Source: an uncultured bacterium (GTDB taxonomy: Bacteria; Armatimonadota; Abditibacteriia; Abditibacteriales; Abditibacteriaceae). Taken from it: 64,000 nucleotides of DNA. Where the stretch lies: assembly GCA_963843795.1 (NCBI GenBank), contig CAWJLW010000006.1, forward strand, positions 682,001-746,000. Direction: 5' to 3'. The notes under the pieces were generated by a model. The model ran no database searches. It had not been told where the DNA came from and worked only from the letters and a program-made list of their open reading frames with translations. The position numbers and the translations under genes were made by a program. Positions 1-64,000 of the stretch are shown piece after piece (the first letter of the stretch is position 1; the number at the start of each line of letters is the position of its first letter).

Positions 1-169
1 CCAACGAAGCGCCACGCGCGGCACTTTCAATGTTGGTAGATGCTGCCTGATGTGTCGTTGTATCGTGAAATTTGGCGTAATTAGACGAGGTGTTCGGGGA
101 AGATGTCTGCTGCGTGGAAACAGCGTAGTCGCGTGGCGAAGAAAAGGCGGTTTCAATGGTTTCGGTCAT
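1..169 (-). CDS. 5' part of a hypothetical protein running off the window edge (MTETIETAFSSPRDYAVST...)
   Basis: ATG at 169 on the minus strand preceded by AAAGGAGCGGAG (RBS-like); frame stays open to base 1. Confidence 0.5.
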   Translation of the reverse strand, partial: MTETIETAFSSPRDYAVSTQQTSSPNTSSNYAKFHDTTTHQAASTNIESAARGASL

Positions 170-477
170 AACGCTCCGCTCCTTTGCGAGGGCGCTACAG
201 CGTTGATCACTTTCAACGTTCAGCGTTGCGCTCGCATTAATAGTTCGTGCGAAACCCGACCTGTTTCGTAACTGATTGTAAATGAACTTTTTGTAAATTG
301 ACTTTTGGCTGTGCAGAAAAAATGCAGCAGTTCGTGCCCAACAAACCGTTTGGAAGCATTAATTTTCTCCACTTAAAACTTTAACAAGCGCTTGGCAAAG
401 TGCCTATCAGGAAACTCCTGACTTTTTTCTCAGGCATTTCACCAGAATTTTATTAAAAAATAAACTATTTAGTAATT

Positions 478-912
478 TTATTCAGTAATTTCAGAGGGCG
501 CCTCGACCCACCATTCGCCGTCGGGCGCGACTTCTTTTTTCCAGATCGGCACACGCTTTTTCAGTGTGTCGATAATCCAGCGGCACGCCTCGAAAGTTTC
601 GCCACGATGCGCGCCCGCGACCGCAATCATCACGCTCGCTTCACCAATTTTTAGGTGCCCCAGACGGTGACTAATCGCGCAGCGTATCGGCCACTGTTCC
701 TGAGCCTGCGCGGCGATTTTTTCCAATTCGCGCCGTGCCATCGTCTCGTAACACGAATATTCGAGATAAGAAGTCGCGCTGCTTTCGCCGGTTTCGCGCA
801 CACCGTAGTCGCGCACCGTGCCGGTGAAGGTTGCGATAGCGCCCGCGCCCGCGTGGGCAACGGCGTTGATTAAAGCGTCCAAACTCAATTTTTCCGTCGT
901 TAATTCGATCAT
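478..912 (-). CDS. moaE: Molybdopterin synthase catalytic subunit
   Basis: GAIATFTGTVRD, LEYSCY, HRLGHLKIGEASV and IDTLKKRVPIWKKE motifs; start placed at MIELTTE. Confidence 0.93.
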   Translation of the reverse strand: MIELTTEKLSLDALINAVAHAGAGAIATFTGTVRDYGVRETGESSATSYLEYSCYETMARRELEKIAAQAQEQWPIRCAISHRLGHLKIGEASVMIAVAGAHRGETFEACRWIIDTLKKRVPIWKKEVAPDGEWWVEAPSEITE

Positions 913-1071
913 GCTTTTAATGGCATCACAAAGAAAATGAGCGCTGCAAGTACTTGCGACTGCTTTCGACATTCGCTGAGCCAAAAATTCGCCAGTTTTC
1001 ATCGAATCGAATCATGCATGTGTGCGAAAAAAGCCCTGCAAGTACTTGCGCGGCTTTGTTGTAATTGAATC

Positions 1072-3354
1072 ATGGCTTTTTCCGATTCTTCTTATGCGTC
1101 CGGCACCGTTTCCAGCTTGCTCGATTCCCCACACGTTTCGCCCGCCACGCGCGCGGTTTTACAGGAACGCTTGGCGCCACCCACTGCACCACAATTTTTT
1201 GATGAGGGCGAATTTCGCACGCTGGAAGCGATTTGCGCGCGTCTCTTGCCACAGCCCGACCGCGAAACGCCAATTCCCATCGCTAGCGGAATTGACGAAC
1301 GCTTGCAGCAGAATCGCAGCGATGGTTGGCGCTACGATGTCATGCCGCCCGACCGTGAAAGTTACCGCGATGGTTTGCGTGCTTTGAACGAAATAGCGCG
1401 CAGTGAAAGCGGCGCAACGTTCGTCGCTTTGACGATTGAACAGCAAGACGATTTGCTAGAGCGCGTTCAAAACGGTATCGAATGGAGCGGGCCAAACGCG
1501 CGCTTGTGGTTTGAAGAATTGCTCCATGAGGCGACTGAAAATTACGTTGCGCATCCATTGGCCCATGAAGAAATGGGCTACGCGGGTTTCGCTGATCGTC
1601 CCGGCTGGACGAAAATCGAACTCAACGAGCGCGAAGACCGCGAGCCACCCGAAAATCAGCCCGATTGGGAAGTTCCCGCCGGCTCGCTTTCCAATGGTGA
1701 AGTCGAAGAAATTCAGCACGCCGGAAGCGTTTTTGAATTGCTGGCGGGCGTCGAAATGAAAACTTATGGCACTGACGAAGAAGTTGATGTCATTGTCATT
1801 GGAACCGGCGCGGGCGGCGCTCCGGTACTGGCGCGTTTGGCGGCTGCGGGTCTGAGCGTGGTTGCTTTGGAAGCCGGTCGCTGGTTCCAGCCGCAGCGCG
1901 ATTTTGCGACTGATGAAAAATCGCAGCATCCTTTGTTTTGGAACGACGAGCGTTTGAGCGCGGGCACGCACCCGACGGCATTTGGCAACAACAACAGCGG
2001 AACCGGTGTCGGCGGCTCCACGCTGCATTACACCGCATATGTGCCACGCGCGCAGGCCGACGATTTGAAATTGCGCACCGAATTCGGCGTTGGTGTCGAT
2101 TGGCCAATAGATTTCTCTGAAATTGAACCGTATTACGGTGAAGTCGAGCAGTTCATTGGTGTTTCCGGCCCGACGCCGTTTCCGTGGGGTGCGCCGCGTT
2201 CGCAGGGCTATCCACTTGGCCCGCTGCCCTTGAACGGCGCAGCTCAATTAATGGCGCGCGGTTGCGATGCTCTCGGCATTGCTTATGCGCCCGCGGCCAA
2301 TGCCGCGCTTTCGGCTCCGTATTATCGCCAAGGCGTGGGTTGGCGTCGCGCCTGTACTAATCGAGGCTTTTGTCAGGCCGGTTGCTCGACGGGCGCTAAG
2401 TCTTCGATGGACGTGACGTACATTCCGCTTGCCTTGCAGCACGGCGCGGAAATTCGCGCCGAAAGTTTCGTTACTACCTTGGAAACCGATGAGCGCGGCC
2501 ACATTATATCTGTGGTTTATCAACAAGACGGCAAAACAATGCGCCAGAAATGTCGCCACGTCTTTTTGTGCGCTGGTGCGATTGAAACGCCGCGCCTGCT
2601 GATGCTGAACAATTTATGCAAGGCAGGCGGCCACCTTGGGCATCATTTCATGACGCATCCGGGCTTGCAATTGTGGGCGAATTTTGAGGAAGCAACCCGA
2701 CCGTTCAAAGGCATTCCGGGCGCTTTGATTTCCGAAGAAACTCATCGGCCCAATCAGTTCGAGTCGATGAAACAGTTCGGCGAAGTCGATTTTGCGGGCG
2801 GTTATCTATTGCAATCTATCGGCGTAATGCCGGTAACATATGCTGTGCAACGCGCGCGCGGCGTGCGCGAGCAGGGTGGCGGCATCTGGGGCGAAGAATT
2901 ACGCGAAGATATTCGGCGTTACAATCATGTCGCGGGCATCAATGTTTTGGGAGAAGGTTTGCCGTATGATGGCAATCGCATGGAACTTTCTAGCGAAACC
3001 GATGTGCGCGGCCTGCCTAAACCGCGCGTTTATCACAGCGCGGGCGATAACGAACGCAAGCTCATCGCGCATTCCGACCGTGTGATGCGCGCGATTTTTG
3101 AGGCCGCCGGCGCGCGCGACATTTGGAGCTTAAACCGCTTCGCACACATTATGGGCACCTGTCGGATGTCCAGTCAAAGCCATGATGGCGTCGTGAATAG
3201 CGAAGGCCGCGCGTGGGAAGTTCCGAACTTGTGGATTAGCGATAACTCGACTTTCCCTTCGTCGCTCAGTTGTAATCCTTCCTTGACAATAATGGCCCTA
3301 GCGTTGCGCACCGCTGATAAATTTCTGGCGAGATTGAATCGCAACGAAGCATAG
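1072..3354 (+). CDS. GMC-family FAD oxidoreductase with a fused N-terminal gluconate 2-dehydrogenase subunit-3-like domain
   Basis: DVIVIGTGAGG FAD motif, GVGGSTLHY, C-terminal HIMGTCRM and NPSLTIMALALR; the N-terminal ~190 aa (FRTLEAICARLLP...Y.AHP...EMGY.G) resemble subunit 3. Confidence 0.85.
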   Translation: MAFSDSSYASGTVSSLLDSPHVSPATRAVLQERLAPPTAPQFFDEGEFRTLEAICARLLPQPDRETPIPIASGIDERLQQNRSDGWRYDVMPPDRESYRDGLRALNEIARSESGATFVALTIEQQDDLLERVQNGIEWSGPNARLWFEELLHEATENYVAHPLAHEEMGYAGFADRPGWTKIELNEREDREPPENQPDWEVPAGSLSNGEVEEIQHAGSVFELLAGVEMKTYGTDEEVDVIVIGTGAGGAPVLARLAAAGLSVVALEAGRWFQPQRDFATDEKSQHPLFWNDERLSAGTHPTAFGNNNSGTGVGGSTLHYTAYVPRAQADDLKLRTEFGVGVDWPIDFSEIEPYYGEVEQFIGVSGPTPFPWGAPRSQGYPLGPLPLNGAAQLMARGCDALGIAYAPAANAALSAPYYRQGVGWRRACTNRGFCQAGCSTGAKSSMDVTYIPLALQHGAEIRAESFVTTLETDERGHIISVVYQQDGKTMRQKCRHVFLCAGAIETPRLLMLNNLCKAGGHLGHHFMTHPGLQLWANFEEATRPFKGIPGALISEETHRPNQFESMKQFGEVDFAGGYLLQSIGVMPVTYAVQRARGVREQGGGIWGEELREDIRRYNHVAGINVLGEGLPYDGNRMELSSETDVRGLPKPRVYHSAGDNERKLIAHSDRVMRAIFEAAGARDIWSLNRFAHIMGTCRMSSQSHDGVVNSEGRAWEVPNLWISDNSTFPSSLSCNPSLTIMALALRTADKFLARLNRNEA

Positions 3355-3366
3355 AAACAATAAAAA

Positions 3367-3394
3367 AGCGTGCTGCAAGTACCTGCAGCACGCT
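3367..3394. terminator. Hairpin centred on a variant palindrome, downstream of the GMC gene
   Basis: AGCGTGCTGCA-AGTACC-TGCAGCACGCT with an A-tract on the left. Confidence 0.55.
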
Positions 3395-3567
3395 CTTGCT
3401 ATTGAGTGGGCAAGTTTCGCAGTTTGAGAGATTCTCGTAGGATGCGGGTTTCTGCAAAAACAATCAACTATAAACAAATCGCAACGCTTTAGCACGCGGC
3501 GGCGTCACGATGGCCTTGCAAGTACTTGCGGCGCTAAACTATGACGGCAGCATAAGGAGATACGAAA

Positions 3568-4215
3568 ATGAAAATGTTATTGATGGGCGCACTCGCGCTT
3601 GGCACAGCGGGCGCGGTTTACGCGGCCTCGACGATTCACAAAGCCGACACGAAAGTCATTGAAAGCCCCAAAACTGGAACCGCCAAAATGGACAATACCC
3701 AAAGCAAAACCGATGTAAAAACTCCAGCCGTCTTGAATTTCACCATGAATTCTTTGGAAGGCAAGCCGGTCGATCTGGGTCGCTACGCGGGCAAAGTGGT
3801 GTTGATCGTCAACACGGCCAGCAAATGCGGATTCACGCCGCAATACAAAGGCTTGCAGGCGCTTAATGAGAAATATAAAGCTCAAGGCTTGGAAATCTTG
3901 GGTTTTCCGGCTAACGATTTCGGCCAGCAGGAGCCGGGCACCGCTGCGGAAATCGGCACTTTCTGCGAGAAAAATTACGGCGTCACATTCGATATGTTCG
4001 ATAAGGTCGCAGTGACCGGCGATAACAAAACGCCGTTATATAAATTTCTTACCGAAAAAGATACCAACCCAAAATATTCCGGCGAAATCGGTTGGAATTT
4101 CGAAAAGTTTCTCATCGGTCGCGACGGTGAAATTCTCAGCCGCTTCAAATCTGCTATCACACCGCAGTCCGAAGAAATGACGACTGCCATTGAAGCCGCG
4201 CTCAAAGCTCAATAA
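3568..4215 (+). CDS. Glutathione peroxidase (Cys type) with signal peptide
   Basis: IVNTASKCGFTPQY, LGFPANDFGQQEPG and WNFEKFLIGRDG motifs; AAGGAG RBS. Confidence 0.93.
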   Translation: MKMLLMGALALGTAGAVYAASTIHKADTKVIESPKTGTAKMDNTQSKTDVKTPAVLNFTMNSLEGKPVDLGRYAGKVVLIVNTASKCGFTPQYKGLQALNEKYKAQGLEILGFPANDFGQQEPGTAAEIGTFCEKNYGVTFDMFDKVAVTGDNKTPLYKFLTEKDTNPKYSGEIGWNFEKFLIGRDGEILSRFKSAITPQSEEMTTAIEAALKAQ

Positions 4216-4231
4216 TTCGCCTCCAGAACAG

Positions 4232-4268
4232 AAAAACGCCTCGTTTCCATTGGAAACGAGGCGTTTTT
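4232..4268. terminator. Bidirectional intrinsic terminator
   Basis: AAAAACGCCTCGTTTCCA-T-TGGAAACGAGGCGTTTTT between convergent genes. Confidence 0.8.
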
Positions 4269-4300
4269 GCGTCTGCAAGCACTTGCATCGATGGATTAAA

Positions 4301-5203
4301 TTACACCACGCACAAATTGGCGGCAGTTTCGAGTGAATCAAGGCCGCGTTTGGGCAAAAATTCGTGGGCGAAGGTGCCTTTGAAACCCATATCAGCAATC
4401 GCGCGCGCAATGGGAACGTAGCTCAGCTCCTGCAAATGTGGGTCGATGTCGTTGCGACCCGGCACGCCCGCCGTGTGATAATGGCCGATGTGGTCTTTGA
4501 ACTCGCGGAAAGTCGCGATGACATCGCCTTCTTGCACTTGCATATGATAAATGTCGTAAAGCAAACGGAAATTATCCGAACCTACGGCATCGACCAATTT
4601 CGCGCCCCAAGCCGTGCGGTCGCACATGTAATCGGCGTGATTGCGCTTGGAATTCAACAGTTCCATGTGGATGACAACGTTCTTTTCCTTTGCGAAATCA
4701 ACGACTTGTTTCAGTGCCGTCGCGCAGTTTTTCAAGCCTTCATCGTCGCTCATACCCGCGCGATTGCCGGAAAAGCAAATAACAGCGGGAAAGCCCGCAG
4801 CGGAAGTGGCTTCGATAGATTTGCGAATTTGGCCCAAACATTCTTCGTGATTTTCCAATCGATTTAAGCCTTTTGTGATGCCATGTGAAGGCGTCATGGT
4901 ACCAATCAAGCCGTGTTTTTTCAAGGTTTCAAAATGCTCTGGCCCGACCAGATCGATGCCCATCAAACCAATTTGCGCCGCGCGCGTGGCTAATTCTTCG
5001 ACCGGCGTGCCGCCGAAACACCACTGACAAACCGATTGGTTCAATCGTCCTTCGCGCACCGCTTTGGCTGCGGCGGCTTTATCTGCTGTGGGCGCTGGTG
5101 CTGTGTCCTGCGCTTGTGCGCCACGCAAAACCGCCAAAGCGCCCGCTTGTGCCGCTGCTCCAATGACGACGGCGCGCCGCGTAAATTTCAATTTCTCGTC
5201 CAT
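4301..5203 (-). CDS. Hydroxypyruvate isomerase-family TIM-barrel protein with Tat signal
   Basis: TRRAV Tat-like leader; ICFSGNR, MELLNS, LLYDIYHMQVQEGD and HYHTAGVPGR motifs. Confidence 0.88.
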   Translation of the reverse strand: MDEKLKFTRRAVVIGAAAQAGALAVLRGAQAQDTAPAPTADKAAAAKAVREGRLNQSVCQWCFGGTPVEELATRAAQIGLMGIDLVGPEHFETLKKHGLIGTMTPSHGITKGLNRLENHEECLGQIRKSIEATSAAGFPAVICFSGNRAGMSDDEGLKNCATALKQVVDFAKEKNVVIHMELLNSKRNHADYMCDRTAWGAKLVDAVGSDNFRLLYDIYHMQVQEGDVIATFREFKDHIGHYHTAGVPGRNDIDPHLQELSYVPIARAIADMGFKGTFAHEFLPKRGLDSLETAANLCVV

Positions 5204-5301
5204 AATTCCTCCGCTTGGCTCCTAAAATTTCGTCTTGCAAGTACTTGCAGAACAGTTTGTGACAGCAAGCGCGACGCAATAGTGTCGAATTCAACCTGAA
5301 G

Positions 5302-7407
5302 TTAAGCCTGCGCCGGAACCACGAAAATCACTACATCGCTTTGAACCGGCGATGTGGAAAGTTTGACGGTGTTTTTGTCGGTAATTTGCAAATTTTCGGT
5401 GTGCAAAGTTTGACCTTTCACAGTGCTCATCCAGGTCGCGCGATATTTTCCGGGCTTCAAACCCTGAACTGTTATATTCCCCGTTGCGGCTCCGGTTTCA
5501 TCATCGCGCTCGCCATTGGCAGTCAGCCACGCGGCCCAGAATTGGGTGTTGCCCAGCGCCCGCGCGGCCAATGCCGGCGCATAATCTGACAAGCTAAAGC
5601 GCTCGATCACTGCCCAATCTGGGCCGCTGTTTTCCAGCGTCACAACTTGCGGCCCGGTGGGCACTTCAATCGCCAAGACAGCTTTATCGCCTTTGAGCGT
5701 TGAGTCGTTTTCAGTCGCGGGAAAATCGCGTTCGATAACTTTATCGCCAACGCTCAATTTGAGCTGCGCGCCCGCTTTGGCGATTTGTGTCAGTTGAACC
5801 GTGAAGCGGCCCGGTTGCGTAAAATTGACTTTGAAACGCAAGGGTTGTGGATTCATGGCGCGATGATTTTGGCCTTGTAAGAACTTCGGCAAAGTGTCGA
5901 TGCCAAGCGGCGCGCCGTTGGGTTCAACGACAAATTCATTTTGTTTGGCTTCTCCCCAACCCGCGCCCGGCCCGAAGCTGAGTTCGCCGCGCTCTTTGGT
6001 CGTGACTTCAGGCTGCAACGTTTGCAAATCGTTTTGGTTGGCCAATTGGCTGGCGCGCAGAAATTGTGACGCACCCACAAAATGAGAATATAAATCGTAT
6101 TTCTCGACGGCCTCCCAATCCCAATACTGCGCCGCGCCGCTGTTACCGCTCATCAAACCGGCCCACAAACCCTGATGCAAGTACTTGCCAGTCGGGTCTT
6201 GCAAATTCGGCGGGCCAAATTCGCCGACGAAAAACGGTTTCGTCCATTCTTTGCCTTCGGGTTTGCCCAGCGCGACAATCAAATCGGAAGGATAGGAATG
6301 TTCCTGAATGAAATCCATATTCTTCCAAACTTCGGGTGTCAGTTCGCCACTGGAACTGGTGGTAATCAGATGATGAAACGGGTCTTGTGCGCGCAGAAAA
6401 GCCGCCATTTCGCTGTGCCAGTTGGCGATTTCGGGCCACATTTTGGCTTTGGCAGCGTCGGTAAACTGCACTTCGTTGAACAGCTCCCACGCCAAAATCG
6501 ACGGCGAGTAACCCCACCGCGCAATCGCGTAACGCAGCTTCCGTTTGGTGAGTGCTTTGGCACGTTCGTTGGTGAAAAATTCTTCCGGCTTGTCTAAAAA
6601 CCCACCGTTTTTGGTGTTATACGGATTGTCGTCCCAGTTCGGATTGGTGGTTGTCGAATACTGGCCATGATGCTGCAAAGTCATCTGAATCGCCATATCG
6701 TTGCGTCCGGCGCGCTGCACGATGGCGTCCCATTTTCGCGCGGCTTCCAAATTCAAATCGCCCAAATTCCCTTTCAAAGGCCAATCGAGGTTTTTGCCGT
6801 CCCAATGATTCATCCACACGCGCGCCCAGTTCTCGCCGTGGGCGCTCATTCTGGAAAGAACGTTGGGAATATCGGGCACGTCTTTGCTCGTCCACGCCAC
6901 GTTGTGGCCGAGGGGAAAATAGCGCGCACCGTTATCATATACAAAGTGCGTGGGCGCGTTGGGGTCAATGCGCACGAAGCCCTTCCCGAACGCTTCTTTT
7001 TGGGTTTGGGGCAACGGCGTTTTTTCGCCATTCACGCTGATCCCACCGACTTGACGCGCGGTTTCGATTTTCTGTCCGTTGAGCGTGATGTCGCCCCAGC
7101 GCAGATAAGGCGAAAGCGGTGTGAAGCGCGCGCGCCATTGCGTGCCGCCATCGAAAAACGCGGGCACGCTGTATGCCCGTCCGCCCGCGCGCAGTTGCAC
7201 TTGCACATCGGTGGCGAGATAATCGAACGGATCGGTGATTAAATCGGGCAGTTCAAACGCGATTTCCTGCGACAAATAATGGCCGCTTCTGACAACTTGT
7301 TGGGGTTGAAGGGGAACCGTTGGCATTGGAAGAACCGCGGGCGCGCCCTGGCAAAGATTGGTAGAAGCCAGCAGCGCGCAGATAGAGAGGGCGAAACAGG
7401 TTTTCAT
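5302..7407 (-). CDS. Secreted clan GH-A (GH5-like) glycoside hydrolase with DUF5060-like N-terminus
   Basis: Signal peptide; PAFFDGGTQWRARFTP; AWELFNEV acid/base and FVGEFG nucleophile motifs. Confidence 0.78.
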   Translation of the reverse strand: MKTCFALSICALLASTNLCQGAPAVLPMPTVPLQPQQVVRSGHYLSQEIAFELPDLITDPFDYLATDVQVQLRAGGRAYSVPAFFDGGTQWRARFTPLSPYLRWGDITLNGQKIETARQVGGISVNGEKTPLPQTQKEAFGKGFVRIDPNAPTHFVYDNGARYFPLGHNVAWTSKDVPDIPNVLSRMSAHGENWARVWMNHWDGKNLDWPLKGNLGDLNLEAARKWDAIVQRAGRNDMAIQMTLQHHGQYSTTTNPNWDDNPYNTKNGGFLDKPEEFFTNERAKALTKRKLRYAIARWGYSPSILAWELFNEVQFTDAAKAKMWPEIANWHSEMAAFLRAQDPFHHLITTSSSGELTPEVWKNMDFIQEHSYPSDLIVALGKPEGKEWTKPFFVGEFGPPNLQDPTGKYLHQGLWAGLMSGNSGAAQYWDWEAVEKYDLYSHFVGASQFLRASQLANQNDLQTLQPEVTTKERGELSFGPGAGWGEAKQNEFVVEPNGAPLGIDTLPKFLQGQNHRAMNPQPLRFKVNFTQPGRFTVQLTQIAKAGAQLKLSVGDKVIERDFPATENDSTLKGDKAVLAIEVPTGPQVVTLENSGPDWAVIERFSLSDYAPALAARALGNTQFWAAWLTANGERDDETGAATGNITVQGLKPGKYRATWMSTVKGQTLHTENLQITDKNTVKLSTSPVQSDVVIFVVPAQA

Positions 7408-7434
7408 GCCACCAGTTTAGCCCGCAGCGGCACA

Positions 7435-7842
7435 TCAATTGTCATCGGATACGCGTGCGCCGTTGAGTGAGTTGGGCGGACGCGGCGATTCGGGGCGCGG
7501 CACATAAACCACATCGCTATCTTGCAAAACGGGCGCTTCCTTGTCGATCTGCTCCAAGGAAAAACGCATCTGCTCAACTTCGTTGTCTTTGTTGCGGCGC
7601 AGCAATAGCACGACATCGAACTGATTGTCCTTATCAATGCCGCCCGCCAACTTCAAGGCCTGAGAGGCAGTCATTTTTTCGCCACTTCGCAGCCAGAAAA
7701 TACCCGGTTTGTTGACATCGCCCACCACCGCAAACGTGCCATTTTTCGCAGCGGGCGTGGCCTTGACCGATTGAACTATTGGCGCAAAAAGGGAAAAAGA
7801 AAGCGAAACTATCAGTGAAATTGCGACAAAAACTTGCTTCAT
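7435..7842 (-). CDS. Secreted SLBB-domain protein
   Basis: VVGDVNKPG...ALKLAGG...[10 protein letters not shown] pattern of SLBB/Wza-like repeats. Confidence 0.75.
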
Positions 7843-7981
7843 AAACGAACTTCAAACCAAAATATCAACTGTTGCCACTGCGCACCAATTGAGTTCGAAC
7901 TTCGATTTCAAAATTCGATTCGTTTTCAGTGGGTGCGACATCTTATTTTACTGCACAATTCAGTCGCGCCAATTCTTCCTC

Positions 7982-10084
7982 ATGACATTCACTTATTTGC
8001 CGCGTTTCGATGACAGCCGTCCGTTCGCTTCGCCTTACAGTCACGGTTTCGCCCGCGTCGCCGTTGCCATTCCCACTGTGCGCGTCGCCGACCCGCAATT
8101 CAACGTTGGGACAACGCTCGAACTCGCTCGTCGTGCTGATAAAGATCATGCCGCTATCACGCTGTTCCCTGAACTCGGAATTTCCGCGTATTCCAACGAC
8201 GATTTGTTTCAGCAAGACGCACTTCTCGATGGCGTCCAAAGCGCCCTGCAAGTACTTGCACACGCCAGTCGCGAGATTTCGACCCTACTATTAGTCGGTG
8301 CCCCGCTACGCTTCGATACTCAATTGTTTAATTGCGCGGTCGCGATTGCTAATGGTCAGATTCTCGGTATTGTCCCCAAAAGTTATTTGCCCAATTATCG
8401 CGAGTTTTATGAAAAACGCCAATTTTCTGCCGCGCGCACCGCGATTTCGTCTGAAGTTTCGCTTTTGGGCCAACGCGTGCCATTCGGCACCGACTTGATT
8501 TTCGAATGCGAAAACCTGCCCAACTGCGCCTTGCACGTCGAAATCTGCGAAGATTTGTGGACGCCGTTGCCACCAAGTACTTTGGGCGCGCTTGGCGGCG
8601 CGACGATTTTGGCGAACTTGTCAGCCTCGAATATTACCATCGGCAAAGCGCAATATCGCAAAGATTTGTGCGCGGCGCAATCGGGCAAATGTGTGGCGGC
8701 TTATCTGTATTCGGCTGCTGGCCCGGGCGAATCAACCACCGATTTGGCGTGGGACGGCGACGCGCTAATCTACGAAAACAACGAACTTCTGGCCGAAGCC
8801 GACCGCTTTTCGCAAGACGCGCAACTCATCAGCGCTGATATTGATTTGGAACGCCTGGCACAAGAACGCGCGCGATTAACCAGTTTTCACGATGCGCGCG
8901 GCGATTTTCGTCCTCTCATTGAAAAGATGCGCCGCGTGCGCTGGCAGTTCGATGCGCCTCAAAAGCCTGTCGCGCTACAACGCATCGTCGAACGATTTCC
9001 CTATGTACCCAACGCCACACGCGAGCGCGATGAGCGCTGTTACGAAGCTTATAACATTCAAGTTCACGGCCTGATGAAGCGTTTGCAAAGCGCGCGCATC
9101 GAGAAAATCGTCATCGGCGTTTCGGGCGGTTTGGATTCCACACACGCACTGATCGTCGCCGCGCGCACGATGGATCGTTTGGGTTGGCCGCGCGAAAACA
9201 TTCTGGGCTTTACCATGCCGGGTTTCGCCACCAGCCAGAACACGCTCCACAACGCGCACGCTTTGATGAACAGTTTGGGCATCACGTCGCACGAAATTGA
9301 CATCAAGCCAAGTTGTTTGCAAATGCTGCGCGATTTGGGTCATCCGTTCATTGACGGACAACCGCAGTACGACATCACTTTTGAAAATGTGCAGGCGGGC
9401 GAGCGCACCAGCCATCTGTTTCGTTTGGCCAATTTTCACAATGCGATTGTTCTTGGCACAGGCGATTTATCGGAATTGGCGCTGGGCTGGTGTACTTATG
9501 GTGTCGGCGACCACATGAGCCATTACAACGTGAACGCCAGCGTGCCCAAAACGCTGATTCAATACTTAATTCGGTGGGTCATCGCAAGCGGCCAGTTCGA
9601 AGGCGCGACCGGCGGCATTTTGCAGTCAATTTTAGATACCGAAATTTCACCTGAACTAATTCCAAGCGAAACCGGTGATGATGATAATCCTGATAAAGCA
9701 CCCTCGCAAAGCACGCAAGCGAAAATTGGCCCGTATGAACTGCAAGATTTCAATACTTATTACGTGACGCGCTACGGTTTTCGCCCCAGCAAAGTCGCGT
9801 ATCTCAGCCATTGCGCGTGGCACGACCGCGAGAATGGCGCGTGGCCAGCGGGCTTTGAAACTGCCGACCGCAACCAATACGATTTGGCCGAAATCAAAAA
9901 ATGGCTTGGCGTGTGGTTGTGGCGATTTTTTCAGACCAGCCAGTTCAAACGCTCGTGCGTTCCCAATGGTCCGAAAGTTGGCAGCGGTGGCAGCCTCAGC
10001 CCTCGCGGCGATTGGCGCGCGCCCAGTGACAGCGAAGCGACGGTTTGGCTGGACGAATTGAAAAATGTGCCGGATGAGATTTGA
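7982..10084 (+). CDS. nadE: Glutamine-dependent NAD(+) synthetase
   Basis: Nitrilase-like N-domain ([22 protein letters not shown]) plus [17 protein letters not shown] and SQFKRS. Confidence 0.96.
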
Positions 10085-10087
10085 ATT

Positions 10088-10139
10088 TGAGAAGCAAAAA
10101 GCGCGCTGCAAGTACTTGCAGAGCGCTTTTTGCTTCTCA
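10088..10139. terminator. 52-bp inverted repeat (1 mismatch) centred on TGCAAGTACTTGCA; probable bidirectional terminator between nadE and rpoN
   Basis: TGAGAAGCAAAAAGCGCGC-TGCAAGTACTTGCA-GAGCGCTTTTTGCTTCTCA between convergent stops. Confidence 0.75.
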
Positions 10140-10141
10140 GA

Positions 10142-11668
10142 CTACGGCGATGCCTTCGCCGCGCGAGGTTTTTTGGGTTTCGTGCGTTCGTATCTGCGGC
10201 GTTGTGCAGCCGGTGGAACTTTGAGGGCTTCGCGGTACTTTGTCACAGTGCGGCGCGCGATTTGAATACCTTTTTTGGCCAGTTCCTGACTAATTTGCTC
10301 ATCCGAATACGGCTTGCGCGCGTTTTCTTGTTGCAGCAAATCTTTGATAACTTCCTTCACACTCAGGCTGGCGTCGAAAAACATATCGCACGGAATCACT
10401 TCGCCCGAAGGAATCATCGCGTATTTGCCGGTCACGGCGCGACCGACCGTCGATTCGTGCAAGCCCAAACGGTGCGCCACGCTCAAGCGCGTTAAGGGTT
10501 TCAGCGAATGCGTACCTTGTTCCAAAAAGCGTCCTTGTTCGGAAGCGACGGCTTCGATAATGAGTTTCAATGTTTTGCGGCGCTGGTTCAGGTTGTCAAT
10601 AAATTCGCGCGCACGCGTGAGGTAAGCCTGAACGTGTTCGCGATCTTTGCCGGAGTAGCTCGCCGGGTCGCGGCGCATCGAATCCCACAATTGGCGATAA
10701 ACCGCATTCACGCGCAATCCCAAACTGCGCGATTCATTGACTTCAACGCTGTAGACACCGATTTTTCCGGGCACGGGTTTGATATAAACATCGGGACGCA
10801 CGCGCGCTTCGCCGCCTGTGCCTTGTGATTGCCAACTGGGGCGATATTGGCGGCCCGGATAAGGTGTGGTACGGGTGCGAATTAAATCGGCAGTGTCTTG
10901 AACATCATCGAGCGAGATTTTCATTTTGCGCGCGATGTCTTCGTAGGAATGACGTGCGAGCGCTTCCCAGTATTTATCAACAATCTTGAGCGCGAAATTA
11001 GCCAATCGCTTTTCCTCGGCATCGACTTCGTGCTGCATCTTTTCGCGTGTTTGCAACTGGATTTGAAACTGCGCCAACTGCAAACGAATGCATTCGCGCA
11101 AAGTGCGCGCACCAACGCCGACCGGTTCCAGTTGCTGCACAAATTCCAGCACAGTTTCCAGTTGTTCAACCGGAACGCCCAGCCCTTCGGCCAGCGGTTC
11201 AAGTTCGGTATCGAGATAGCCGTCGTCGTTGATGCAGCCGATGAGCGTGTCGCCGAGTTCGAGATGTTCTTCGGGGCCGTTCAAGCGCCACGCCCAACGT
11301 AAATGGTCGCCCAGCGTCTCAGGAGAAACTAAACGCGCTACGATGTCATCTTGCTCGTCGTCGGCGGAATAAACTGGCTTTTCCATCGGCGCGGCTTCGA
11401 TGGTGAGGTCGATAGGAGCTTCGCGCGCTTCTTCTTCTTCTTTGGTGAGCTTGTAACCGCACTCGCGACAGGTTTCAGTGAGAATGCTCGCGCCGCAGGC
11501 GGGACAAATGCGCTCGGAGGATACGTCGAGCGCGGGATTGTCTTGAATTTCGCTGTTGATGGCTTGTTCCAAATCTGCCGAAGGTTGCTGCAGCAGCTCG
11601 TAAAATGCGATCATTTTCGGGTTGAGCGTTTGCTCCATCCCGCTACTCATGCCTAATGATTGGCTCAT
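10142..11668 (-). CDS. rpoN: RNA polymerase sigma-54 factor with a CxxC...CxxC insert
   Basis: RpoN box IARRTVTKYRE, LHESTVGRA HTH, EPVGVGARTLRECI. Confidence 0.95.
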   Translation of the reverse strand: MSQSLGMSSGMEQTLNPKMIAFYELLQQPSADLEQAINSEIQDNPALDVSSERICPACGASILTETCRECGYKLTKEEEEAREAPIDLTIEAAPMEKPVYSADDEQDDIVARLVSPETLGDHLRWAWRLNGPEEHLELGDTLIGCINDDGYLDTELEPLAEGLGVPVEQLETVLEFVQQLEPVGVGARTLRECIRLQLAQFQIQLQTREKMQHEVDAEEKRLANFALKIVDKYWEALARHSYEDIARKMKISLDDVQDTADLIRTRTTPYPGRQYRPSWQSQGTGGEARVRPDVYIKPVPGKIGVYSVEVNESRSLGLRVNAVYRQLWDSMRRDPASYSGKDREHVQAYLTRAREFIDNLNQRRKTLKLIIEAVASEQGRFLEQGTHSLKPLTRLSVAHRLGLHESTVGRAVTGKYAMIPSGEVIPCDMFFDASLSVKEVIKDLLQQENARKPYSDEQISQELAKKGIQIARRTVTKYREALKVPPAAQRRRYERTKPKKPRAAKASP

Positions 11669-11897
11669 CGAAAGTGCTTATCCTTATATAATTTCCACAG
11701 AGTTTTCACAACGCGCAAAATGCGCTGCAAGTACTTGCGGGTCGTTTGAAATTTAAAATTTGGCGCAAATTTAGAATTTGGCCGCGTGTTGGCACGCAAA
11801 TTTACGCGCTTTAACCGCTTCCAATTTCAAGAAGCGTGCCACCACAACACAATACTCAAAAAGAACTTTTGACAGAAACTTTCACAAGGAACTTTTC

Positions 11898-12573
11898 ATG
11901 CCTACCGAAACCGAAGCCGCACCCAACGCCATCGCGCTTCTCACCGCGCCTCAAACTTCGCAGTTCGCTTTTCCCGAAGCGCTCGTCGCGCCACTGTCTC
12001 CGGGCGAAACTTTGCAGCGTCTGCTTCAAATCGAAGGCGTTCTTCAGCGCAACGTCGAGTTGTCACAGTGGCTTTCCGCGCCACAGCTCGGCGCAGCGCG
12101 CGAGGAACTGATGCAGGCCATTGCGGGGAACCAAAGCGCTCACATCGCTGACGCTTGGGGAAAAGCCCAGCAATTGTTGGGCGAATTGTATGCAAGTAAC
12201 TTGCAGCAGTGCCGAAGCGGTGCGCGCCCTAGATGGTTTCAGGTTACTGAATTGGCCCGACCCGGAAACCGAAACTGGCAGCGTGCAGCCAATTGATATT
12301 TCAACAATTGTCGTGACTCACACGCGACCGCAGAAGCAGGTTTACACTTATTTCTCATTTGCGCGCGCTCCGGGTGCGACCGGTTACTGGTTGCACGAAA
12401 TCCGTCGCACCGTGCATGGCGAAGATTACGAAGACGCCACGCTTTCCAGTAATCAACCCTGCTTCACGCGCGTGCGTATGGGCGAGGGCTTGCGTCGCTT
12501 CCGCATCGAATCGCGCAATCCCCATTCAATCGCGTTCTCTGAAGTCTTCGATGTCGAAATCCCCGCACCATAG
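11898..12573 (+). pseudogene. Hypothetical protein split by a +1 frameshift inside the palindrome (real or a sequencing error)
   Basis: TGCAAGTAACTTGCA at 12191-12205; removing one A joins MPTETEAAP...ELYAS to TCSSAEAVRALDGF...EIPAP in one ORF. Confidence 0.7.
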
Positions 12574-12650
12574 ATTTCAATAAAAAATCAGAAATGGGCG
12601 CTGTAATTATTCGTGCAAGTACTTGCAGCGCCCGTTTTGGTGACAACGCT

Positions 12651-13781
12651 TCAGTTTGTCACAATTCCATCAATACTCCATAAACCAAATACGCCCTCAA
12701 CCGACGTGCTGGACAGTGCGTTCACCGTATTGACGTCTTTAACCCACACCGAATTCCACAAACTGCTGGCTTGGTTTTCCTCACCAAATGGCAGCGATAA
12801 ATTGGCGAAATTGCGCGCGGCATGGTCGCCAACCCACACTGCCATACGCGCCATACGGTCGTTGCCATCAAGGCTGAATTGAGAAGATAAAACCGTGAGG
12901 CCGTTTGGCATCTGACAGAGATACGGTGCCCCCGCGTAAGCCTGCGCGGGCAATGGAGTTCGCAGCGCGCTCCAACGGCGCGCGCTTTCGCCCGCGACAA
13001 AACGATCTCCGCTGTCTGACAAGTCGATAATGACCGGTTTGAAGCTACCGCTTAAGCCGTTGTCTTCAATCGCCATTACCAAATTTCCATTTTTCAAAAT
13101 AATGGGCACCGGCATTCCGTCGCGCGCATGCTGGCGAAAACTAACGCGCTGCGCTTTGCCCCAAGTTTTGCCACCGTCGCGCGAAATCATACGCGAAATT
13201 TCCTGTTCGTGGCTATCGGGGAATGGCGCTTCGTTGGCGAAAAACATTTGCACGTCGCCATTTTTCGCTACAATCGCGCGCGGCTCCCAACAGCCTTCGC
13301 TTCCGGTCGTTCCCGCACGATAAATCACTTGCGGCGCGCTCCACGTTTGGCCTTTGTCCACGCTGCGACAGATTGCAATTGCGAACGACTGCGCGGGTTC
13401 GCCTTCTTTATTGCGTGGACGTTGATTAAAGCTGCACAGCCAATCTCCATTGGACAAAATTACCAATTCTGGGTTGGCCGCGTTGCCATACTCATATTGC
13501 GCCACGCCAATTTCTTGGCTCCAGGTTTTGCCATTATCTGCGCTTATTTTCAAATGCACGCCACCGGCGCGCTCGTAAATGCACGCCACTGTTTTTTTAT
13601 CCACGCGCGCCACGCGTCCGTATAAGCCACCCGCTTGAATCAGTTGACGCGTCGATTGTTGCCATTCGATTGGTGAACTTTTCGATTCTGTTTTGGTTGC
13701 GATTTGTGCATCTGCGGGCACAACGAGCGACGCCGTTAGCATGAGAAAACTGGTGAAGCCAGGAAGATTTATGCGAATCAT
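12651..13781 (-). CDS. Secreted sialidase-like / BNR-repeat beta-propeller glycosidase
   Basis: Asp-boxes SADNGKTWS, SVDKGQTWS and SRDGGKTWG; GCWEP; signal peptide. Confidence 0.82.
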   Translation of the reverse strand: MIRINLPGFTSFLMLTASLVVPADAQIATKTESKSSPIEWQQSTRQLIQAGGLYGRVARVDKKTVACIYERAGGVHLKISADNGKTWSQEIGVAQYEYGNAANPELVILSNGDWLCSFNQRPRNKEGEPAQSFAIAICRSVDKGQTWSAPQVIYRAGTTGSEGCWEPRAIVAKNGDVQMFFANEAPFPDSHEQEISRMISRDGGKTWGKAQRVSFRQHARDGMPVPIILKNGNLVMAIEDNGLSGSFKPVIIDLSDSGDRFVAGESARRWSALRTPLPAQAYAGAPYLCQMPNGLTVLSSQFSLDGNDRMARMAVWVGDHAARNFANLSLPFGEENQASSLWNSVWVKDVNTVNALSSTSVEGVFGLWSIDGIVTN

Positions 13782-13862
13782 GAGAAATTTGGAGACGCGC
13801 AAATGCTCCAAAGTTTCACCGCACGCGCGCTGCAAGTACTTGCAGCGCGCTAAAATAAAGCC

Positions 13863-15164
13863 ATGAATTCCACTTCTTTTACTTCGAATCCTGACGAAAT
13901 TCTGCCTCATAAACTGGTCGTGCAAACCGTAGATGAAATCGTGCGCAAAACGCCGGTTTACGATATTCACACGCATTTATACGCGCCCGCTTTCGAGAAA
14001 ATGCTTTTGTTCGGCATCGACGAATTGCTGACTTATCATTATCTCGTCGCCGAAACTTTTCGTTTTTCGGATGTTTCTCCGCAGGAATTTTTTGCCAAGA
14101 CCAAAACTGAACAAGCCGATTTGGTGTGGCGCACTTTGTTCGTTGAGCGCGCGCCAATTTCCGAAGCCTGTCGCGGCGTGGTCACGACTTTAAAGGCGCT
14201 GGGGATGGAAATTAAAGGCACGACTGGTGATTTGATTTCTATTCGCGATTTCTATGCGTCGCAGCAGCCAGATGAATTCGTCGCATTGTGTATGAAAATT
14301 GCCAATGTGCGCCGAATTTGTATGACCAATTCGCCGTTTGATGCTGACGAAATCCCAGTGTGGAATGCTGGCTTCAAAGGCGATGAGCGTTTTAGCGCGG
14401 CGCTGCGCATCGATCCGTTGTTGATGCAATGGGAAAGCGCGTGCACGCAACTGCAAAGCGAAGGTTTTGAAGTGCAGATTGATGGCGGCGGCAAAACGAT
14501 GGACGAAGTGCGGCGCTGGCTCGCAGTGTGGGCGAGCAGAATGAATGCGCTTTATGTAATGGTTTCCCTGCCGCCCACTTTTCAAATGCCAGTTAATGAG
14601 ACGGCGAGCGCAGAAGAAACCTTGCGCGCGCGCGTGATTGAAGAAGCGGTTTTGCCGTTTTGTCGCGAGCACAATTTACCGTTTGCACTGATGATGGGCG
14701 TGACTCGACAGGTCAATCCGGCTTTGCAGTTGGCGGGTGACGGTGTAGGACTCAGCGATTTGAACGCCCTGAAGTACCTGTGCGTGCGTTTTCCCGAAAA
14801 CAAGTTTTTGGTCACGGTTCTGGCGCGCGAAAATCAGCATGAGCTTTGCGTATTGGCGCGCAAATTCGCCAATTTGCATCCGTTTGGCTGCTGGTGGTTT
14901 ACCAATGTGCCGTCGTTAATCGATGAAATCACGCGTATGCGATTGGAACTTATCGGCGCGAGTTTCACTGTCCAGCATTCCGATGCGCGTGTGATGGATC
15001 AGGTGATTTACAAGTGGTCGCATTCGCGCGCTGTGATCGCGCCCGTACTGAGCGAGAAATATAGCGAGCTGGCGCACAGCGGTTGGCCCTTAACGCGTGC
15101 GATGATTCAAAGCGATGTGGCGGCGTTATTTGGTGGTGCGTTTGAAAATTTTCTCAAGCGATAA
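13863..15164 (+). CDS. uxaC: Glucuronate (uronate) isomerase, amidohydrolase fold
   Basis: DIHTHL, LLTYHYLVAE, GCWWF and QHSDAR...YKWSHSR motifs of the Bh0493-type uronate isomerases. Confidence 0.85.
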   Translation: MNSTSFTSNPDEILPHKLVVQTVDEIVRKTPVYDIHTHLYAPAFEKMLLFGIDELLTYHYLVAETFRFSDVSPQEFFAKTKTEQADLVWRTLFVERAPISEACRGVVTTLKALGMEIKGTTGDLISIRDFYASQQPDEFVALCMKIANVRRICMTNSPFDADEIPVWNAGFKGDERFSAALRIDPLLMQWESACTQLQSEGFEVQIDGGGKTMDEVRRWLAVWASRMNALYVMVSLPPTFQMPVNETASAEETLRARVIEEAVLPFCREHNLPFALMMGVTRQVNPALQLAGDGVGLSDLNALKYLCVRFPENKFLVTVLARENQHELCVLARKFANLHPFGCWWFTNVPSLIDEITRMRLELIGASFTVQHSDARVMDQVIYKWSHSRAVIAPVLSEKYSELAHSGWPLTRAMIQSDVAALFGGAFENFLKR

Positions 15165-15267
15165 TGGGGCGCACAAGTACTTGCAGGCACAAAAATTGGT
15201 GAACAGTACCGCGACTTGCGCCGTCGATTGAGCCAGTTCCCAATCAACCGATAACGGAGTGAAAATT

Positions 15268-16722
15268 ATGAAAACCAATACTAAGAAAATGCTGCAAATG
15301 GCTTTGATTTTAGCGGGCAACGCGCCTGCGATTATGCTGCCGGTTTTGCTGGCGCCGCAAAGCACTTCAACCGTGCTGGCCGCCCAAACTGTCGATGTCA
15401 CCGGCACGGTCGTTGAGGTGCGCGACAATCGTGGATTTACCTTCTCGCCCGACAATCGCGGTGGCACTTACACCGTGACTTCGAACAATTTGCCCGCTGG
15501 TCTGAATCGCGGCGACAAAGTGCGTGTGCGCGGCACGCTCAATGGCAATCAGGTCGCGGCCACCGATATTCGTGTGACCCAAAACAACGGTAACACCGGC
15601 GGCAATAACAATGGCAACAGCACACAAGACGTGACGGGTCGTGTTGAATCGGTACGTGGGAACGATGGTTTTACCTTTCGTCCCGCCGGTCGCAACGAAA
15701 CTTACACCGTGCGCAGCAATAATATGCCACGTGATTTAAGTGCTGGCGACACGGTGCGCGTGCGCGGAACCTTGCGCGGCAATCAACTCACGGCCACTGA
15801 TGTGCGTGTTGTGACCAACGGCAATAATGGCAACGTTAACGGAACCTTCGATGTGACCGGCACTGTGCGCGCGGTGCGCAACGATGGTTTCACTTTCCGT
15901 CCCGATGGCCGCAACGACGATTACACGGTGCGAAGCAACAATTTTCCGCGCGATTTGCGCGAGGGCGACAAAGTGCGCGTGCGCGGCGATGTGCGTGGAC
16001 GCGATGTGACCAACGCACAAGTACAAAACGCTTACACAACGGGTCGCGACGAACCCAAACGCGGCGTCGGCAATGGCGAAGCCGTCGAGTTCGATGCGCA
16101 GATTAACGCGGTGAAAGGTCGTCGTCAGGTGCAAGCGCATTTGCCTAGCGGCACGCGTTATGAGATTTACAGCAACAACGATTTGAATTTGCGCGAAGGC
16201 GACTACATTCGGGTGCGCGGCAACGCGCGGCGCGGCGGCTTTTACGCCATCGATGCTGATAGCGTGACACAATCGAGCGCGAACGATTATCGCAATCAGG
16301 GCGTCGAAATTCGCACCGGCCTCAATCGAAACAATGGTGGCTACAATAATGGTGGCTACAATAATGGTGGCTACAACGATCCGATCCAGAACAACATTCG
16401 TTTGCAGGGTCGCATCGAGAAGCTGCGCGATGATCGTTTCACGCTACTGGTTGAAGATCTCAACAACGATCCTTACTACAACGATAACAACGGCGATTAT
16501 CCTGATTACGGCAATGGTAACGGCAACAACCGCGATAACCGCAATCGCAACCGCAACAACGCCAACGATGATACGCAGCGTTACGATGGCCGTCGCTTTG
16601 AAGTGCGTTATGACAGCCGCAATGATCGTTTGCGCAACGGTGACCGCGTTACGGTCGTCGGCGATTTGAACAACAACATCATTATTTCCAATCGCGTGCG
16701 TTTGACGACCACTAATCGCTAA
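15268..16722 (+). CDS. Exported Asn/Gly-rich protein with repeated OB-fold-like (DUF5666-like) modules
   Basis: Three close repeats DVTG.V..VR..GFTF.P......YTV.SNN.P..L..GD.VRVRG, two diverged copies and (NGGYN)x3. Confidence 0.75.
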   Translation: MKTNTKKMLQMALILAGNAPAIMLPVLLAPQSTSTVLAAQTVDVTGTVVEVRDNRGFTFSPDNRGGTYTVTSNNLPAGLNRGDKVRVRGTLNGNQVAATDIRVTQNNGNTGGNNNGNSTQDVTGRVESVRGNDGFTFRPAGRNETYTVRSNNMPRDLSAGDTVRVRGTLRGNQLTATDVRVVTNGNNGNVNGTFDVTGTVRAVRNDGFTFRPDGRNDDYTVRSNNFPRDLREGDKVRVRGDVRGRDVTNAQVQNAYTTGRDEPKRGVGNGEAVEFDAQINAVKGRRQVQAHLPSGTRYEIYSNNDLNLREGDYIRVRGNARRGGFYAIDADSVTQSSANDYRNQGVEIRTGLNRNNGGYNNGGYNNGGYNDPIQNNIRLQGRIEKLRDDRFTLLVEDLNNDPYYNDNNGDYPDYGNGNGNNRDNRNRNRNNANDDTQRYDGRRFEVRYDSRNDRLRNGDRVTVVGDLNNNIIISNRVRLTTTNR

Positions 16723-16735
16723 ACACACTGTTAGA

Positions 16736-16781
16736 AAAGCCAAAAAAGCCCTGCAAGTACTTGCAGGGCTTTTTTGGCTTT
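16736..16781. terminator. 46-bp perfect palindrome centred on TGCAAGTACTTGCA; probable bidirectional terminator
   Basis: AAAGCCAAAAAAGCCC-TGCAAGTACTTGCA-GGGCTTTTTTGGCTTT between convergent genes. Confidence 0.8.
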
Positions 16782-17598
16782 AAGGCATTGCCGATTCAGT
16801 CCAACGCAATTTCAAACGTGTGATGAGCGGTGCGACCTGCGCGGTAAAATCGGAAAAGCTGCCTTCATAGGAAGTGCGCGCGACGTGACCGGCGCGGCGA
16901 CATTGACGGTAAAATTCACGAAATTCCGCTTCGCCGTTTTTTGCAAAACCCGGCGGCACGCGACCCAAATCGGCGACGTGCGTGTGGCGCAGCCGGGTTC
17001 CGCTATCGCCGACATTTTTCAAATCTTCATTGTCTTCGGTAATGTGATACAAATCGGCCAGCAGTTGCACGTTGGGATGATAAATTGCATCGACCATGTG
17101 CATTCCCTGCTTCATATCCAAAATAAAATTATCTTCGCGGTGATTGAGCGGCTCGACTGTAATGGTAACGCCCGCATCGCGCGCAATTGGGCCGAGCGCC
17201 TGACCGAATTCGATGAACTGATTTTCCGCCCTTTCATACGGAAAACCCTGCGGAATTTTGCGTGCGCCCGACGAACCCAAAACCACGATTTGTCCGCCGA
17301 GTTGCGCACAACGTCCCAGAGATTTGCGACAGTATTCGAGCAGCGAGGGCAAATCGACATCTGGACCGGTAATGCGATGTTGGGTGGGAATGAACGAATT
17401 GAAGGCTTCGGGTTTGAGCGTGAGCGGTGCGAGCGCGCGGGCGAGGTCATCAAAATCGTCGCCCATCACGCTGCCGACGTTCATTTCAAAATAATCGGCG
17501 CCTGCACCGTGCAAAATTTCTTCTAACTGCACCGCGCTTTCTTTCAAGGGCGCGTTTTTGTTCGCGGTGCGCGGAGTGGCGCAAATACCGAATTTCAT
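16780..17598 (-). CDS. Sugar phosphate isomerase/epimerase family TIM-barrel protein
   Basis: VLGSSGAR, TVEPLN..E, LLADLYH and HTHVAD motifs. Confidence 0.82.
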   Translation of the reverse strand: MKFGICATPRTANKNAPLKESAVQLEEILHGAGADYFEMNVGSVMGDDFDDLARALAPLTLKPEAFNSFIPTQHRITGPDVDLPSLLEYCRKSLGRCAQLGGQIVVLGSSGARKIPQGFPYERAENQFIEFGQALGPIARDAGVTITVEPLNHREDNFILDMKQGMHMVDAIYHPNVQLLADLYHITEDNEDLKNVGDSGTRLRHTHVADLGRVPPGFAKNGEAEFREFYRQCRRAGHVARTSYEGSFSDFTAQVAPLITRLKLRWTESAMP

Positions 17599-17650
17599 AA
17601 ATCGCTCTCTGAATACTGTTTCTATGTGCGACAAGTACTTGCGTGTGTGG

Positions 17651-20293
17651 TCAACGTGCCGAACTCACGTCGCAAGTACTTGCGTCGCACGAAGCTTCGA
17701 TGCTGCCATCCAAATCGGTGCGAAACGTGTTGATTTGCATCTGCGCTAAGCGCGTCAAAACTTCGCCCGTCGGGTGGCCAAAACGATTGTAGCGCCCGCA
17801 CGAAATCAAAGCCACACGCGGCTTAATCGCTTGCAAAAATTCAAGGGTCGAACTGGTGCGCGAACCGTGATGGCCAACTTTGAGCAGCGTTACATTCTCC
17901 AAATCGCGCCGAGAATCTGTATCTCGCAGCAGCGCTTTTTCGACATCGGCTTCGCTATCGCCGGTCAGCAGCGCACTCGTCTGACCGTAATCCAAACGCA
18001 AAACTGCACTTGAAGCATTGGAAGCCGCTTGAATCGATAAATCCTGTGGCGGCCATAAGACGCGCACTTTGACTTGCCCCAGCGCAAAAGTTTCGCCGCC
18101 GTGCAACGTTTGCAACGGCGCACCGCTCGCGCGCAACTGCGCCAGTAAACGCGGATATTCTTCGGCGCGCGTGACGCCATTATTCCATGTAACCTCCGAA
18201 GGTGCGGTAATAAAAACACGCTCAATCGGTACTTCGCGCGCGACCTGAGCCAAACCGTTGAAATGGTCGCTATCGGAATGTGTAATTAAAAGCGCGTCCA
18301 ATTTTTCCACGCCCACGCTTTGCAAATACGGAACGATCACGCTCGTTCCCACATCGGGCCGTCCACTGTCGGAAGAACCTCCATCAATCAACATGGCGCG
18401 TCCGGTCGGGTCGCGCACCAGCAAAGATTCGCCTTGCCCCACGTCCAGCATCGTCAAACTCCAGCGCGCCGGTCGCGGCCACTGTTGCCACAGCCATGTG
18501 CTGCCCATCATCGTCGCTATGATTAGCAGCCCCAGCGGCGAAAATCGATGTGGACGCTGTTCGCGTTCTTCCTCTGCGCGCTCCACTTGCCATTGCTTCC
18601 ATTCTTCGCGCGCCGCTAACCAACTTTGCCGCCATGAATCGCGCCACGACGCTTGCTCAGCTTCGTCGGCGTTGTTCATCAAGCGTGGCCATTGCGTGAA
18701 CGCGGCCAGAATCAGCAAAATTATCAAGCAACACAGCGTCCACGCCAAACGCAGCGGCGGTGTTTCGATTTGCGCGCCTGGCCACGCGGCACAGGTCGCC
18801 GTCACATCGTAAATCGCGCGCGTCAGCAAATAATTAAAACCATCGGGCAGGTGCGAAACCAAACCCAGCGCACCGCTGATTATCAAAACACCTGCGAGCG
18901 GAACGGCAGGTATATTAGCGCCCAGAGCCGCCAGGCTGATACGCCCGAATGAATAAAGTAAAATCGGCAGCGTCGCCAATTGCGCTCCCAATGACAAAGC
19001 GATTATGGCGCGCAACCATTGCCAATGCTGCGGCCATTGGATGCGCACAGAAAGCGCGCGCTCGGCAATCGGCGAGAGAAATATCAAACCCCACGTCGCG
19101 GCGAAACTTAATTGCAAAGATAAATCGAACAAACTCTTCGGATCATTCAAAAGCAAGATTAGCAATGCGCCGCACCACAGCGAACACATATCAACGCCGC
19201 GCCCGCGTCCCAGCGCCCACGCCACCAGAGCGCCACCAATCGCCGCGCGCCAAATGCTGGCCGCGCCGCCCGCGATCAGCGCGTAAATCACGATTGGCGG
19301 CACCACTAAAACTGCCAACCACCAACCGCGCCCGCCCAGCAATCGTGTTGCGCTGATGCACAAAAGCGCGATAATCGAAACTTGCGCGCCGCTGGCGACC
19401 AGAATGTGCGATAATCCGGCGCGCCGAAATTGTTCGCGCACCAGTTGCGGCAGCGGCTGCGTCAAACCGCCTTCGCCGAAAGTCATCGCCGTTAGTAATT
19501 GCGCCGTTGCGTGGCCGTAATTCCAGCCAGTTGCGCCATTTTCGCCCGCGAACGCGCGTGTGTAACGAGTGAGAATCGAACGTCGCGCGCTGCCAATCAG
19601 TGCGCTAAGCATTTCCGAATCGCGCCGTATAAGGTGCCAATTCTTGCCTTCCAAGGCGCACCAACAACCGCGCAAAATCATGCGCTGTCCGCGATCCGCT
19701 TCGCCTGCGTTGCCTGCGCGTGGTAATTGCATCAGTGATCCACTGATTTCGATTTCATCGCCCGTGCGCAAATCGGCATCGCCTGAAATTGTCGTCCAGA
19801 CGCGGCCACTTTTGCCCTGCAAGTACTTGCGATTGTCTTTTGCGTCGCAGTAGAGCCCAAAACTGGTTTTGTACCCGCTGCGTTCAATCGTGTCCACAAT
19901 ACAACCACGCAAACGCACTGTTTCGGCGCGCATCGGATGCAAACGCGATGGCGCGTTCAAGATTTGCGCAACATCGGCGCGCGGCGGCAGCCAACTGCGT
20001 GCGCTTATCGTCAAAACCACGCCGAAAATACCCAACATCAGCCAGTGGCGCGACAGCCAAAACTGATGGCGAAAACGCCACGAAAGTGCGAAAGAAATGA
20101 AACTAAACGCAGCGGGCAAAAGGCAAATCCAATCTTCGCGCGCGTTTTGCCCGAAAGCGCGCGCCCACAAAGGGCCAAAGGCGCAGGCCAGCAAAACTGG
20201 AGGGAGAAGCCACAGCGCGGGTCGCAATCGTAAGGCTTGGAGCCAGCGTTCGAGCGCGCGGCGCGGCGATAAATTTGCGGAATAATCGGACAT
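17651..20293 (-). CDS. comEC: Competence protein ComEC/Rec2 (DNA uptake channel with metallo-beta-lactamase domain)
   Basis: GLSHILVASGAQ, LQLSFAAT, LDVGQG, THSDSDH, LKVGHHGS and NRFGHP motifs. Confidence 0.93.
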   Translation of the reverse strand: MSDYSANLSPRRALERWLQALRLRPALWLLPPVLLACAFGPLWARAFGQNAREDWICLLPAAFSFISFALSWRFRHQFWLSRHWLMLGIFGVVLTISARSWLPPRADVAQILNAPSRLHPMRAETVRLRGCIVDTIERSGYKTSFGLYCDAKDNRKYLQGKSGRVWTTISGDADLRTGDEIEISGSLMQLPRAGNAGEADRGQRMILRGCWCALEGKNWHLIRRDSEMLSALIGSARRSILTRYTRAFAGENGATGWNYGHATAQLLTAMTFGEGGLTQPLPQLVREQFRRAGLSHILVASGAQVSIIALLCISATRLLGGRGWWLAVLVVPPIVIYALIAGGAASIWRAAIGGALVAWALGRGRGVDMCSLWCGALLILLLNDPKSLFDLSLQLSFAATWGLIFLSPIAERALSVRIQWPQHWQWLRAIIALSLGAQLATLPILLYSFGRISLAALGANIPAVPLAGVLIISGALGLVSHLPDGFNYLLTRAIYDVTATCAAWPGAQIETPPLRLAWTLCCLIILLILAAFTQWPRLMNNADEAEQASWRDSWRQSWLAAREEWKQWQVERAEEEREQRPHRFSPLGLLIIATMMGSTWLWQQWPRPARWSLTMLDVGQGESLLVRDPTGRAMLIDGGSSDSGRPDVGTSVIVPYLQSVGVEKLDALLITHSDSDHFNGLAQVAREVPIERVFITAPSEVTWNNGVTRAEEYPRLLAQLRASGAPLQTLHGGETFALGQVKVRVLWPPQDLSIQAASNASSAVLRLDYGQTSALLTGDSEADVEKALLRDTDSRRDLENVTLLKVGHHGSRTSSTLEFLQAIKPRVALISCGRYNRFGHPTGEVLTRLAQMQINTFRTDLDGSIEASCDASTCDVSSAR

Positions 20294-20393
20294 AAAAAGC
20301 AACTGCACGCGCGGTTAAACTATCATTATTATTCAATGCGTCGCGCGTTTTAAGAATTCTGTTAAGTGTGACCGATGGGCGCGAAAATTTATC

Positions 20394-23831
<3,438 letters not shown>

Positions 23832-23852
23832 CAAGGCGCTTTCCTGAGTGGT

Positions 23853-26633
23853 TCAAGGCGCTAACGCATCTTCAACTGTAGACGAACTTGCAAAGGCGAC
23901 GGCTTCTTTCAAACTCATGGCTTGGCCTGCGCTCCATGCGGCTTCAAAAGCCGCGTCGTCCATAGTGGTTTGCAAACTGTTGAGATAGCGTTCGTAGCGT
24001 TCAAGCACCACTGGCACCTGATGATAATGTAAGGTCTCGCGCAATGCTGCGGCGGCGGACAGTAAGGTTACGGCGCGTGCGGGCTGCGCTTGCTCAGCGG
24101 CCAAAAATGCGATGAATTCAATTACCTGACACATTTCCCAGTGGCCGCGCAATTCGGTGTGAATTGTCAGGGCTTCGTTGAAGAAACTTTGCGCGGGAGC
24201 GTGTTCGCCCAGAGCGCACGATACGCTGCCCAATCCCCACATCACACGCGCGACTGCCCATGTATCGCCCAGAGCGTGTAAAATTTTCAGGCTTTCGTTT
24301 AAGGCCTCTTGTGCTGCCGCGTAATCGTCTTGAAAATAGGCCGTGATGCCTAGATTAAACAGCAAAAGTCCGATTCCTCGCGGATTGCCTTCACGTCGCG
24401 CTGTTGTCAGACCGCTTTCCAACAGCGCGCGCACTTCCATCAAGTGCTGTTCGCTGGATGCCATAATGACTAAACCGGTCAGAATATAATGCAGATCGGT
24501 ATTGTCGCCCAATTCCTGCTTGAGAGTCAGACTTTCTTCCAGCAAGGCGCGGCTTGGGGCGTGTTCGCCGCGCGACGCCGCTACGAATCCCAAACCATAC
24601 AACGCGGTGGCGATGCCTTTGCGGTCGTCCAATTGTCGGTAAAGCGCCAGACTTTGGCTTAAAGCCTCGTGAGACGCGGCATAATCAGCCTGAAACCACG
24701 CCAGACGCCCAATTCCCAGTTGCGCTTGTGCGAGCAGGGCGGTGGGAACCTCCCTGTTTTGCGCGAGCGTTTGTTCCAGATTTCGTTCCAGTCGGCGGCG
24801 TCCACCGGCAAAACGCCCGCGCCGCAACCAATAAGGCCAAAGCAAAACGGCCAAACGCAAACCCGTTTCCGGTTCGTTATCGGCCAACCAGTTCAACGCC
24901 GCCAGCAGATTATCGTGATCGGCATCAAGGCGCGCCAGCCACACAACCTGTTGTGCGCCAGCCAGTAAGGGCGCGGCTTCTTGGGCCAAATTCACGAAAA
25001 ACTCGGCATGACGGCGCGCGACGACTTCCCTTTCGCCGCTCTTGGTTAAGGCTTCCAGAGCATATTCGCGGATGGTTTCCAGCATGCTGAAGCGCGTTTC
25101 GCCGTCCGCTGCGCTTCTGGTGTGCAGCAAACTGTGATCGAGTAGCGCTTCGAATTCATCCAAAGCAAAAGCGGCTTCGTCGGTTAAAATGGCGATGTTT
25201 TCAGCAGCTTCCAACGTGCAGCCATTGGAAAAAATGGCCATACGACGAAACAATTTTTGCTCGTCGGGCCGCAGCAAATCATAGCTCCAGGCGATGGCGT
25301 TGCGCAGCGTTTGGTGGCGCTCTGGCAAATCCTGCGCGCCACCAGTCAGCAGCGGCAAACGCTTCTTCAGACGATTTAAAAGCGTGGTGGCAGAAAATAA
25401 GCGCACGCGCGCTGCTGCCAGTTCGATGGCGAGTGGCAAGCCATCTAAACGAATACAGATTTCGGCGATGGCAGACAGCGTTTCATGAGTGATTGCGAAG
25501 TCGGGCTGCACAGCGTGCGCGCGCTGCACGAACAATTGCACAGCCGCATTTTGTGCTAAGGTCTGCGGGAAAAGCGAACTGGCAAGATTGGGCAATTCCA
25601 ATGGCGGCACCGCGAATTTGTGTTCACCGCGAAGATGCAGCGGCGCGCGGCTGGTGATTAAAATTTTGAGCAACGGGCAGGCGGCTAGCAATTCGGCCAC
25701 TTGAGGCGCTGCTACAAGTACTTGCTCGAAATTGTCCAGCACCAGAAGCAGCCGCTTATCGCGCAAATGTTCCTGCACACTTTCCAGAACCGACAGGCCA
25801 GCGACTTCGGAAATTTCCAAGGAGCGCGCAATTGCTATTGTTACGGCGATAGAATCGCTGAGTGGTGCCAGCGCCACCCAAAAAACGCCGTCTTCGCAAT
25901 CGGCCAATAGCTCGCTGCCCACTTGTAAACTCAAACGCGTTTTGCCCGCGCCGCCGGGCGCAATGAAAGTCACCAGACGCACGTCCGCACGACGCAACAA
26001 CGCACAGGCGTCCTTCAACGTTTGCTCGCGTCCGATTAATGGCGTCGGCGGTGTCGGCAGATTATATGGCCGATTGTTGATAGTAGCCAGTGGCGGAAAT
26101 GTGGATGGCACGCCTTCAATAATGAGTTGACACAAGCGCTGCGGATGGCGCAAATCCTTGAGACGATGTTCACCTAAATCGCGCAGTTTCACACCCTGAG
26201 GCCAATGAGTGCCGACTAAATGCCTCGTCGCTTGGGTGAGCAGCACTTGCCCGCCGCGCGCCGCCGCCATGACACGCGCGGCAACGTGAACATCCAGGCC
26301 GATGTAACCGGCAGCCGTGTGGGCCGGCTTTCCGCTGTGCAGGCCTATACGCACGCGCACTTTACCCTCAAATGGCCAATTGTGTTCGTGCAGCGCGCGT
26401 TGAAGCGCTGTAGCCGCGATCACAGCGTCGATGGCGGCCTTGAAAACAATGCAGAAACTATCGCCGGTAGCATCTATTTCCTGTCCGTTGTGCGCCTTGC
26501 AAACGGCGCGGAACAAACGGCGATGCGTTTCCAGAACGGGCGCGTAGCCTTCGCCCAGACGTTGCAAAAGTTGGGTGCTGCCTTCGATATCACTAAACAA
26601 AAAAGTCACGACACCGGTCGGAAATTCGGCCAT
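23853..26633 (-). CDS. Class III adenylate/guanylate cyclase - NB-ARC-like (STAND) ATPase - TPR protein
   Basis: FLFSDIEGST, VRIGLHSG, GGAGKTRL, LVLDNFEQ, LDGLPLAIELAAAR and C-terminal TPR-like helices. Confidence 0.88.
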   Translation of the reverse strand: MAEFPTGVVTFLFSDIEGSTQLLQRLGEGYAPVLETHRRLFRAVCKAHNGQEIDATGDSFCIVFKAAIDAVIAATALQRALHEHNWPFEGKVRVRIGLHSGKPAHTAAGYIGLDVHVAARVMAAARGGQVLLTQATRHLVGTHWPQGVKLRDLGEHRLKDLRHPQRLCQLIIEGVPSTFPPLATINNRPYNLPTPPTPLIGREQTLKDACALLRRADVRLVTFIAPGGAGKTRLSLQVGSELLADCEDGVFWVALAPLSDSIAVTIAIARSLEISEVAGLSVLESVQEHLRDKRLLLVLDNFEQVLVAAPQVAELLAACPLLKILITSRAPLHLRGEHKFAVPPLELPNLASSLFPQTLAQNAAVQLFVQRAHAVQPDFAITHETLSAIAEICIRLDGLPLAIELAAARVRLFSATTLLNRLKKRLPLLTGGAQDLPERHQTLRNAIAWSYDLLRPDEQKLFRRMAIFSNGCTLEAAENIAILTDEAAFALDEFEALLDHSLLHTRSAADGETRFSMLETIREYALEALTKSGEREVVARRHAEFFVNLAQEAAPLLAGAQQVVWLARLDADHDNLLAALNWLADNEPETGLRLAVLLWPYWLRRGRFAGGRRRLERNLEQTLAQNREVPTALLAQAQLGIGRLAWFQADYAASHEALSQSLALYRQLDDRKGIATALYGLGFVAASRGEHAPSRALLEESLTLKQELGDNTDLHYILTGLVIMASSEQHLMEVRALLESGLTTARREGNPRGIGLLLFNLGITAYFQDDYAAAQEALNESLKILHALGDTWAVARVMWGLGSVSCALGEHAPAQSFFNEALTIHTELRGHWEMCQVIEFIAFLAAEQAQPARAVTLLSAAAALRETLHYHQVPVVLERYERYLNSLQTTMDDAAFEAAWSAGQAMSLKEAVAFASSSTVEDALAP

Positions 26634-26739
26634 ATAAAATGAAGTTTAACCGAACGTCTTGCGCATCTAACCAACACCTCTGCAAGTACTTGCAGCGTGA
26701 ATGAGTTCTTCTTCACCTAAGGCAGAATCGTTCGACCAA

Positions 26740-26779
26740 ACAAAAACACCTCTGCAAGTACTTGCAGAGGTGTTTTTGT
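26740..26779. terminator. 40-bp perfect palindrome centred on the repeat, just downstream of the dps-like gene
   Basis: ACAAAAACACCTC-TGCAAGTACTTGCA-GAGGTGTTTTTGT. Confidence 0.75.
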
Positions 26780-26790
26780 CGTGGCTTTGT

Positions 26791-27558
26791 TTATTTGGTC
26801 GAACTTCCAGCATAGTCGTGCGCTTGTAGATTGGCCCACGGCAGGTTTTCGCCCAAGCTGCCCGGCTGCTTCAAGTGAATGCGCAGTTGCCACAGATTGT
26901 GATCAACGTCGTATGCCAAATCTTGAAACTTATTGCTGGTCGGTGGGTCGCTTTCCGAAGTATCGCGGATGTATTGATAAACCTCTTTTTGTAGAACCGT
27001 CACGCGGTCGATCAACAATTTGAGCGATTCATTGTCGGTCAGATAACCGGCGGGCATGTCGGGAATTTTGGTGGTACGCGCAATGGTCTGATAACGGCCA
27101 TCAACGCTGAAACCCAGCGAAAGTTGGCGTTCGGCGAACACGTCGGCGTATTTACGATACATATCGGCCTGTTCCTGATAGAACTCGTGCAGCGGCAGAT
27201 AAAGCGGCCCGTTCAAATTCCAGTGCGCTTCTTTGTGCATATTGAACAGCGATAGCAGATCAACTGTGATCTGCTGCAACACGTCCGCACTTTTTTTACG
27301 TGTGGCGTCACTGGATAAGGGCAAACTGTCTTCGATGCGCTTGGGCGAAGCCACTTTCCCGACGCTTTGACCCTGATTCTCGGCGCGATTGCCGCGACTA
27401 GTGGCATCTTGCTGCAAACGCGTATCGGTTTGTTGCGCTTGCTTTTCTTCGGCACTCTGCGCATGGGCAGCGCCAGTCGCGCATAATGTCCAAGTGATAG
27501 CGGCGGCGGTGCGAAGTGCGTGTTTTGTAGCGGTAAATTTCTTCGTTTTGATTCTCAT
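26791..27558 (-). CDS. dps: Dps-family ferritin-like protein with an N-terminal signal-peptide-like extension
   Basis: KEAHWNLNGP..LPLHEFY...DVFAER and DHNLWQL; basic/hydrophobic leader ending in AHA-Q. Confidence 0.85.
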   Translation of the reverse strand: MRIKTKKFTATKHALRTAAAITWTLCATGAAHAQSAEEKQAQQTDTRLQQDATSRGNRAENQGQSVGKVASPKRIEDSLPLSSDATRKKSADVLQQITVDLLSLFNMHKEAHWNLNGPLYLPLHEFYQEQADMYRKYADVFAERQLSLGFSVDGRYQTIARTTKIPDMPAGYLTDNESLKLLIDRVTVLQKEVYQYIRDTSESDPPTSNKFQDLAYDVDHNLWQLRIHLKQPGSLGENLPWANLQAHDYAGSSTK

Positions 27559-27613
27559 CTTCTCGACTCCAATTTCTAAACAAGGTATGGCCTTGCGGTC
27601 ACCCCAATTAAAA

Positions 27614-27628
27614 GCAAATGAAATACCG
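27614..27628 (-). promoter_or_regulatory. Putative sigma54 -24/-12 promoter of dps
   Basis: Minus strand CGGTAT-TTCAT-TTGC (GG-N10-GC), 55 bp upstream of the ATG. Confidence 0.55.
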
Positions 27629-27773
27629 ACTGTGCGAATTTTTACAGTTATGAGTGGCCCGATTTCGATGAGAATTTTCTCATAGAAACTCGGTTGTTTG
27701 AATCGCTGGTAAACCAAAGGGCGCGCCGATAAGCGGCACGCCCTTATTTTGGAATTGAGTTTGAAAATCGGAG

Positions 27774-27971
27774 TTAGTTGATCGGTGGGCCTTCAGCGGG
27801 CAGCGAGGAACTATTATCGGGCGCGGGTTCGCGCGAGGACTGGTCGGCACCTTCACTGGTATCGACACCTTCGGCGCTGCCCGGTGTCGTACCGGGGTCG
27901 ATAGTGGCGGAGTTGGATTTAATCTTTTCTTCGCTCAATTGGGTTTGTGGGACTTTGGTATCTTCGGACAT
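27774..27971 (-). CDS. Small acidic disordered hypothetical protein
   Basis: AAGGAG RBS; MSEDTKVPQ...TTPGSAEG... Confidence 0.65.
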   Translation of the reverse strand: MSEDTKVPQTQLSEEKIKSNSATIDPGTTPGSAEGVDTSEGADQSSREPAPDNSSSLPAEGPPIN

Positions 27972-28008
27972 AAGTTCTCCTTGTGAAATCAATTTCATCG
28001 TTTGCACG

Positions 28009-28023
28009 GCAAACCCGACGCCA
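28009..28023 (-). promoter_or_regulatory. Putative sigma54 -24/-12 promoter
   Basis: Minus strand TGGCGT-CGGGT-TTGC, 37 bp upstream of the ATG at 27971. Confidence 0.6.
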
Positions 28024-28031
28024 AAAGAGCC

Positions 28032-28069
28032 TCAAAAGCTCGCTGCAAGTACTTGCAGCGAGCTTTTGA
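28032..28069. repeat. 38-bp perfect palindrome centred on the repeat, between divergent genes
   Basis: TCAAAAGCTCGC-TGCAAGTACTTGCA-GCGAGCTTTTGA. Confidence 0.85.
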
Positions 28070-28196
28070 AAAGTTTTCTGTTATTGAGACCAGTAATAAA
28101 ACACGTTGAGCCAATGTGTTAGACCGCATATCCGCCAGTATCAAAATCTTATTTGCGCGCGTCTAATTCGACTGCACCGCGCGCTCCAAAATTCTT

Positions 28197-30011
28197 GTGT
28201 CTTTAAATCCTTTTCGCCTGCGCAAGCTGTACTCGTCGCGTGGCTTCGCTTTGCTTTCCCTTGTGGTCACCGGCTTGGTCATTCCGCTTTTGCCTGCGTC
28301 GGCACAAACGGCTGCCACGCCTACTCCTGCGCCCACTGCGCCTGTTGCTGACAACGCGCGCGACGATAACGCTGATGATCCGCGCAAAATTGAAGCGCAG
28401 CCCGCGCGCGAGCCGCTTCCGCCGGTTGTTACTCCGCCGGTAATCGTTGTTGCTCCGCCCACTAACGGTGCGCCAACTGCAACCGAGGAAAACGGCAATG
28501 TCAGCGTTACGACGGGACGGCAAACTTCCGCGACTGGCTCGGCGACCATTCCGGGAACTGTTAATGCAGGCGGAGTGCCCAATGTTTCGGTTTCGCAAAC
28601 CAATGTCGCTACACCAGTTGGTGCCGCGCAAACCACTGTGGCAAAAACCGACGGCGATGTCAAATCAGCAACAGATGAAACTGTTGCGGCCAAAGCGCCC
28701 GGTGTGCTGCCCGAGCGCGGGAAATTTATTATTACGGGCACCAAAGATCGTTTGAGCGTATTCGCCGTCGCGGTCGATGCGCCGGAACTATTGACGGCGA
28801 TTGCGGCCAAAGCCGATTTGAAATTGCTAATCGACGATGAAGTGTCTCGCAAATTGACGGTGAATTTCGTGGGGCGACCCGCAATTCAAATCGTGCGCGA
28901 TATTACGGTCGCTTTTGGTTTGGGATTCGCCGAAATCGGTGGCATTTTCATGGTCAGCGAAGGCATTCCGCGCACGCCCGGTTCGTATTTGCTTTCGGAA
29001 ATTGAATCGGTTTCAACCAAATATGTTGATGCCGCTAACGCGCGCAATTTACTGCCGGTCTTTTTGCAGGATTATGTAAAAGTCAATTCCGAACAAAACG
29101 CGGTCGTGCTGTCGGCTCCGGCGGACATTTTGAACAAATTTCGCGACGACATCGCGCGCTTTGATACTCCCGCCTCGCAAATTCTGGTTGATTTGCTGGT
29201 CGTGGAACTTACCGATACTACGCTTGATCAACTGAGCTTTGATTTGAATTTTTCCAACGCGGGCAAAAGTTTTGGCTTTAACAGCGGCGGCGCGTTTTAT
29301 CGTTCCGTGATTAATTTGCCCAAAGCCTTCAGCACAACGATTCGAGCTTTGGAAGAAAATGGCCGCGCTCGCGTGCGCGCCAATCCGCGCATCGCGACCG
29401 TTTCGGGGCGACGTGCTTCGATATTCGTCGGGCGCCAGCGTTATATTGTCACACCGATTGATACTGGAAACGGACAACGCAACTTCATCGACGCTGGTGT
29501 GCGCTTGAATATCACGCCGTTTACCGGCGGGCAAGGTCAGATTCTGGTCGATGTCGATACCGAAGTTTCCACGCTTTCTGCGGTCGATCCCGTGACGCGC
29601 CTGCCGGAAAAAAGTACGCGCACGGCAACTTCGACGGTGCGCGTGGCAGATGGTCAAACCATTGTCATTGGTGGTTTGAAGCAGCGCGAAACGCGCGAAG
29701 TGCGCACGCGCGTTCCGGTTCTGGGCAGTTTGCCGTTGATTGGCCCGTTGTTTCGTTCCAAAGATATTCGCAGTACCGATTCGGAATTGGTGATTTTCAT
29801 TACGCCGCGCACGCTGCTCGATAACGGACATTTGCCCGAGCAAGAAGAGGCCGCGCTCAAAGATCGCTTTTTGAACAGCCCGCTTCAACAATCCCTGCCG
29901 CCGACAAATTTCAAAGAAACGCCCGCGCAAAGCGTGCCCGCCGGCGCGCTGAATGCGCCACGCGCGGACGACGAAACTTTGACGGTCGTGCCCAAAACGG
30001 ATGGGCGTTAA
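28197..30011 (+). CDS. Secretin (type II/III secretion or type IV pilus outer-membrane pore family), copy 1
   Basis: FDTPASQILV, ANPRIAT, AGVRLNITP, VRVADGQTIVIGGL, VPVLGSLPLIGPLF and ELVIFITP motifs. Confidence 0.88.
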   Translation: MSLNPFRLRKLYSSRGFALLSLVVTGLVIPLLPASAQTAATPTPAPTAPVADNARDDNADDPRKIEAQPAREPLPPVVTPPVIVVAPPTNGAPTATEENGNVSVTTGRQTSATGSATIPGTVNAGGVPNVSVSQTNVATPVGAAQTTVAKTDGDVKSATDETVAAKAPGVLPERGKFIITGTKDRLSVFAVAVDAPELLTAIAAKADLKLLIDDEVSRKLTVNFVGRPAIQIVRDITVAFGLGFAEIGGIFMVSEGIPRTPGSYLLSEIESVSTKYVDAANARNLLPVFLQDYVKVNSEQNAVVLSAPADILNKFRDDIARFDTPASQILVDLLVVELTDTTLDQLSFDLNFSNAGKSFGFNSGGAFYRSVINLPKAFSTTIRALEENGRARVRANPRIATVSGRRASIFVGRQRYIVTPIDTGNGQRNFIDAGVRLNITPFTGGQGQILVDVDTEVSTLSAVDPVTRLPEKSTRTATSTVRVADGQTIVIGGLKQRETREVRTRVPVLGSLPLIGPLFRSKDIRSTDSELVIFITPRTLLDNGHLPEQEEAALKDRFLNSPLQQSLPPTNFKETPAQSVPAGALNAPRADDETLTVVPKTDGR

Positions 30012-30045
30012 ATTGCGATTTTCAATGCTTGATTTTGGGCGTGCA

Positions 30046-31791
30046 ATGGTTTTTCGTGTGTTGCAATTACTCGTACTGCTTTTTCTGCTGCAAGTACTTG
30101 CGACGCCCAAAACTGTTAGCGCGCAGCTGGCGACTTCGTTTTACAGCGTGACCGGCATTGAAACCAAGCGTTTGCCCAACGCAATCCAAGTCACAATTCG
30201 CACCGATGGCGCGGTCAGCTTTGGCGGCGACATCGCGCAATGGGCGCAGTATACCGACGATGACGACGATTTTACGCCCAAGCCGACCACGCGTTTGCGC
30301 CTGCGTCTGCTCAAGGCGCGCTCTCGCATTCCGGCATTCGTAGATCTGGGCGCTTACCCGTTCGATTCGGCGCAGGTCACTCTGGGACGTGACGATCTCG
30401 TGCGGCCTTATTTCCCCTACGATATCAATTGGAACAGCGAACCGCGTGTCGATATCGAACTGCGTTTTTTCGTTCCGGTGCGTATGCAGCGTTTCACCGT
30501 GCGCAGCTTTGGCAGCCAGAACCAGGAAATTCGCATGGGCGGCTACATGGATCCGCGTGAAATGAACGTTGAACTGGGCAACGACCGGCGCTCGATTGTG
30601 ATCACGGTAATCACCGATCGCCAAGATTCTGGCGCGGAAAAACGTTTGCTGCGTTCGCCGCGCAGCGAGCAAAAACAAACGCTGCAAGTACTGGGGACGC
30701 GCGATAATCTCCAATTGCTGGCGCTGCACGCGCCGCTGACCGAAGTTTTGAATCAGCTTTCGCGCAACGCACGTTTGCCGGTCGTGACGCGCCCCGAAGT
30801 GGAAAATATGCGCGTTTCGCTGCGCACAGACGGCACTTTGCCGGAAATTCTAAGCGCGCTATCAAGTGGTTTGGGCCTTTCGGTAAACGAGCGGCCCGAA
30901 AGCGCGGGCGGTGGCTGGAGCGTCGGTGGCAACGAGAATTCGGATGTTCAAAGTGTAGCATTGAAACATTTGTCGCCGGAAAATGCCCGCCTTTTGCTGG
31001 GCGACTGGTTGCTGCCATTTTTGCGGGTCGATAACGAAAACAATGCGCTCATCGTCAGCGCCGCGCCCGCTGTGGTCGCGAAAATTCGTGCCGACCTCGC
31101 GGTTTTAGATGTGCCTCGCCCGCAGGTGCGCGTGCAGGCCACGCTATACGAAGTCATCGACCGCGATGCTTACAACTTTGCTTTGCAGGGCGCGTTCGGT
31201 CAGGTCGGCGTTGCGGGCACACCAGCTTTGGGCGGCACAGCGGGCGCATTGGTTGTGAACGTGCCTGGCGCAGGCGCTATCTCTTCGGTCAGCGCGCGTT
31301 TGGAATGGCTCAAAGTGCGCGGTCGCGCGCGCTTGCAAGCACAGCCGTTTGCTGTTGTGCTATCGGGCGAAACTGCAACGCTGTTTTTAGGTCAGGCGCG
31401 CTTTATTCCCGTACTGCGCACGCGCGGCAATGCGCAGGATATTCAAGCGCTGCGCTTATCGGTCGGTTATTCGCTGACCGTGCGTCCGCGTGTTTCGGCC
31501 GCCAAAACCATCACAACAGCCGCGGGAAGCGAAACGCAGCCGGAAATTAATTTGGATATTACACCCAGCATTTCGACCGTTGATGATATCGAACGCGGAA
31601 CCGGCTTGCCCACGTTGGGAATTCGGGCAATTGATGCCAATTTGCGCGTGCGCGATGGCGATGAAATCGTTATCGCCGGACTTGATTCCGATTTGGATTC
31701 GCGCGCGAACGGTCGTCGGATTTTGCCCGCGCGTCGGAAAAATCGTGAAGTTACTAAGCTTATTGCCGTAGTTTCGGCGAAAGTGCAGTAA
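30046..31791 (+). CDS. Secretin-family protein, copy 2 (divergent)
   Basis: LDVPRPQVRV, VGYSLTVRPRV and LRVRDGDEIVIAGL; lacks the P.LG.LP.IG.LF segment. Confidence 0.75.
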   Translation: MVFRVLQLLVLLFLLQVLATPKTVSAQLATSFYSVTGIETKRLPNAIQVTIRTDGAVSFGGDIAQWAQYTDDDDDFTPKPTTRLRLRLLKARSRIPAFVDLGAYPFDSAQVTLGRDDLVRPYFPYDINWNSEPRVDIELRFFVPVRMQRFTVRSFGSQNQEIRMGGYMDPREMNVELGNDRRSIVITVITDRQDSGAEKRLLRSPRSEQKQTLQVLGTRDNLQLLALHAPLTEVLNQLSRNARLPVVTRPEVENMRVSLRTDGTLPEILSALSSGLGLSVNERPESAGGGWSVGGNENSDVQSVALKHLSPENARLLLGDWLLPFLRVDNENNALIVSAAPAVVAKIRADLAVLDVPRPQVRVQATLYEVIDRDAYNFALQGAFGQVGVAGTPALGGTAGALVVNVPGAGAISSVSARLEWLKVRGRARLQAQPFAVVLSGETATLFLGQARFIPVLRTRGNAQDIQALRLSVGYSLTVRPRVSAAKTITTAAGSETQPEINLDITPSISTVDDIERGTGLPTLGIRAIDANLRVRDGDEIVIAGLDSDLDSRANGRRILPARRKNREVTKLIAVVSAKVQ

Positions 31792-31815
31792 ATCGTTTGA
31801 ACGTTTTAAATTGTT

Positions 31816-33501
31816 ATGAAAAATAAATTGTTTGTTGGCTTCAGTCGATGGGCACTAATTGTATTTCTCCTATTCGGCACTGCAAGTACTTGCAGCACAG
31901 TTTGGGCACAGAATCGATCGTTCACAACGATCAAGCAAATAAAAGTCAATCCATTATCGAACGGTGTGCAAATCACGATTTTGGCAGATGGCATTTTGCA
32001 AACGCGCGGGGCAGACACCAACGGCTCGAAGATGAACTTGAATTTCCCCGATGCGCGCAATGGAACTGGCAAAAATTTCTTTAATATCAACACCTATCCG
32101 GTTTCGTATCTTCAAGTTTCGACACCGCAAGACGCCGCCAACGGCATCGGCGTGCGCATTGATATTCAAAATTTTGTCGCCACAAACGCTTCCTTGAGCA
32201 ACACGCCTGACGGGCAGGGCGTGCTACTGACAATTCAATCCGACCGCACCCTCTCGACCGATAACAAAAATGGCGATGCGGCAACAACCACTGAAGACAG
32301 CGGCAGTGCTGATACCGCGACGCGCGTGACTTTGCAGGACGGACGCTTGACCTTGCGCGCCGTCGGTGCCGATGCGCAAAGTTTGATGGCGGCGATTGCG
32401 CGTGAAACCGGTCTGGCGATTACCGTTGACGACGCGGTTTCGCGCAAAATCAATCTCAATCTGCGCGACGTTGAACCCGAAGCCGCGCTACGCGCTATCG
32501 CGACGGCATATGGTTTGGCTTTGGCCAATATCAACGACATTTGGATGGTTTCCAAAGGTCAACCGGAAGATTTAGCGACTTATCGTTTATCCGACACTTC
32601 GAGCTTCCGTTTGCAAAACACGCAGGCGCAAAACGCGTCGGGCTTGTTGCCCAACTTTTTGTATTCGTATGTGAAAACCAATGCCGAACAGAACGCGGTT
32701 GTCGTCACGGCGCCTCCGCAACTGTTGGATAAAATTGGTGCCGATTTGGCGCGCTTGGACGTTCCTTCGCCGCAAATTGCCATTGAAGCCATCGCTGTCG
32801 AATTTACTGATAACGCCGATAGCGATTTGGGATTGCTATTGGGTTCGCCAGACCGTAATTCGTTTTCTTCGGTCGATAATGGAACCGGTGCAATTACTTA
32901 TTCGACAGTAGGCAAACTGCCGCGCACTTTTGAAATTAATTTGCGCGCGTTGCAACTGCAGGGGAAAGCGCGTGTGCGGGCGCGTCCGCAAATGGCCGTC
33001 GTGAACGGGCGCAAGGCCGATATTTTCATCGGTGCACAGCGCTTTATTCAAACCCAGTTCAACCAGTTCGGCCAAACCCAAACGCGGATTCAACCGGTAG
33101 ACGTGGGCGTGAAATTATCAGTGACGCCTCTCACCGGCGGCAATGGCGAAATTACGACTCGCATCGCGCCCGAAGTGTCGAATATTACTGAACTCGATTT
33201 ACAAACCAGTTTGCCTGTGCTGTCTACGCGCCGCGCCGATACCACTGTGCGTGTAAAAGACGGCGAAACCATAGCGATTGGCGGCTTGAGTTTGGATCAG
33301 GAACAGATTTCGCGGCGACGCATTCCAATTCTGGGTGATTTGCCATTAATTGGAGGTCTTTTCCGCTCGACCAAGCGCAACACGGTGCGCACGGAACTTA
33401 TTGTATTCGTCACACCTCGCATTCTCAATGGCAACGAGAATGAAGCCGGGGCGAATGAAAATAACGCGGCTGCGAATGAGATTGTGGGCAGGGGTCGATA
33501 A
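31816..33501 (+). CDS. Secretin, copy 3, with an AMIN-like N-terminal domain
   Basis: LDVPSPQIAIE, VGVKLSVTP, VRVKDGETIAIGGL, IPILGDLPLIGGLF and ELIVFVTPRI. Confidence 0.88.
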   Translation: MKNKLFVGFSRWALIVFLLFGTASTCSTVWAQNRSFTTIKQIKVNPLSNGVQITILADGILQTRGADTNGSKMNLNFPDARNGTGKNFFNINTYPVSYLQVSTPQDAANGIGVRIDIQNFVATNASLSNTPDGQGVLLTIQSDRTLSTDNKNGDAATTTEDSGSADTATRVTLQDGRLTLRAVGADAQSLMAAIARETGLAITVDDAVSRKINLNLRDVEPEAALRAIATAYGLALANINDIWMVSKGQPEDLATYRLSDTSSFRLQNTQAQNASGLLPNFLYSYVKTNAEQNAVVVTAPPQLLDKIGADLARLDVPSPQIAIEAIAVEFTDNADSDLGLLLGSPDRNSFSSVDNGTGAITYSTVGKLPRTFEINLRALQLQGKARVRARPQMAVVNGRKADIFIGAQRFIQTQFNQFGQTQTRIQPVDVGVKLSVTPLTGGNGEITTRIAPEVSNITELDLQTSLPVLSTRRADTTVRVKDGETIAIGGLSLDQEQISRRRIPILGDLPLIGGLFRSTKRNTVRTELIVFVTPRILNGNENEAGANENNAAANEIVGRGR

Positions 33502-33735
33502 TTTTTCAAAGGGAATTCGAAAATTATTTGGTAACGTGTTACGATAATAGAGAGATGTCGCGAAGTGTGTGATTATCTGTTACTATAAATGCGTATACGA
33601 ACTGTCTCGGGCGGGTAGTTTGTAAGCGAGCGGCATCAGAATATTGTATTCGTTGAACGATTAAGATTACGAGTGCAACCAGCGTTGAGGGAATTTAAAA
33701 ACGAGATAACCTGTTGTACTTAGGTCTGCTAAACA

Positions 33736-36700
33736 ATGGAAAGCACCGCCAGTGAAGTGTGGTTGGTATCGCCCCGCCCGCATATAAGCGAGATGTTGCG
33801 GGCGTGTCTACCAGCAGAGGTAAAATGCCGAGTCGAGACTTCTCTAGCACCGGCTTCTCTCTCTGTGCCCGATTCCTGCATCGTGTGCGTTGATGTTACC
33901 GCCACTTTCCCCGCTGCGGTTTCTTCTGCTTCCGCATCTTTTTCTGAGAATTACGCGCCGCAAGTACTTGCAGGACAGAAAACGGTATCTCACGAAGGCG
34001 CAGTTAACGGCACTATCAGCGATGGACTGGCATGGATTGGTGCCGCGCGCCGTGCCAAGGCGAGCGCGCCGCTGGTCTTAGTAGCAACCGAAGAAGACGA
34101 AATTTCCTCTCAACTGGCCTCGTTAGCTTTAGCCGTGGGCGCGACTGACTTCTTGATTCTGAACGATCTATCGTCAGAATCGGTGGCTCTTTTGTTGGAG
34201 CATATTAATCTGCAGCGCCGCAACGATGTTGTTGCGTTACGCTGCGATGCCATCAACAGCGTAATTGGCAACAGTGCTCAAGAATTTCTACGCAACGATT
34301 GGCGTCTTCACATTAACGCTATGCTGGCTGCTCTGGGGCTGGCTACCGGCGTGACCCACGTTTACCTGCGCCAGTTAGAAACTCACATCCAAAGTTCGCT
34401 GGATGAACACTGCCACGAAATCGTGCAAGAAGTTTTGGATGGCGAATTGATGTCGTTTTTGCTGCACGATTGGGCATTACCCAACTTCACGCCTTTGCAC
34501 GAGCACGCGTGGATGCGCCATCTGTCCTTGAAGTGCTGTGAGTTCGCGCCTTATGTGCAAAGCTTGCTGGCGGGCGAAACCAATTTGATTCAGACGCGCA
34601 GCTTCGAGCCGCTTCAACGACAGCGGCTCGAAGCTGCGCAGTTGCGTTCGTGGTTAGTGGTGCCGGTGATGGTGGAAGGCGCTTGGGGCTATCTGGGCTT
34701 CAATCAAGCAAATCAGGATCGTAGCTGGCACGATCTGGAAATCAAAGCCTTGCAAAAGGCGGCACAACTCCTGGCTGCGGCCATTGCTCAACAGCGCACC
34801 GAACAACAGCGTCAGGAAAATGCGCACGCCCTGCGTGCTGCAATGCGTTTCAATGAAGAAGTGATTTCGACTGCGGGCGAGGGCATCGCGGTTCTGGACT
34901 GTGACCTGAAACTCCGCTTGTGGAACCAGTTTTTGGAGCGTTTGACTGGAATGAGCGCCGCACAGGTTACTTCGCTGCGCATCAACGAATTGTTCCCCAA
35001 CATGGAAGAAATGGGAATTCTGGATTTGATGCGGAGTGCCCTGCAGGGCAACTCGACACAAAGCGGTGATGTCGCCTTTAATATCGTTTCGACTGGCGAG
35101 CGCGGCTGGATTTCGTGCACTTTCGAACCTCACCGCGATGGTAGCGGAAATATCGTTGGTATTATCGCTGTTGTGCACGACGTTTCCGAGCGCCACCACG
35201 CTGAAGAAAAACTGCGTCTCAGTGGTGAAAAGTTTCGTTCGCTGATCGAAAATAGCACTGATATTATTTGTGCTTTCGAACCCGATGGCACAATTAGTTA
35301 CGCCAGTCCGGCGCTGGAGCGCGTTCTGGGCAGTGAACCTTTGGGGTTGCACGGGTGCGTATTATGGAACTATTTGCATCCTGAAGATGTTGAGCGAGTG
35401 CGCGATTATGTGGAACATCTGCTGGACAATCACCAAAATACTACCGAATTCGAGATGCGTCTGAGCCATGGCGATGGCAGTTGGCAGATCGTCGAAGCCT
35501 CGTGCCGCAACCTTCTGGATAAAGAAGCCGTGGGCGGTTTAGTTATTAATGCGCGCGATATTTCGCAGCGCAAAGAAAACGAACGCGCCCTGATTCGTGC
35601 TGCGATGCACGATCGCCTGACCGGTTTGCCTAATCGCGCCTTCTTCATGGATCGTTTGCGTTTGCGCATCGAACGCGCGCGTCGCGCGCACGATGCGTTG
35701 TATGCGGTTTTGTTTTTGGATTTCGACCGCTTCAAAGTCATCAACGATAGTCTGGGCCATCTGGTTGGCGACCAGCTTTTGATCGCTATTGGTCAGCGTT
35801 TGGAAACCTGCTTGCGACCTGGTGATACCGTGGCGCGTTTGGGCGGCGACGAATTCGCGATTCTGCTCGAAGACATGGCGCGCGTGCAGGACGCGCTGGA
35901 TGTGGCCGAGCGTGTGCAGCGCGAAATGCGCCGTCCTTTCACGCTGAAACGTGACACCGGCGCTCAGGCAAACTCACATCACGAAGTTTTCACCGCCGCA
36001 TCTATCGGCATCGCGCTGGCTGGTGTTGACAGGCAAGCGCCTCGCTACGAACACGCCGAAGATTTACTGCGCGATGCTGATATGGCAATGTATCGTGCCA
36101 AAGAGCGCGGGCGCGGGCGCCACGAGATTTTCGACGTCGCCATGCACCAGCAAGCCATGAAGCGTTTGCAAATGGAAACCGAATTGCGCGCCGCCATTGA
36201 AAAAAACGCTTTTCTGGTGCATTATCAACCGATTGTCGCGCTCGATGACGGCGCGCTCAGAGGTTTCGAAGCGCTAATTCGCTGGTCGCACCCCGAACGC
36301 GGTTGGCTTGCGCCACGCGAATTTCTTGAAGTGGCCGAAGAAACTGGCCTTATTATTCCGTTGGGCTGGTGGGTGCTGCGCGAAGCCTGCTTGCAATTAC
36401 GTCACTGGATGGACGAAGAAAGTGTTAACGCAGAAGGCCACGCGGGACGCGTGCTGACGATGAATGTCAATTTGTCGGATCGTCAGTTCACACATCCCGA
36501 CTTGCTGCCAACTATCAAGGCTGCGCTAAAAGAAGCTGGTTTGCAAGTCCACCATCTTAAACTCGAAATCAATGAAAGCGTGATTGTAGGTCACAGTGAT
36601 GTCGTTGAATCTCAGCTACAGGCGTTACACGAATTGGGCGTGCAACTGGGGTTAGACGATTTTGGAACCGGCTACTCATCGCTGAGCCAACTGCATCGTT

Positions 36701-36975
36701 TGCACATCGGTGCGCTGAAAATCGATGGCTCGTTCATCGCCCAATTAAGCAAGCAAAGCGATTGGAGCATGGCACAAACTATTGTCGAGTTGGCACGCCA
36801 GTTGAAAATCGATGTTGTCGCTGAAGGTATTGAAACCAGCGAACAAGTCGATCTTCTGCGCGACTTGAATTGTCATCTGGGTCAAGGCTTTTATTTCGCA
36901 CCACCCATGAACCACGATGACGTTACGGCTTTTCTGGCCGCCGCTCCCGCGCGCACCTCAATTCTGAAAACGTAA
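33736..36975 (+). CDS. Diguanylate cyclase/phosphodiesterase (degenerate REC-GAF-PAS-PAS-GGDEF-EAL)
   Basis: HDRLTGLPNR, ARLGGDEF, FEALIRW, DDFGTGYSSL and VAEGIET; two PAS domains. Confidence 0.93.
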   Translation: MESTASEVWLVSPRPHISEMLRACLPAEVKCRVETSLAPASLSVPDSCIVCVDVTATFPAAVSSASASFSENYAPQVLAGQKTVSHEGAVNGTISDGLAWIGAARRAKASAPLVLVATEEDEISSQLASLALAVGATDFLILNDLSSESVALLLEHINLQRRNDVVALRCDAINSVIGNSAQEFLRNDWRLHINAMLAALGLATGVTHVYLRQLETHIQSSLDEHCHEIVQEVLDGELMSFLLHDWALPNFTPLHEHAWMRHLSLKCCEFAPYVQSLLAGETNLIQTRSFEPLQRQRLEAAQLRSWLVVPVMVEGAWGYLGFNQANQDRSWHDLEIKALQKAAQLLAAAIAQQRTEQQRQENAHALRAAMRFNEEVISTAGEGIAVLDCDLKLRLWNQFLERLTGMSAAQVTSLRINELFPNMEEMGILDLMRSALQGNSTQSGDVAFNIVSTGERGWISCTFEPHRDGSGNIVGIIAVVHDVSERHHAEEKLRLSGEKFRSLIENSTDIICAFEPDGTISYASPALERVLGSEPLGLHGCVLWNYLHPEDVERVRDYVEHLLDNHQNTTEFEMRLSHGDGSWQIVEASCRNLLDKEAVGGLVINARDISQRKENERALIRAAMHDRLTGLPNRAFFMDRLRLRIERARRAHDALYAVLFLDFDRFKVINDSLGHLVGDQLLIAIGQRLETCLRPGDTVARLGGDEFAILLEDMARVQDALDVAERVQREMRRPFTLKRDTGAQANSHHEVFTAASIGIALAGVDRQAPRYEHAEDLLRDADMAMYRAKERGRGRHEIFDVAMHQQAMKRLQMETELRAAIEKNAFLVHYQPIVALDDGALRGFEALIRWSHPERGWLAPREFLEVAEETGLIIPLGWWVLREACLQLRHWMDEESVNAEGHAGRVLTMNVNLSDRQFTHPDLLPTIKAALKEAGLQVHHLKLEINESVIVGHSDVVESQLQALHELGVQLGLDDFGTGYSSLSQLHRLHIGALKIDGSFIAQLSKQSDWSMAQTIVELARQLKIDVVAEGIETSEQVDLLRDLNCHLGQGFYFAPPMNHDDVTAFLAAAPARTSILKT

Positions 36976-36978
36976 AAC

Positions 36979-37010
36979 ACAACGCGAGGCAAGTACTTGC
37001 CCCGCGTTGT
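36979..37010. terminator. Hairpin centred on the repeat, between convergent genes
   Basis: ACAACGCGAG-GCAAGTACTTGC-CCCGCGTTGT. Confidence 0.65.
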
Positions 37011-37024
37011 TTATAGTTTTGAGC

Positions 37025-37894
37025 TTACCCGTTAACGACCGTGCCGCCATTGGGATGCAACGTTTGCCCGGCGATATACGAAGCGTCGTCTGAAGCCAGA
37101 AAAACGTAGCATGTCGCCACTTCTTTGGGCTGTCCGGCGCGCTTCATCGGCGTATCAGCGCCAAAAGTCGCCACTTCTTCAGCGGGAAAAGTTGCGGGAA
37201 TTAAGGGCGTCCAAATCGGGCCGGGCGCGACCGCGTTGACGCGAATTCCTTTCTTGATTAAATTCTGCGACAGCGAGCGTGTGAAAGCGATTTCAGCGCC
37301 TTTGGTGGAAGAATAATCCAACAATTCTGCTGCGCCTTTGTAGGCCGTGACCGAAACCGTGTTGATAATTGCGCTGCCGTGCTTGAGATGTGGCACTGCG
37401 TGTTTGGTTAGAAAAAAGTAGCCGAAAATGTTGGTGCGGAAGGTGCGTTCCAACTGCTCGGCGCTGATAGTTTCCAGTTTTTCGCGAGGATGCTGTTCGC
37501 TGGCGTTATTGACCAAAATATCCAACTGTCCATATTCAGCAATGGTTTTTTCGACGGCACTTTTGCAGAAATTTTCATCGCCCACGTCGCCCGCGATGAG
37601 GAGACATTTCTGACCGAATTTTTCCACGATGCGCTGCGTTTCTGCTGCGTCCTGATCTTCGTTGAGGTAAACAATCGCGACATCAGCGCCCTCGCGCGCG
37701 AACAAAACGCTAACTGCGCGTCCGATGCCGGAATCGCCGCCGCTGATCAGCGCGATTTTGCCCTTGAGTTTGCCGGCAGCCTGATAATCCGGCCCTTCGC
37801 CACAATTGGGTGCAGGCGTCATTTCGGCTTCAATGCCGGGCTGCCGGTCTTGCGATTGCGCCGGTCGTTGTTGCGATTCTTTTTCTTCTGCCAT
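37025..37894 (-). CDS. SDR oxidoreductase of the YhdF/YdaD/YghA general-stress type
   Basis: QPGIEAEM.P.P, SGGDSGIG, YSSTKG and APGPIWTPL motifs. Confidence 0.92.
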   Translation of the reverse strand: MAEEKESQQRPAQSQDRQPGIEAEMTPAPNCGEGPDYQAAGKLKGKIALISGGDSGIGRAVSVLFAREGADVAIVYLNEDQDAAETQRIVEKFGQKCLLIAGDVGDENFCKSAVEKTIAEYGQLDILVNNASEQHPREKLETISAEQLERTFRTNIFGYFFLTKHAVPHLKHGSAIINTVSVTAYKGAAELLDYSSTKGAEIAFTRSLSQNLIKKGIRVNAVAPGPIWTPLIPATFPAEEVATFGADTPMKRAGQPKEVATCYVFLASDDASYIAGQTLHPNGGTVVNG

Positions 37895-37931
37895 CTCTTC
37901 TCCCATCGAAATTTGATGGCAAAAGACAATG

Positions 37932-37946
37932 GCAAAGGCGATACCA
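37932..37946 (-). promoter_or_regulatory. Putative sigma54 -24/-12 promoter of the SDR gene
   Basis: Minus strand TGGTAT-CGCCT-TTGC, 37 bp upstream of the ATG. Confidence 0.6.
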
Positions 37947-37958
37947 AAAGTCCGGTTT

Positions 37959-37973
37959 CGGCACTTCTTTTGC
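37959..37973 (+). promoter_or_regulatory. Putative sigma54 -24/-12 promoter of the small protein at 38031
   Basis: CGGCAC-TTCTT-TTGC, 57 bp upstream of the ATG. Confidence 0.6.
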
Positions 37974-38030
37974 GCCGAGAAATTCGCAATGCGGCGAAGC
38001 AAACGCTGCAAGTACTTGCGGGAGGTTACA

Positions 38031-38219
38031 ATGCCACAGGGCGATAAATCGAAATATACCGACAAGCAAAAACGCAAAGCTGGCCATATTGAAGAAAGCT
38101 ATAAAGAGCACGGTAAAAGCGAAGATGAAGCTGAACGCATTGCGTGGGCGACCGTTAACAAGGAAGATGGCGGCGGTAACCAAAGCGGCTCCGGTCGCAA
38201 AAAATCGGATGGCTCGTGA
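38031..38219 (+). CDS. Small conserved basic protein (MPQGDKSKYTDKQKRKA..IEE...AERIAWATVNK family, often annotated 'plasmid stabilization protein')
   Basis: GGAGG RBS; recognisable family motif. Confidence 0.82.
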   Translation: MPQGDKSKYTDKQKRKAGHIEESYKEHGKSEDEAERIAWATVNKEDGGGNQSGSGRKKSDGS

Positions 38220-38296
38220 GCCTCACTACAGCTTCACTACGAAAACAGCGTTGCAAGTACTTGCAGCGCTGTTGACTAGCCTGACAAACAATTATA

Positions 38297-38338
38297 AAAC
38301 CAAAAAGCCAGCGCAAAGTTGCGCTGGCTTTTTGGTTT
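38297..38338. terminator. Bidirectional intrinsic terminator
   Basis: AAACCAAAAAGCCAGCGCAA-AG-TTGCGCTGGCTTTTTGGTTT. Confidence 0.8.
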
Positions 38339-38352
38339 GTCTGTTAAAACTT

Positions 38353-38859
38353 TCAGCTTTCGCGTTCGCCAGCCAAAATCGCGCCGGTGACCAAAATGCC
38401 GACACCCGAAAGCAAAGTCGCCCAAGAAGCGATAGTCAAACCACCCTGCGCTTTTTCAGCGTCTTCGGGCGTGTCTTCGTTAGGTTTGTCGGCTTGTTCG
38501 ATGGGCGTGTAAGCATCGGGTTCGGCGTTGACGGCATATTCGCCCAGCGCCATCGAAGCCAAGGAGGAAACGCCAGCGCTCAACATCAGCGCATCTTTGA
38601 GACGCGCCACGTTGACATATTTTGCCGACGGACGACGTGGCGGATTGCGGCGCATGATGAAATGTGTCACCATCGCGGCGGCCAACCCAGCAGCGCCCCA
38701 AGGCTGAAAACGCGCCCAACCTTCATCGACCATTTTGCCGCGCTCTTCGGGATCGTCCAGAACTTCTACGGCGGGATTCAAGGCGACGCAGCCCATCAGG
38801 GTGCCGCCAAACCAGACGGCTGTGCCGATGTCATTGATCGCGCGTGTAATGTTTCCCAT
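38353..38859 (-). CDS. Hypothetical membrane protein
   Basis: GGAGG RBS; about 4 hydrophobic segments; D.G.A.WFGG.LMG..ALN motif. Confidence 0.75.
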   Translation of the reverse strand: MGNITRAINDIGTAVWFGGTLMGCVALNPAVEVLDDPEERGKMVDEGWARFQPWGAAGLAAAMVTHFIMRRNPPRRPSAKYVNVARLKDALMLSAGVSSLASMALGEYAVNAEPDAYTPIEQADKPNEDTPEDAEKAQGGLTIASWATLLSGVGILVTGAILAGERES

Positions 38860-38918
38860 TAAATAAACCTCCGCGCAGTATCTCTACTGCGAAATAAATT
38901 TTTCCGCGTCTCGTCATA

Positions 38919-38933
38919 GCAAGCACGATGCCG
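38919..38933 (-). promoter_or_regulatory. Putative sigma54 -24/-12 promoter
   Basis: Minus strand CGGCAT-CGTGC-TTGC(T), 59 bp upstream of the ATG. Confidence 0.6.
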
Positions 38934-38976
38934 CAAAATATACTACAAATCTATAGAAAAGCAAGTTCCCGCCGCG

Positions 38977-39687
38977 TCATTTTCTTACCATAGATGATGC
39001 GGAAACTGCCGGTGCATTGTCCATTAAAATCACGCGCGCCGCAGTGAGTAAGAGTTCTGGATTCAAACGCACGCGGTAATTCGGATTGACGTAGCTGAAT
39101 TGAATCAAGCCTTTTTGATCGACGATGAAAACGCCTGGCGCGGGCAAAACGCGCGATTTTCCGTCCGGCGCGGCCTTCAAATTAACGCCCGCCTCCGCAT
39201 AACGTTTGGCAGTCGCGTCATCGACGCGATAGGCTAAACCCATGCTGCGCATCGCTTGTGTTGAGTTGTCCGAAAGCAATGTGTAATCCAGCGCATCTTT
39301 AACCAAAGTTTTTTCCAATGCTGTCGGTTCGTCGGGACTGATGGCCAAAATTTGATAGCCCAAACGCACCAAGTCGCCGTTAATTTTCTGTAACTGCGAT
39401 AACTGCGCGTTACAGAACGGACACCAGCCGCCACGATAGAAAATCAAAACCGTCGGCTGCTTTTTCAGCGCCGCGTTCAAATCGAAAATTTTGCTATCGC
39501 CAGTTTTTAGCGTCAGCGGTGGCACTTCGGAGCCAACCGGAAGCGGCCACACCTCCTCCGCTCGTTGCGCTACGGGCCGCTCTTTTGTTGCTGCGGGTTT
39601 GTCAGTTTTCTCATCGGCAGCGCGCGCTACAATCAAAGGCGCAGCGGCAGTGCAAGCGAGCAGAATTGTGGCAGGAATAAGTTTCAT
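38977..39687 (-). CDS. Exported peroxiredoxin-like (AhpC/TSA family) protein
   Basis: FYRGGWCPFC, AISPD, LLSD and PAPGVFIVD motifs; signal peptide. Confidence 0.87.
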   Translation of the reverse strand: MKLIPATILLACTAAAPLIVARAADEKTDKPAATKERPVAQRAEEVWPLPVGSEVPPLTLKTGDSKIFDLNAALKKQPTVLIFYRGGWCPFCNAQLSQLQKINGDLVRLGYQILAISPDEPTALEKTLVKDALDYTLLSDNSTQAMRSMGLAYRVDDATAKRYAEAGVNLKAAPDGKSRVLPAPGVFIVDQKGLIQFSYVNPNYRVRLNPELLLTAARVILMDNAPAVSASSMVRK

Positions 39688-39765
39688 AGTTGACTTTTTA
39701 AACTCTGCAAGTACTTGCGTGGCATCGGCACCTATTTGCAATCCATCTTATGAGCATTCATTCAA

Positions 39766-40113
39766 TTAAACGCCACTCGTGAAATCGACGCCATTGTTGC
39801 CTAAATCGACATTAAGACCCATGTTGAGTGCTGTGTTGAAAAAGCGCACCGGCACCCAGGTTTCGCCGTTTTCGACATAAGGCGCTTCCTGCAACGTTTG
39901 TGTGTTACCATCGACATCAATTTCGGCATCGCCAATTTTTGTCGTTATCATGTGATCGCCGTGATAAACGATGGCAACGCCATTATCGGGATCGAAATCG
40001 ACTTTAGCACCCATGGCTTCGGCCACATCGCGCAGCGGCACCCACATCGTGCCCTCTTTGAGTTGGGGTTCGTTATTCAATCCGAGAGATTGTCCGTTCA
40101 GTGTGTAAGGCAT
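39766..40113 (-). CDS. Copper amine oxidase N-terminal (stalk) domain protein
   Basis: VPLRDVAEAMGAKV and APYVENGETWVPVRF motifs. Confidence 0.85.
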   Translation of the reverse strand: MPYTLNGQSLGLNNEPQLKEGTMWVPLRDVAEAMGAKVDFDPDNGVAIVYHGDHMITTKIGDAEIDVDGNTQTLQEAPYVENGETWVPVRFFNTALNMGLNVDLGNNGVDFTSGV

Positions 40114-40146
40114 ATTCCTTCTCCTGATGAAAATTTGTCCTAAACG

Positions 40147-40183
40147 CAGAAAAGCCGCGCTCAGCTTGAGCGCGGCTTTTCTG
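40147..40183 (-). terminator. Intrinsic terminator after the BON gene
   Basis: CAGAAAAGCCGCGCTCA-GCT-TGAGCGCGGCTTTTCTG. Confidence 0.75.
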
Positions 40184-40192
40184 ATTTGGCCA

Positions 40193-40702
40193 TTATTTAA
40201 CTGTTAATTCATTAGAAACTTTGTAGTTGGGCGCTTCGCGCTTGGCAATAGTTTCGGCTGCGGTTTTCTGCGCCGCGTTCTTCACGGTGCCCTTCAGATG
40301 CACCACACCATTGGCAGTATCGACATCGATTTCAGAGCCGTTCAGTGAAGCGTTGGCACCCAGCGCGGTCTTAACTTTCGGTGTCATAGCCACGTCATCG
40401 GCATTGGATACGGCGTTGGCTGCTTTGTCGGCTCCAGCAGCGACGCTATCACCAACCGCAGCGGCACCATTAGCTACGGCATCGCCGGTTTGTGCTGCGG
40501 CGTTGCCGACGGCGTCGCCGACGTTACCAGCAGCGTTTTCCATGTTTTCTCCCGCTTGGTCCATCTTGGCGGCGGGCACCGAATCAGCGGTTTGGCCGTC
40601 GCCAGTCTGATCTTGTCCAGTGCAACCGGCCAACGAAATCAGCGCGATGGCGCCAACGCCCATGACTTTGCTCCATGTGTTCAACGTGTTCAAATGTTTC
40701 AT
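40193..40702 (-). CDS. BON-domain (OsmY-like) lipoprotein
   Basis: LAGC lipobox; DVAMTPKVKTAL...IDVDTANGVVHLKGTV...VSNELTV. Confidence 0.88.
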   Translation of the reverse strand: MKHLNTLNTWSKVMGVGAIALISLAGCTGQDQTGDGQTADSVPAAKMDQAGENMENAAGNVGDAVGNAAAQTGDAVANGAAAVGDSVAAGADKAANAVSNADDVAMTPKVKTALGANASLNGSEIDVDTANGVVHLKGTVKNAAQKTAAETIAKREAPNYKVSNELTVK

Positions 40703-40877
40703 ACGTCCTCCTAAAATTCTTTTCGCCGGTAATTATTTTTCTGGCGCACTCAATCTATACGATGTTTGCTCTACGCTTTCAACGTCTCAGGTGTTACACA
40801 GCGCACATCCGGAGCTTTTGGCTCTAAATGCGTCGCCGCTGTGACCAGAAATTGCTGAAATGTAAAACATTGTGTTC

Positions 40878-40892
40878 GCAAATGTGGTGCCA
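40878..40892 (-). promoter_or_regulatory. Putative sigma54 -24/-12 promoter of the BON lipoprotein
   Basis: Minus strand TGGCAC-CACAT-TTGC, a full consensus match, about 175 bp upstream of the ATG. Confidence 0.65.
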
Positions 40893-41051
40893 CCCGATTT
40901 CACGCAAAATTGAAGAGCGGGATTTGTGCTGCAAGTAGCAGCACAAATCTCTTGGCGTTCTCTGCGAAACCTTTGCGTCTCTGCGCTAAATCTAACCCGT
41001 TTTATTGTTCCGTATCGTCCCGCGTGCTAACATGAAAATGGTTCAAATTTA

Positions 41052-43742
41052 ATGGAGGACAATTCAACTGTGAGTAACGAAAACACAAATCAGCGTGTCT
41101 GGCTTTTCCGCGAGGGCGATAAGTCGATGCGCGACCTGCTGGGTGGGAAAGGCGCCAACCTGGCCGAAATGACCAATATCGGATTGCCGGTTCCGCCCGG
41201 TTTTACCGTGACAACAGAAGTCTGTACCGAATATTACGCCAATGGCAAACAAATTCCCGCTGGCTTGATGGATGATGTGAAAAAAGCCGTCGCCGATGTC
41301 GAGCAGCAAATCGGCAAAAAATTTGGCGACAATAAAAACCCACTTCTCTTTTCCGTACGTTCCGGCGCTAAATTCTCTCTGCCGGGCATGATGGACACTG
41401 TGCTCAACCTGGGCTTGAATGAAGATGCCATTGAAGGCTTAATTGCCACCTCTGGCGACGCACGTTTCGCTTATGACTCTTATCGCCGCTTTATTATGAT
41501 GTTTTCGGACATCACGCTCAAAGCCGATTATCCGGGCTTGAGCAAAGAAGGTTTCGAGCGCATTCTCACCGAGCACAAAGAAAAGCTCGGCAAAACCGAA
41601 GACACCGAATTGACCGGCGATGAATGGAAAGCTTTGTGCGAGACCTACAAGGAATTCTTCAAAAAAGAAACCGGACGCGATTTTCCGACCGACCCTTACG
41701 AACAGCTCGAAACTTCGATTACTGCTGTGTTCCGTAGTTGGAACAACGAGCGCGCGATCATTTATCGTAACCGTGAAAAAATTTCCCATTCCATCGGCAC
41801 TGCCGTGAATGTGCAGTCGATGGTGTTTGGTAACATGGGCAACGATTCGGGTTCGGGGGTTATGTTCACCCGCAACGCCGCGACCGGCGAAAACGTGATT
41901 TACGGCGAATATCTGCAAAATGCCCAGGGCGAAGACGTCGTCGCCGGTGTGCGCACGCCCAAAGAAATCGCCGAACTCGAACGCGACAACAAAGAAATCT
42001 ACGACGAATTGATCACCAACGCCAAGCGTTTGGAAGATCATTACAAAGACATGCAGGACATCGAGTTCACGATTGAAAAGAACAAATTGTTCATCCTGCA
42101 ATGCCGCAGCGGCAAGCGTACCGGCACCGCTGCGATTCGCATCGCGGTCGAAATGGTGAACGATGGTTTCATCACCAAAGAAGAAGCCGTTTCGCGCGTC
42201 GCGCCCAGCGGTCTGGAACAAGCGCTGCATCCGCGCTTGAAAGGCACCGACAAAGCTCGCGTCATTGCCAATGGCCTCAACGCTGGCCCCGGCGGCGCCG
42301 TGGGCATGGCCGTGTTTTCGTCCGACAAAGCTGCCGAATTGGGCAAAGGCGGCGAAGGCAAAGCCGTGATTTTGTGCTCGCAGGAAACCACGCCCGACGA
42401 TTTGAAGGGCATGTTGGCCGCCCAAGGCGTTCTGACTTCGCGCGGCGGACGCACTTCGCACGCGGCTTTGGTCGCGCGTCAGTTCGGTATTCCGACGATC
42501 TGCGGTTGTTCGGACGTGAAAATGGACGGACATCACGCCACGCAATTCACGACGCCTGATGGCACCGTGATTAAAGAAGGCGACTGGATTACCATCGACG
42601 GCACTGATGGCGTCGTTTACGAAGGTGCGCTCGAAGTTGAAGCCGCCGGTCAGAGCGGCGATTTCGGTACCTTGATGGGCTGGGCCGACGAATTCCGCAC
42701 CATGGGCGTTCGCACCAACGCTGACACGCCCGAACAAGCGCAGGAAGCGGTCGAATTGGGCGCCGAAGGCATCGGCTTGTGCCGCACCGAGCACATGTTT
42801 TTGGAAGAAGATCGTTTGCCGATCGTGCGCCGCATGATTCTGGCCGCCAACGACGCCGACCGTCAGGCCGCTTTGGATGAACTACTGCCGATTCAGCGCG
42901 AAGACTTCGTGGGCATTTTTCGCGCGATGGACGGCAAGCCCGTCACCGTGCGTTTGATCGACCCGCCGCTGCACGAATTCCTGCCCAACCAAATCGAGCT
43001 GGAAAAAGAAATGGCCGTTCTGGAATCTCAGGGCAAAACCGACGACGAGAAAAGCGTCTTGCTGGACAAAGTGCGCGAACTGCACGAGCAGAACCCGATG
43101 CTGGGCTTGCGCGGTTGCCGTTTGAGCATCGTGATTCCGGGTATCGTCGAAATGCAGACCGCCGCGATTGTCGGCGCTGCCGCTCAAGTCAAGAAAGAAG
43201 GCATCGACGTTCAGCCCGAAATCATGATTCCGCTCGTTGGCCATGTCAACGAATTGAAAGCGGTGCGTGGCGATTTAGAGCGCGTGGCCAAAGCCACCAG
43301 CGAAGCCGAAGGTCAGCAGGTCGATTACAAGTTCGGCACCATGATCGAAATTCCGCGCGCGTGTTTGACGGCGGGCGAAATCGCCGGTGAAGCCGAGTTC
43401 TTCTCGTTCGGCACCAACGATTTGACCCAGATGACTTATGGCATGAGCCGCGACGATGCTGGCCCGTTCTTGATGCCGTATATCGCCAAGGAAATCTACA
43501 AAGAAGATCCGACGGTTTCCATCGACCAGACCGGCGTTGGCCGCCTGATGCAGATTTGCGTGGACGATGCGCGCAAAGTCAACCCGAACATCAAATTGGG
43601 TATCTGCGGCGAACAGGGCGGCGACCCCGATTCGGTGAAATTCTGCGCCAAACTCGGCCTGACTTACGTTTCGTGCTCACCCAAACGTGTGCCCGTCGCA
43701 CGTCTGGCCGCCGCACAAGCCGCAATTGCCGCCAAAAACTAA
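41052..43742 (+). CDS. ppdK: Pyruvate, phosphate dikinase
   Basis: LLGGKGANLAEM, GGRTSHAA phospho-His, GIGLCRTEHMF and FSFGTNDLTQ. Confidence 0.98.
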   Translation: MEDNSTVSNENTNQRVWLFREGDKSMRDLLGGKGANLAEMTNIGLPVPPGFTVTTEVCTEYYANGKQIPAGLMDDVKKAVADVEQQIGKKFGDNKNPLLFSVRSGAKFSLPGMMDTVLNLGLNEDAIEGLIATSGDARFAYDSYRRFIMMFSDITLKADYPGLSKEGFERILTEHKEKLGKTEDTELTGDEWKALCETYKEFFKKETGRDFPTDPYEQLETSITAVFRSWNNERAIIYRNREKISHSIGTAVNVQSMVFGNMGNDSGSGVMFTRNAATGENVIYGEYLQNAQGEDVVAGVRTPKEIAELERDNKEIYDELITNAKRLEDHYKDMQDIEFTIEKNKLFILQCRSGKRTGTAAIRIAVEMVNDGFITKEEAVSRVAPSGLEQALHPRLKGTDKARVIANGLNAGPGGAVGMAVFSSDKAAELGKGGEGKAVILCSQETTPDDLKGMLAAQGVLTSRGGRTSHAALVARQFGIPTICGCSDVKMDGHHATQFTTPDGTVIKEGDWITIDGTDGVVYEGALEVEAAGQSGDFGTLMGWADEFRTMGVRTNADTPEQAQEAVELGAEGIGLCRTEHMFLEEDRLPIVRRMILAANDADRQAALDELLPIQREDFVGIFRAMDGKPVTVRLIDPPLHEFLPNQIELEKEMAVLESQGKTDDEKSVLLDKVRELHEQNPMLGLRGCRLSIVIPGIVEMQTAAIVGAAAQVKKEGIDVQPEIMIPLVGHVNELKAVRGDLERVAKATSEAEGQQVDYKFGTMIEIPRACLTAGEIAGEAEFFSFGTNDLTQMTYGMSRDDAGPFLMPYIAKEIYKEDPTVSIDQTGVGRLMQICVDDARKVNPNIKLGICGEQGGDPDSVKFCAKLGLTYVSCSPKRVPVARLAAAQAAIAAKN

Positions 43743-43780
43743 GCTGCAAGTACTTGCAGAAAGCCACAAACGTCCAACTC

Positions 43781-43819
43781 AAACGGCGCAGCGAATTTCG
43801 ATTCGCTGCGCCGTTTTTT
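43781..43819 (+). terminator. Intrinsic terminator after ppdK (first copy of a duplicated element)
   Basis: AAACGGCGCAGCGAAT-TTCG-ATTCGCTGCGCCGTTTTTT. Confidence 0.85.
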
Positions 43820-43831
43820 GCTTTAAAGAAA

Positions 43832-44158
43832 CTAAATTTCCAAAGCTGTTTGCAAGCGTCTTTGGACTTCTTGCCAATCGGCGTCAGAAAGTCGCCCGAT
43901 TTTAGAAATTTGTGTTTGTGGTTTGGTAAATAAAAACGAGCGCATTGCCGAAGGCAATTTCAAGCCCGCCGCTTCCCAATCGAACAGTACGCAGTCGAAA
44001 GCGGTGTCGGCGTTCTCGATGCGGCTTGTGACGAGCGCCAGCAACACATCTGGACGTTCGCTGTGATACGCTTCTGTGGAAATGACGATGGCAGGACGAT
44101 TTTTAGTTTCGCTCACGCCGGGCAATAAAGCGCGCACCACATCGCCTGCCTTAATCAT
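43832..44158 (-). CDS. PemK/MazF-family toxin
   Basis: GDVV...P....K.RPAIVIS, VTS, W.AAGL..PS and IGRLS..DW motifs. Confidence 0.87.
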   Translation of the reverse strand: MIKAGDVVRALLPGVSETKNRPAIVISTEAYHSERPDVLLALVTSRIENADTAFDCVLFDWEAAGLKLPSAMRSFLFTKPQTQISKIGRLSDADWQEVQRRLQTALEI

Positions 44159-44381
44159 AGTTACCTTCTTCGGGGCCAAATCGCTCGTCAATTAATTGCG
44201 CAGTTGCGCGGTCAAGATCACTCAAATCTTCCTCGCTCCAATCGCTTTTGAAATCACAAGCCTTGGCGTGAGGACTTTTTGCATTGAGTAATTCTTTCAA
44301 GCGTTCGATCTCGCGCGCAGGCACATCGCGCAGCGCCGCATAAATCGTCTCAGCTGTCGGATTTTCAATTGTAATCGCCAT
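44151..44381 (-). CDS. Putative antitoxin
   Basis: 76 aa with an acidic C-terminus; overlaps the toxin start (ATGATTAA). Confidence 0.72.
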   Translation of the reverse strand: MAITIENPTAETIYAALRDVPAREIERLKELLNAKSPHAKACDFKSDWSEEDLSDLDRATAQLIDERFGPEEGNYD

Positions 44382-44472
44382 GTTTCTATTTTAACCTCCA
44401 CTCAAATCTTGCGTTCAACTCTGACGCTGGAAACAAATCTAGCGCTGCAAGTACTTGCAGCGCGATAAACCC

Positions 44473-44510
44473 AAACGGCGCAGCGAATTTAATTCGCTGC
44501 GCCGTTTTTT
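44473..44510 (+). repeat. Second copy of the ppdK terminator hairpin
   Basis: AAACGGCGCAGCGAAT-TTA-ATTCGCTGCGCCGTTTTTT; stems identical to 43781-43819. Confidence 0.9.
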
Positions 44511-44542
44511 GTGTGCGGGAAATGACACGCTATAATGAAGCT

Positions 44543-45664
44543 ATGCAATCCACTTTAGAAAACATCGTTCATCGTTTGCAGCAGCAACAATTTCCCAATG
44601 AAGAAGCCATCAAGCAAGGCGTCGTGTTGCGATTGTTGGGCGAATTGAGTTGGGATATTTACGATCCGTTGAGCGTGTGCGCAGAATTTTTTATTGATGG
44701 CCGAAGAGTGGATTACGCTTTGTGTCATCCGCACAAAAAACCGCGCATTTTTATCGAAGTCAAGCAAAAAGCGACCTTTGATGCGGGCGAAGATCAACTG
44801 ATGATGCGCTATGCGTTTCAGCACGGTGTTCCCATTGCGGTTCTCACCGATGGGCAGCGCTGGGCGTTTTACCTTCCCGGCGGCGAAGGCACTTTTCAAG
44901 AGCGCTGTTTCTACCATTTGGATTTGCTGGAACGTGACAGCGAGGAAGCACAAAAACGCCTGATGCGTTATTTGGATTTCGAGCGCGTGAAAACCGGCAA
45001 AGCTATCGAAGCGGCGCGCAGCGATTTGGATAGCGCCGCGCGCAATCGCGCCGTAACTCAAGCGTTGCCCAAAGCGTGGCAGGAAATGCTGGGCGAAGGG
45101 GATGAAATTTTGTGTCTGGCGCTCATCGAAAAAGTGCAAACTCTCACCGGTTTTCGCCCCGAAATCGAAGAAGCGTTCGGTTTTATCACTGCCCAGGCGA
45201 GCACGCCGCCCTTGGCCCGCGCGATTCCTAAACCGCCGCGTCCTATTGTCACCAAACCAACAGTTCAAACCTCAGAAAACGAAAATCCTGAAATTCCGTT
45301 TCCGCCAAAATCAGACGGCGAAAATTGGTTCGCTATGAATGGAAAGGAACTGTTGCGTTCCAAGCAAGCCGTCAAAATCACAGTGGCTGCGCTGCGCGAA
45401 TGTCATGCTTTAATTCCAAATTTTCTGGAAACTTTTCACCGCGAACACACAAAATCGCAGGTCGGAATAAAAGTGAAACGCCGTTGGATTGCCAGACAGC
45501 GCGAAAATTTGTATGACAGACAAGACTTGATATCTAATTCTATTGAAATTGGTGATTGGTGGCTGGGCACCAATTATAACAACGCAACCAAACGTGCCAT
45601 GCTTGAATTAGCGAGTTGTATTGCCGCACAGCACAATATCGAACTGACTTTTCATTTGAAATAA
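44543..45664 (+). CDS. Stand-alone PD-(D/E)xK nuclease with a type I restriction HsdR N-terminal-like domain
   Basis: NEEAIKQGVVLRLL..L.WD, RVDYAL, FIEVK, QL..YAF and VLTDG..W.FY motifs. Confidence 0.75.
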   Translation: MQSTLENIVHRLQQQQFPNEEAIKQGVVLRLLGELSWDIYDPLSVCAEFFIDGRRVDYALCHPHKKPRIFIEVKQKATFDAGEDQLMMRYAFQHGVPIAVLTDGQRWAFYLPGGEGTFQERCFYHLDLLERDSEEAQKRLMRYLDFERVKTGKAIEAARSDLDSAARNRAVTQALPKAWQEMLGEGDEILCLALIEKVQTLTGFRPEIEEAFGFITAQASTPPLARAIPKPPRPIVTKPTVQTSENENPEIPFPPKSDGENWFAMNGKELLRSKQAVKITVAALRECHALIPNFLETFHREHTKSQVGIKVKRRWIARQRENLYDRQDLISNSIEIGDWWLGTNYNNATKRAMLELASCIAAQHNIELTFHLK

Positions 45665-45748
45665 AGCTGCAAGTACTTGCAGCACGCTATCTGGTTCGGA
45701 ACCTCCAAACGCCAGCGGTTAAACTGGGTTGCGCTTACCAAAATTCTT

Positions 45749-46477
45749 ATGAAATCATTCTCACGTCGTCAAATTTTAACCGGCTCTTTTGCTGCGCTGG
45801 GTGCCGCTCTTTGCGTTCAAACTTTAACCATCGCCGCACCATTACCGCCGGTGATTTGCATTGATCCGGGCCATCCGTCCGAAACTTCCGAAGGAGCGGC
45901 CAGTCGCGGACTCAGCGAAAATCGCTTGAACTGGCAGGTCGCCAAGCGTTTGGAAACGCGTTTGAAGAAAAGTGGCATCCGCGTAGTTTTGACCAAAAAT
46001 AGCGAAAAACAGAACGTGACCAACCGTCGCCGCGCCGAAATCGCCAACGGCTCCAACGCTTACAAACGTCCGTGCGCGCTGTTCATTCGCTTGCACTGCG
46101 ATGAAGGTGGCGGGCGCGGTTTCACTTGGTATTATCCCGACCGCGCCGGTCGCAAATACGGAGTTGTCGGGCCGCCGCGCGAAGTGCAAACCGAAAGTCG
46201 GCGCGCGACGCACATTTTAAACGAAGCGATGAAGCCGGTTTTGCGCGGCTCGTTGGCTCCGAATCCGATTAAAACCGATGCCGCAACTTTTGTCGGCGGC
46301 AAGCAGGGCGGCGTTTTGACTGGCTCGATTTTCTCGCGCGTGCCAACTGCGCTGCTCGAAATGTGCTTTATTAATCGCGCCGCCGATGCGCGTTTCATTG
46401 CTTCCGCCAATGGTCAGGAAAAAATGGCATTGGCGCTGGCGACCGGCATTAAAAGTTATCTGAAACAAACTCCATGA
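45749..46477 (+). CDS. N-acetylmuramoyl-L-alanine amidase (Amidase_3), Tat-exported
   Basis: SRRQIL leader; IDPGH, E...N, RAEIAN, IRLHCD and LLEMCF motifs. Confidence 0.88.
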   Translation: MKSFSRRQILTGSFAALGAALCVQTLTIAAPLPPVICIDPGHPSETSEGAASRGLSENRLNWQVAKRLETRLKKSGIRVVLTKNSEKQNVTNRRRAEIANGSNAYKRPCALFIRLHCDEGGGRGFTWYYPDRAGRKYGVVGPPREVQTESRRATHILNEAMKPVLRGSLAPNPIKTDAATFVGGKQGGVLTGSIFSRVPTALLEMCFINRAADARFIASANGQEKMALALATGIKSYLKQTP

Positions 46478-47151
46478 AACATCAACTTCCCGACGACTGG
46501 CAGCAGGTTTTGGGCGCGGAATTCGACAAACCGTATTTTCAAAAACTGGAAGAATTTGTCGATGCCGAGCGTTCAACGCACACGATTTATCCACCTGAAG
46601 ACGACGTATTTTCGGCTTTTCAATTGACGCCCTACGAGAAAGTCCGCGTTTTCATCATGGGCCAAGACCCGTATCATGGGCCAAAACAAGCGCACGGTCT
46701 GGCGTTCTCGGTTCTTCCCGGCATCAAACCGCCGCCTTCTTTGGCGAATATTTTTCGCGAATTGAAAACCGATGTCGGCGCGAGTGTGCCGAATAATGGT
46801 TATCTGGTTCCGTGGGCCGAGCAGGGCGTGATGATGCTGAACGCTGTGCTCACGGTGCGTCAGGCGCAGGCGAATTCGCACAAAGGCAAAGGTTGGGAAA
46901 AATTCACTGATGCCGCTATTAAAGCGCTCAATGAGCGTGATGAATCGGTGATTTTCGTGTTGTGGGGCGCGTATGCGCAAAAGAAAATTCAGTTCATTGA
47001 TACCGGCAAGCATCAGGTTTTGCAATCGGTGCATCCCTCGCCGCTGTCGGCGCACAATGGGTTTTTCGGTTCCAAACCGTTCTCGCAGATTAACGCGATT
47101 TTACAGGAAAATCAGCAAAAACCGATTGATTGGCAACTGCCGAATTTGTGA
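46474..47151 (+). CDS. ung: Uracil-DNA glycosylase family 1
   Basis: GQDPYH, PPSLANI and HPSPLS motifs. Confidence 0.97.
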   Translation: MKHQLPDDWQQVLGAEFDKPYFQKLEEFVDAERSTHTIYPPEDDVFSAFQLTPYEKVRVFIMGQDPYHGPKQAHGLAFSVLPGIKPPPSLANIFRELKTDVGASVPNNGYLVPWAEQGVMMLNAVLTVRQAQANSHKGKGWEKFTDAAIKALNERDESVIFVLWGAYAQKKIQFIDTGKHQVLQSVHPSPLSAHNGFFGSKPFSQINAILQENQQKPIDWQLPNL

Positions 47152-47191
47152 ATGTGACACTGCAAGTACTTGCGGTGCGATTCACAGACAA

Positions 47192-47235
47192 AAAAGCTCG
47201 CCGATTTGGAAACGATTCCGAATCGGCGAGCTTTT
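47192..47235. terminator. Intrinsic terminator after ung
   Basis: AAAAGCTCGCCGATTTGGAA...TTCCGAATCGGCGAGCTTTT. Confidence 0.75.
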
Positions 47236-47285
47236 GGTTTTGGCGATGAAGCCGCAGATGAAAATCGCAACTACTTGCAGGCGCT

Positions 47286-47765
47286 TCAAGCGAAATTTTC
47301 GGTGCGCGGGTGTGAAGTGACTTCTGTCCAGGTGCCGCTTGAAGTGCCGATGGACGCACTGCTTTCCAAGTCGCTTTGGTCGACATCGGTTGCGGAGTGT
47401 TGAGAATCAGCTTTTCGTTTTTCGTCGTCTTCCAATTCGTTTTGCAGGTCGTCGAGTGCGAGATGAATATTAAGATATTCGTCGCGAACTTTTCGGTTCA
47501 AACGTTCAGGCTCGAATTGGCCATACTTTTCGGCGCACTGTTCTTCAATGCGACAGGCGCGTTCGAGCAGGCGCGCGGCATCTTCGAGACCGGGCGGCCA
47601 ACAGCCGGGATCGGTTTCGCGCGCTTCGATTAAAAGTTGCACGTATTTATCGCGTGTAAGTTGAACCGAGCTGTGATCTTGAAAGTGTGGGCGCAGCGGA
47701 CACCCTTCTGCGCATTCTTCCGTTTCGGGATGGTTATGGGCCGGAGCACTGGATTTTTTAGACAT
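47286..47765 (-). CDS. Hypothetical protein
   Basis: 159-aa ORF with an AT-rich upstream region; no recognised family. Confidence 0.55.
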   Translation of the reverse strand: MSKKSSAPAHNHPETEECAEGCPLRPHFQDHSSVQLTRDKYVQLLIEARETDPGCWPPGLEDAARLLERACRIEEQCAEKYGQFEPERLNRKVRDEYLNIHLALDDLQNELEDDEKRKADSQHSATDVDQSDLESSASIGTSSGTWTEVTSHPRTENFA

Positions 47766-47921
47766 AAATAATTGTGAGTGAAATATCTCAGCGATGTTTA
47801 TCGCTTCCGCTAAAAGAAGTGTGCCCTAATCGGCTTTTATTGCAACTTGACTTTTATTGGTTTAGTGACACGTTTTTCGATCTGAAAAGAATGATAAATA
47901 AGGGCGAAAAAAAATCGTAAA

Positions 47922-49514
47922 TTGGCTAAACTTGGAATTATGAGCGATCAGGAACTGGCACGGGCGTTGATGAGCAAAGGTTTATTAACGCCTCCTCAAA
48001 TTCAGATGGCCCTTTCTCGTCGAGAAGCGGGCCGTAGCTTTGCGCAAACCATGGTCGATTTGCAAATCGTCAGCCCTATCGACATTGCCGAAATCGATCC
48101 ACACGCCTTTGGTCGCGTTCATTCAGGAAAGCTAGACCAAAATGGCAACGCGTCCAAATTCGGTAAACAGAGCGAGAAAAGCGCCAGAGAAGACGCGCAG
48201 GTCGCAGCGAAAATCGCCGAGGTTTCCGTGGGTTTGGGACAGGACGATGCGCCCGAATCTGGCAACCTTAGAGTCATAATTCACGGCGAAACCGAACGTG
48301 AAGACGGTACAATTCCCAGTCCGATTCGTAATTTTTGCAGCGAATTGATCGCCTTTGCCGTACAACTGCGCGCTTCCGACTTGCATCTCGAACCGCGTAG
48401 CGACGGATTGTTGCCGCGTTATCGCGTTGATGGCCGACTGCGCACCTACGGTTCGGTAATTCCGGGCGAATTGCAAGCGCCAATTATTTCGCGCTTCAAG
48501 GTGTTGTCGAATCTTGACATCACCGAAAACCGTATGCCACAGGACGGGCGGTTTCGCGCCACTATCGGCGACCGCGTCTTCGATTTTCGCGTTTCGTCCC
48601 TACCGGGCATTTTGGGCGAAAAGTTGGTTTTGCGCTTGCTCGACCGTTCCAGCCTCGTCACCGATTTGACCAAGCTTGGTTTCAGCGACGAAGAACGCAA
48701 TCGTTTTGAAGAAATGCTGGGGCGTTCTTATGGTTTAGTGTTAGTGACCGGCCCGACCGGTAGCGGCAAAACCACGACGTTATACGCGGCGCTGGCCGCG
48801 ACCAAAGATGAAACTAAAAATGTCATTACGGTCGAGGATCCGGTTGAATATGAAATGTCGGGTGTGACGCAAACCGCGATACATAGCGAAATCGGACTGA
48901 CTTTCGCGACGCAGTTGCGCGCGATTCTGCGTCAAGACCCGGATGTCATTCTAGTTGGCGAAATTCGCGACAACGAGACCGCTGATATTGCGGTGCGCGC
49001 GGCTTTGACCGGCCACTTAGTTTTATCGACGCTGCACACTAACTCGGCAGCGGGCGCAGTCGCGCGTTTGCAGGATATGAATGTGCCCGATTTTCTGCTC
49101 GCTTCGAGTTTGACCGGTGTTTTGGCACAGCGCCTGGTGCGCCTGATTTGTCGCCATTGCCGCGAACCGATTCCGCACGATGATCCTCAATATGAGATAG
49201 ATATTGCGCGATTGCGCTTGAATCCGGGCGCGCCCTTGTTTCGTGGCGCGGGCTGCGAACATTGTAACGGCACAGGAATGCGCGGGCGCATGGCTTTGTT
49301 GGAATTGATGAACGTCGATGGCCCGATGCGCCGCGCCTTAGCCGCCGCCGCGCCTTTGGACACGCTGCGCGAACTGGCCAGGGAAAGCGGCATGAAAACC
49401 TTATGGCAAGACGGCGTGGAAAAAGCTCAGCGCGGCCTCACAACTGCCGAAGAAGTTTCCCGCGCTTTGCTGGGCGCCGAAGATATCGAAGCGGTCATTG
49501 ATGAAGTCGGGTGA
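47922..49514 (+). CDS. GspE/PilB-family secretion or pilus assembly ATPase
   Basis: ASDLHLEP, GPTGSGKTTT, ILRQDPDVILVGEIRD, TGHLVLSTLH and Cys4 motif; N-terminal MshEN-like segment. Confidence 0.92.
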   Translation: MAKLGIMSDQELARALMSKGLLTPPQIQMALSRREAGRSFAQTMVDLQIVSPIDIAEIDPHAFGRVHSGKLDQNGNASKFGKQSEKSAREDAQVAAKIAEVSVGLGQDDAPESGNLRVIIHGETEREDGTIPSPIRNFCSELIAFAVQLRASDLHLEPRSDGLLPRYRVDGRLRTYGSVIPGELQAPIISRFKVLSNLDITENRMPQDGRFRATIGDRVFDFRVSSLPGILGEKLVLRLLDRSSLVTDLTKLGFSDEERNRFEEMLGRSYGLVLVTGPTGSGKTTTLYAALAATKDETKNVITVEDPVEYEMSGVTQTAIHSEIGLTFATQLRAILRQDPDVILVGEIRDNETADIAVRAALTGHLVLSTLHTNSAAGAVARLQDMNVPDFLLASSLTGVLAQRLVRLICRHCREPIPHDDPQYEIDIARLRLNPGAPLFRGAGCEHCNGTGMRGRMALLELMNVDGPMRRALAAAAPLDTLRELARESGMKTLWQDGVEKAQRGLTTAEEVSRALLGAEDIEAVIDEVG

Positions 49515-49664
49515 AAATGCGCAGCAAGTACTTGCTGCGCGCGTTTACGCCTGCATTAAAATCGAACCGAGCGCAGCGAAAGTTATGCAGCATTGTTGAT
49601 AACGCAAACCCGAAAAAACAAACCCGAGAAGAAGACCATTTCCGCCTCGCGCCATGCTTCCATT

Positions 49665-50399
49665 ATGCTGCCTTTTTCCCCAGTTTTTCGCCGTTACTTT
49701 CCTGTTTGGCATCTCATCGCGCGCGCATTAACGCGAATCTTCGCGCCGCGTTTTCATGTCAGCGGACGACGCAATGAGCCGCGCAGGGGCGGCGTGATTT
49801 TTGTGCCTAACCACACTTCCGATAGCGACCCTTTCTGGGTGGCGGCGGCGCTGCGACGGCGCGTTTGGTGGATGGCCAAAGCTGAAATCTGGCGCGATTT
49901 TCCGGTCGCGGGCAAAATCATGAGCTTTGTCGAAACTTTTCCGGTCGAGCAAAACCAGATGGATCGCATGGCGCTTGAGCGCTCGCTGGAAATTCTCAAA
50001 CGCGGCGATGCATTAGTCATTTTTCCTGAAGGCCATTGTTCGCCTGACGGCAATTTGCAGCCTTTGGAATCGGGCGTGGCGATGCTGGCTCTCAGAAGTG
50101 GCGCGCCTGTTGTGCCTCTGGGCATTGTAGGTGCGCAACAAGTTTTGCCATATGCGACGATTAGTCCGCGCCCGACTTTAGGCCCTTTGCGTGTGCATAT
50201 CGACAATAAAATTCTTTTCGACGACTTGAGCGCAATGCCCAAACGCGAAGCGCGCAAAATTGCACTTGAACGTATTGAAGCCGGAATCCGTAACGCGCAA
50301 AATGTGCGCAAAGTTAAAGGAAGTAGCCGCCAAAGCAAAAAGCTCACTGCAAGTACTTGCAGTGAGCTTTTTAATGGGACGTTACAGCGATTTATTTAG
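49665..50399 (+). CDS. plsC: 1-acyl-sn-glycerol-3-phosphate acyltransferase (PlsC family)
   Basis: NHTSDSD (HX4D), MAKAE and IFPEG motifs; start and 3' end uncertain. Confidence 0.82.
   Translation: MLPFSPVFRRYFPVWHLIARALTRIFAPRFHVSGRRNEPRRGGVIFVPNHTSDSDPFWVAAALRRRVWWMAKAEIWRDFPVAGKIMSFVETFPVEQNQMDRMALERSLEILKRGDALVIFPEGHCSPDGNLQPLESGVAMLALRSGAPVVPLGIVGAQQVLPYATISPRPTLGPLRVHIDNKILFDDLSAMPKREARKIALERIEAGIRNAQNVRKVKGSSRQSKKLTASTCSELFNGTLQRFI
50337..50372. terminator. 36-bp perfect palindrome centred on the repeat, between convergent genes
   Basis: AAAAAGCTCAC-TGCAAGTACTTGCA-GTGAGCTTTTT. Confidence 0.75.
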
Positions 50400-51126
50400 T
50401 GTTGAAGGTGTAGCCGACTTGAACGAACAGGTTGCTGCCCGTGAACAAACCGTAGCGCTGCACACCAACGCTGGCCGAGTAGGGCTGGCCAGCCGGACGG
50501 TAACGCAGCGAAGCCGAATACGGCGTGCTGCCACCATTGACGATTTTGCTGCCCAATTCGCCGACAAAGGCCAAATCGCCTTCGCGCGTGAACGGAGCTT
50601 CGACGCCCGCGAAAACCGACGCTTTGTCGGAATTGCCCAGTCCAGCGTCGAAGTGATCGTAGCGCAAACCCAGGTGACCGGTGATCGGGGTGCGGCCTTC
50701 ACTCAACTGGCCCAAGTACTTGGAAGCGACCAAATAACCGTGAATGTTGTCGAGCAACACTTTCGAGTAACCAACGCCTGCGGCCAAACGCACACCCGGC
50801 TTCTCGGTTTCGCGAGAAATCAAGTACTTGGCACCAATGGCGATGCCGGTTTGGTTGCCGCCGCCGGAGATGCGCTCGACGCCACCATTGATTTCCAAAC
50901 GGTCACCCACCCGACCCGCAGCGTGAATACCGTAGAATTCGCCGCCATTGGCGTCGAAGTAATCGCCCTGCACACGAATTCCGCCTTCGTTGGGGATCTG
51001 CGCGGTCGGGTTGAGCGGCAAACCGATGGCACCGTTGATTGTGCTGTCGGCGTGGGCCACGCCCGTCAGAGTGGCGGCGACGGCGGCAACGGCCAGAGTG
51101 GAAACGACTGAAACTTTCGCTTTCAT
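50392..51126 (-). CDS. Putative outer-membrane beta-barrel protein
   Basis: GAGGAG RBS; signal peptide ending in AHA-D; alternating aromatic/Gly strands; C-terminal VQVGYTF. Confidence 0.72.
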   Translation of the reverse strand: MKAKVSVVSTLAVAAVAATLTGVAHADSTINGAIGLPLNPTAQIPNEGGIRVQGDYFDANGGEFYGIHAAGRVGDRLEINGGVERISGGGNQTGIAIGAKYLISRETEKPGVRLAAGVGYSKVLLDNIHGYLVASKYLGQLSEGRTPITGHLGLRYDHFDAGLGNSDKASVFAGVEAPFTREGDLAFVGELGSKIVNGGSTPYSASLRYRPAGQPYSASVGVQRYGLFTGSNLFVQVGYTFNTK

Positions 51127-51588
51127 GATGAAACTCCTCAAACAAAATTTTGAAGGCTTTGAATTGGTTTCCGTGCGCGAAATCCACATCGCAACTTCAT
51201 TTCGAGGGCGTTTTCTTTGTTCGGCTCGGCAAGCGGTTTGTCACATCTCGATTCTGCAACGGCGTCGCGCCAGTTTCCATGTTTCCTGTGCTTACCCTTC
51301 CATTCACGAAACGTTTTAAACCTATCTTACCCGGCAAATTTCGATGGGCCGCTCGATAACTCGATTGAAACCTGGTTCTCATGCGTTGGCAATCTATTCA
51401 AAACATTCTTGTAACATTATAAAGACGGCTTCGCTACTTGTCAAATATATAAGAAGCGAAGCCGCAATTATTAAAGACTTCGCACGGGCGTCAGGAGAGG
51501 AGAGCAGAAATACGCCAGTGCGAAGTAAGCGTGAAGACGATGTTTTGGAGGCTTTGGTTCTCTAATTTTCTGCTATTACCTATTTGTG

Positions 51589-51632
51589 CGCCAAACCGCG
51601 CACTGCAAGTACTTGCAGTGCGCGGTTTGGCG
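51589..51632. repeat. 44-bp perfect palindrome centred on the repeat, downstream of the antiporter gene
   Basis: CGCCAAACCGCGCAC-TGCAAGTACTTGCA-GTGCGCGGTTTGGCG. Confidence 0.85.
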
Positions 51633-51672
51633 TTTTCTGTGCATAGGCCGATAACATTACAAGGCTTCAACA

Positions 51673-53535
51673 CTACAAAATTTCGACTCGTGCTCGTTCG
51701 TAATTTTGCGCTTCTTTGGTGTCTTTATCTTCTGCGGGCATCAATAATTGAAAGCCCATTGGTCCGGCAATGGAAGTAACCAGCGCGACGGCGATCAGAG
51801 CGGCGTAAACTTCTTCGGGAAATAAGCCCAAACGCTGTCCGATTTCCGCGGCGGCGATAATTAGAGACAAGCGCGAGGCCAGCAAAAAGCCTGCGGCCAT
51901 TGTTTCTTTGAACGACACGATGCGGCGAAAAGGCAGAGCGGAAACCACTTTGATCGCGACGGCGCAAATGATGAGCATGGGCGCCAAAATCATTCCGCGT
52001 GGCGAACCCGTCAGAGCCGATAAGTCGAAGCGCACACCGACCATCACAAAGAAAATCGGGATGAAAAATCCGAAGCCCAACGCTTCTAATTTATGGCGCA
52101 AATCGGAAGTGTTGGGGCCGGTGAAAATCGACAGCAGCACACCCGCCAAGAACGCGCCTAAAATAACTTCGGTGCCCAGAATGGCCGACATCGCCACGAA
52201 TGCCAACATCAAAAACAAACTACCTCGCACCGAGGCTTGCGAAGTGCCTTTGGACAGTTCACTCAAAATCTCGCCCGGACGTCCCAAACGCGACAAAAAT
52301 TGACCGGCGCTCAAAGCAATCGCGAAGACGACTAACAGGCCCAAACCCAAAAACAATTGCCATGTCAAACCCTTGGAAAGCCAGCCCGCGACGACCGTTA
52401 TCAGGAACATCGTCACAAAGTCGGCGACTAGGGCCGATAATAAAATCGCCTGACCAAACGGCGTTGCGGTGAGGTTGCGTTCTTTGAGAATTGGCACCAC
52501 TAAGCCCAGCGAAGTTGTCGAGAGCACCAGTGCCATCAGCCAAGGCTGTTTGATCAGTCCGAATTGCGTCAAAGCCACAGCAGAAATTAGCGCCAATACG
52601 AGTGTGAAACCGAAAATGCTGAATGCTATTTTGAGCGAGCTTGGTTCTTTACTGGGTTCTTTAACAGCGCGATTTTTTTCAGTGATCGGCGTGGGAACGG
52701 ACGAAGTGACCTTGGTGTCCAGCACCGTTCCGGCGACTTCGCGAGTTTTTTCGGTCGCTTTTTTAATCGCTTCAGTGGCACTTTTGACTGCGTTGCCTTT
52801 TTTCAGTTCTTCAGGATTTTTCGATTTGGTGAGCAGCGAAACATCAACTTCCAAGCCCGACAAAAACATGAGATAGGCGAAGCCGAATTCGGCTAAAAAT
52901 TGCAGCCACGAATCGTAGCGCACCAGATTAAAGCCGCTGCGGCCGATGATGATGCCGCACAGAATTTCGCCAACCACAACTGGAATTGGAAATTTTTTGA
53001 AGTGCGAAACCACGAGCGGCACGCCAAAAGCCAGAGCAGAAACGATGAGCAGAGGCATAAATGAAATGCCATGATGCTCTTCGCTATCGCTGTGGTAAAG
53101 CGGCTTGACTTCGGATAATGTGGTGCGCAGCAAGTTCGACCAGCGCTCGGCAAGTACTTGCTGGGTGACATTTTCGCCTTGCGCGTCACCTTCTGTCACA
53201 TCCAAAATCGGCAAATCGGGCAGGCCGATCAGCGGGTTGCCGTTGTTGCCGACGGTGACTTCCATTAATTCGGGCCGTAATTCGGCTTCGGTCAAAACAC
53301 GCTTTAAACGACCGTTGACAATGCCCGCCCGTTCGAGAGCGCTGATGCTACCTACGCTTTCGCGCAAGGTAAACAATACACGGTCGCCGACCACAATTGC
53401 GCCTACGTCTTGCTGGGGCGGTGGTGGCGCACCCTGCGCGCGCGCGGTTGCGGGGATCAAAACGCATAATGCGCAAAAAAGGCTGAGTAGCGCGCGCTGA
53501 AAAAGTGGTTTCTGCGAATGAAAATATCGCTTCAT
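51673..53535 (-). CDS. CPA2-family cation:proton antiporter with an extra N-terminal exported domain
   Basis: PVVVGEIL.GIIIG, YLMFLSGLE, TTSLG.VVP.LKE, ILGAFLAG and GFFIPIFF motifs. Confidence 0.9.
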   Translation of the reverse strand: MKRYFHSQKPLFQRALLSLFCALCVLIPATARAQGAPPPPQQDVGAIVVGDRVLFTLRESVGSISALERAGIVNGRLKRVLTEAELRPELMEVTVGNNGNPLIGLPDLPILDVTEGDAQGENVTQQVLAERWSNLLRTTLSEVKPLYHSDSEEHHGISFMPLLIVSALAFGVPLVVSHFKKFPIPVVVGEILCGIIIGRSGFNLVRYDSWLQFLAEFGFAYLMFLSGLEVDVSLLTKSKNPEELKKGNAVKSATEAIKKATEKTREVAGTVLDTKVTSSVPTPITEKNRAVKEPSKEPSSLKIAFSIFGFTLVLALISAVALTQFGLIKQPWLMALVLSTTSLGLVVPILKERNLTATPFGQAILLSALVADFVTMFLITVVAGWLSKGLTWQLFLGLGLLVVFAIALSAGQFLSRLGRPGEILSELSKGTSQASVRGSLFLMLAFVAMSAILGTEVILGAFLAGVLLSIFTGPNTSDLRHKLEALGFGFFIPIFFVMVGVRFDLSALTGSPRGMILAPMLIICAVAIKVVSALPFRRIVSFKETMAAGFLLASRLSLIIAAAEIGQRLGLFPEEVYAALIAVALVTSIAGPMGFQLLMPAEDKDTKEAQNYERARVEIL

Positions 53536-53628
53536 AAATCAGATTGAATCGGATCGAAATTGTTGAAAACACTGTGCGAGTACCTGCACAGTGTCATTGG
53601 CAAGGGTTTAACACAAGTCGCACCCGTT

Positions 53629-54595
53629 TCACGGTAAAGGATTTTCGCGGGTTTTGCGCAGGCGCACTTCGTAACTGCTGCCCGCTTTTGTGCCATCGCC
53701 ATGGGCATCATACGGCGTGCCGTTGCTCTCATAAGGCGACATGATGACGACCTGTTTGGGATAAGGAATTTCGATGCCCGCGTTATCCAGAGCGCGCTTG
53801 GCCATTGTTACCACTTGGTCGCGCGCTTGCATTACATCAATCTGACGCGGAGGTTTGATCCACCAACGCGCGCGCAGTACAATCGAACTGTCACCCAACT
53901 CCATCGCCAAAACTTCCGGCTCAGGTTCGTTCAACACATTGGGCACGCTGCGTAACGTGTCGAAAAAGTACTTTGCGCGCGAAGTCAATGTCTTCATCGT
54001 AGCCGATGCTAAAATCGTGCTCCAAACGTCGCTTTTCATAAGCTGTATTGACCACAATTGCTTGATTGAAAACCTGACCGTTGGGAATCACCACGCGCAC
54101 ACCATCGTAAGTGCACAGCACAGTGGCGCGAGTTTGAATATCTTCAACCGTGCCCTCGAAATCCCCGATTTTTACCTGATCGTTCAAGCGAAACGGTTCG
54201 GTTAGTAGCAAAAGCAAACCAGCCAGAAAGTTTTGCAAAATATCTTTGAACGCAAAGCCAATGGCGACGCTGGAAATGCCCAGTAGTTGAATCATCTGTG
54301 CCGGTTGAAAGGAAGGCAGTGCGATGACAAGAGCTATCATCGCGCCCATGAAAACGATGCCGCCCTGCGTCAGTCGGCCCAGCAAAAGCGCCAGGCTGAC
54401 ATGGTTTTCGCGGTCGGCGACCACGCGGTAAGCGATGCGACGCACCATTTTAGCGGCCAGTTGGAAAAAGAAAAATACCACCAGCGCGATAAGAATGCCC
54501 GGCACGGCTGCGATGAGGTCTTGCCAGATGTCGCCAATGCGCTTGATAGCGGGGTCGAGAGTTTTCATAAATTCTTGAAAATGCATCATAAACAT
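53629..54595 (-). pseudogene. mscS: MscS-family mechanosensitive channel with a +1 frameshift at the A5 run 53963-53967
   Basis: AIGFAFKDILQNFLAG, PFRLND, EGTVEDI and IPN in one ORF; PEPEV...GDSS...WW...AGIEIPYP in the overlapping ORF. Confidence 0.85.
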
Positions 54596-54667
54596 TGTGA
54601 CGTTTTTATTCCCGACACAAAGTATTCATTAACGTGACAAAAATATGTTGAAATTTCAAGCACAAAA

Positions 54668-54702
54668 AAATGCAAAGCCTGAGACCACCAGGCTTTGCAT
54701 TT
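54668..54702 (-). terminator. Intrinsic terminator
   Basis: AAATGCAAAGCCTG-AGACCAC-CAGGCTTTGCATTT preceded by an A-tract (U-tract on the minus strand). Confidence 0.75.
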
Positions 54703-54763
54703 AAAAGTTTATAGTGACGAACGAATTGAATATCTTTACAATCTGACAATTTAAACGCACGCT

Positions 54764-55681
54764 TTAACCATCGGCATTGATTTTTTGAATTAGTTCATCA
54801 CGCACGCGTTCGGCATCTTCATTGGGCACCTGACAGGTGCCGACAGCGCGATGTCCGCCGCCGCCATACTGTGACAACAGTGCGCCGACGTTGGTTTGGC
54901 TGCTGCGATTGGTGACGCTGTGACCAACGCTGAACACGGTGTTTTTCTTTTGAACGCCCCACAAAATTGTGATCGAAATGTTGGCGTCGGGATACATCGG
55001 ATACATCACAAAGCGATTGCCCGCGAAAATTTGTTCGACTTCGCGCAAGTCCAGCACAACCACATTGCCGTGCTGAGTAGCGTTTTTTCGTACCATATCG
55101 CGAAATAACTGGGTTTGCTCGAAGTAACGATCCAGTCGTTCTTTTACATCGGGCATTGCCAGAATTTCTTCCGGCGTGCGATGACGGCACCATTCGACGC
55201 AGTTTTCCATCAATTGATAATTGGAAATGCGATAATCGCGATAACGCCCCAATCCGGTGCGCGGATCCATCACATAAGAAAGCAAAATCCAATCTTTGGG
55301 GTTTTCGATGTCTTCGACGCTCAGGTTGGCGCTGTCCGATTTATCGACAGCCGTCATCAGTGAATTCAAGTGCGTGCCGAAAGTTTCTTCGCCGCCATAA
55401 TAATCCCAGATAACGCGCGCGCAAGAGGGCGCTTCTTTGAAGCAGCCTTCGAAATCGCCCACTTCTGCCAGACGTTTTTGCTCGCTGAAATGATGATCGA
55501 ACCACAGGCCGCAACCTTCCGCGTAGGGAATGTTGGCCAGCACATCGGTCTCGTGAACTTCTTCCTTGCCGTCCTGAATGTCCTTGGGATGCACGAACTT
55601 GTAACGGTCGATCAAGCCCACATCTTTCAGTAATACCGCACACACTAAACCGTCGAAATCCGAACGTGTCAAAAGCCTCAT
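54764..55681 (-). CDS. DHH-family phosphoesterase (exopolyphosphatase / nanoRNase-like)
   Basis: RLLTRSDFDGLVCA, FDHH and GGGGH motifs. Confidence 0.88.
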   Translation of the reverse strand: MRLLTRSDFDGLVCAVLLKDVGLIDRYKFVHPKDIQDGKEEVHETDVLANIPYAEGCGLWFDHHFSEQKRLAEVGDFEGCFKEAPSCARVIWDYYGGEETFGTHLNSLMTAVDKSDSANLSVEDIENPKDWILLSYVMDPRTGLGRYRDYRISNYQLMENCVEWCRHRTPEEILAMPDVKERLDRYFEQTQLFRDMVRKNATQHGNVVVLDLREVEQIFAGNRFVMYPMYPDANISITILWGVQKKNTVFSVGHSVTNRSSQTNVGALLSQYGGGGHRAVGTCQVPNEDAERVRDELIQKINADG

Positions 55682-55903
55682 GAAATGCCGCCGCTCCTCC
55701 GCGCCAGAAACCAAAATCCACTTTATCTGTTGTGCAAGTACTTGCGCAGCGCTTTGAACGCGTCGCAAACTCAATGCACATTTTCCGTGCAACTCTTTTC
55801 AAGGTCGCACGCCATTATACCACAAAAAACCGGTTTTTTTGCCCATCGATTGGGCACATTACGACTTTTAGTTGCTTATTCATTCTTAATTCTGCACTCG
55901 ATC

Positions 55904-58495
55904 ATGTCTGCATCGCCTGTCACACCTTCGCCGCGCCGCCGTTCTTCGGGCCGCCATCGCTCATCGCAACGCCGCACTTTTCCCACGCCTGCGCCAGTTT
56001 CGCCCGATGAACGCGCTATGCGCCTGCTCGAATGGCCGCGCGTTTTGTCGCGTCTGGAAAACCTCGCATCCTGCGAACCCGGTCGCACGCTTGTGCGCGC
56101 TCTCGAACCCACACGCGACCACCAAATTGTGCGCCGCGCTTTGCAAATCACCGATGAAGCGCGCCATTTTCTACGCGATTCGGCTCATCGTGGTGCAGCA
56201 AATTTGCCATTTGGTGGCATTCATGACATCGGTTCCGCTCTCCAGCGCGCGCGCATCGGTTCGGTATTGGACGCGCCCGAACTCAATCGCATCAAGCGCG
56301 TGGCTGAAAGCGCGCGCCGCATCGCGCAAGTCCTTGTCGAGGCTTCGGACGAAGAATTCTGCCCGCCACAAGACACGCGCCGGAGTTGGGAAATCGACCC
56401 AGATGAGAAGCTCGAAATCGCGCCTGCAAGTACTTGCAATTATTATTTGCGCGCTTTAGCGCAGGAAATCGAAGCCCAGCCACAATTGGAAAAACGTTTG
56501 GAAGACGCCATCGACGAAGCCAGCGAAGATCTGCGCGACGGTGCTTCGCTCGACTTATTGAAAGCGCGCCGCAACATTCGCAATACGCAAGACGCCGTGC
56601 AAAGCCGTCTGCGCGCTATGCTCAGCGACCCTTCGATTGCGCCCGCGCTGCAAGACGCTTTCGTGACCGTGCGCAACGGGCGCTATTGTCTACCGGTGAA
56701 AAGTGATGCGCGCGGTCGCGTGCCTGGCATTATTCACGACCGTTCCGGCGGTGGCGGCACCGTTTTCGTCGAGCCGCAAAGCGTGGTCGATTTGAACAAT
56801 CAATTGCGCGAATGGCACTTGGCCGAACGCGATGCCATCGAAGCGATTTTGCGCGCCTTAAGTGCCGAAGTCGCAAATGTGGCCGATGAATTGGAAGTGA
56901 TGTTGAACGTTTGCGCGCAGTTAGATTTCGCGTTTGCCAAAGGTCGGCTTTCGATTAGCATGGACGGCAGCGCGCCCAAAATTAACGAGCGCCCAATTTA
57001 TAATCTCAAGCAAGCGCGCCATCCGCTCATCGAAAGTTGCGTCGCCAACGATATTCGATTGGGCGATGAATTCGACGTTTTAATGATTACCGGCCCCAAC
57101 ACCGGCGGCAAAACAGTCGTTATGAAAACTCTGGGCCTGAGTTGTCTGATGACAATGTGCGGCCTCCACATCGCGGCCCTTCCAGGCAGCGAAATTTACC
57201 TGCCGCGCGCGATCTGGGGCGATATTGGCGACGAGCAATCCATCGAGCAATCGCTTTCGACATTTTCTTCGCACATGACCAATATCATCGCGATTCTCAA
57301 TGGCGCGCGCGCCAATGATTTGGTGATGTTCGATGAAATCGGCGCGGGCACCGACCCCGATGAAGGCGCAGCCTTAGCCAAAGCGATTCTGCGCAATTTG
57401 CAGCGGCGCGGCGCGCAAATTCTTTGCACCACACATTATGGCGAACTCAAACATTTCGCCGCCGGTGCCGAGCGCTTTGAAAACGCCAGCGTCGAGTTCG
57501 ACGCTCAAAGTCTCGGCCCGACTTACCGTTTGCGTATCGGCGTTCCGGGTTCGAGCAACGCCTTGGACATCACGGCGCGTCTGGGCATGAACCCCGAATT
57601 GGTACAGCGCGCGCGCAAATACTTGGGCCGCGACCGCGAACTGGCTGAAACTGCCGCACAACGTTTGGAAGAAACCCAGCGCGAATTAGAGCAGCAAGCC
57701 GAAGGTGTGTCGCGCGAACGCGAAGAAATCGAACGCTTGCGCCGCGATTATGAAAACCGCGTGGCGAAATTGCAAGCGCAGTTGGAGCGCGAACGCGAAG
57801 AAGCGCGCGTACAAGCCGCCGAATTGGTGCGCAACGCTGAACGCGAAGCCGACGCCGCCCTGAAAGAATTGCGCGCTGCGGCGCGCACCGGACGCGAAAG
57901 CAAAGCCACCGAAACCGCGCGCGGACGCTTGCGCGATTTGCGCGAACGCACTTCAGCCGAAAGTCAAACGCCCCAGCGCGACCACAAAAACGCGCCGCAA
58001 GTACCTGCAGGGCGCAAAAATGCATCAGGCGCGCTGCCATCGCATTTGGAAAGTTTGAAAAAAGGCGATTTGGTGCGCGTGAAATCCCTCGGACGCGAAG
58101 CGATTTTGCTGTCCGATCCGCAAGGCGAAAAGCGCGTGCCCGTCCAAGTCGGCGCGGTGAAAATTGATGTCAACGTGAGTGATTTGGACGCGGTTCAAGC
58201 GCCCAGCGGCGCAAACGGTGGCTTCAACGTGCAAGTTCGCAAGGGTATTAAAGTCGCCGACGAATTGAATTTAATTGGCAAAAATACGCAGGAAGCCCTG
58301 CCGGAATTGGAGAAATATCTGGACGATGCTTTGCTGAGCGACACCAAAGAAATCCGCATTGTCCACGGCAAAGGCAGCGGCGTATTACGAATGTTCGTGC
58401 GACGTTGGCTGCAAGATCAAGGCAGCGTACTCGAAGTGGAATACGCGCCACAGAATCAAGGTGGCGAAGGCGCGACACTGGCGAAATTGGGTTGA
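55904..58495 (+). CDS. mutS2: Endonuclease MutS2
   Basis: LLEWPRV, TGPNTGGKT, DIGDEQSIEQSLSTFS, DEIGAGTDP and Smr domain IVHGKGSG. Confidence 0.95.
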   Translation: MSASPVTPSPRRRSSGRHRSSQRRTFPTPAPVSPDERAMRLLEWPRVLSRLENLASCEPGRTLVRALEPTRDHQIVRRALQITDEARHFLRDSAHRGAANLPFGGIHDIGSALQRARIGSVLDAPELNRIKRVAESARRIAQVLVEASDEEFCPPQDTRRSWEIDPDEKLEIAPASTCNYYLRALAQEIEAQPQLEKRLEDAIDEASEDLRDGASLDLLKARRNIRNTQDAVQSRLRAMLSDPSIAPALQDAFVTVRNGRYCLPVKSDARGRVPGIIHDRSGGGGTVFVEPQSVVDLNNQLREWHLAERDAIEAILRALSAEVANVADELEVMLNVCAQLDFAFAKGRLSISMDGSAPKINERPIYNLKQARHPLIESCVANDIRLGDEFDVLMITGPNTGGKTVVMKTLGLSCLMTMCGLHIAALPGSEIYLPRAIWGDIGDEQSIEQSLSTFSSHMTNIIAILNGARANDLVMFDEIGAGTDPDEGAALAKAILRNLQRRGAQILCTTHYGELKHFAAGAERFENASVEFDAQSLGPTYRLRIGVPGSSNALDITARLGMNPELVQRARKYLGRDRELAETAAQRLEETQRELEQQAEGVSREREEIERLRRDYENRVAKLQAQLEREREEARVQAAELVRNAEREADAALKELRAAARTGRESKATETARGRLRDLRERTSAESQTPQRDHKNAPQVPAGRKNASGALPSHLESLKKGDLVRVKSLGREAILLSDPQGEKRVPVQVGAVKIDVNVSDLDAVQAPSGANGGFNVQVRKGIKVADELNLIGKNTQEALPELEKYLDDALLSDTKEIRIVHGKGSGVLRMFVRRWLQDQGSVLEVEYAPQNQGGEGATLAKLG

Positions 58496-58504
58496 AAATC
58501 GAAA

Positions 58505-58534
58505 AAGCGCACTGCAAGTACTTACAGTGCGCTT
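58505..58534. terminator. Hairpin centred on a variant repeat, between convergent mutS2 and rnhB
   Basis: AAGCGCAC-TGCAAGTACTTACA-GTGCGCTT. Confidence 0.65.
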
Positions 58535-59173
58535 CTACTTTTCCAACACTGCGCGCACTGGCGCAAACGTCCGCCGATGAATTTCGCACGCGCCGTACTC
58601 TCGCAAGGCGCGCAAATGTTGCGGTGTGCCGTAGCCTTTGTGTTGTGCGAAGCCGTAATTAGGAAATTTCGCGTCGTATTCAATCATCAGCGCGTCGCGG
58701 GTTTCTTTGGCGATAATTGAAGCCGCCGCAATGCACAGTTCGCGCGCATCGCCTTTGACAATCGCTTCGTACGGCCACGGGCCAGCGCCATACGGCAAAC
58801 CATCCAACAGAACATAATCGACAGTTGCGCCACGCTTTTGTAACTCGGCAACGGCGCGTTGCATCGCCAGCCACGAGGCTTGGCGAATATTGATTTCGTC
58901 AATGACTTGCGCATCGACAATGCCAACACCCCACGTCACGATTTTCTGTAATGGCGCTAATAATAGCGCGCGTTGCGTCTGATTTAATTGTTTGGAATCG
59001 GTCAGCGAACTGAACTGCTCAAGTGGAAAATCAGGGGGCAAAATCGCGGCGGCAGCGACGACCGGGCCGGCCAGCGGGCCGCGTCCGGCTTCATCGACGC
59101 CGGCGATATGCGTGAAACCAGATTGGTGCAATTGGATTTCGCGTTCGCGGCTAGGACGAAAATTCAAATTCAT
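58535..59173 (-). CDS. rnhB: Ribonuclease HII
   Basis: AGVDEAGRGPLAGPV, DSKQL, IAAASIIAK and HKGYGT motifs. Confidence 0.96.
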   Translation of the reverse strand: MNLNFRPSREREIQLHQSGFTHIAGVDEAGRGPLAGPVVAAAAILPPDFPLEQFSSLTDSKQLNQTQRALLLAPLQKIVTWGVGIVDAQVIDEINIRQASWLAMQRAVAELQKRGATVDYVLLDGLPYGAGPWPYEAIVKGDARELCIAAASIIAKETRDALMIEYDAKFPNYGFAQHKGYGTPQHLRALREYGACEIHRRTFAPVRAVLEK

Positions 59174-59182
59174 AATGCGAAA

Positions 59183-59222
59183 ATGGCACTGCAAGTACTT
59201 GCGCAAGTACTTGCAGTGCCAT
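59183..59222. repeat. 40-bp perfect palindrome containing two tandem copies of the 12-bp core
   Basis: ATGGCACT-GCAAGTACTTGC-GCAAGTACTTGC-AGTGCCAT. Confidence 0.92.
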
Positions 59223-59236
59223 GGGAAAGTTGGAAA

Positions 59237-60103
59237 TTAGTAGCCGATTTGGGGAGCGATTTGAACCGGCGCTTCTTCTTGCGGCGGGCGCGGGAAAAAG
59301 CTCATACGATCTACCAGACCCACGCGCGTCGGTGGCCAGAAAACGCAAATCGCTTTGCCGACGACATTGGCGCGTGGCACAAAGCCCCAAATATGACTGT
59401 CTTTGGAATTGCTGCGATGATCGCCCAGCATCAGAAACATTCCTGCGGGCACTGGTTCGGGCGTAGCGTTTTCAATGCGGTTTTGGTCAGTGGCTTCTAT
59501 ATCGTTGGCGCGCCACAAATCGGGCGCACTGTTATCGCGCGAATAAATCGTGCCATCGACGATTTTCATATCGTAACCTAGCGAACTTGCCAAACCGGGC
59601 TGGCTCCATTTCACATACGGCTCGTTCAATTGCGTGAACTGTGTGCCATCTTTAGCCTTACGATAATATTTGCGATTCTTGGCGTAAACCACATCGCCCG
59701 GTGTGCCGATGCAGCGTTTGATGAAATCGTCCTGACCTCCCGGCATATCCTGCGCTTGAGGCGGTGCTAAAAAGACCACGACATCTTGGAAACGCGGGTC
59801 GCGCATCTTGTAAACCAGCTTGGAAACCAGCAAGCGATCATCAATGCGCAAGGTGTCTTCCATCGAACCCGAAGGAATCCAGAACGCTTGCAGCAAAAAC
59901 GGTTGGATAATGAACAGCACCAAGCCGATGGCGATGGCGGCAGAATCGAGCGTTTCGATGGCCCACTTGGAATTTTCGCCATGCACGGCACCGCTGGCTT
60001 CTTTAGGCGAAAGCAAACGCACAAATTCGCGCGCGGCAATCAGGGCCAGCACAACAGCGATTTTGACGCCCCAGCTATCGAACGAAAGCGAATCGAAAGA
60101 CAT
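59237..60103 (-). CDS. lepB: Signal peptidase I
   Basis: IPSGSMEDTL, FIKRCIG and LGDHRSNSKDS motifs. Confidence 0.95.
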   Translation of the reverse strand: MSFDSLSFDSWGVKIAVVLALIAAREFVRLLSPKEASGAVHGENSKWAIETLDSAAIAIGLVLFIIQPFLLQAFWIPSGSMEDTLRIDDRLLVSKLVYKMRDPRFQDVVVFLAPPQAQDMPGGQDDFIKRCIGTPGDVVYAKNRKYYRKAKDGTQFTQLNEPYVKWSQPGLASSLGYDMKIVDGTIYSRDNSAPDLWRANDIEATDQNRIENATPEPVPAGMFLMLGDHRSNSKDSHIWGFVPRANVVGKAICVFWPPTRVGLVDRMSFFPRPPQEEAPVQIAPQIGY

Positions 60104-60137
60104 AATTTGTTACCTTAGTCGTGTGTAGAAAATGCAA

Positions 60138-60171
60138 AAGCGTGGTGTGCAAGTACTTGCACACCACGCTT
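60138..60171. repeat. 34-bp perfect palindrome centred on the repeat, between rplS and lepB
   Basis: AAGCGTGGTG-TGCAAGTACTTGCA-CACCACGCTT. Confidence 0.85.
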
Positions 60172-60186
60172 GTACGTCCCAGCCAT

Positions 60187-60543
60187 TTATCGGCTGCTTT
60201 TTTCTTTGATACGGATCGACTTCGAGCCGATACGGTCGCGCAAATAATACAACTTGGCGCGGCGCACTTTACCCCGACGGCGCACTTCGATAGTTTCCAG
60301 TTTCGGCGAATGCACCATAAAAGTGCGCTCGACTCCGACGCCCAGCGAAACGCGGCGCACGGTGAAGGTTTCGCTCATGCCACCGTTCTGACGCGCGATG
60401 CAAGTGCCTTCAAAAGCCTGCACGCGTTCGCGGTTGCCTTCTTTCACTTTCACATTGACACGCAGCGTGTCGCCCGGCCCGAAACTGGGCACGCTTTCTT
60501 TCAAATGGGGCGCTTCGACAGCGCGCAATAAATCCTGATTCAT
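60187..60543 (-). CDS. rplS: 50S ribosomal protein L19
   Basis: [15 protein letters not shown] and RRAKLYYLR motifs. Confidence 0.98.
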
Positions 60544-60587
60544 CTTAATTCTCCTTCAAACTTAAACATCACGCGCCAAAAGCGCAT

Positions 60588-61304
60588 TCAAATTTCTGTT
60601 TCATCGCCCAACAAATCGGGCCGTCTTTGCGTCGTGCGCCGCAAACTTTCCTGCGCGCGCCACGCGGCAATTTTGCCGTGATTGCCGCTGAGAAGTATTT
60701 CCGGCACTTCTTGTCCGCGCCAAACTGCCGGTCGCGTGTAATGCGGCGCTTCCAGCATCCCATTTTCGAACGAATCGCTGCCCGCGCTCAATTCGTTGCC
60801 CAAAACTTCCGGTACAAAACGCGCAATGGCATCGATAACAACCAAAGCCGCCGCTTCGCCGCCTGTCAACACATAATCGCCGATAGAAATTTCCTCGGTA
60901 ATTAGCGTTTGCACCGCGCGCTCGTCCAAACCTTCATAATGCGCACACACAATCGCTAAGTGCTCGAAACCGGCAAAGTGACGCGCCAATTTTGCACTGA
61001 AGGGTCGTCCTTGTGGCGACATCAGCAGAATCGGGCAGGGCGGTTTGGGAACCGAGTCGCCCGGGCCGAATTCCCATTTTAGCACAGACGATAGAGCTTG
61101 CGCCACCGGTTCGGCTTTCATCACCATGCCGGCGCCGCCCCCATAGGGATAATCGTCGCAACGCCGATGCTTATCCGCCGCCCAATCGCGAATGTTGTGC
61201 GCTTCAATTTGCAACGCTCCCGCCGCTTGAGCGCGTCCTAAAATGCTGCTTTGAAGCGGCGAATCAAAGAATTCGGGAAACAGCGTGAAAAGGTCGCAGC
61301 GCAT
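60588..61304 (-). CDS. trmD: tRNA (guanine37-N1)-methyltransferase
   Basis: DDYPYGGGAGMVM, SIGDYVLTGGE and YTRP motifs. Confidence 0.97.
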   Translation of the reverse strand: MRCDLFTLFPEFFDSPLQSSILGRAQAAGALQIEAHNIRDWAADKHRRCDDYPYGGGAGMVMKAEPVAQALSSVLKWEFGPGDSVPKPPCPILLMSPQGRPFSAKLARHFAGFEHLAIVCAHYEGLDERAVQTLITEEISIGDYVLTGGEAAALVVIDAIARFVPEVLGNELSAGSDSFENGMLEAPHYTRPAVWRGQEVPEILLSGNHGKIAAWRAQESLRRTTQRRPDLLGDETEI

Positions 61305-61318
61305 TGGCAATTAAATTT

Positions 61319-61837
61319 TCACTCCGCCACCGCTTCATCGCGCACAACCAACAATTTCTTGTCGAAATCTGTGCTCACGATTAATTCCGGCACCCCGGGA
61401 ATCATCGCTTGGGCTGTCACATAAATCGGATGCGCTTTGGATTCCAAAATTTCCTCGATTGTGCCCAATTCACGCCCGCTTTGCGTTTGCACGTTGAGGC
61501 CAAGCAATTGATCGAAATAAAATTCGTCGTCGGGCAACTCCGGGCGCATCGAAAGATGAATCCACAATTGCGCGCCTTTCATCGCTTGCGCGTCTTCGGG
61601 CGACAAATCGCAATCGCAAATCCACGAGTGGCCTTGAGCGCGTGAGGCACGAATTTTCAGTAAACGCTTGCCGCCCTGCCAATCGACGGCGACGGTTTTA
61701 CCAACGGCGAACCGATCTTCGACCGGCGAATACGATTGGATTTTTAAATCGGCGCGGTTCCAGTGACCGCTGACGCGACCGACCAAAACCGTCCAATTCT
61801 CTAAATCTTCCTTGATGGAATCGTTTAAATCTTCCAT
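61319..61837 (-). CDS. rimM: 16S rRNA processing protein RimM
   Basis: Position in the rpsP-khpA-rimM-trmD operon; VGRVSG and PELPDDEFYFDQLLGL motifs. Confidence 0.9.
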   Translation of the reverse strand: MEDLNDSIKEDLENWTVLVGRVSGHWNRADLKIQSYSPVEDRFAVGKTVAVDWQGGKRLLKIRASRAQGHSWICDCDLSPEDAQAMKGAQLWIHLSMRPELPDDEFYFDQLLGLNVQTQSGRELGTIEEILESKAHPIYVTAQAMIPGVPELIVSTDFDKKLLVVRDEAVAE

Positions 61838-61918
61838 AAAACACGCAGCAAAAAACGCGGCGCACCACAAATGCTTGTCGCTGAGAGCTGCAAGTACTTG
61901 CGGATGCACAACCGCGTT

Positions 61919-62260
61919 TTAGCGTTCGTCCACCAGTTCTAAGGGCGAATCGTCGGTTAGAATTTCAATCGAAACGCGCTCACCAGTCTTGGTCGCCGAG
62001 GCTTTCACCAAGGAACGCAGCGCATTGGCGACACGACCATCGCGGCCAATCACACGTCCGATATCTTCTTCATGAACGCGCACGCCATAAACCGAGCCGA
62101 CATTATCGAAAAATTCTTCGACTTCGACTTCGTCGGGATGGCCAACGATATTCTGCACCAGATAACCGACCAGCTCGATTAAACGCGCGTCTTCTGCGGC
62201 GGGCACGTCGTAGGCTGAGACATCGAATTCATCGTCCTGCGTGTTTTGATCGTCACTCAT
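61919..62260 (-). CDS. khpA: KH-domain RNA-binding protein
   Basis: DIGRVIGRDGRVANALR; position after rpsP. Confidence 0.9.
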   Translation of the reverse strand: MSDDQNTQDDEFDVSAYDVPAAEDARLIELVGYLVQNIVGHPDEVEVEEFFDNVGSVYGVRVHEEDIGRVIGRDGRVANALRSLVKASATKTGERVSIEILTDDSPLELVDER

Positions 62261-62283
62261 AACGTTTTCTCACACGAAAAAAA

Positions 62284-62616
62284 TTAGGCAACAGCTTCGG
62301 CAGGCTTGGCTTCTTCGGACGCGACCGGCGCAGTTTCATTCTGAGCGGCTTCGGCAGGAATCACTTTGTTGCTGGAATCGGTGATACCAGCTTTGCGCAG
62401 CAAGGACGCCACCGTTTCGCTGGGCGAAGCACCCTGACTGAGCCATTTACGTGCTTTGTCGCCATCAATTTCGCAAACCGAAGGCTGACGTGTCGGCAGA
62501 TAATAACCGATGCTGTCGATAAAACGGCCATCGCGCGGGCTATTCTGATCGGCGACCACAATACGATACGCCGGGTTGTTCTTGGCGCCGGTACGGCGCA
62601 AACGAATACGAACCAT
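62284..62616 (-). CDS. rpsP: 30S ribosomal protein S16
   Basis: MVRIRLRRTG and YRIVVAD...PRDGRFI motifs. Confidence 0.98.
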   Translation of the reverse strand: MVRIRLRRTGAKNNPAYRIVVADQNSPRDGRFIDSIGYYLPTRQPSVCEIDGDKARKWLSQGASPSETVASLLRKAGITDSSNKVIPAEAAQNETAPVASEEAKPAEAVA

Positions 62617-62691
62617 AATCTTGTTTTCTCTCCAATAATCCACGCAAACGCCCTGCAAGTACTTGCAGGGCGGAATACGCAACCTTTTATT

Positions 62692-64000
62692 CTATCTCAT
62701 TTTACCTAAAGGGTTAAAGTGCCGGGGCACTTTCATTTTACCATTAGCCATCGCGCTCATCTGGCGCAGCATCTTACGCATATCACGAAACTGGCCTAAA
62801 AGACGATTCACATCTTGCACGCTCGTTCCCGAACCTGCGGCGATGCGGCGTTTTCGACTGCCATTAATGATTTCCGGATCGCGGCGTTCTTTAAACGTCA
62901 TCGAGCGCACAATCGCTTCGACGCGACCCAGAGCCTTTTCGTCGATATTCAAGGCGCCGCCGCCTTGTTGCGCCATCATTTTGCTGGCTCCGGGAATCAT
63001 GCCGAGCAAATTTTCCAGCGGCCCCATTTTTCGCACTTCTTGCATTTGCTGCAAAAAGTCGTCGAAATCGAAGTTGCCTTCGCGCAACTTCGCTTCCATG
63101 TGCTCGGCCTGCTTCTGTGTGATCGAATGTTCGGCCTTTTCAATCAAGGTCAAAACATCGCCCATTCCCAAAATGCGCCCGGCCATGCGGTCGGGATGGA
63201 ACGGTTCGATAGCGTCCAGCTTTTCACCCAGGCCAACAAACTTCACGGGCACGCCCGTGACCGCGCGCACCGATAGAATTGCGCCGCCGCGCGCATCGCC
63301 ATCCAATTTGGTTAAAACCACGCCGGTCAGCGGCAGGATTTCATTGAAGGCTTGAGCAGCATTGACCGCATCCTGACCAGTCATCGCATCCAAAGCCAGC
63401 AGAGTTTCGTGCGGTTGTGCGACTTCATGCACGCGACGCACTTCTTCCATCATCGCTTCATCGACGTGCAGGCGACCTGCAGTATCGAGAATGACCACAT
63501 CGTGCGCGTGTTCGCGCGCGTATTTAATGCCCGCCTGCGCGATTTGCGCGGGCGGGGCTGTCCCCATTTCAAAGACCGCCGCGCCGATTTGTTTGCCCAC
63601 CGTTTGTAATTGCAAAATCGCGCCGGGACGGTAAATGTCGCAGGCTACCAAGAGTGGTTTTTTGCCATCGCGCTTGAAAATACCAGCGATTTTGGCGGCA
63701 GTTGTGGTTTTTCCCGTGCCCTGCAAGCCAGCCAGCAGAATAATGGTTGGTGCTTGCGATGACCAGTTGAGGCGATGAATTTGTCCGCCCAGAAGTTTGG
63801 TCAGCTCGTCGCGCACGATGGCGATAACTTGCTGATCGGGCGAAAGCGATTCGAGTACGTCGGCACCGATAGCGCGCGCGCGCAAATTGGCGACGAATTC
63901 TTTGACAATTTTAAAGTTAACGTCAGCTTCGAGCAGCGCCAAACGCACTTCGCGCAGGGCAGCGTCTACATCGGCTTCGGTGACGCGCCCTTTGCCGCGC
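62692..64000 (-). CDS. ffh: Signal recognition particle protein (5' end lies outside the window)
   Basis: ALLEADV, GLQGTGKTT, DTAGR, TKLDGDARGG and RIAAGSG motifs. Confidence 0.97.
   Translation of the reverse strand, partial: RGKGRVTEADVDAALREVRLALLEADVNFKIVKEFVANLRARAIGADVLESLSPDQQVIAIVRDELTKLLGGQIHRLNWSSQAPTIILLAGLQGTGKTTTAAKIAGIFKRDGKKPLLVACDIYRPGAILQLQTVGKQIGAAVFEMGTAPPAQIAQAGIKYAREHAHDVVILDTAGRLHVDEAMMEEVRRVHEVAQPHETLLALDAMTGQDAVNAAQAFNEILPLTGVVLTKLDGDARGGAILSVRAVTGVPVKFVGLGEKLDAIEPFHPDRMAGRILGMGDVLTLIEKAEHSITQKQAEHMEAKLREGNFDFDDFLQQMQEVRKMGPLENLLGMIPGASKMMAQQGGGALNIDEKALGRVEAIVRSMTFKERRDPEIINGSRKRRIAAGSGTSVQDVNRLLGQFRDMRKMLRQMSAMANGKMKVPRHFNPLGKMR

Follow-up and report, generated by a model that had tools for sequence, protein, structure and literature searches.

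A GTAC-centred palindrome iterated throughout an Abditibacteriaceae genome, with species dialects in its relatives

The genome of an Abditibacteriaceae bacterium (G000) carries 2,567 exact copies of the 12-letter palindrome GCAAGTACTTGC, spread over all 11 contigs. A fifth-order Markov model expects 7.4. Across the motif-rich species of the family GTAC stays constant, while the sequence around it forms species-specific dialects. We give an even chance to the reading that the palindrome is a self-DNA tag for transformation, acting through biased uptake or recombination around methylated GTAC. The purge of GTAC in sister lineages would be the mirror-image strategy. The pattern suggests a family-wide means of telling own from foreign DNA.

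Copies in the window and in the genome

The window is the whole stretch of 64,000 nucleotides that was analysed. The original prediction had counted 40 exact copies in it. We recovered all of them, from 946 to 62666, and 100 dinucleotide shuffles gave none (Table 1). More than ten near-variants had also been claimed, and allowing up to two mismatches the window has 55 matches against 2.85 expected, eight of them with one mismatch and seven with two. By our own gene calls, 29 copies are intergenic and 11 lie in open reading frames, close to the 28 and 12 first given. The claim that the flanks are generally unrelated between copies did not hold. In G000 they have a consensus of A-tract, GCGCT, core, AGCGC and T-tract. 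A makes up 45-55% of the letters at positions -8 to -10, and the boundary between core and flanks is sharp. Within genes, the upstream A-tract is kept (42% versus 23% in a frame-matched control) and the downstream T-tract is absent (24% versus 22%).

The genome-wide excess over the Markov model means that the motif is not confined to the window. It was not found to be the end of an IS or MITE with a cognate transposase, and it is not known to have been described for this lineage. One-off variants number 510 in G000 against 47 expected. Between genes there are 1,792 copies (70%), at a 14-fold higher density, and half of the divergent spacers have one. The 753 copies inside genes are even along gene length and use all three frames. 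The source organism is called a soil bacterium.

Table 1. Copies of the palindrome and associated features (window positions, unless a contig is named)
Feature	Position	Strand	Evidence
Span of all 40 copies	946..62666		exact-match search
Copy, divergent spacer	946..957
Copy, same divergent spacer as 946	1038..1049
Copy, tandem spacer	3518..3529
Copy, tandem spacer, no extended hairpin	5237..5248		folding, z +0.5
Copy in gene, GKYLH	6177..6188
Copy in NAD synthase gene, LQVLA	8248..8259
Copy at 10108 forming the loop and inner stem of a hairpin flanked by A and U tracts, convergent spacer; bidirectional-terminator-like	10090..10137		-33 kcal/mol, z -6.4
Copy, divergent spacer upstream of rpoN	11727..11738
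Copy, convergent spacer	12615..12626
Copy, divergent spacer, 7 extra paired bases	13832..13843
Perfect 21-bp hairpin with copy at 16753, between convergent genes; bidirectional-terminator-like	16735..16782		-35.3 kcal/mol, z -8.75
comEC (DNA uptake channel), open frame; context	17651..20308	-	PF03772, E 1.7e-46
Copy close to comEC 3' end, ASTC	17672..17683
Copy in comEC, RKYLQ	19819..19830
Copy in Memo-like ORF, ASTC	20868..20879
Copy in ligA, MQVLA	22481..22492		fold not significant, z -1.4
Copy, tandem spacer	26682..26693
Copy, tandem spacer, 14 extra paired bases	26754..26765
Copy, divergent spacer, 13 extra paired bases	28045..28056
Three secretin genes; context	28197..33501	+
Copy in second secretin gene, LQVLA	30090..30101
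Copy, tandem spacer between secretin genes	31882..31893
Copy in PAS/GGDEF/EAL gene, PQVLA	33960..33971
Copy, convergent spacer	36989..37000
Copy, divergent spacer	38008..38019
Copy, convergent spacer	38253..38264
Copy, tandem spacer	39707..39718
Copy 3 nt past ppdK stop, convergent spacer	43746..43757
Copy, divergent spacer	44447..44458
Copy, tandem spacer	45669..45680
Copy, convergent spacer	47162..47173
T2SSE/PilB-type ATPase; context	47922..49514	+
Copy 3' of T2SSE/PilB-type ATPase gene	49524..49535
Copy in acyltransferase gene, ASTC	50349..50360
Copy, tandem spacer, 16 extra paired bases	51605..51616
Copy in Na/H exchanger gene, QQVLA	53150..53161
Copy, divergent spacer upstream of mutS2	55734..55745
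Copy in mutS2, ASTC	56426..56437
Two abutting copies (59191, 59203), lepB-rnhB spacer	59191..59214
Copy, rplS-lepB spacer, 11 extra paired bases	60149..60160
Copy, khpA-rimM spacer	61890..61901
Copy, ffh-rpsP spacer	62655..62666
One-mismatch variants (8 counted)	3375, 4275, 15173, 17631, 23714, 25714, 47267, 57997 and 58514 region
Orphan beta-class methyltransferase of G000	G000:C6:2517365-2518135

Dialects in related genomes

GCAAGTACTTGC itself has only 0-3 copies in each of 400 relatives. Six relatives carry roughly 2,000-4,700 copies each of their own GTAC-centred dialect. It consists of TCGAGTACTCGA in G009, G015 and G019 (2770, 2510 and 2261 copies), AAAGTACTTT in G001 (1987) and AGTACT in G012 (4733). 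Likewise, CAAGTACTTG was found in metagenome contigs. The dialect of G006, AGTACGGTCGA, is non-palindromic. Its 2412 copies occur singly and in inverted pairs, and its long form has GTAC at either end. The dialects keep the core and vary the flanks, and they are palindromic in six of the seven motif-rich genomes.

Origin and spacing of copies

In-gene copies arise mostly by substitution at tolerant, poorly conserved codons. Compared with orthologues, 19 of 28 sites align without a gap against G001 and 26 of 38 against G009. Amino acid identity at these sites is 0.51 and 0.34, versus 0.63 and 0.61 over the same genes. The core or the other dialect stands at the same position in 6 of the 19 and 2 of the 26 gap-free sites. 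Indels lie near 9 of 28 and 12 of 38 sites, against 10-13% of random positions. They go in both directions (net -8 to +7 codons), and neither a fixed-length insertion nor conserved element ends were seen. Between species at 81% identity, 13 of 23 sites were identical, versus 22% of random 10-mers. Of some 556 QVLA peptides, 502 in G000 employ the codons of the motif, and QVL occurs 938 times against 475 for EVL.

Copies saturate at about one per 1-2 kb. Their spacing is even and under-dispersed, and they avoid one another rather than cluster. The median distance from an in-gene copy to the nearest intergenic copy is 1049 bp, versus 676 +/- 28 when permuted (200 permutations, maximum 771). Genes beside copy-bearing spacers have 0.12 copies per kb, against 0.28 beside copy-free spacers (p 1.6e-6). 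The motif is missing from recently gained DNA. By a reading of the translations by eye, the largest motif-free gaps contain transposase- and plasmid-type genes. Intracellular repair or nucleoid models also predict the even spacing, the retention and the depletion in islands.

An orphan methyltransferase, a putative nuclease and the purge of GTAC

Two further findings here concern proteins of the family. The first is an orphan beta-class methyltransferase, present in 22 of 27 family genomes. In G009 its gene is flanked by mutL and uvrC; in G015 it adjoins uvrC and has AEPPY instead of DPPY. The nearest relatives with a name share 32-36% identity with it and act on other targets. Its linkage to the second protein and the GTAC depletion suggest GTAC as a putative target. 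The GTAC centre had been tied to methylation in the original prediction, a link that gains indirect support. The enzyme is present in all seven motif-rich genomes. However, it also occurs in 15 motif-free genomes and its variable region does not follow the dialect, so it cannot be sufficient for the motif. G004 and G007 keep it and lack the nuclease; the motif is nonetheless absent.

The second has a restriction-endonuclease fold and an N-terminus resembling a signal peptide, and is present in 13 genomes (of the 27 in the family and the 31 examined). It is intact in none of the seven motif-rich genomes, versus 13 of the 15 other methyltransferase carriers. GTAC in these 13 genomes is a median 30-fold below that of the other 14 family genomes. 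The median CGTACC/control ratio is 0.007 with the nuclease and 0.23 without. G016, G007, G002 and G025 are GTAC-poor (0.02-0.08) though no nuclease was found in them, and G003 has the nuclease with a ratio of just 0.13. A single-gene tree has about two to three independent nuclease losses accompanying the motif; as the family genomes are kin, p-values of this association overstate it. The nuclease adjoins the methyltransferase in G017 and G020 and is near it in G003 (3 of 13). In motif-rich G015, a decayed but recognisable remnant lies beside the methyltransferase, which suggests that nuclease and motif may have coexisted.

Structure comparison points to a PD-(D/E)XK-type fold. Foldseek matched MutH (E 2e-3), and VIA gave middling Z-scores for NhoI (7.5; rmsd 3.2, 119 aligned), DpnI (6.3), MutH (6.3) and PvuII (6.2). 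One homologue, P0326, is fused to an NPPF methyltransferase. A hydrophobic N-terminal stretch is present in 111 of 118 close homologues, the signal peptide call resting on a hydropathy window. In 9 of 10 viral loci with a distant homologue, five of the ten being close kin, GTAC ranks last or second to last in abundance among palindromic 4-mers. With the depletion in the hosts, this might suggest an exported enzyme that cuts GTAC. PabI (PF09522) was not found in the 31 genomes, where the control was also silent.

A proposed self-DNA tag and its alternatives

The original prediction had offered DNA uptake, methyl-directed repair or recombination, and nucleoid-protein binding. The lineage signal stands (2,567 copies, dialects), and any of the three functions may apply. 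Our preferred reading is a genome-wide recognition tag for own DNA, DUS- or HIP1-like. GTAC would probably be methylated by the orphan enzyme, and a reader protein would favour uptake or recombination of tag-bearing DNA. One tag per fragment would suffice, so new copies would gain most where none is nearby. Copies that are present tend to be retained. The ancestor may have had the methyltransferase and an exported GTAC-cutting nuclease. Lineages keeping the nuclease would have purged GTAC, self being GTAC-free. Two groups that lost it would have built GTAC into long tags, self being tag-rich.

A reader protein was not found; comEA, dprA, mutL and HU are shared by motif-rich and motif-free genomes. 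The genes said to fit competence, comEC, the secretins and the PilB/GspE ATPase, are indeed in the window. Nevertheless, they have no discriminating power, since motif-free relatives also have comEA and dprA, which G000 carries along with comEC. In G000, 33 prepilin-like proteins were listed, with none singled out as a ComP- or ComN-type receptor.

A bolder version is possible but rather doubtful. This would be the third independent DNA-uptake-signal system and the first on a restriction-modification site, with a family-wide switch. An exported GTAC restriction enzyme would screen incoming DNA outside the cytoplasm and drive GTAC out. After its loss, a new sequence-specific receptor would drive methylated-GTAC palindromes in, and the species dialects would be barriers to gene flow.

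An unlikely alternative is an intracellular marker for methyl-directed repair or recombination. As in Elhai's HIP model, hemimethylated GTAC would set the strand choice of mismatch repair and ratchet near-matches into the motif until they are about 1 kb apart. The saturation and gap filling fit the roughly 1,000-nt range given in the part of that work used here (PMC4390886). The methyltransferase of the motif-rich genomes and its mutL and uvrC neighbours also agree. However, mutL is present in 29 of 31 genomes irrespective of the motif. MutH was not found in the five genomes searched, with a positive E. coli control. The model needs a C5 methyltransferase, and PF00145 was not found in G000 (control positive in 9 of 14). 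It has no sequence-specific reader, which the 12-16 bp site, the phased A/T tracts and the non-palindromic G006 dialect need. It also leaves the predicted exported nuclease unexplained.

To a similar degree, we doubt that the motif binds an abundant protein that organises the chromosome (a nucleoid, segregation or division-site factor), with selection keeping the sites evenly spaced. A dimer footprint would look similar, as the motif has dyad symmetry and its A/T tracts sit some 15 bp off the centre. The g6 dialects have a GAGTACTC core that presumably resembles the SlmA site. SlmA-, MatP- and Noc-type sites number in the tens and have an ori/ter bias. In contrast, contig C6 of G000 holds 2,279 copies with a flat profile, 47-83 per 100 kb from 0.1 to 3.6 Mb, GC-skew turning point included, and no 4-150 kb periodicity rises above shuffled gaps. 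The even spacing, the density between genes and the link of HIP1 to nucleoid structure in the portion of the literature used (PMC5861425) speak for such a site. Nevertheless, close relatives survive with almost no GTAC, and fast dialect change and a non-palindromic dialect would be unusual here.

The spread of a very small mobile or REP-like palindrome through a transposase or nuclease is largely refuted. REP elements are species-specific, mostly intergenic hairpins with an asymmetric foot. The motif shares the first features with REP/RAYT and Ssn/SRM repeats, as partly described (PMC11893778), and G006 has GTAC at both ends of its long form. However, it has neither a cognate flanked enzyme nor the asymmetric foot in G000, and the sharp core, substitution origin, in-gene copies and even spacing differ. 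A RAYT-like gene 6 kb beyond the window goes with different repeats, of the GTAG type (14 copies). A short Ssn-type GIY-YIG gene was not found in G000, the two GIY-YIG matches lying in 450- and 672-aa frames. The mostly gap-free alignment with orthologues, the even spacing and the lack of arrays flanking an enzyme gene are unlike a mobile element.

That gene conversion has spread a standardised intrinsic terminator hairpin is just as improbable. Among copies in convergent spacers, 188 of 299 have a stem at least 7 bp longer, with A and T tracts. The same extension is present in only 506 of the 1,792 intergenic copies and in 25 of 270 in divergent spacers, and many copies lie in divergent spacers or genes. 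Many copies double as terminator hairpins, which would be a secondary use of the tag.

Comparison with known systems

The likeness to DUS/USS or HIP repeats first proposed is borne out for genome-wide count, dialects, substitution origin, even spacing, island absence and terminator use. In the parts of the literature drawn on here, DUS (Neisseriaceae) and USS (Pasteurellaceae) also have thousands of copies and species dialects around a short invariant core (PMC3630211, PMC2397512, PMC2817400, PMC3458573). They share permissive coding positions, doubled tripeptides, terminator use and absence from acquired DNA. USS have flanking A/T tracts, like the in-gene A-tract, and DUS occur singly and in inverted pairs, as in G006. 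The Abditibacteriaceae tag differs in phylum and sequence. Its core is palindromic, in G000 as elsewhere, and non-palindromic only in G006, whereas that of DUS/USS is non-palindromic. Here the core is also a probable methyltransferase and restriction site that sister lineages purge, and both a receptor and an effect on uptake are hypothetical.

HIP1 raises transformation in a methylation-dependent way, according to the portion of the report used (10.1101/2024.09.10.611283). HIP1 and the alternate HIPs of cyanobacteria are, as far as these sources describe, highly iterated palindromes that, as here, recur about once per kb and are conserved from genome to genome, with an orphan methyltransferase in the lineage and variants between species (PMC4390886, PMC5861425, PMC13756078, 10.1101/2024.09.10.611283). 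In contrast, they are 6-8 bp long and consist of GCGATCGC or a GC-rich site; ours is 12-16 bp with an AT-rich GTAC centre. It is mostly intergenic, and its flanks change while the core stays. A 10-90 kb periodicity was not found (the strongest period, 34 kb, has a power of 8.1, short of the 10.0 at the 95th percentile of the null) by a simple FFT that differs from the published method.

HpyAXII/PabI is a GTAC restriction-modification system of Helicobacter, and CviQI, RsaI and MjaV are other GTAC systems. In the part of the account used (PMC2588503), it is likewise a long-held system in a competent bacterium, with more than 50-fold genome-wide GTAC depletion and a methyltransferase better conserved than the nuclease. 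The nuclease here differs in its predicted PD-(D/E)XK-type fold and signal-peptide-like N-terminus, and is mostly unlinked from the methyltransferase. Its absence accompanies hyper-enrichment of the same GTAC site.

Abundance and placement of the motif

The original prediction stated that a GTAC-centred palindrome saturates the window. We recovered 40 exact copies of the 12-bp GCAAGTACTTGC between positions 946 and 62666, with 15 more near-matches and no copy in 100 shuffles. The source genome (G000; 4.30 Mb, 11 contigs) contains 2,567 copies, so the motif is not confined to the window. It is the commonest 12-mer of this genome, where a 5th-order model expects 7.4. One G000 protein has close homologues whose names assign the genome to Abditibacteriaceae. 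The 400 other genomes of the phylum have 0-3 copies each, and they include the lone same-genus genome, which is 63% complete. A 16-mer scan of genome contigs gave at least 36 single matches and leaves room for further motif-rich genomes.

The edge of the core is sharp. One-off variants total 510 in G000, and the adjacent outer base is 66% conserved. The prediction was that only the core is conserved, but the consensus reaches further. It reads GCGCT-core-AGCGC, preceded by an A-tract at 8-10 bases and followed by a T-tract.

Genes were called with our own caller (3,555 genes, 86% coding). Most copies are intergenic (1,792: 1,223 in tandem, 299 in convergent and 270 in divergent spacers). Another 753 are in genes, 17 lie across gene ends and 5 at contig edges. 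The density is 2.9 per kb between genes and 0.20 per kb within them. In-gene copies are spread evenly along the gene and use all three frames, with xQVLA as the commonest reading. About 556 QVLA peptides are present, 502 of them with the exact codons of the motif, and QVL (938) outnumbers EVL (475). The upstream A-tract is kept within genes (42% vs 23%) and the downstream T-tract is not. A long-hairpin extension with A and T tracts is present in 506 of the 1,792 intergenic copies (188 of 299 in convergent spacers). These extended copies resemble bidirectional terminators.

Spacing along the genome

Along the 3.6-Mb contig the motif keeps a level density, without an ori/ter trend in the position profile, and the copies are under-dispersed (index 0.58 at 5 kb). 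Transposase and plasmid-type genes occupy the largest motif-free gaps. Roughly half to 60% of the spacers of at least 40 nt hold a copy, independent of their length. In-gene copies lie at a median of 1,049 bp from the closest intergenic one; 200 permutations give 676 ± 28 bp, and shuffling each copy within its own gene gives 942 ± 30 bp. Likewise, coding DNA up to 300 bp from a spacer has 0.12 copies per kb if the spacer holds one and 0.28 if it does not (p = 1.6e-6). Because gaps are filled and density is low near copy-bearing spacers, the force that makes sites fades when another site lies less than about 1 kb away. In G000 no long-range period rose above the null. Close pairs on its main contig (C6) favour spacings of 12-13, 39-41, 50-51 and 62 bp, close to multiples of the helical turn.

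Dialects and origin of the copies

Seven genomes of the family are motif-rich, with several versions, or dialects, around GTAC. G001 has 1,987 copies of AAAGTACTTT. The dialect TCGAGTACTCGA occurs 2,770 times in G009, 2,510 in G015 and 2,261 in G019. G012 presents a looser GAGTACTC form, with 4,733 AGTACT. In G006 the dialect AGTACGGTCGA is non-palindromic, and its 2,412 copies are single or in inverted pairs. Metagenome contigs 70-74% identical to G000 carry CAAGTACTTG. Dialects of the DUS share a fixed core (PMC3630211), and those of Abditibacteriaceae are likewise built around one.

Two minor occurrences were observed. The few dialect-like copies of G017 concentrate on contigs C26, C30, C59, C63 and C77; they possibly came from a motif-rich relative by transfer or were binned together with one. 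Five phage contigs (L374, L375, L417 [IMGVR_UViG_3300009514_000019], L356 and L381; 38-44% GC) have about five copies of GTGCAAGTACTTGCAC in every 20 kb, some of them immediately 5' of head-gene ribosome-binding sites. They have no similarity to G000 and were rejected as related to it; the 14-mer is probably the phage's own, separate regulatory site.

To follow the origin of the copies, G000 genes were compared with orthologues in samples of G001 (253 kb) and G009 (489 kb). Alignments without gaps were obtained at 19 of 28 motif sites against G001 and at 26 of 38 against G009. Indels at the remaining sites have no fixed size or sign, yet random positions have fewer of them. Motif sites show lower amino-acid identity than the rest of the same genes. 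The core or the dialect of the other species occupies the same position in 6 of the 19 gap-free sites of G001 and 2 of the 26 of G009. In the reverse direction the matches are 3/29, 3/85 and 0/13, figures that conserved residues inflate somewhat. Between two metagenome species (81% identity), 13 of 23 sites are identical, compared with 22% of random 10-mers, and no site has one or two mismatches. The gap-free sites and their low identity fit copies that arise by substitution at tolerant positions, as reported for DUS and USS (PMC2397512, PMC2817400), and not by insertion of an element.

An IS or MITE end with conserved flanks and a cognate transposase, the case set against the original prediction, finds no counterpart in these gap-free sites and unfixed indels. 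The lone RAYT-like gene of G000 has its own repeats, different from the motif. Joints in sequencing reads at motif positions were rejected, as they have short sides and match other repeat copies. The motif is a recognition signal specific to its lineage: it is made by substitution, it is retained and its spacing is even, with dialects around GTAC.

GTAC depletion and the methyltransferase

AGTACT is scarce in the 20 remaining genomes of the family, with a minimum of 1 copy in 6.0 Mb. We measured GTAC outside the motif as CGTACC over its reversed control. Family members have ratios of 0.002-0.50, and three of the four outgroups 0.44-0.81. A Vsr-type or C-to-A account of this purge was set aside: GTAT and GTGC are unchanged and GTAA is at 1.18 vs 1.03, figures that codon choice confounds.

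The methyltransferase motif screen of G000 gave an orphan beta-class enzyme as its sole DNA methyltransferase; a fragmented type I/ISP-like locus is also present. Orthologues (56-75% identity, two broken) occur in 22 of 27 family genomes. All 7 motif-rich and 15 other genomes carry it, and the GTAC level tracks it. In the Ffh tree the loss of the methyltransferase falls inside genus g2, and the three genomes deepest in this loss have regained GTAC (0.29-0.38).

Other observations concern these loci and sites. An Mrr-type gene (HARE-HTH plus Mrr_cat) adjoins the methyltransferase in G005, G014 and G041 (L142, L144, L146). The methyltransferase of G015 has AEPPY instead of DPPY. G000 strongly avoids many palindromic 6-mers (CGGCCG, GTCGAC, GGGCCC and CGATCG, at about 0.2 of expectation), and many of its relatives have almost no CTAG.

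A putative nuclease in the sister lineages

The second gene that tracks the GTAC level encodes an unannotated protein (about 210 residues). It is convergent to the methyltransferase in G017 and G020; in G003 the two are 1.5 kb apart. Its predicted structure (pLDDT 89) matches restriction-endonuclease folds with middling scores. A hydrophobic N-terminal stretch precedes the conserved start in 111 of 118 homologues (10 of 13 family copies, by eye). Among 31 genomes, 13 have this gene. All 13 are among the 15 methyltransferase carriers that are not motif-rich, and the 7 motif-rich genomes lack it. The median GTAC ratio is 0.007 in nuclease carriers vs 0.23 in the other 14. The motif-rich G015 retains a decayed remnant convergent to its methyltransferase. 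The motif and an intact nuclease gene are mutually exclusive among the genomes searched.

There are exceptions. G004 and G007 are without the nuclease and gained no motif. In G016, G002 and G025 GTAC is scarce and neither gene was found, and G003 is only mildly depleted. Moreover, the genomes are kin, and therefore the pattern of nuclease and purge rests on a few independent events.

Ten viral contigs, of which five are close kin, encode distant homologues. In nine of the ten, at most one palindromic 4-mer is rarer than GTAC. In these giant-virus-like contigs (L541-L550) the homologue lacks the N-terminal stretch. An amino-methyltransferase-like ORF is adjacent in five (by eye), and a major-capsid-like gene precedes the homologue in five. 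The family (L527-L539; P0121-P0240) has 919 representatives at E<1e-3, with a restriction-endonuclease fold and a signal-peptide-like N-terminus, and is also present in Opitutaceae/Verrucomicrobiota, by source names.

Search for a reader and interpretation

No protein recognising the motif was found among the candidates examined. HU, present once in each of 5 genomes, does not discriminate, nor do comEA and mutL, and no short GIY-YIG gene was found in G000. PabI (PF09522) gave no hit in 31 genomes and DpnI none in 5, their controls being silent too; MutH gave none in 5. Profiles of 13 and 103 sequences detected no diverged nuclease paralogue in G000 (best E 0.14 and 0.68), nor did the nuclease alignment A1 in the five entries searched. 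The comEC, secretin and ATPase genes of the window fit competence, as predicted, but competence and repair genes do not separate motif-rich from motif-free genomes.

GTAC may be the target of both the methyltransferase and the nuclease, and the nuclease may work on incoming DNA that is still outside the cytoplasm. Its cutting would favour GTAC-free alleles at each transformation. The proposed purge would be a stronger form of the GTAC avoidance of Helicobacter pylori (PMC2588503). In nuclease-free lineages, a reader would favour DNA carrying the tag. We give an even chance to a role of the tag in uptake or recombination of incoming DNA. It is preferred because of the predicted export of the nuclease, A/T tracts like those flanking USS (PMC3458573), the asymmetry of the dialect in G006 and an effect of HIP1 on transformation that depends on methylation (10.1101/2024.09.10.611283). 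Methyl-directed repair, as modelled in section 3.4 of PMC4390886, is an unlikely role. It is similarly improbable that the tag is the binding site of a nucleoid protein, a link made for HIP1 in PMC5861425.

The motif seems to work like the expected DUS/USS- or HIP-type signal, but it is outside both families as defined. Unlike DUS, GCAAGTACTTGC is palindromic. Unlike HIP1, it has a different sequence, and a search for a C5 methyltransferase in G000 found none. Sequence-specific self-DNA tags of such density have been described in Neisseriaceae, Pasteurellaceae and, with disputed function, cyanobacteria. The searched literature (few subscription journals; supplementary tables, which could hold motifs, outside its scope) has no description of GCAAGTACTTGC, in this lineage or elsewhere, and no methylome of Abditibacteriaceae. 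For four dialect strings (judged by title and abstract start) and for a palindrome in Abditibacteri* it gave only unrelated papers, and for periplasmic restriction in transformation nothing related.

The main interest is a switch between enrichment and purge at one restriction site, with two small enzymes directly assayable in E. coli or in vitro. An unrelated soil family has several dialects, one non-palindromic, and sister lineages do the opposite at the same four bases. This contrast serves as a natural experiment on the origin of uptake sequences and HIPs, and on the question whether they are read through methylation; the presence/absence pattern helps to trace the reader. An exported restriction enzyme reshaping its own genome would itself be unusual. 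In practice, the pattern predicts how to make DNA acceptable to Abditibacteriaceae.

Coordinates of the loci, with minor observations on each
Feature	Location	Observation
Orphan beta-class methyltransferase	G000:C6:2517365-2518135	
G020 methyltransferase	L128, G020:C88	Clusters with those of G000 and G001, not with its own genus; adjoining nuclease copy without signal-like stretch; likely a transferred pair
Nuclease remnant of G015	L130:1290-1470	Frameshifted, between uvrC and methyltransferase
RAYT/Y1-transposase-like ORF	G000:C6:751600-752480	6 kb beyond window end; inverted pairs of own GTAG-type REPs at flanks (14 copies in G000); 5' part seemingly interrupted; fragmented type I/ISP-like restriction-modification locus immediately upstream
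Contig end	G000:C6:3,600,000-3,623,414	67% GC; VirB-like and heavy-metal genes; motif absent; foreign DNA or misjoin
Memo-like gene	window 20394-21697	Seemingly split into overlapping ORFs, one for the N- and one for the C-terminal half, by a frameshift or an assembly error
PemK/MazF-like toxin and small upstream partner	window 43832-45664	HsdR_N-like ORF bracketed by two motif copies
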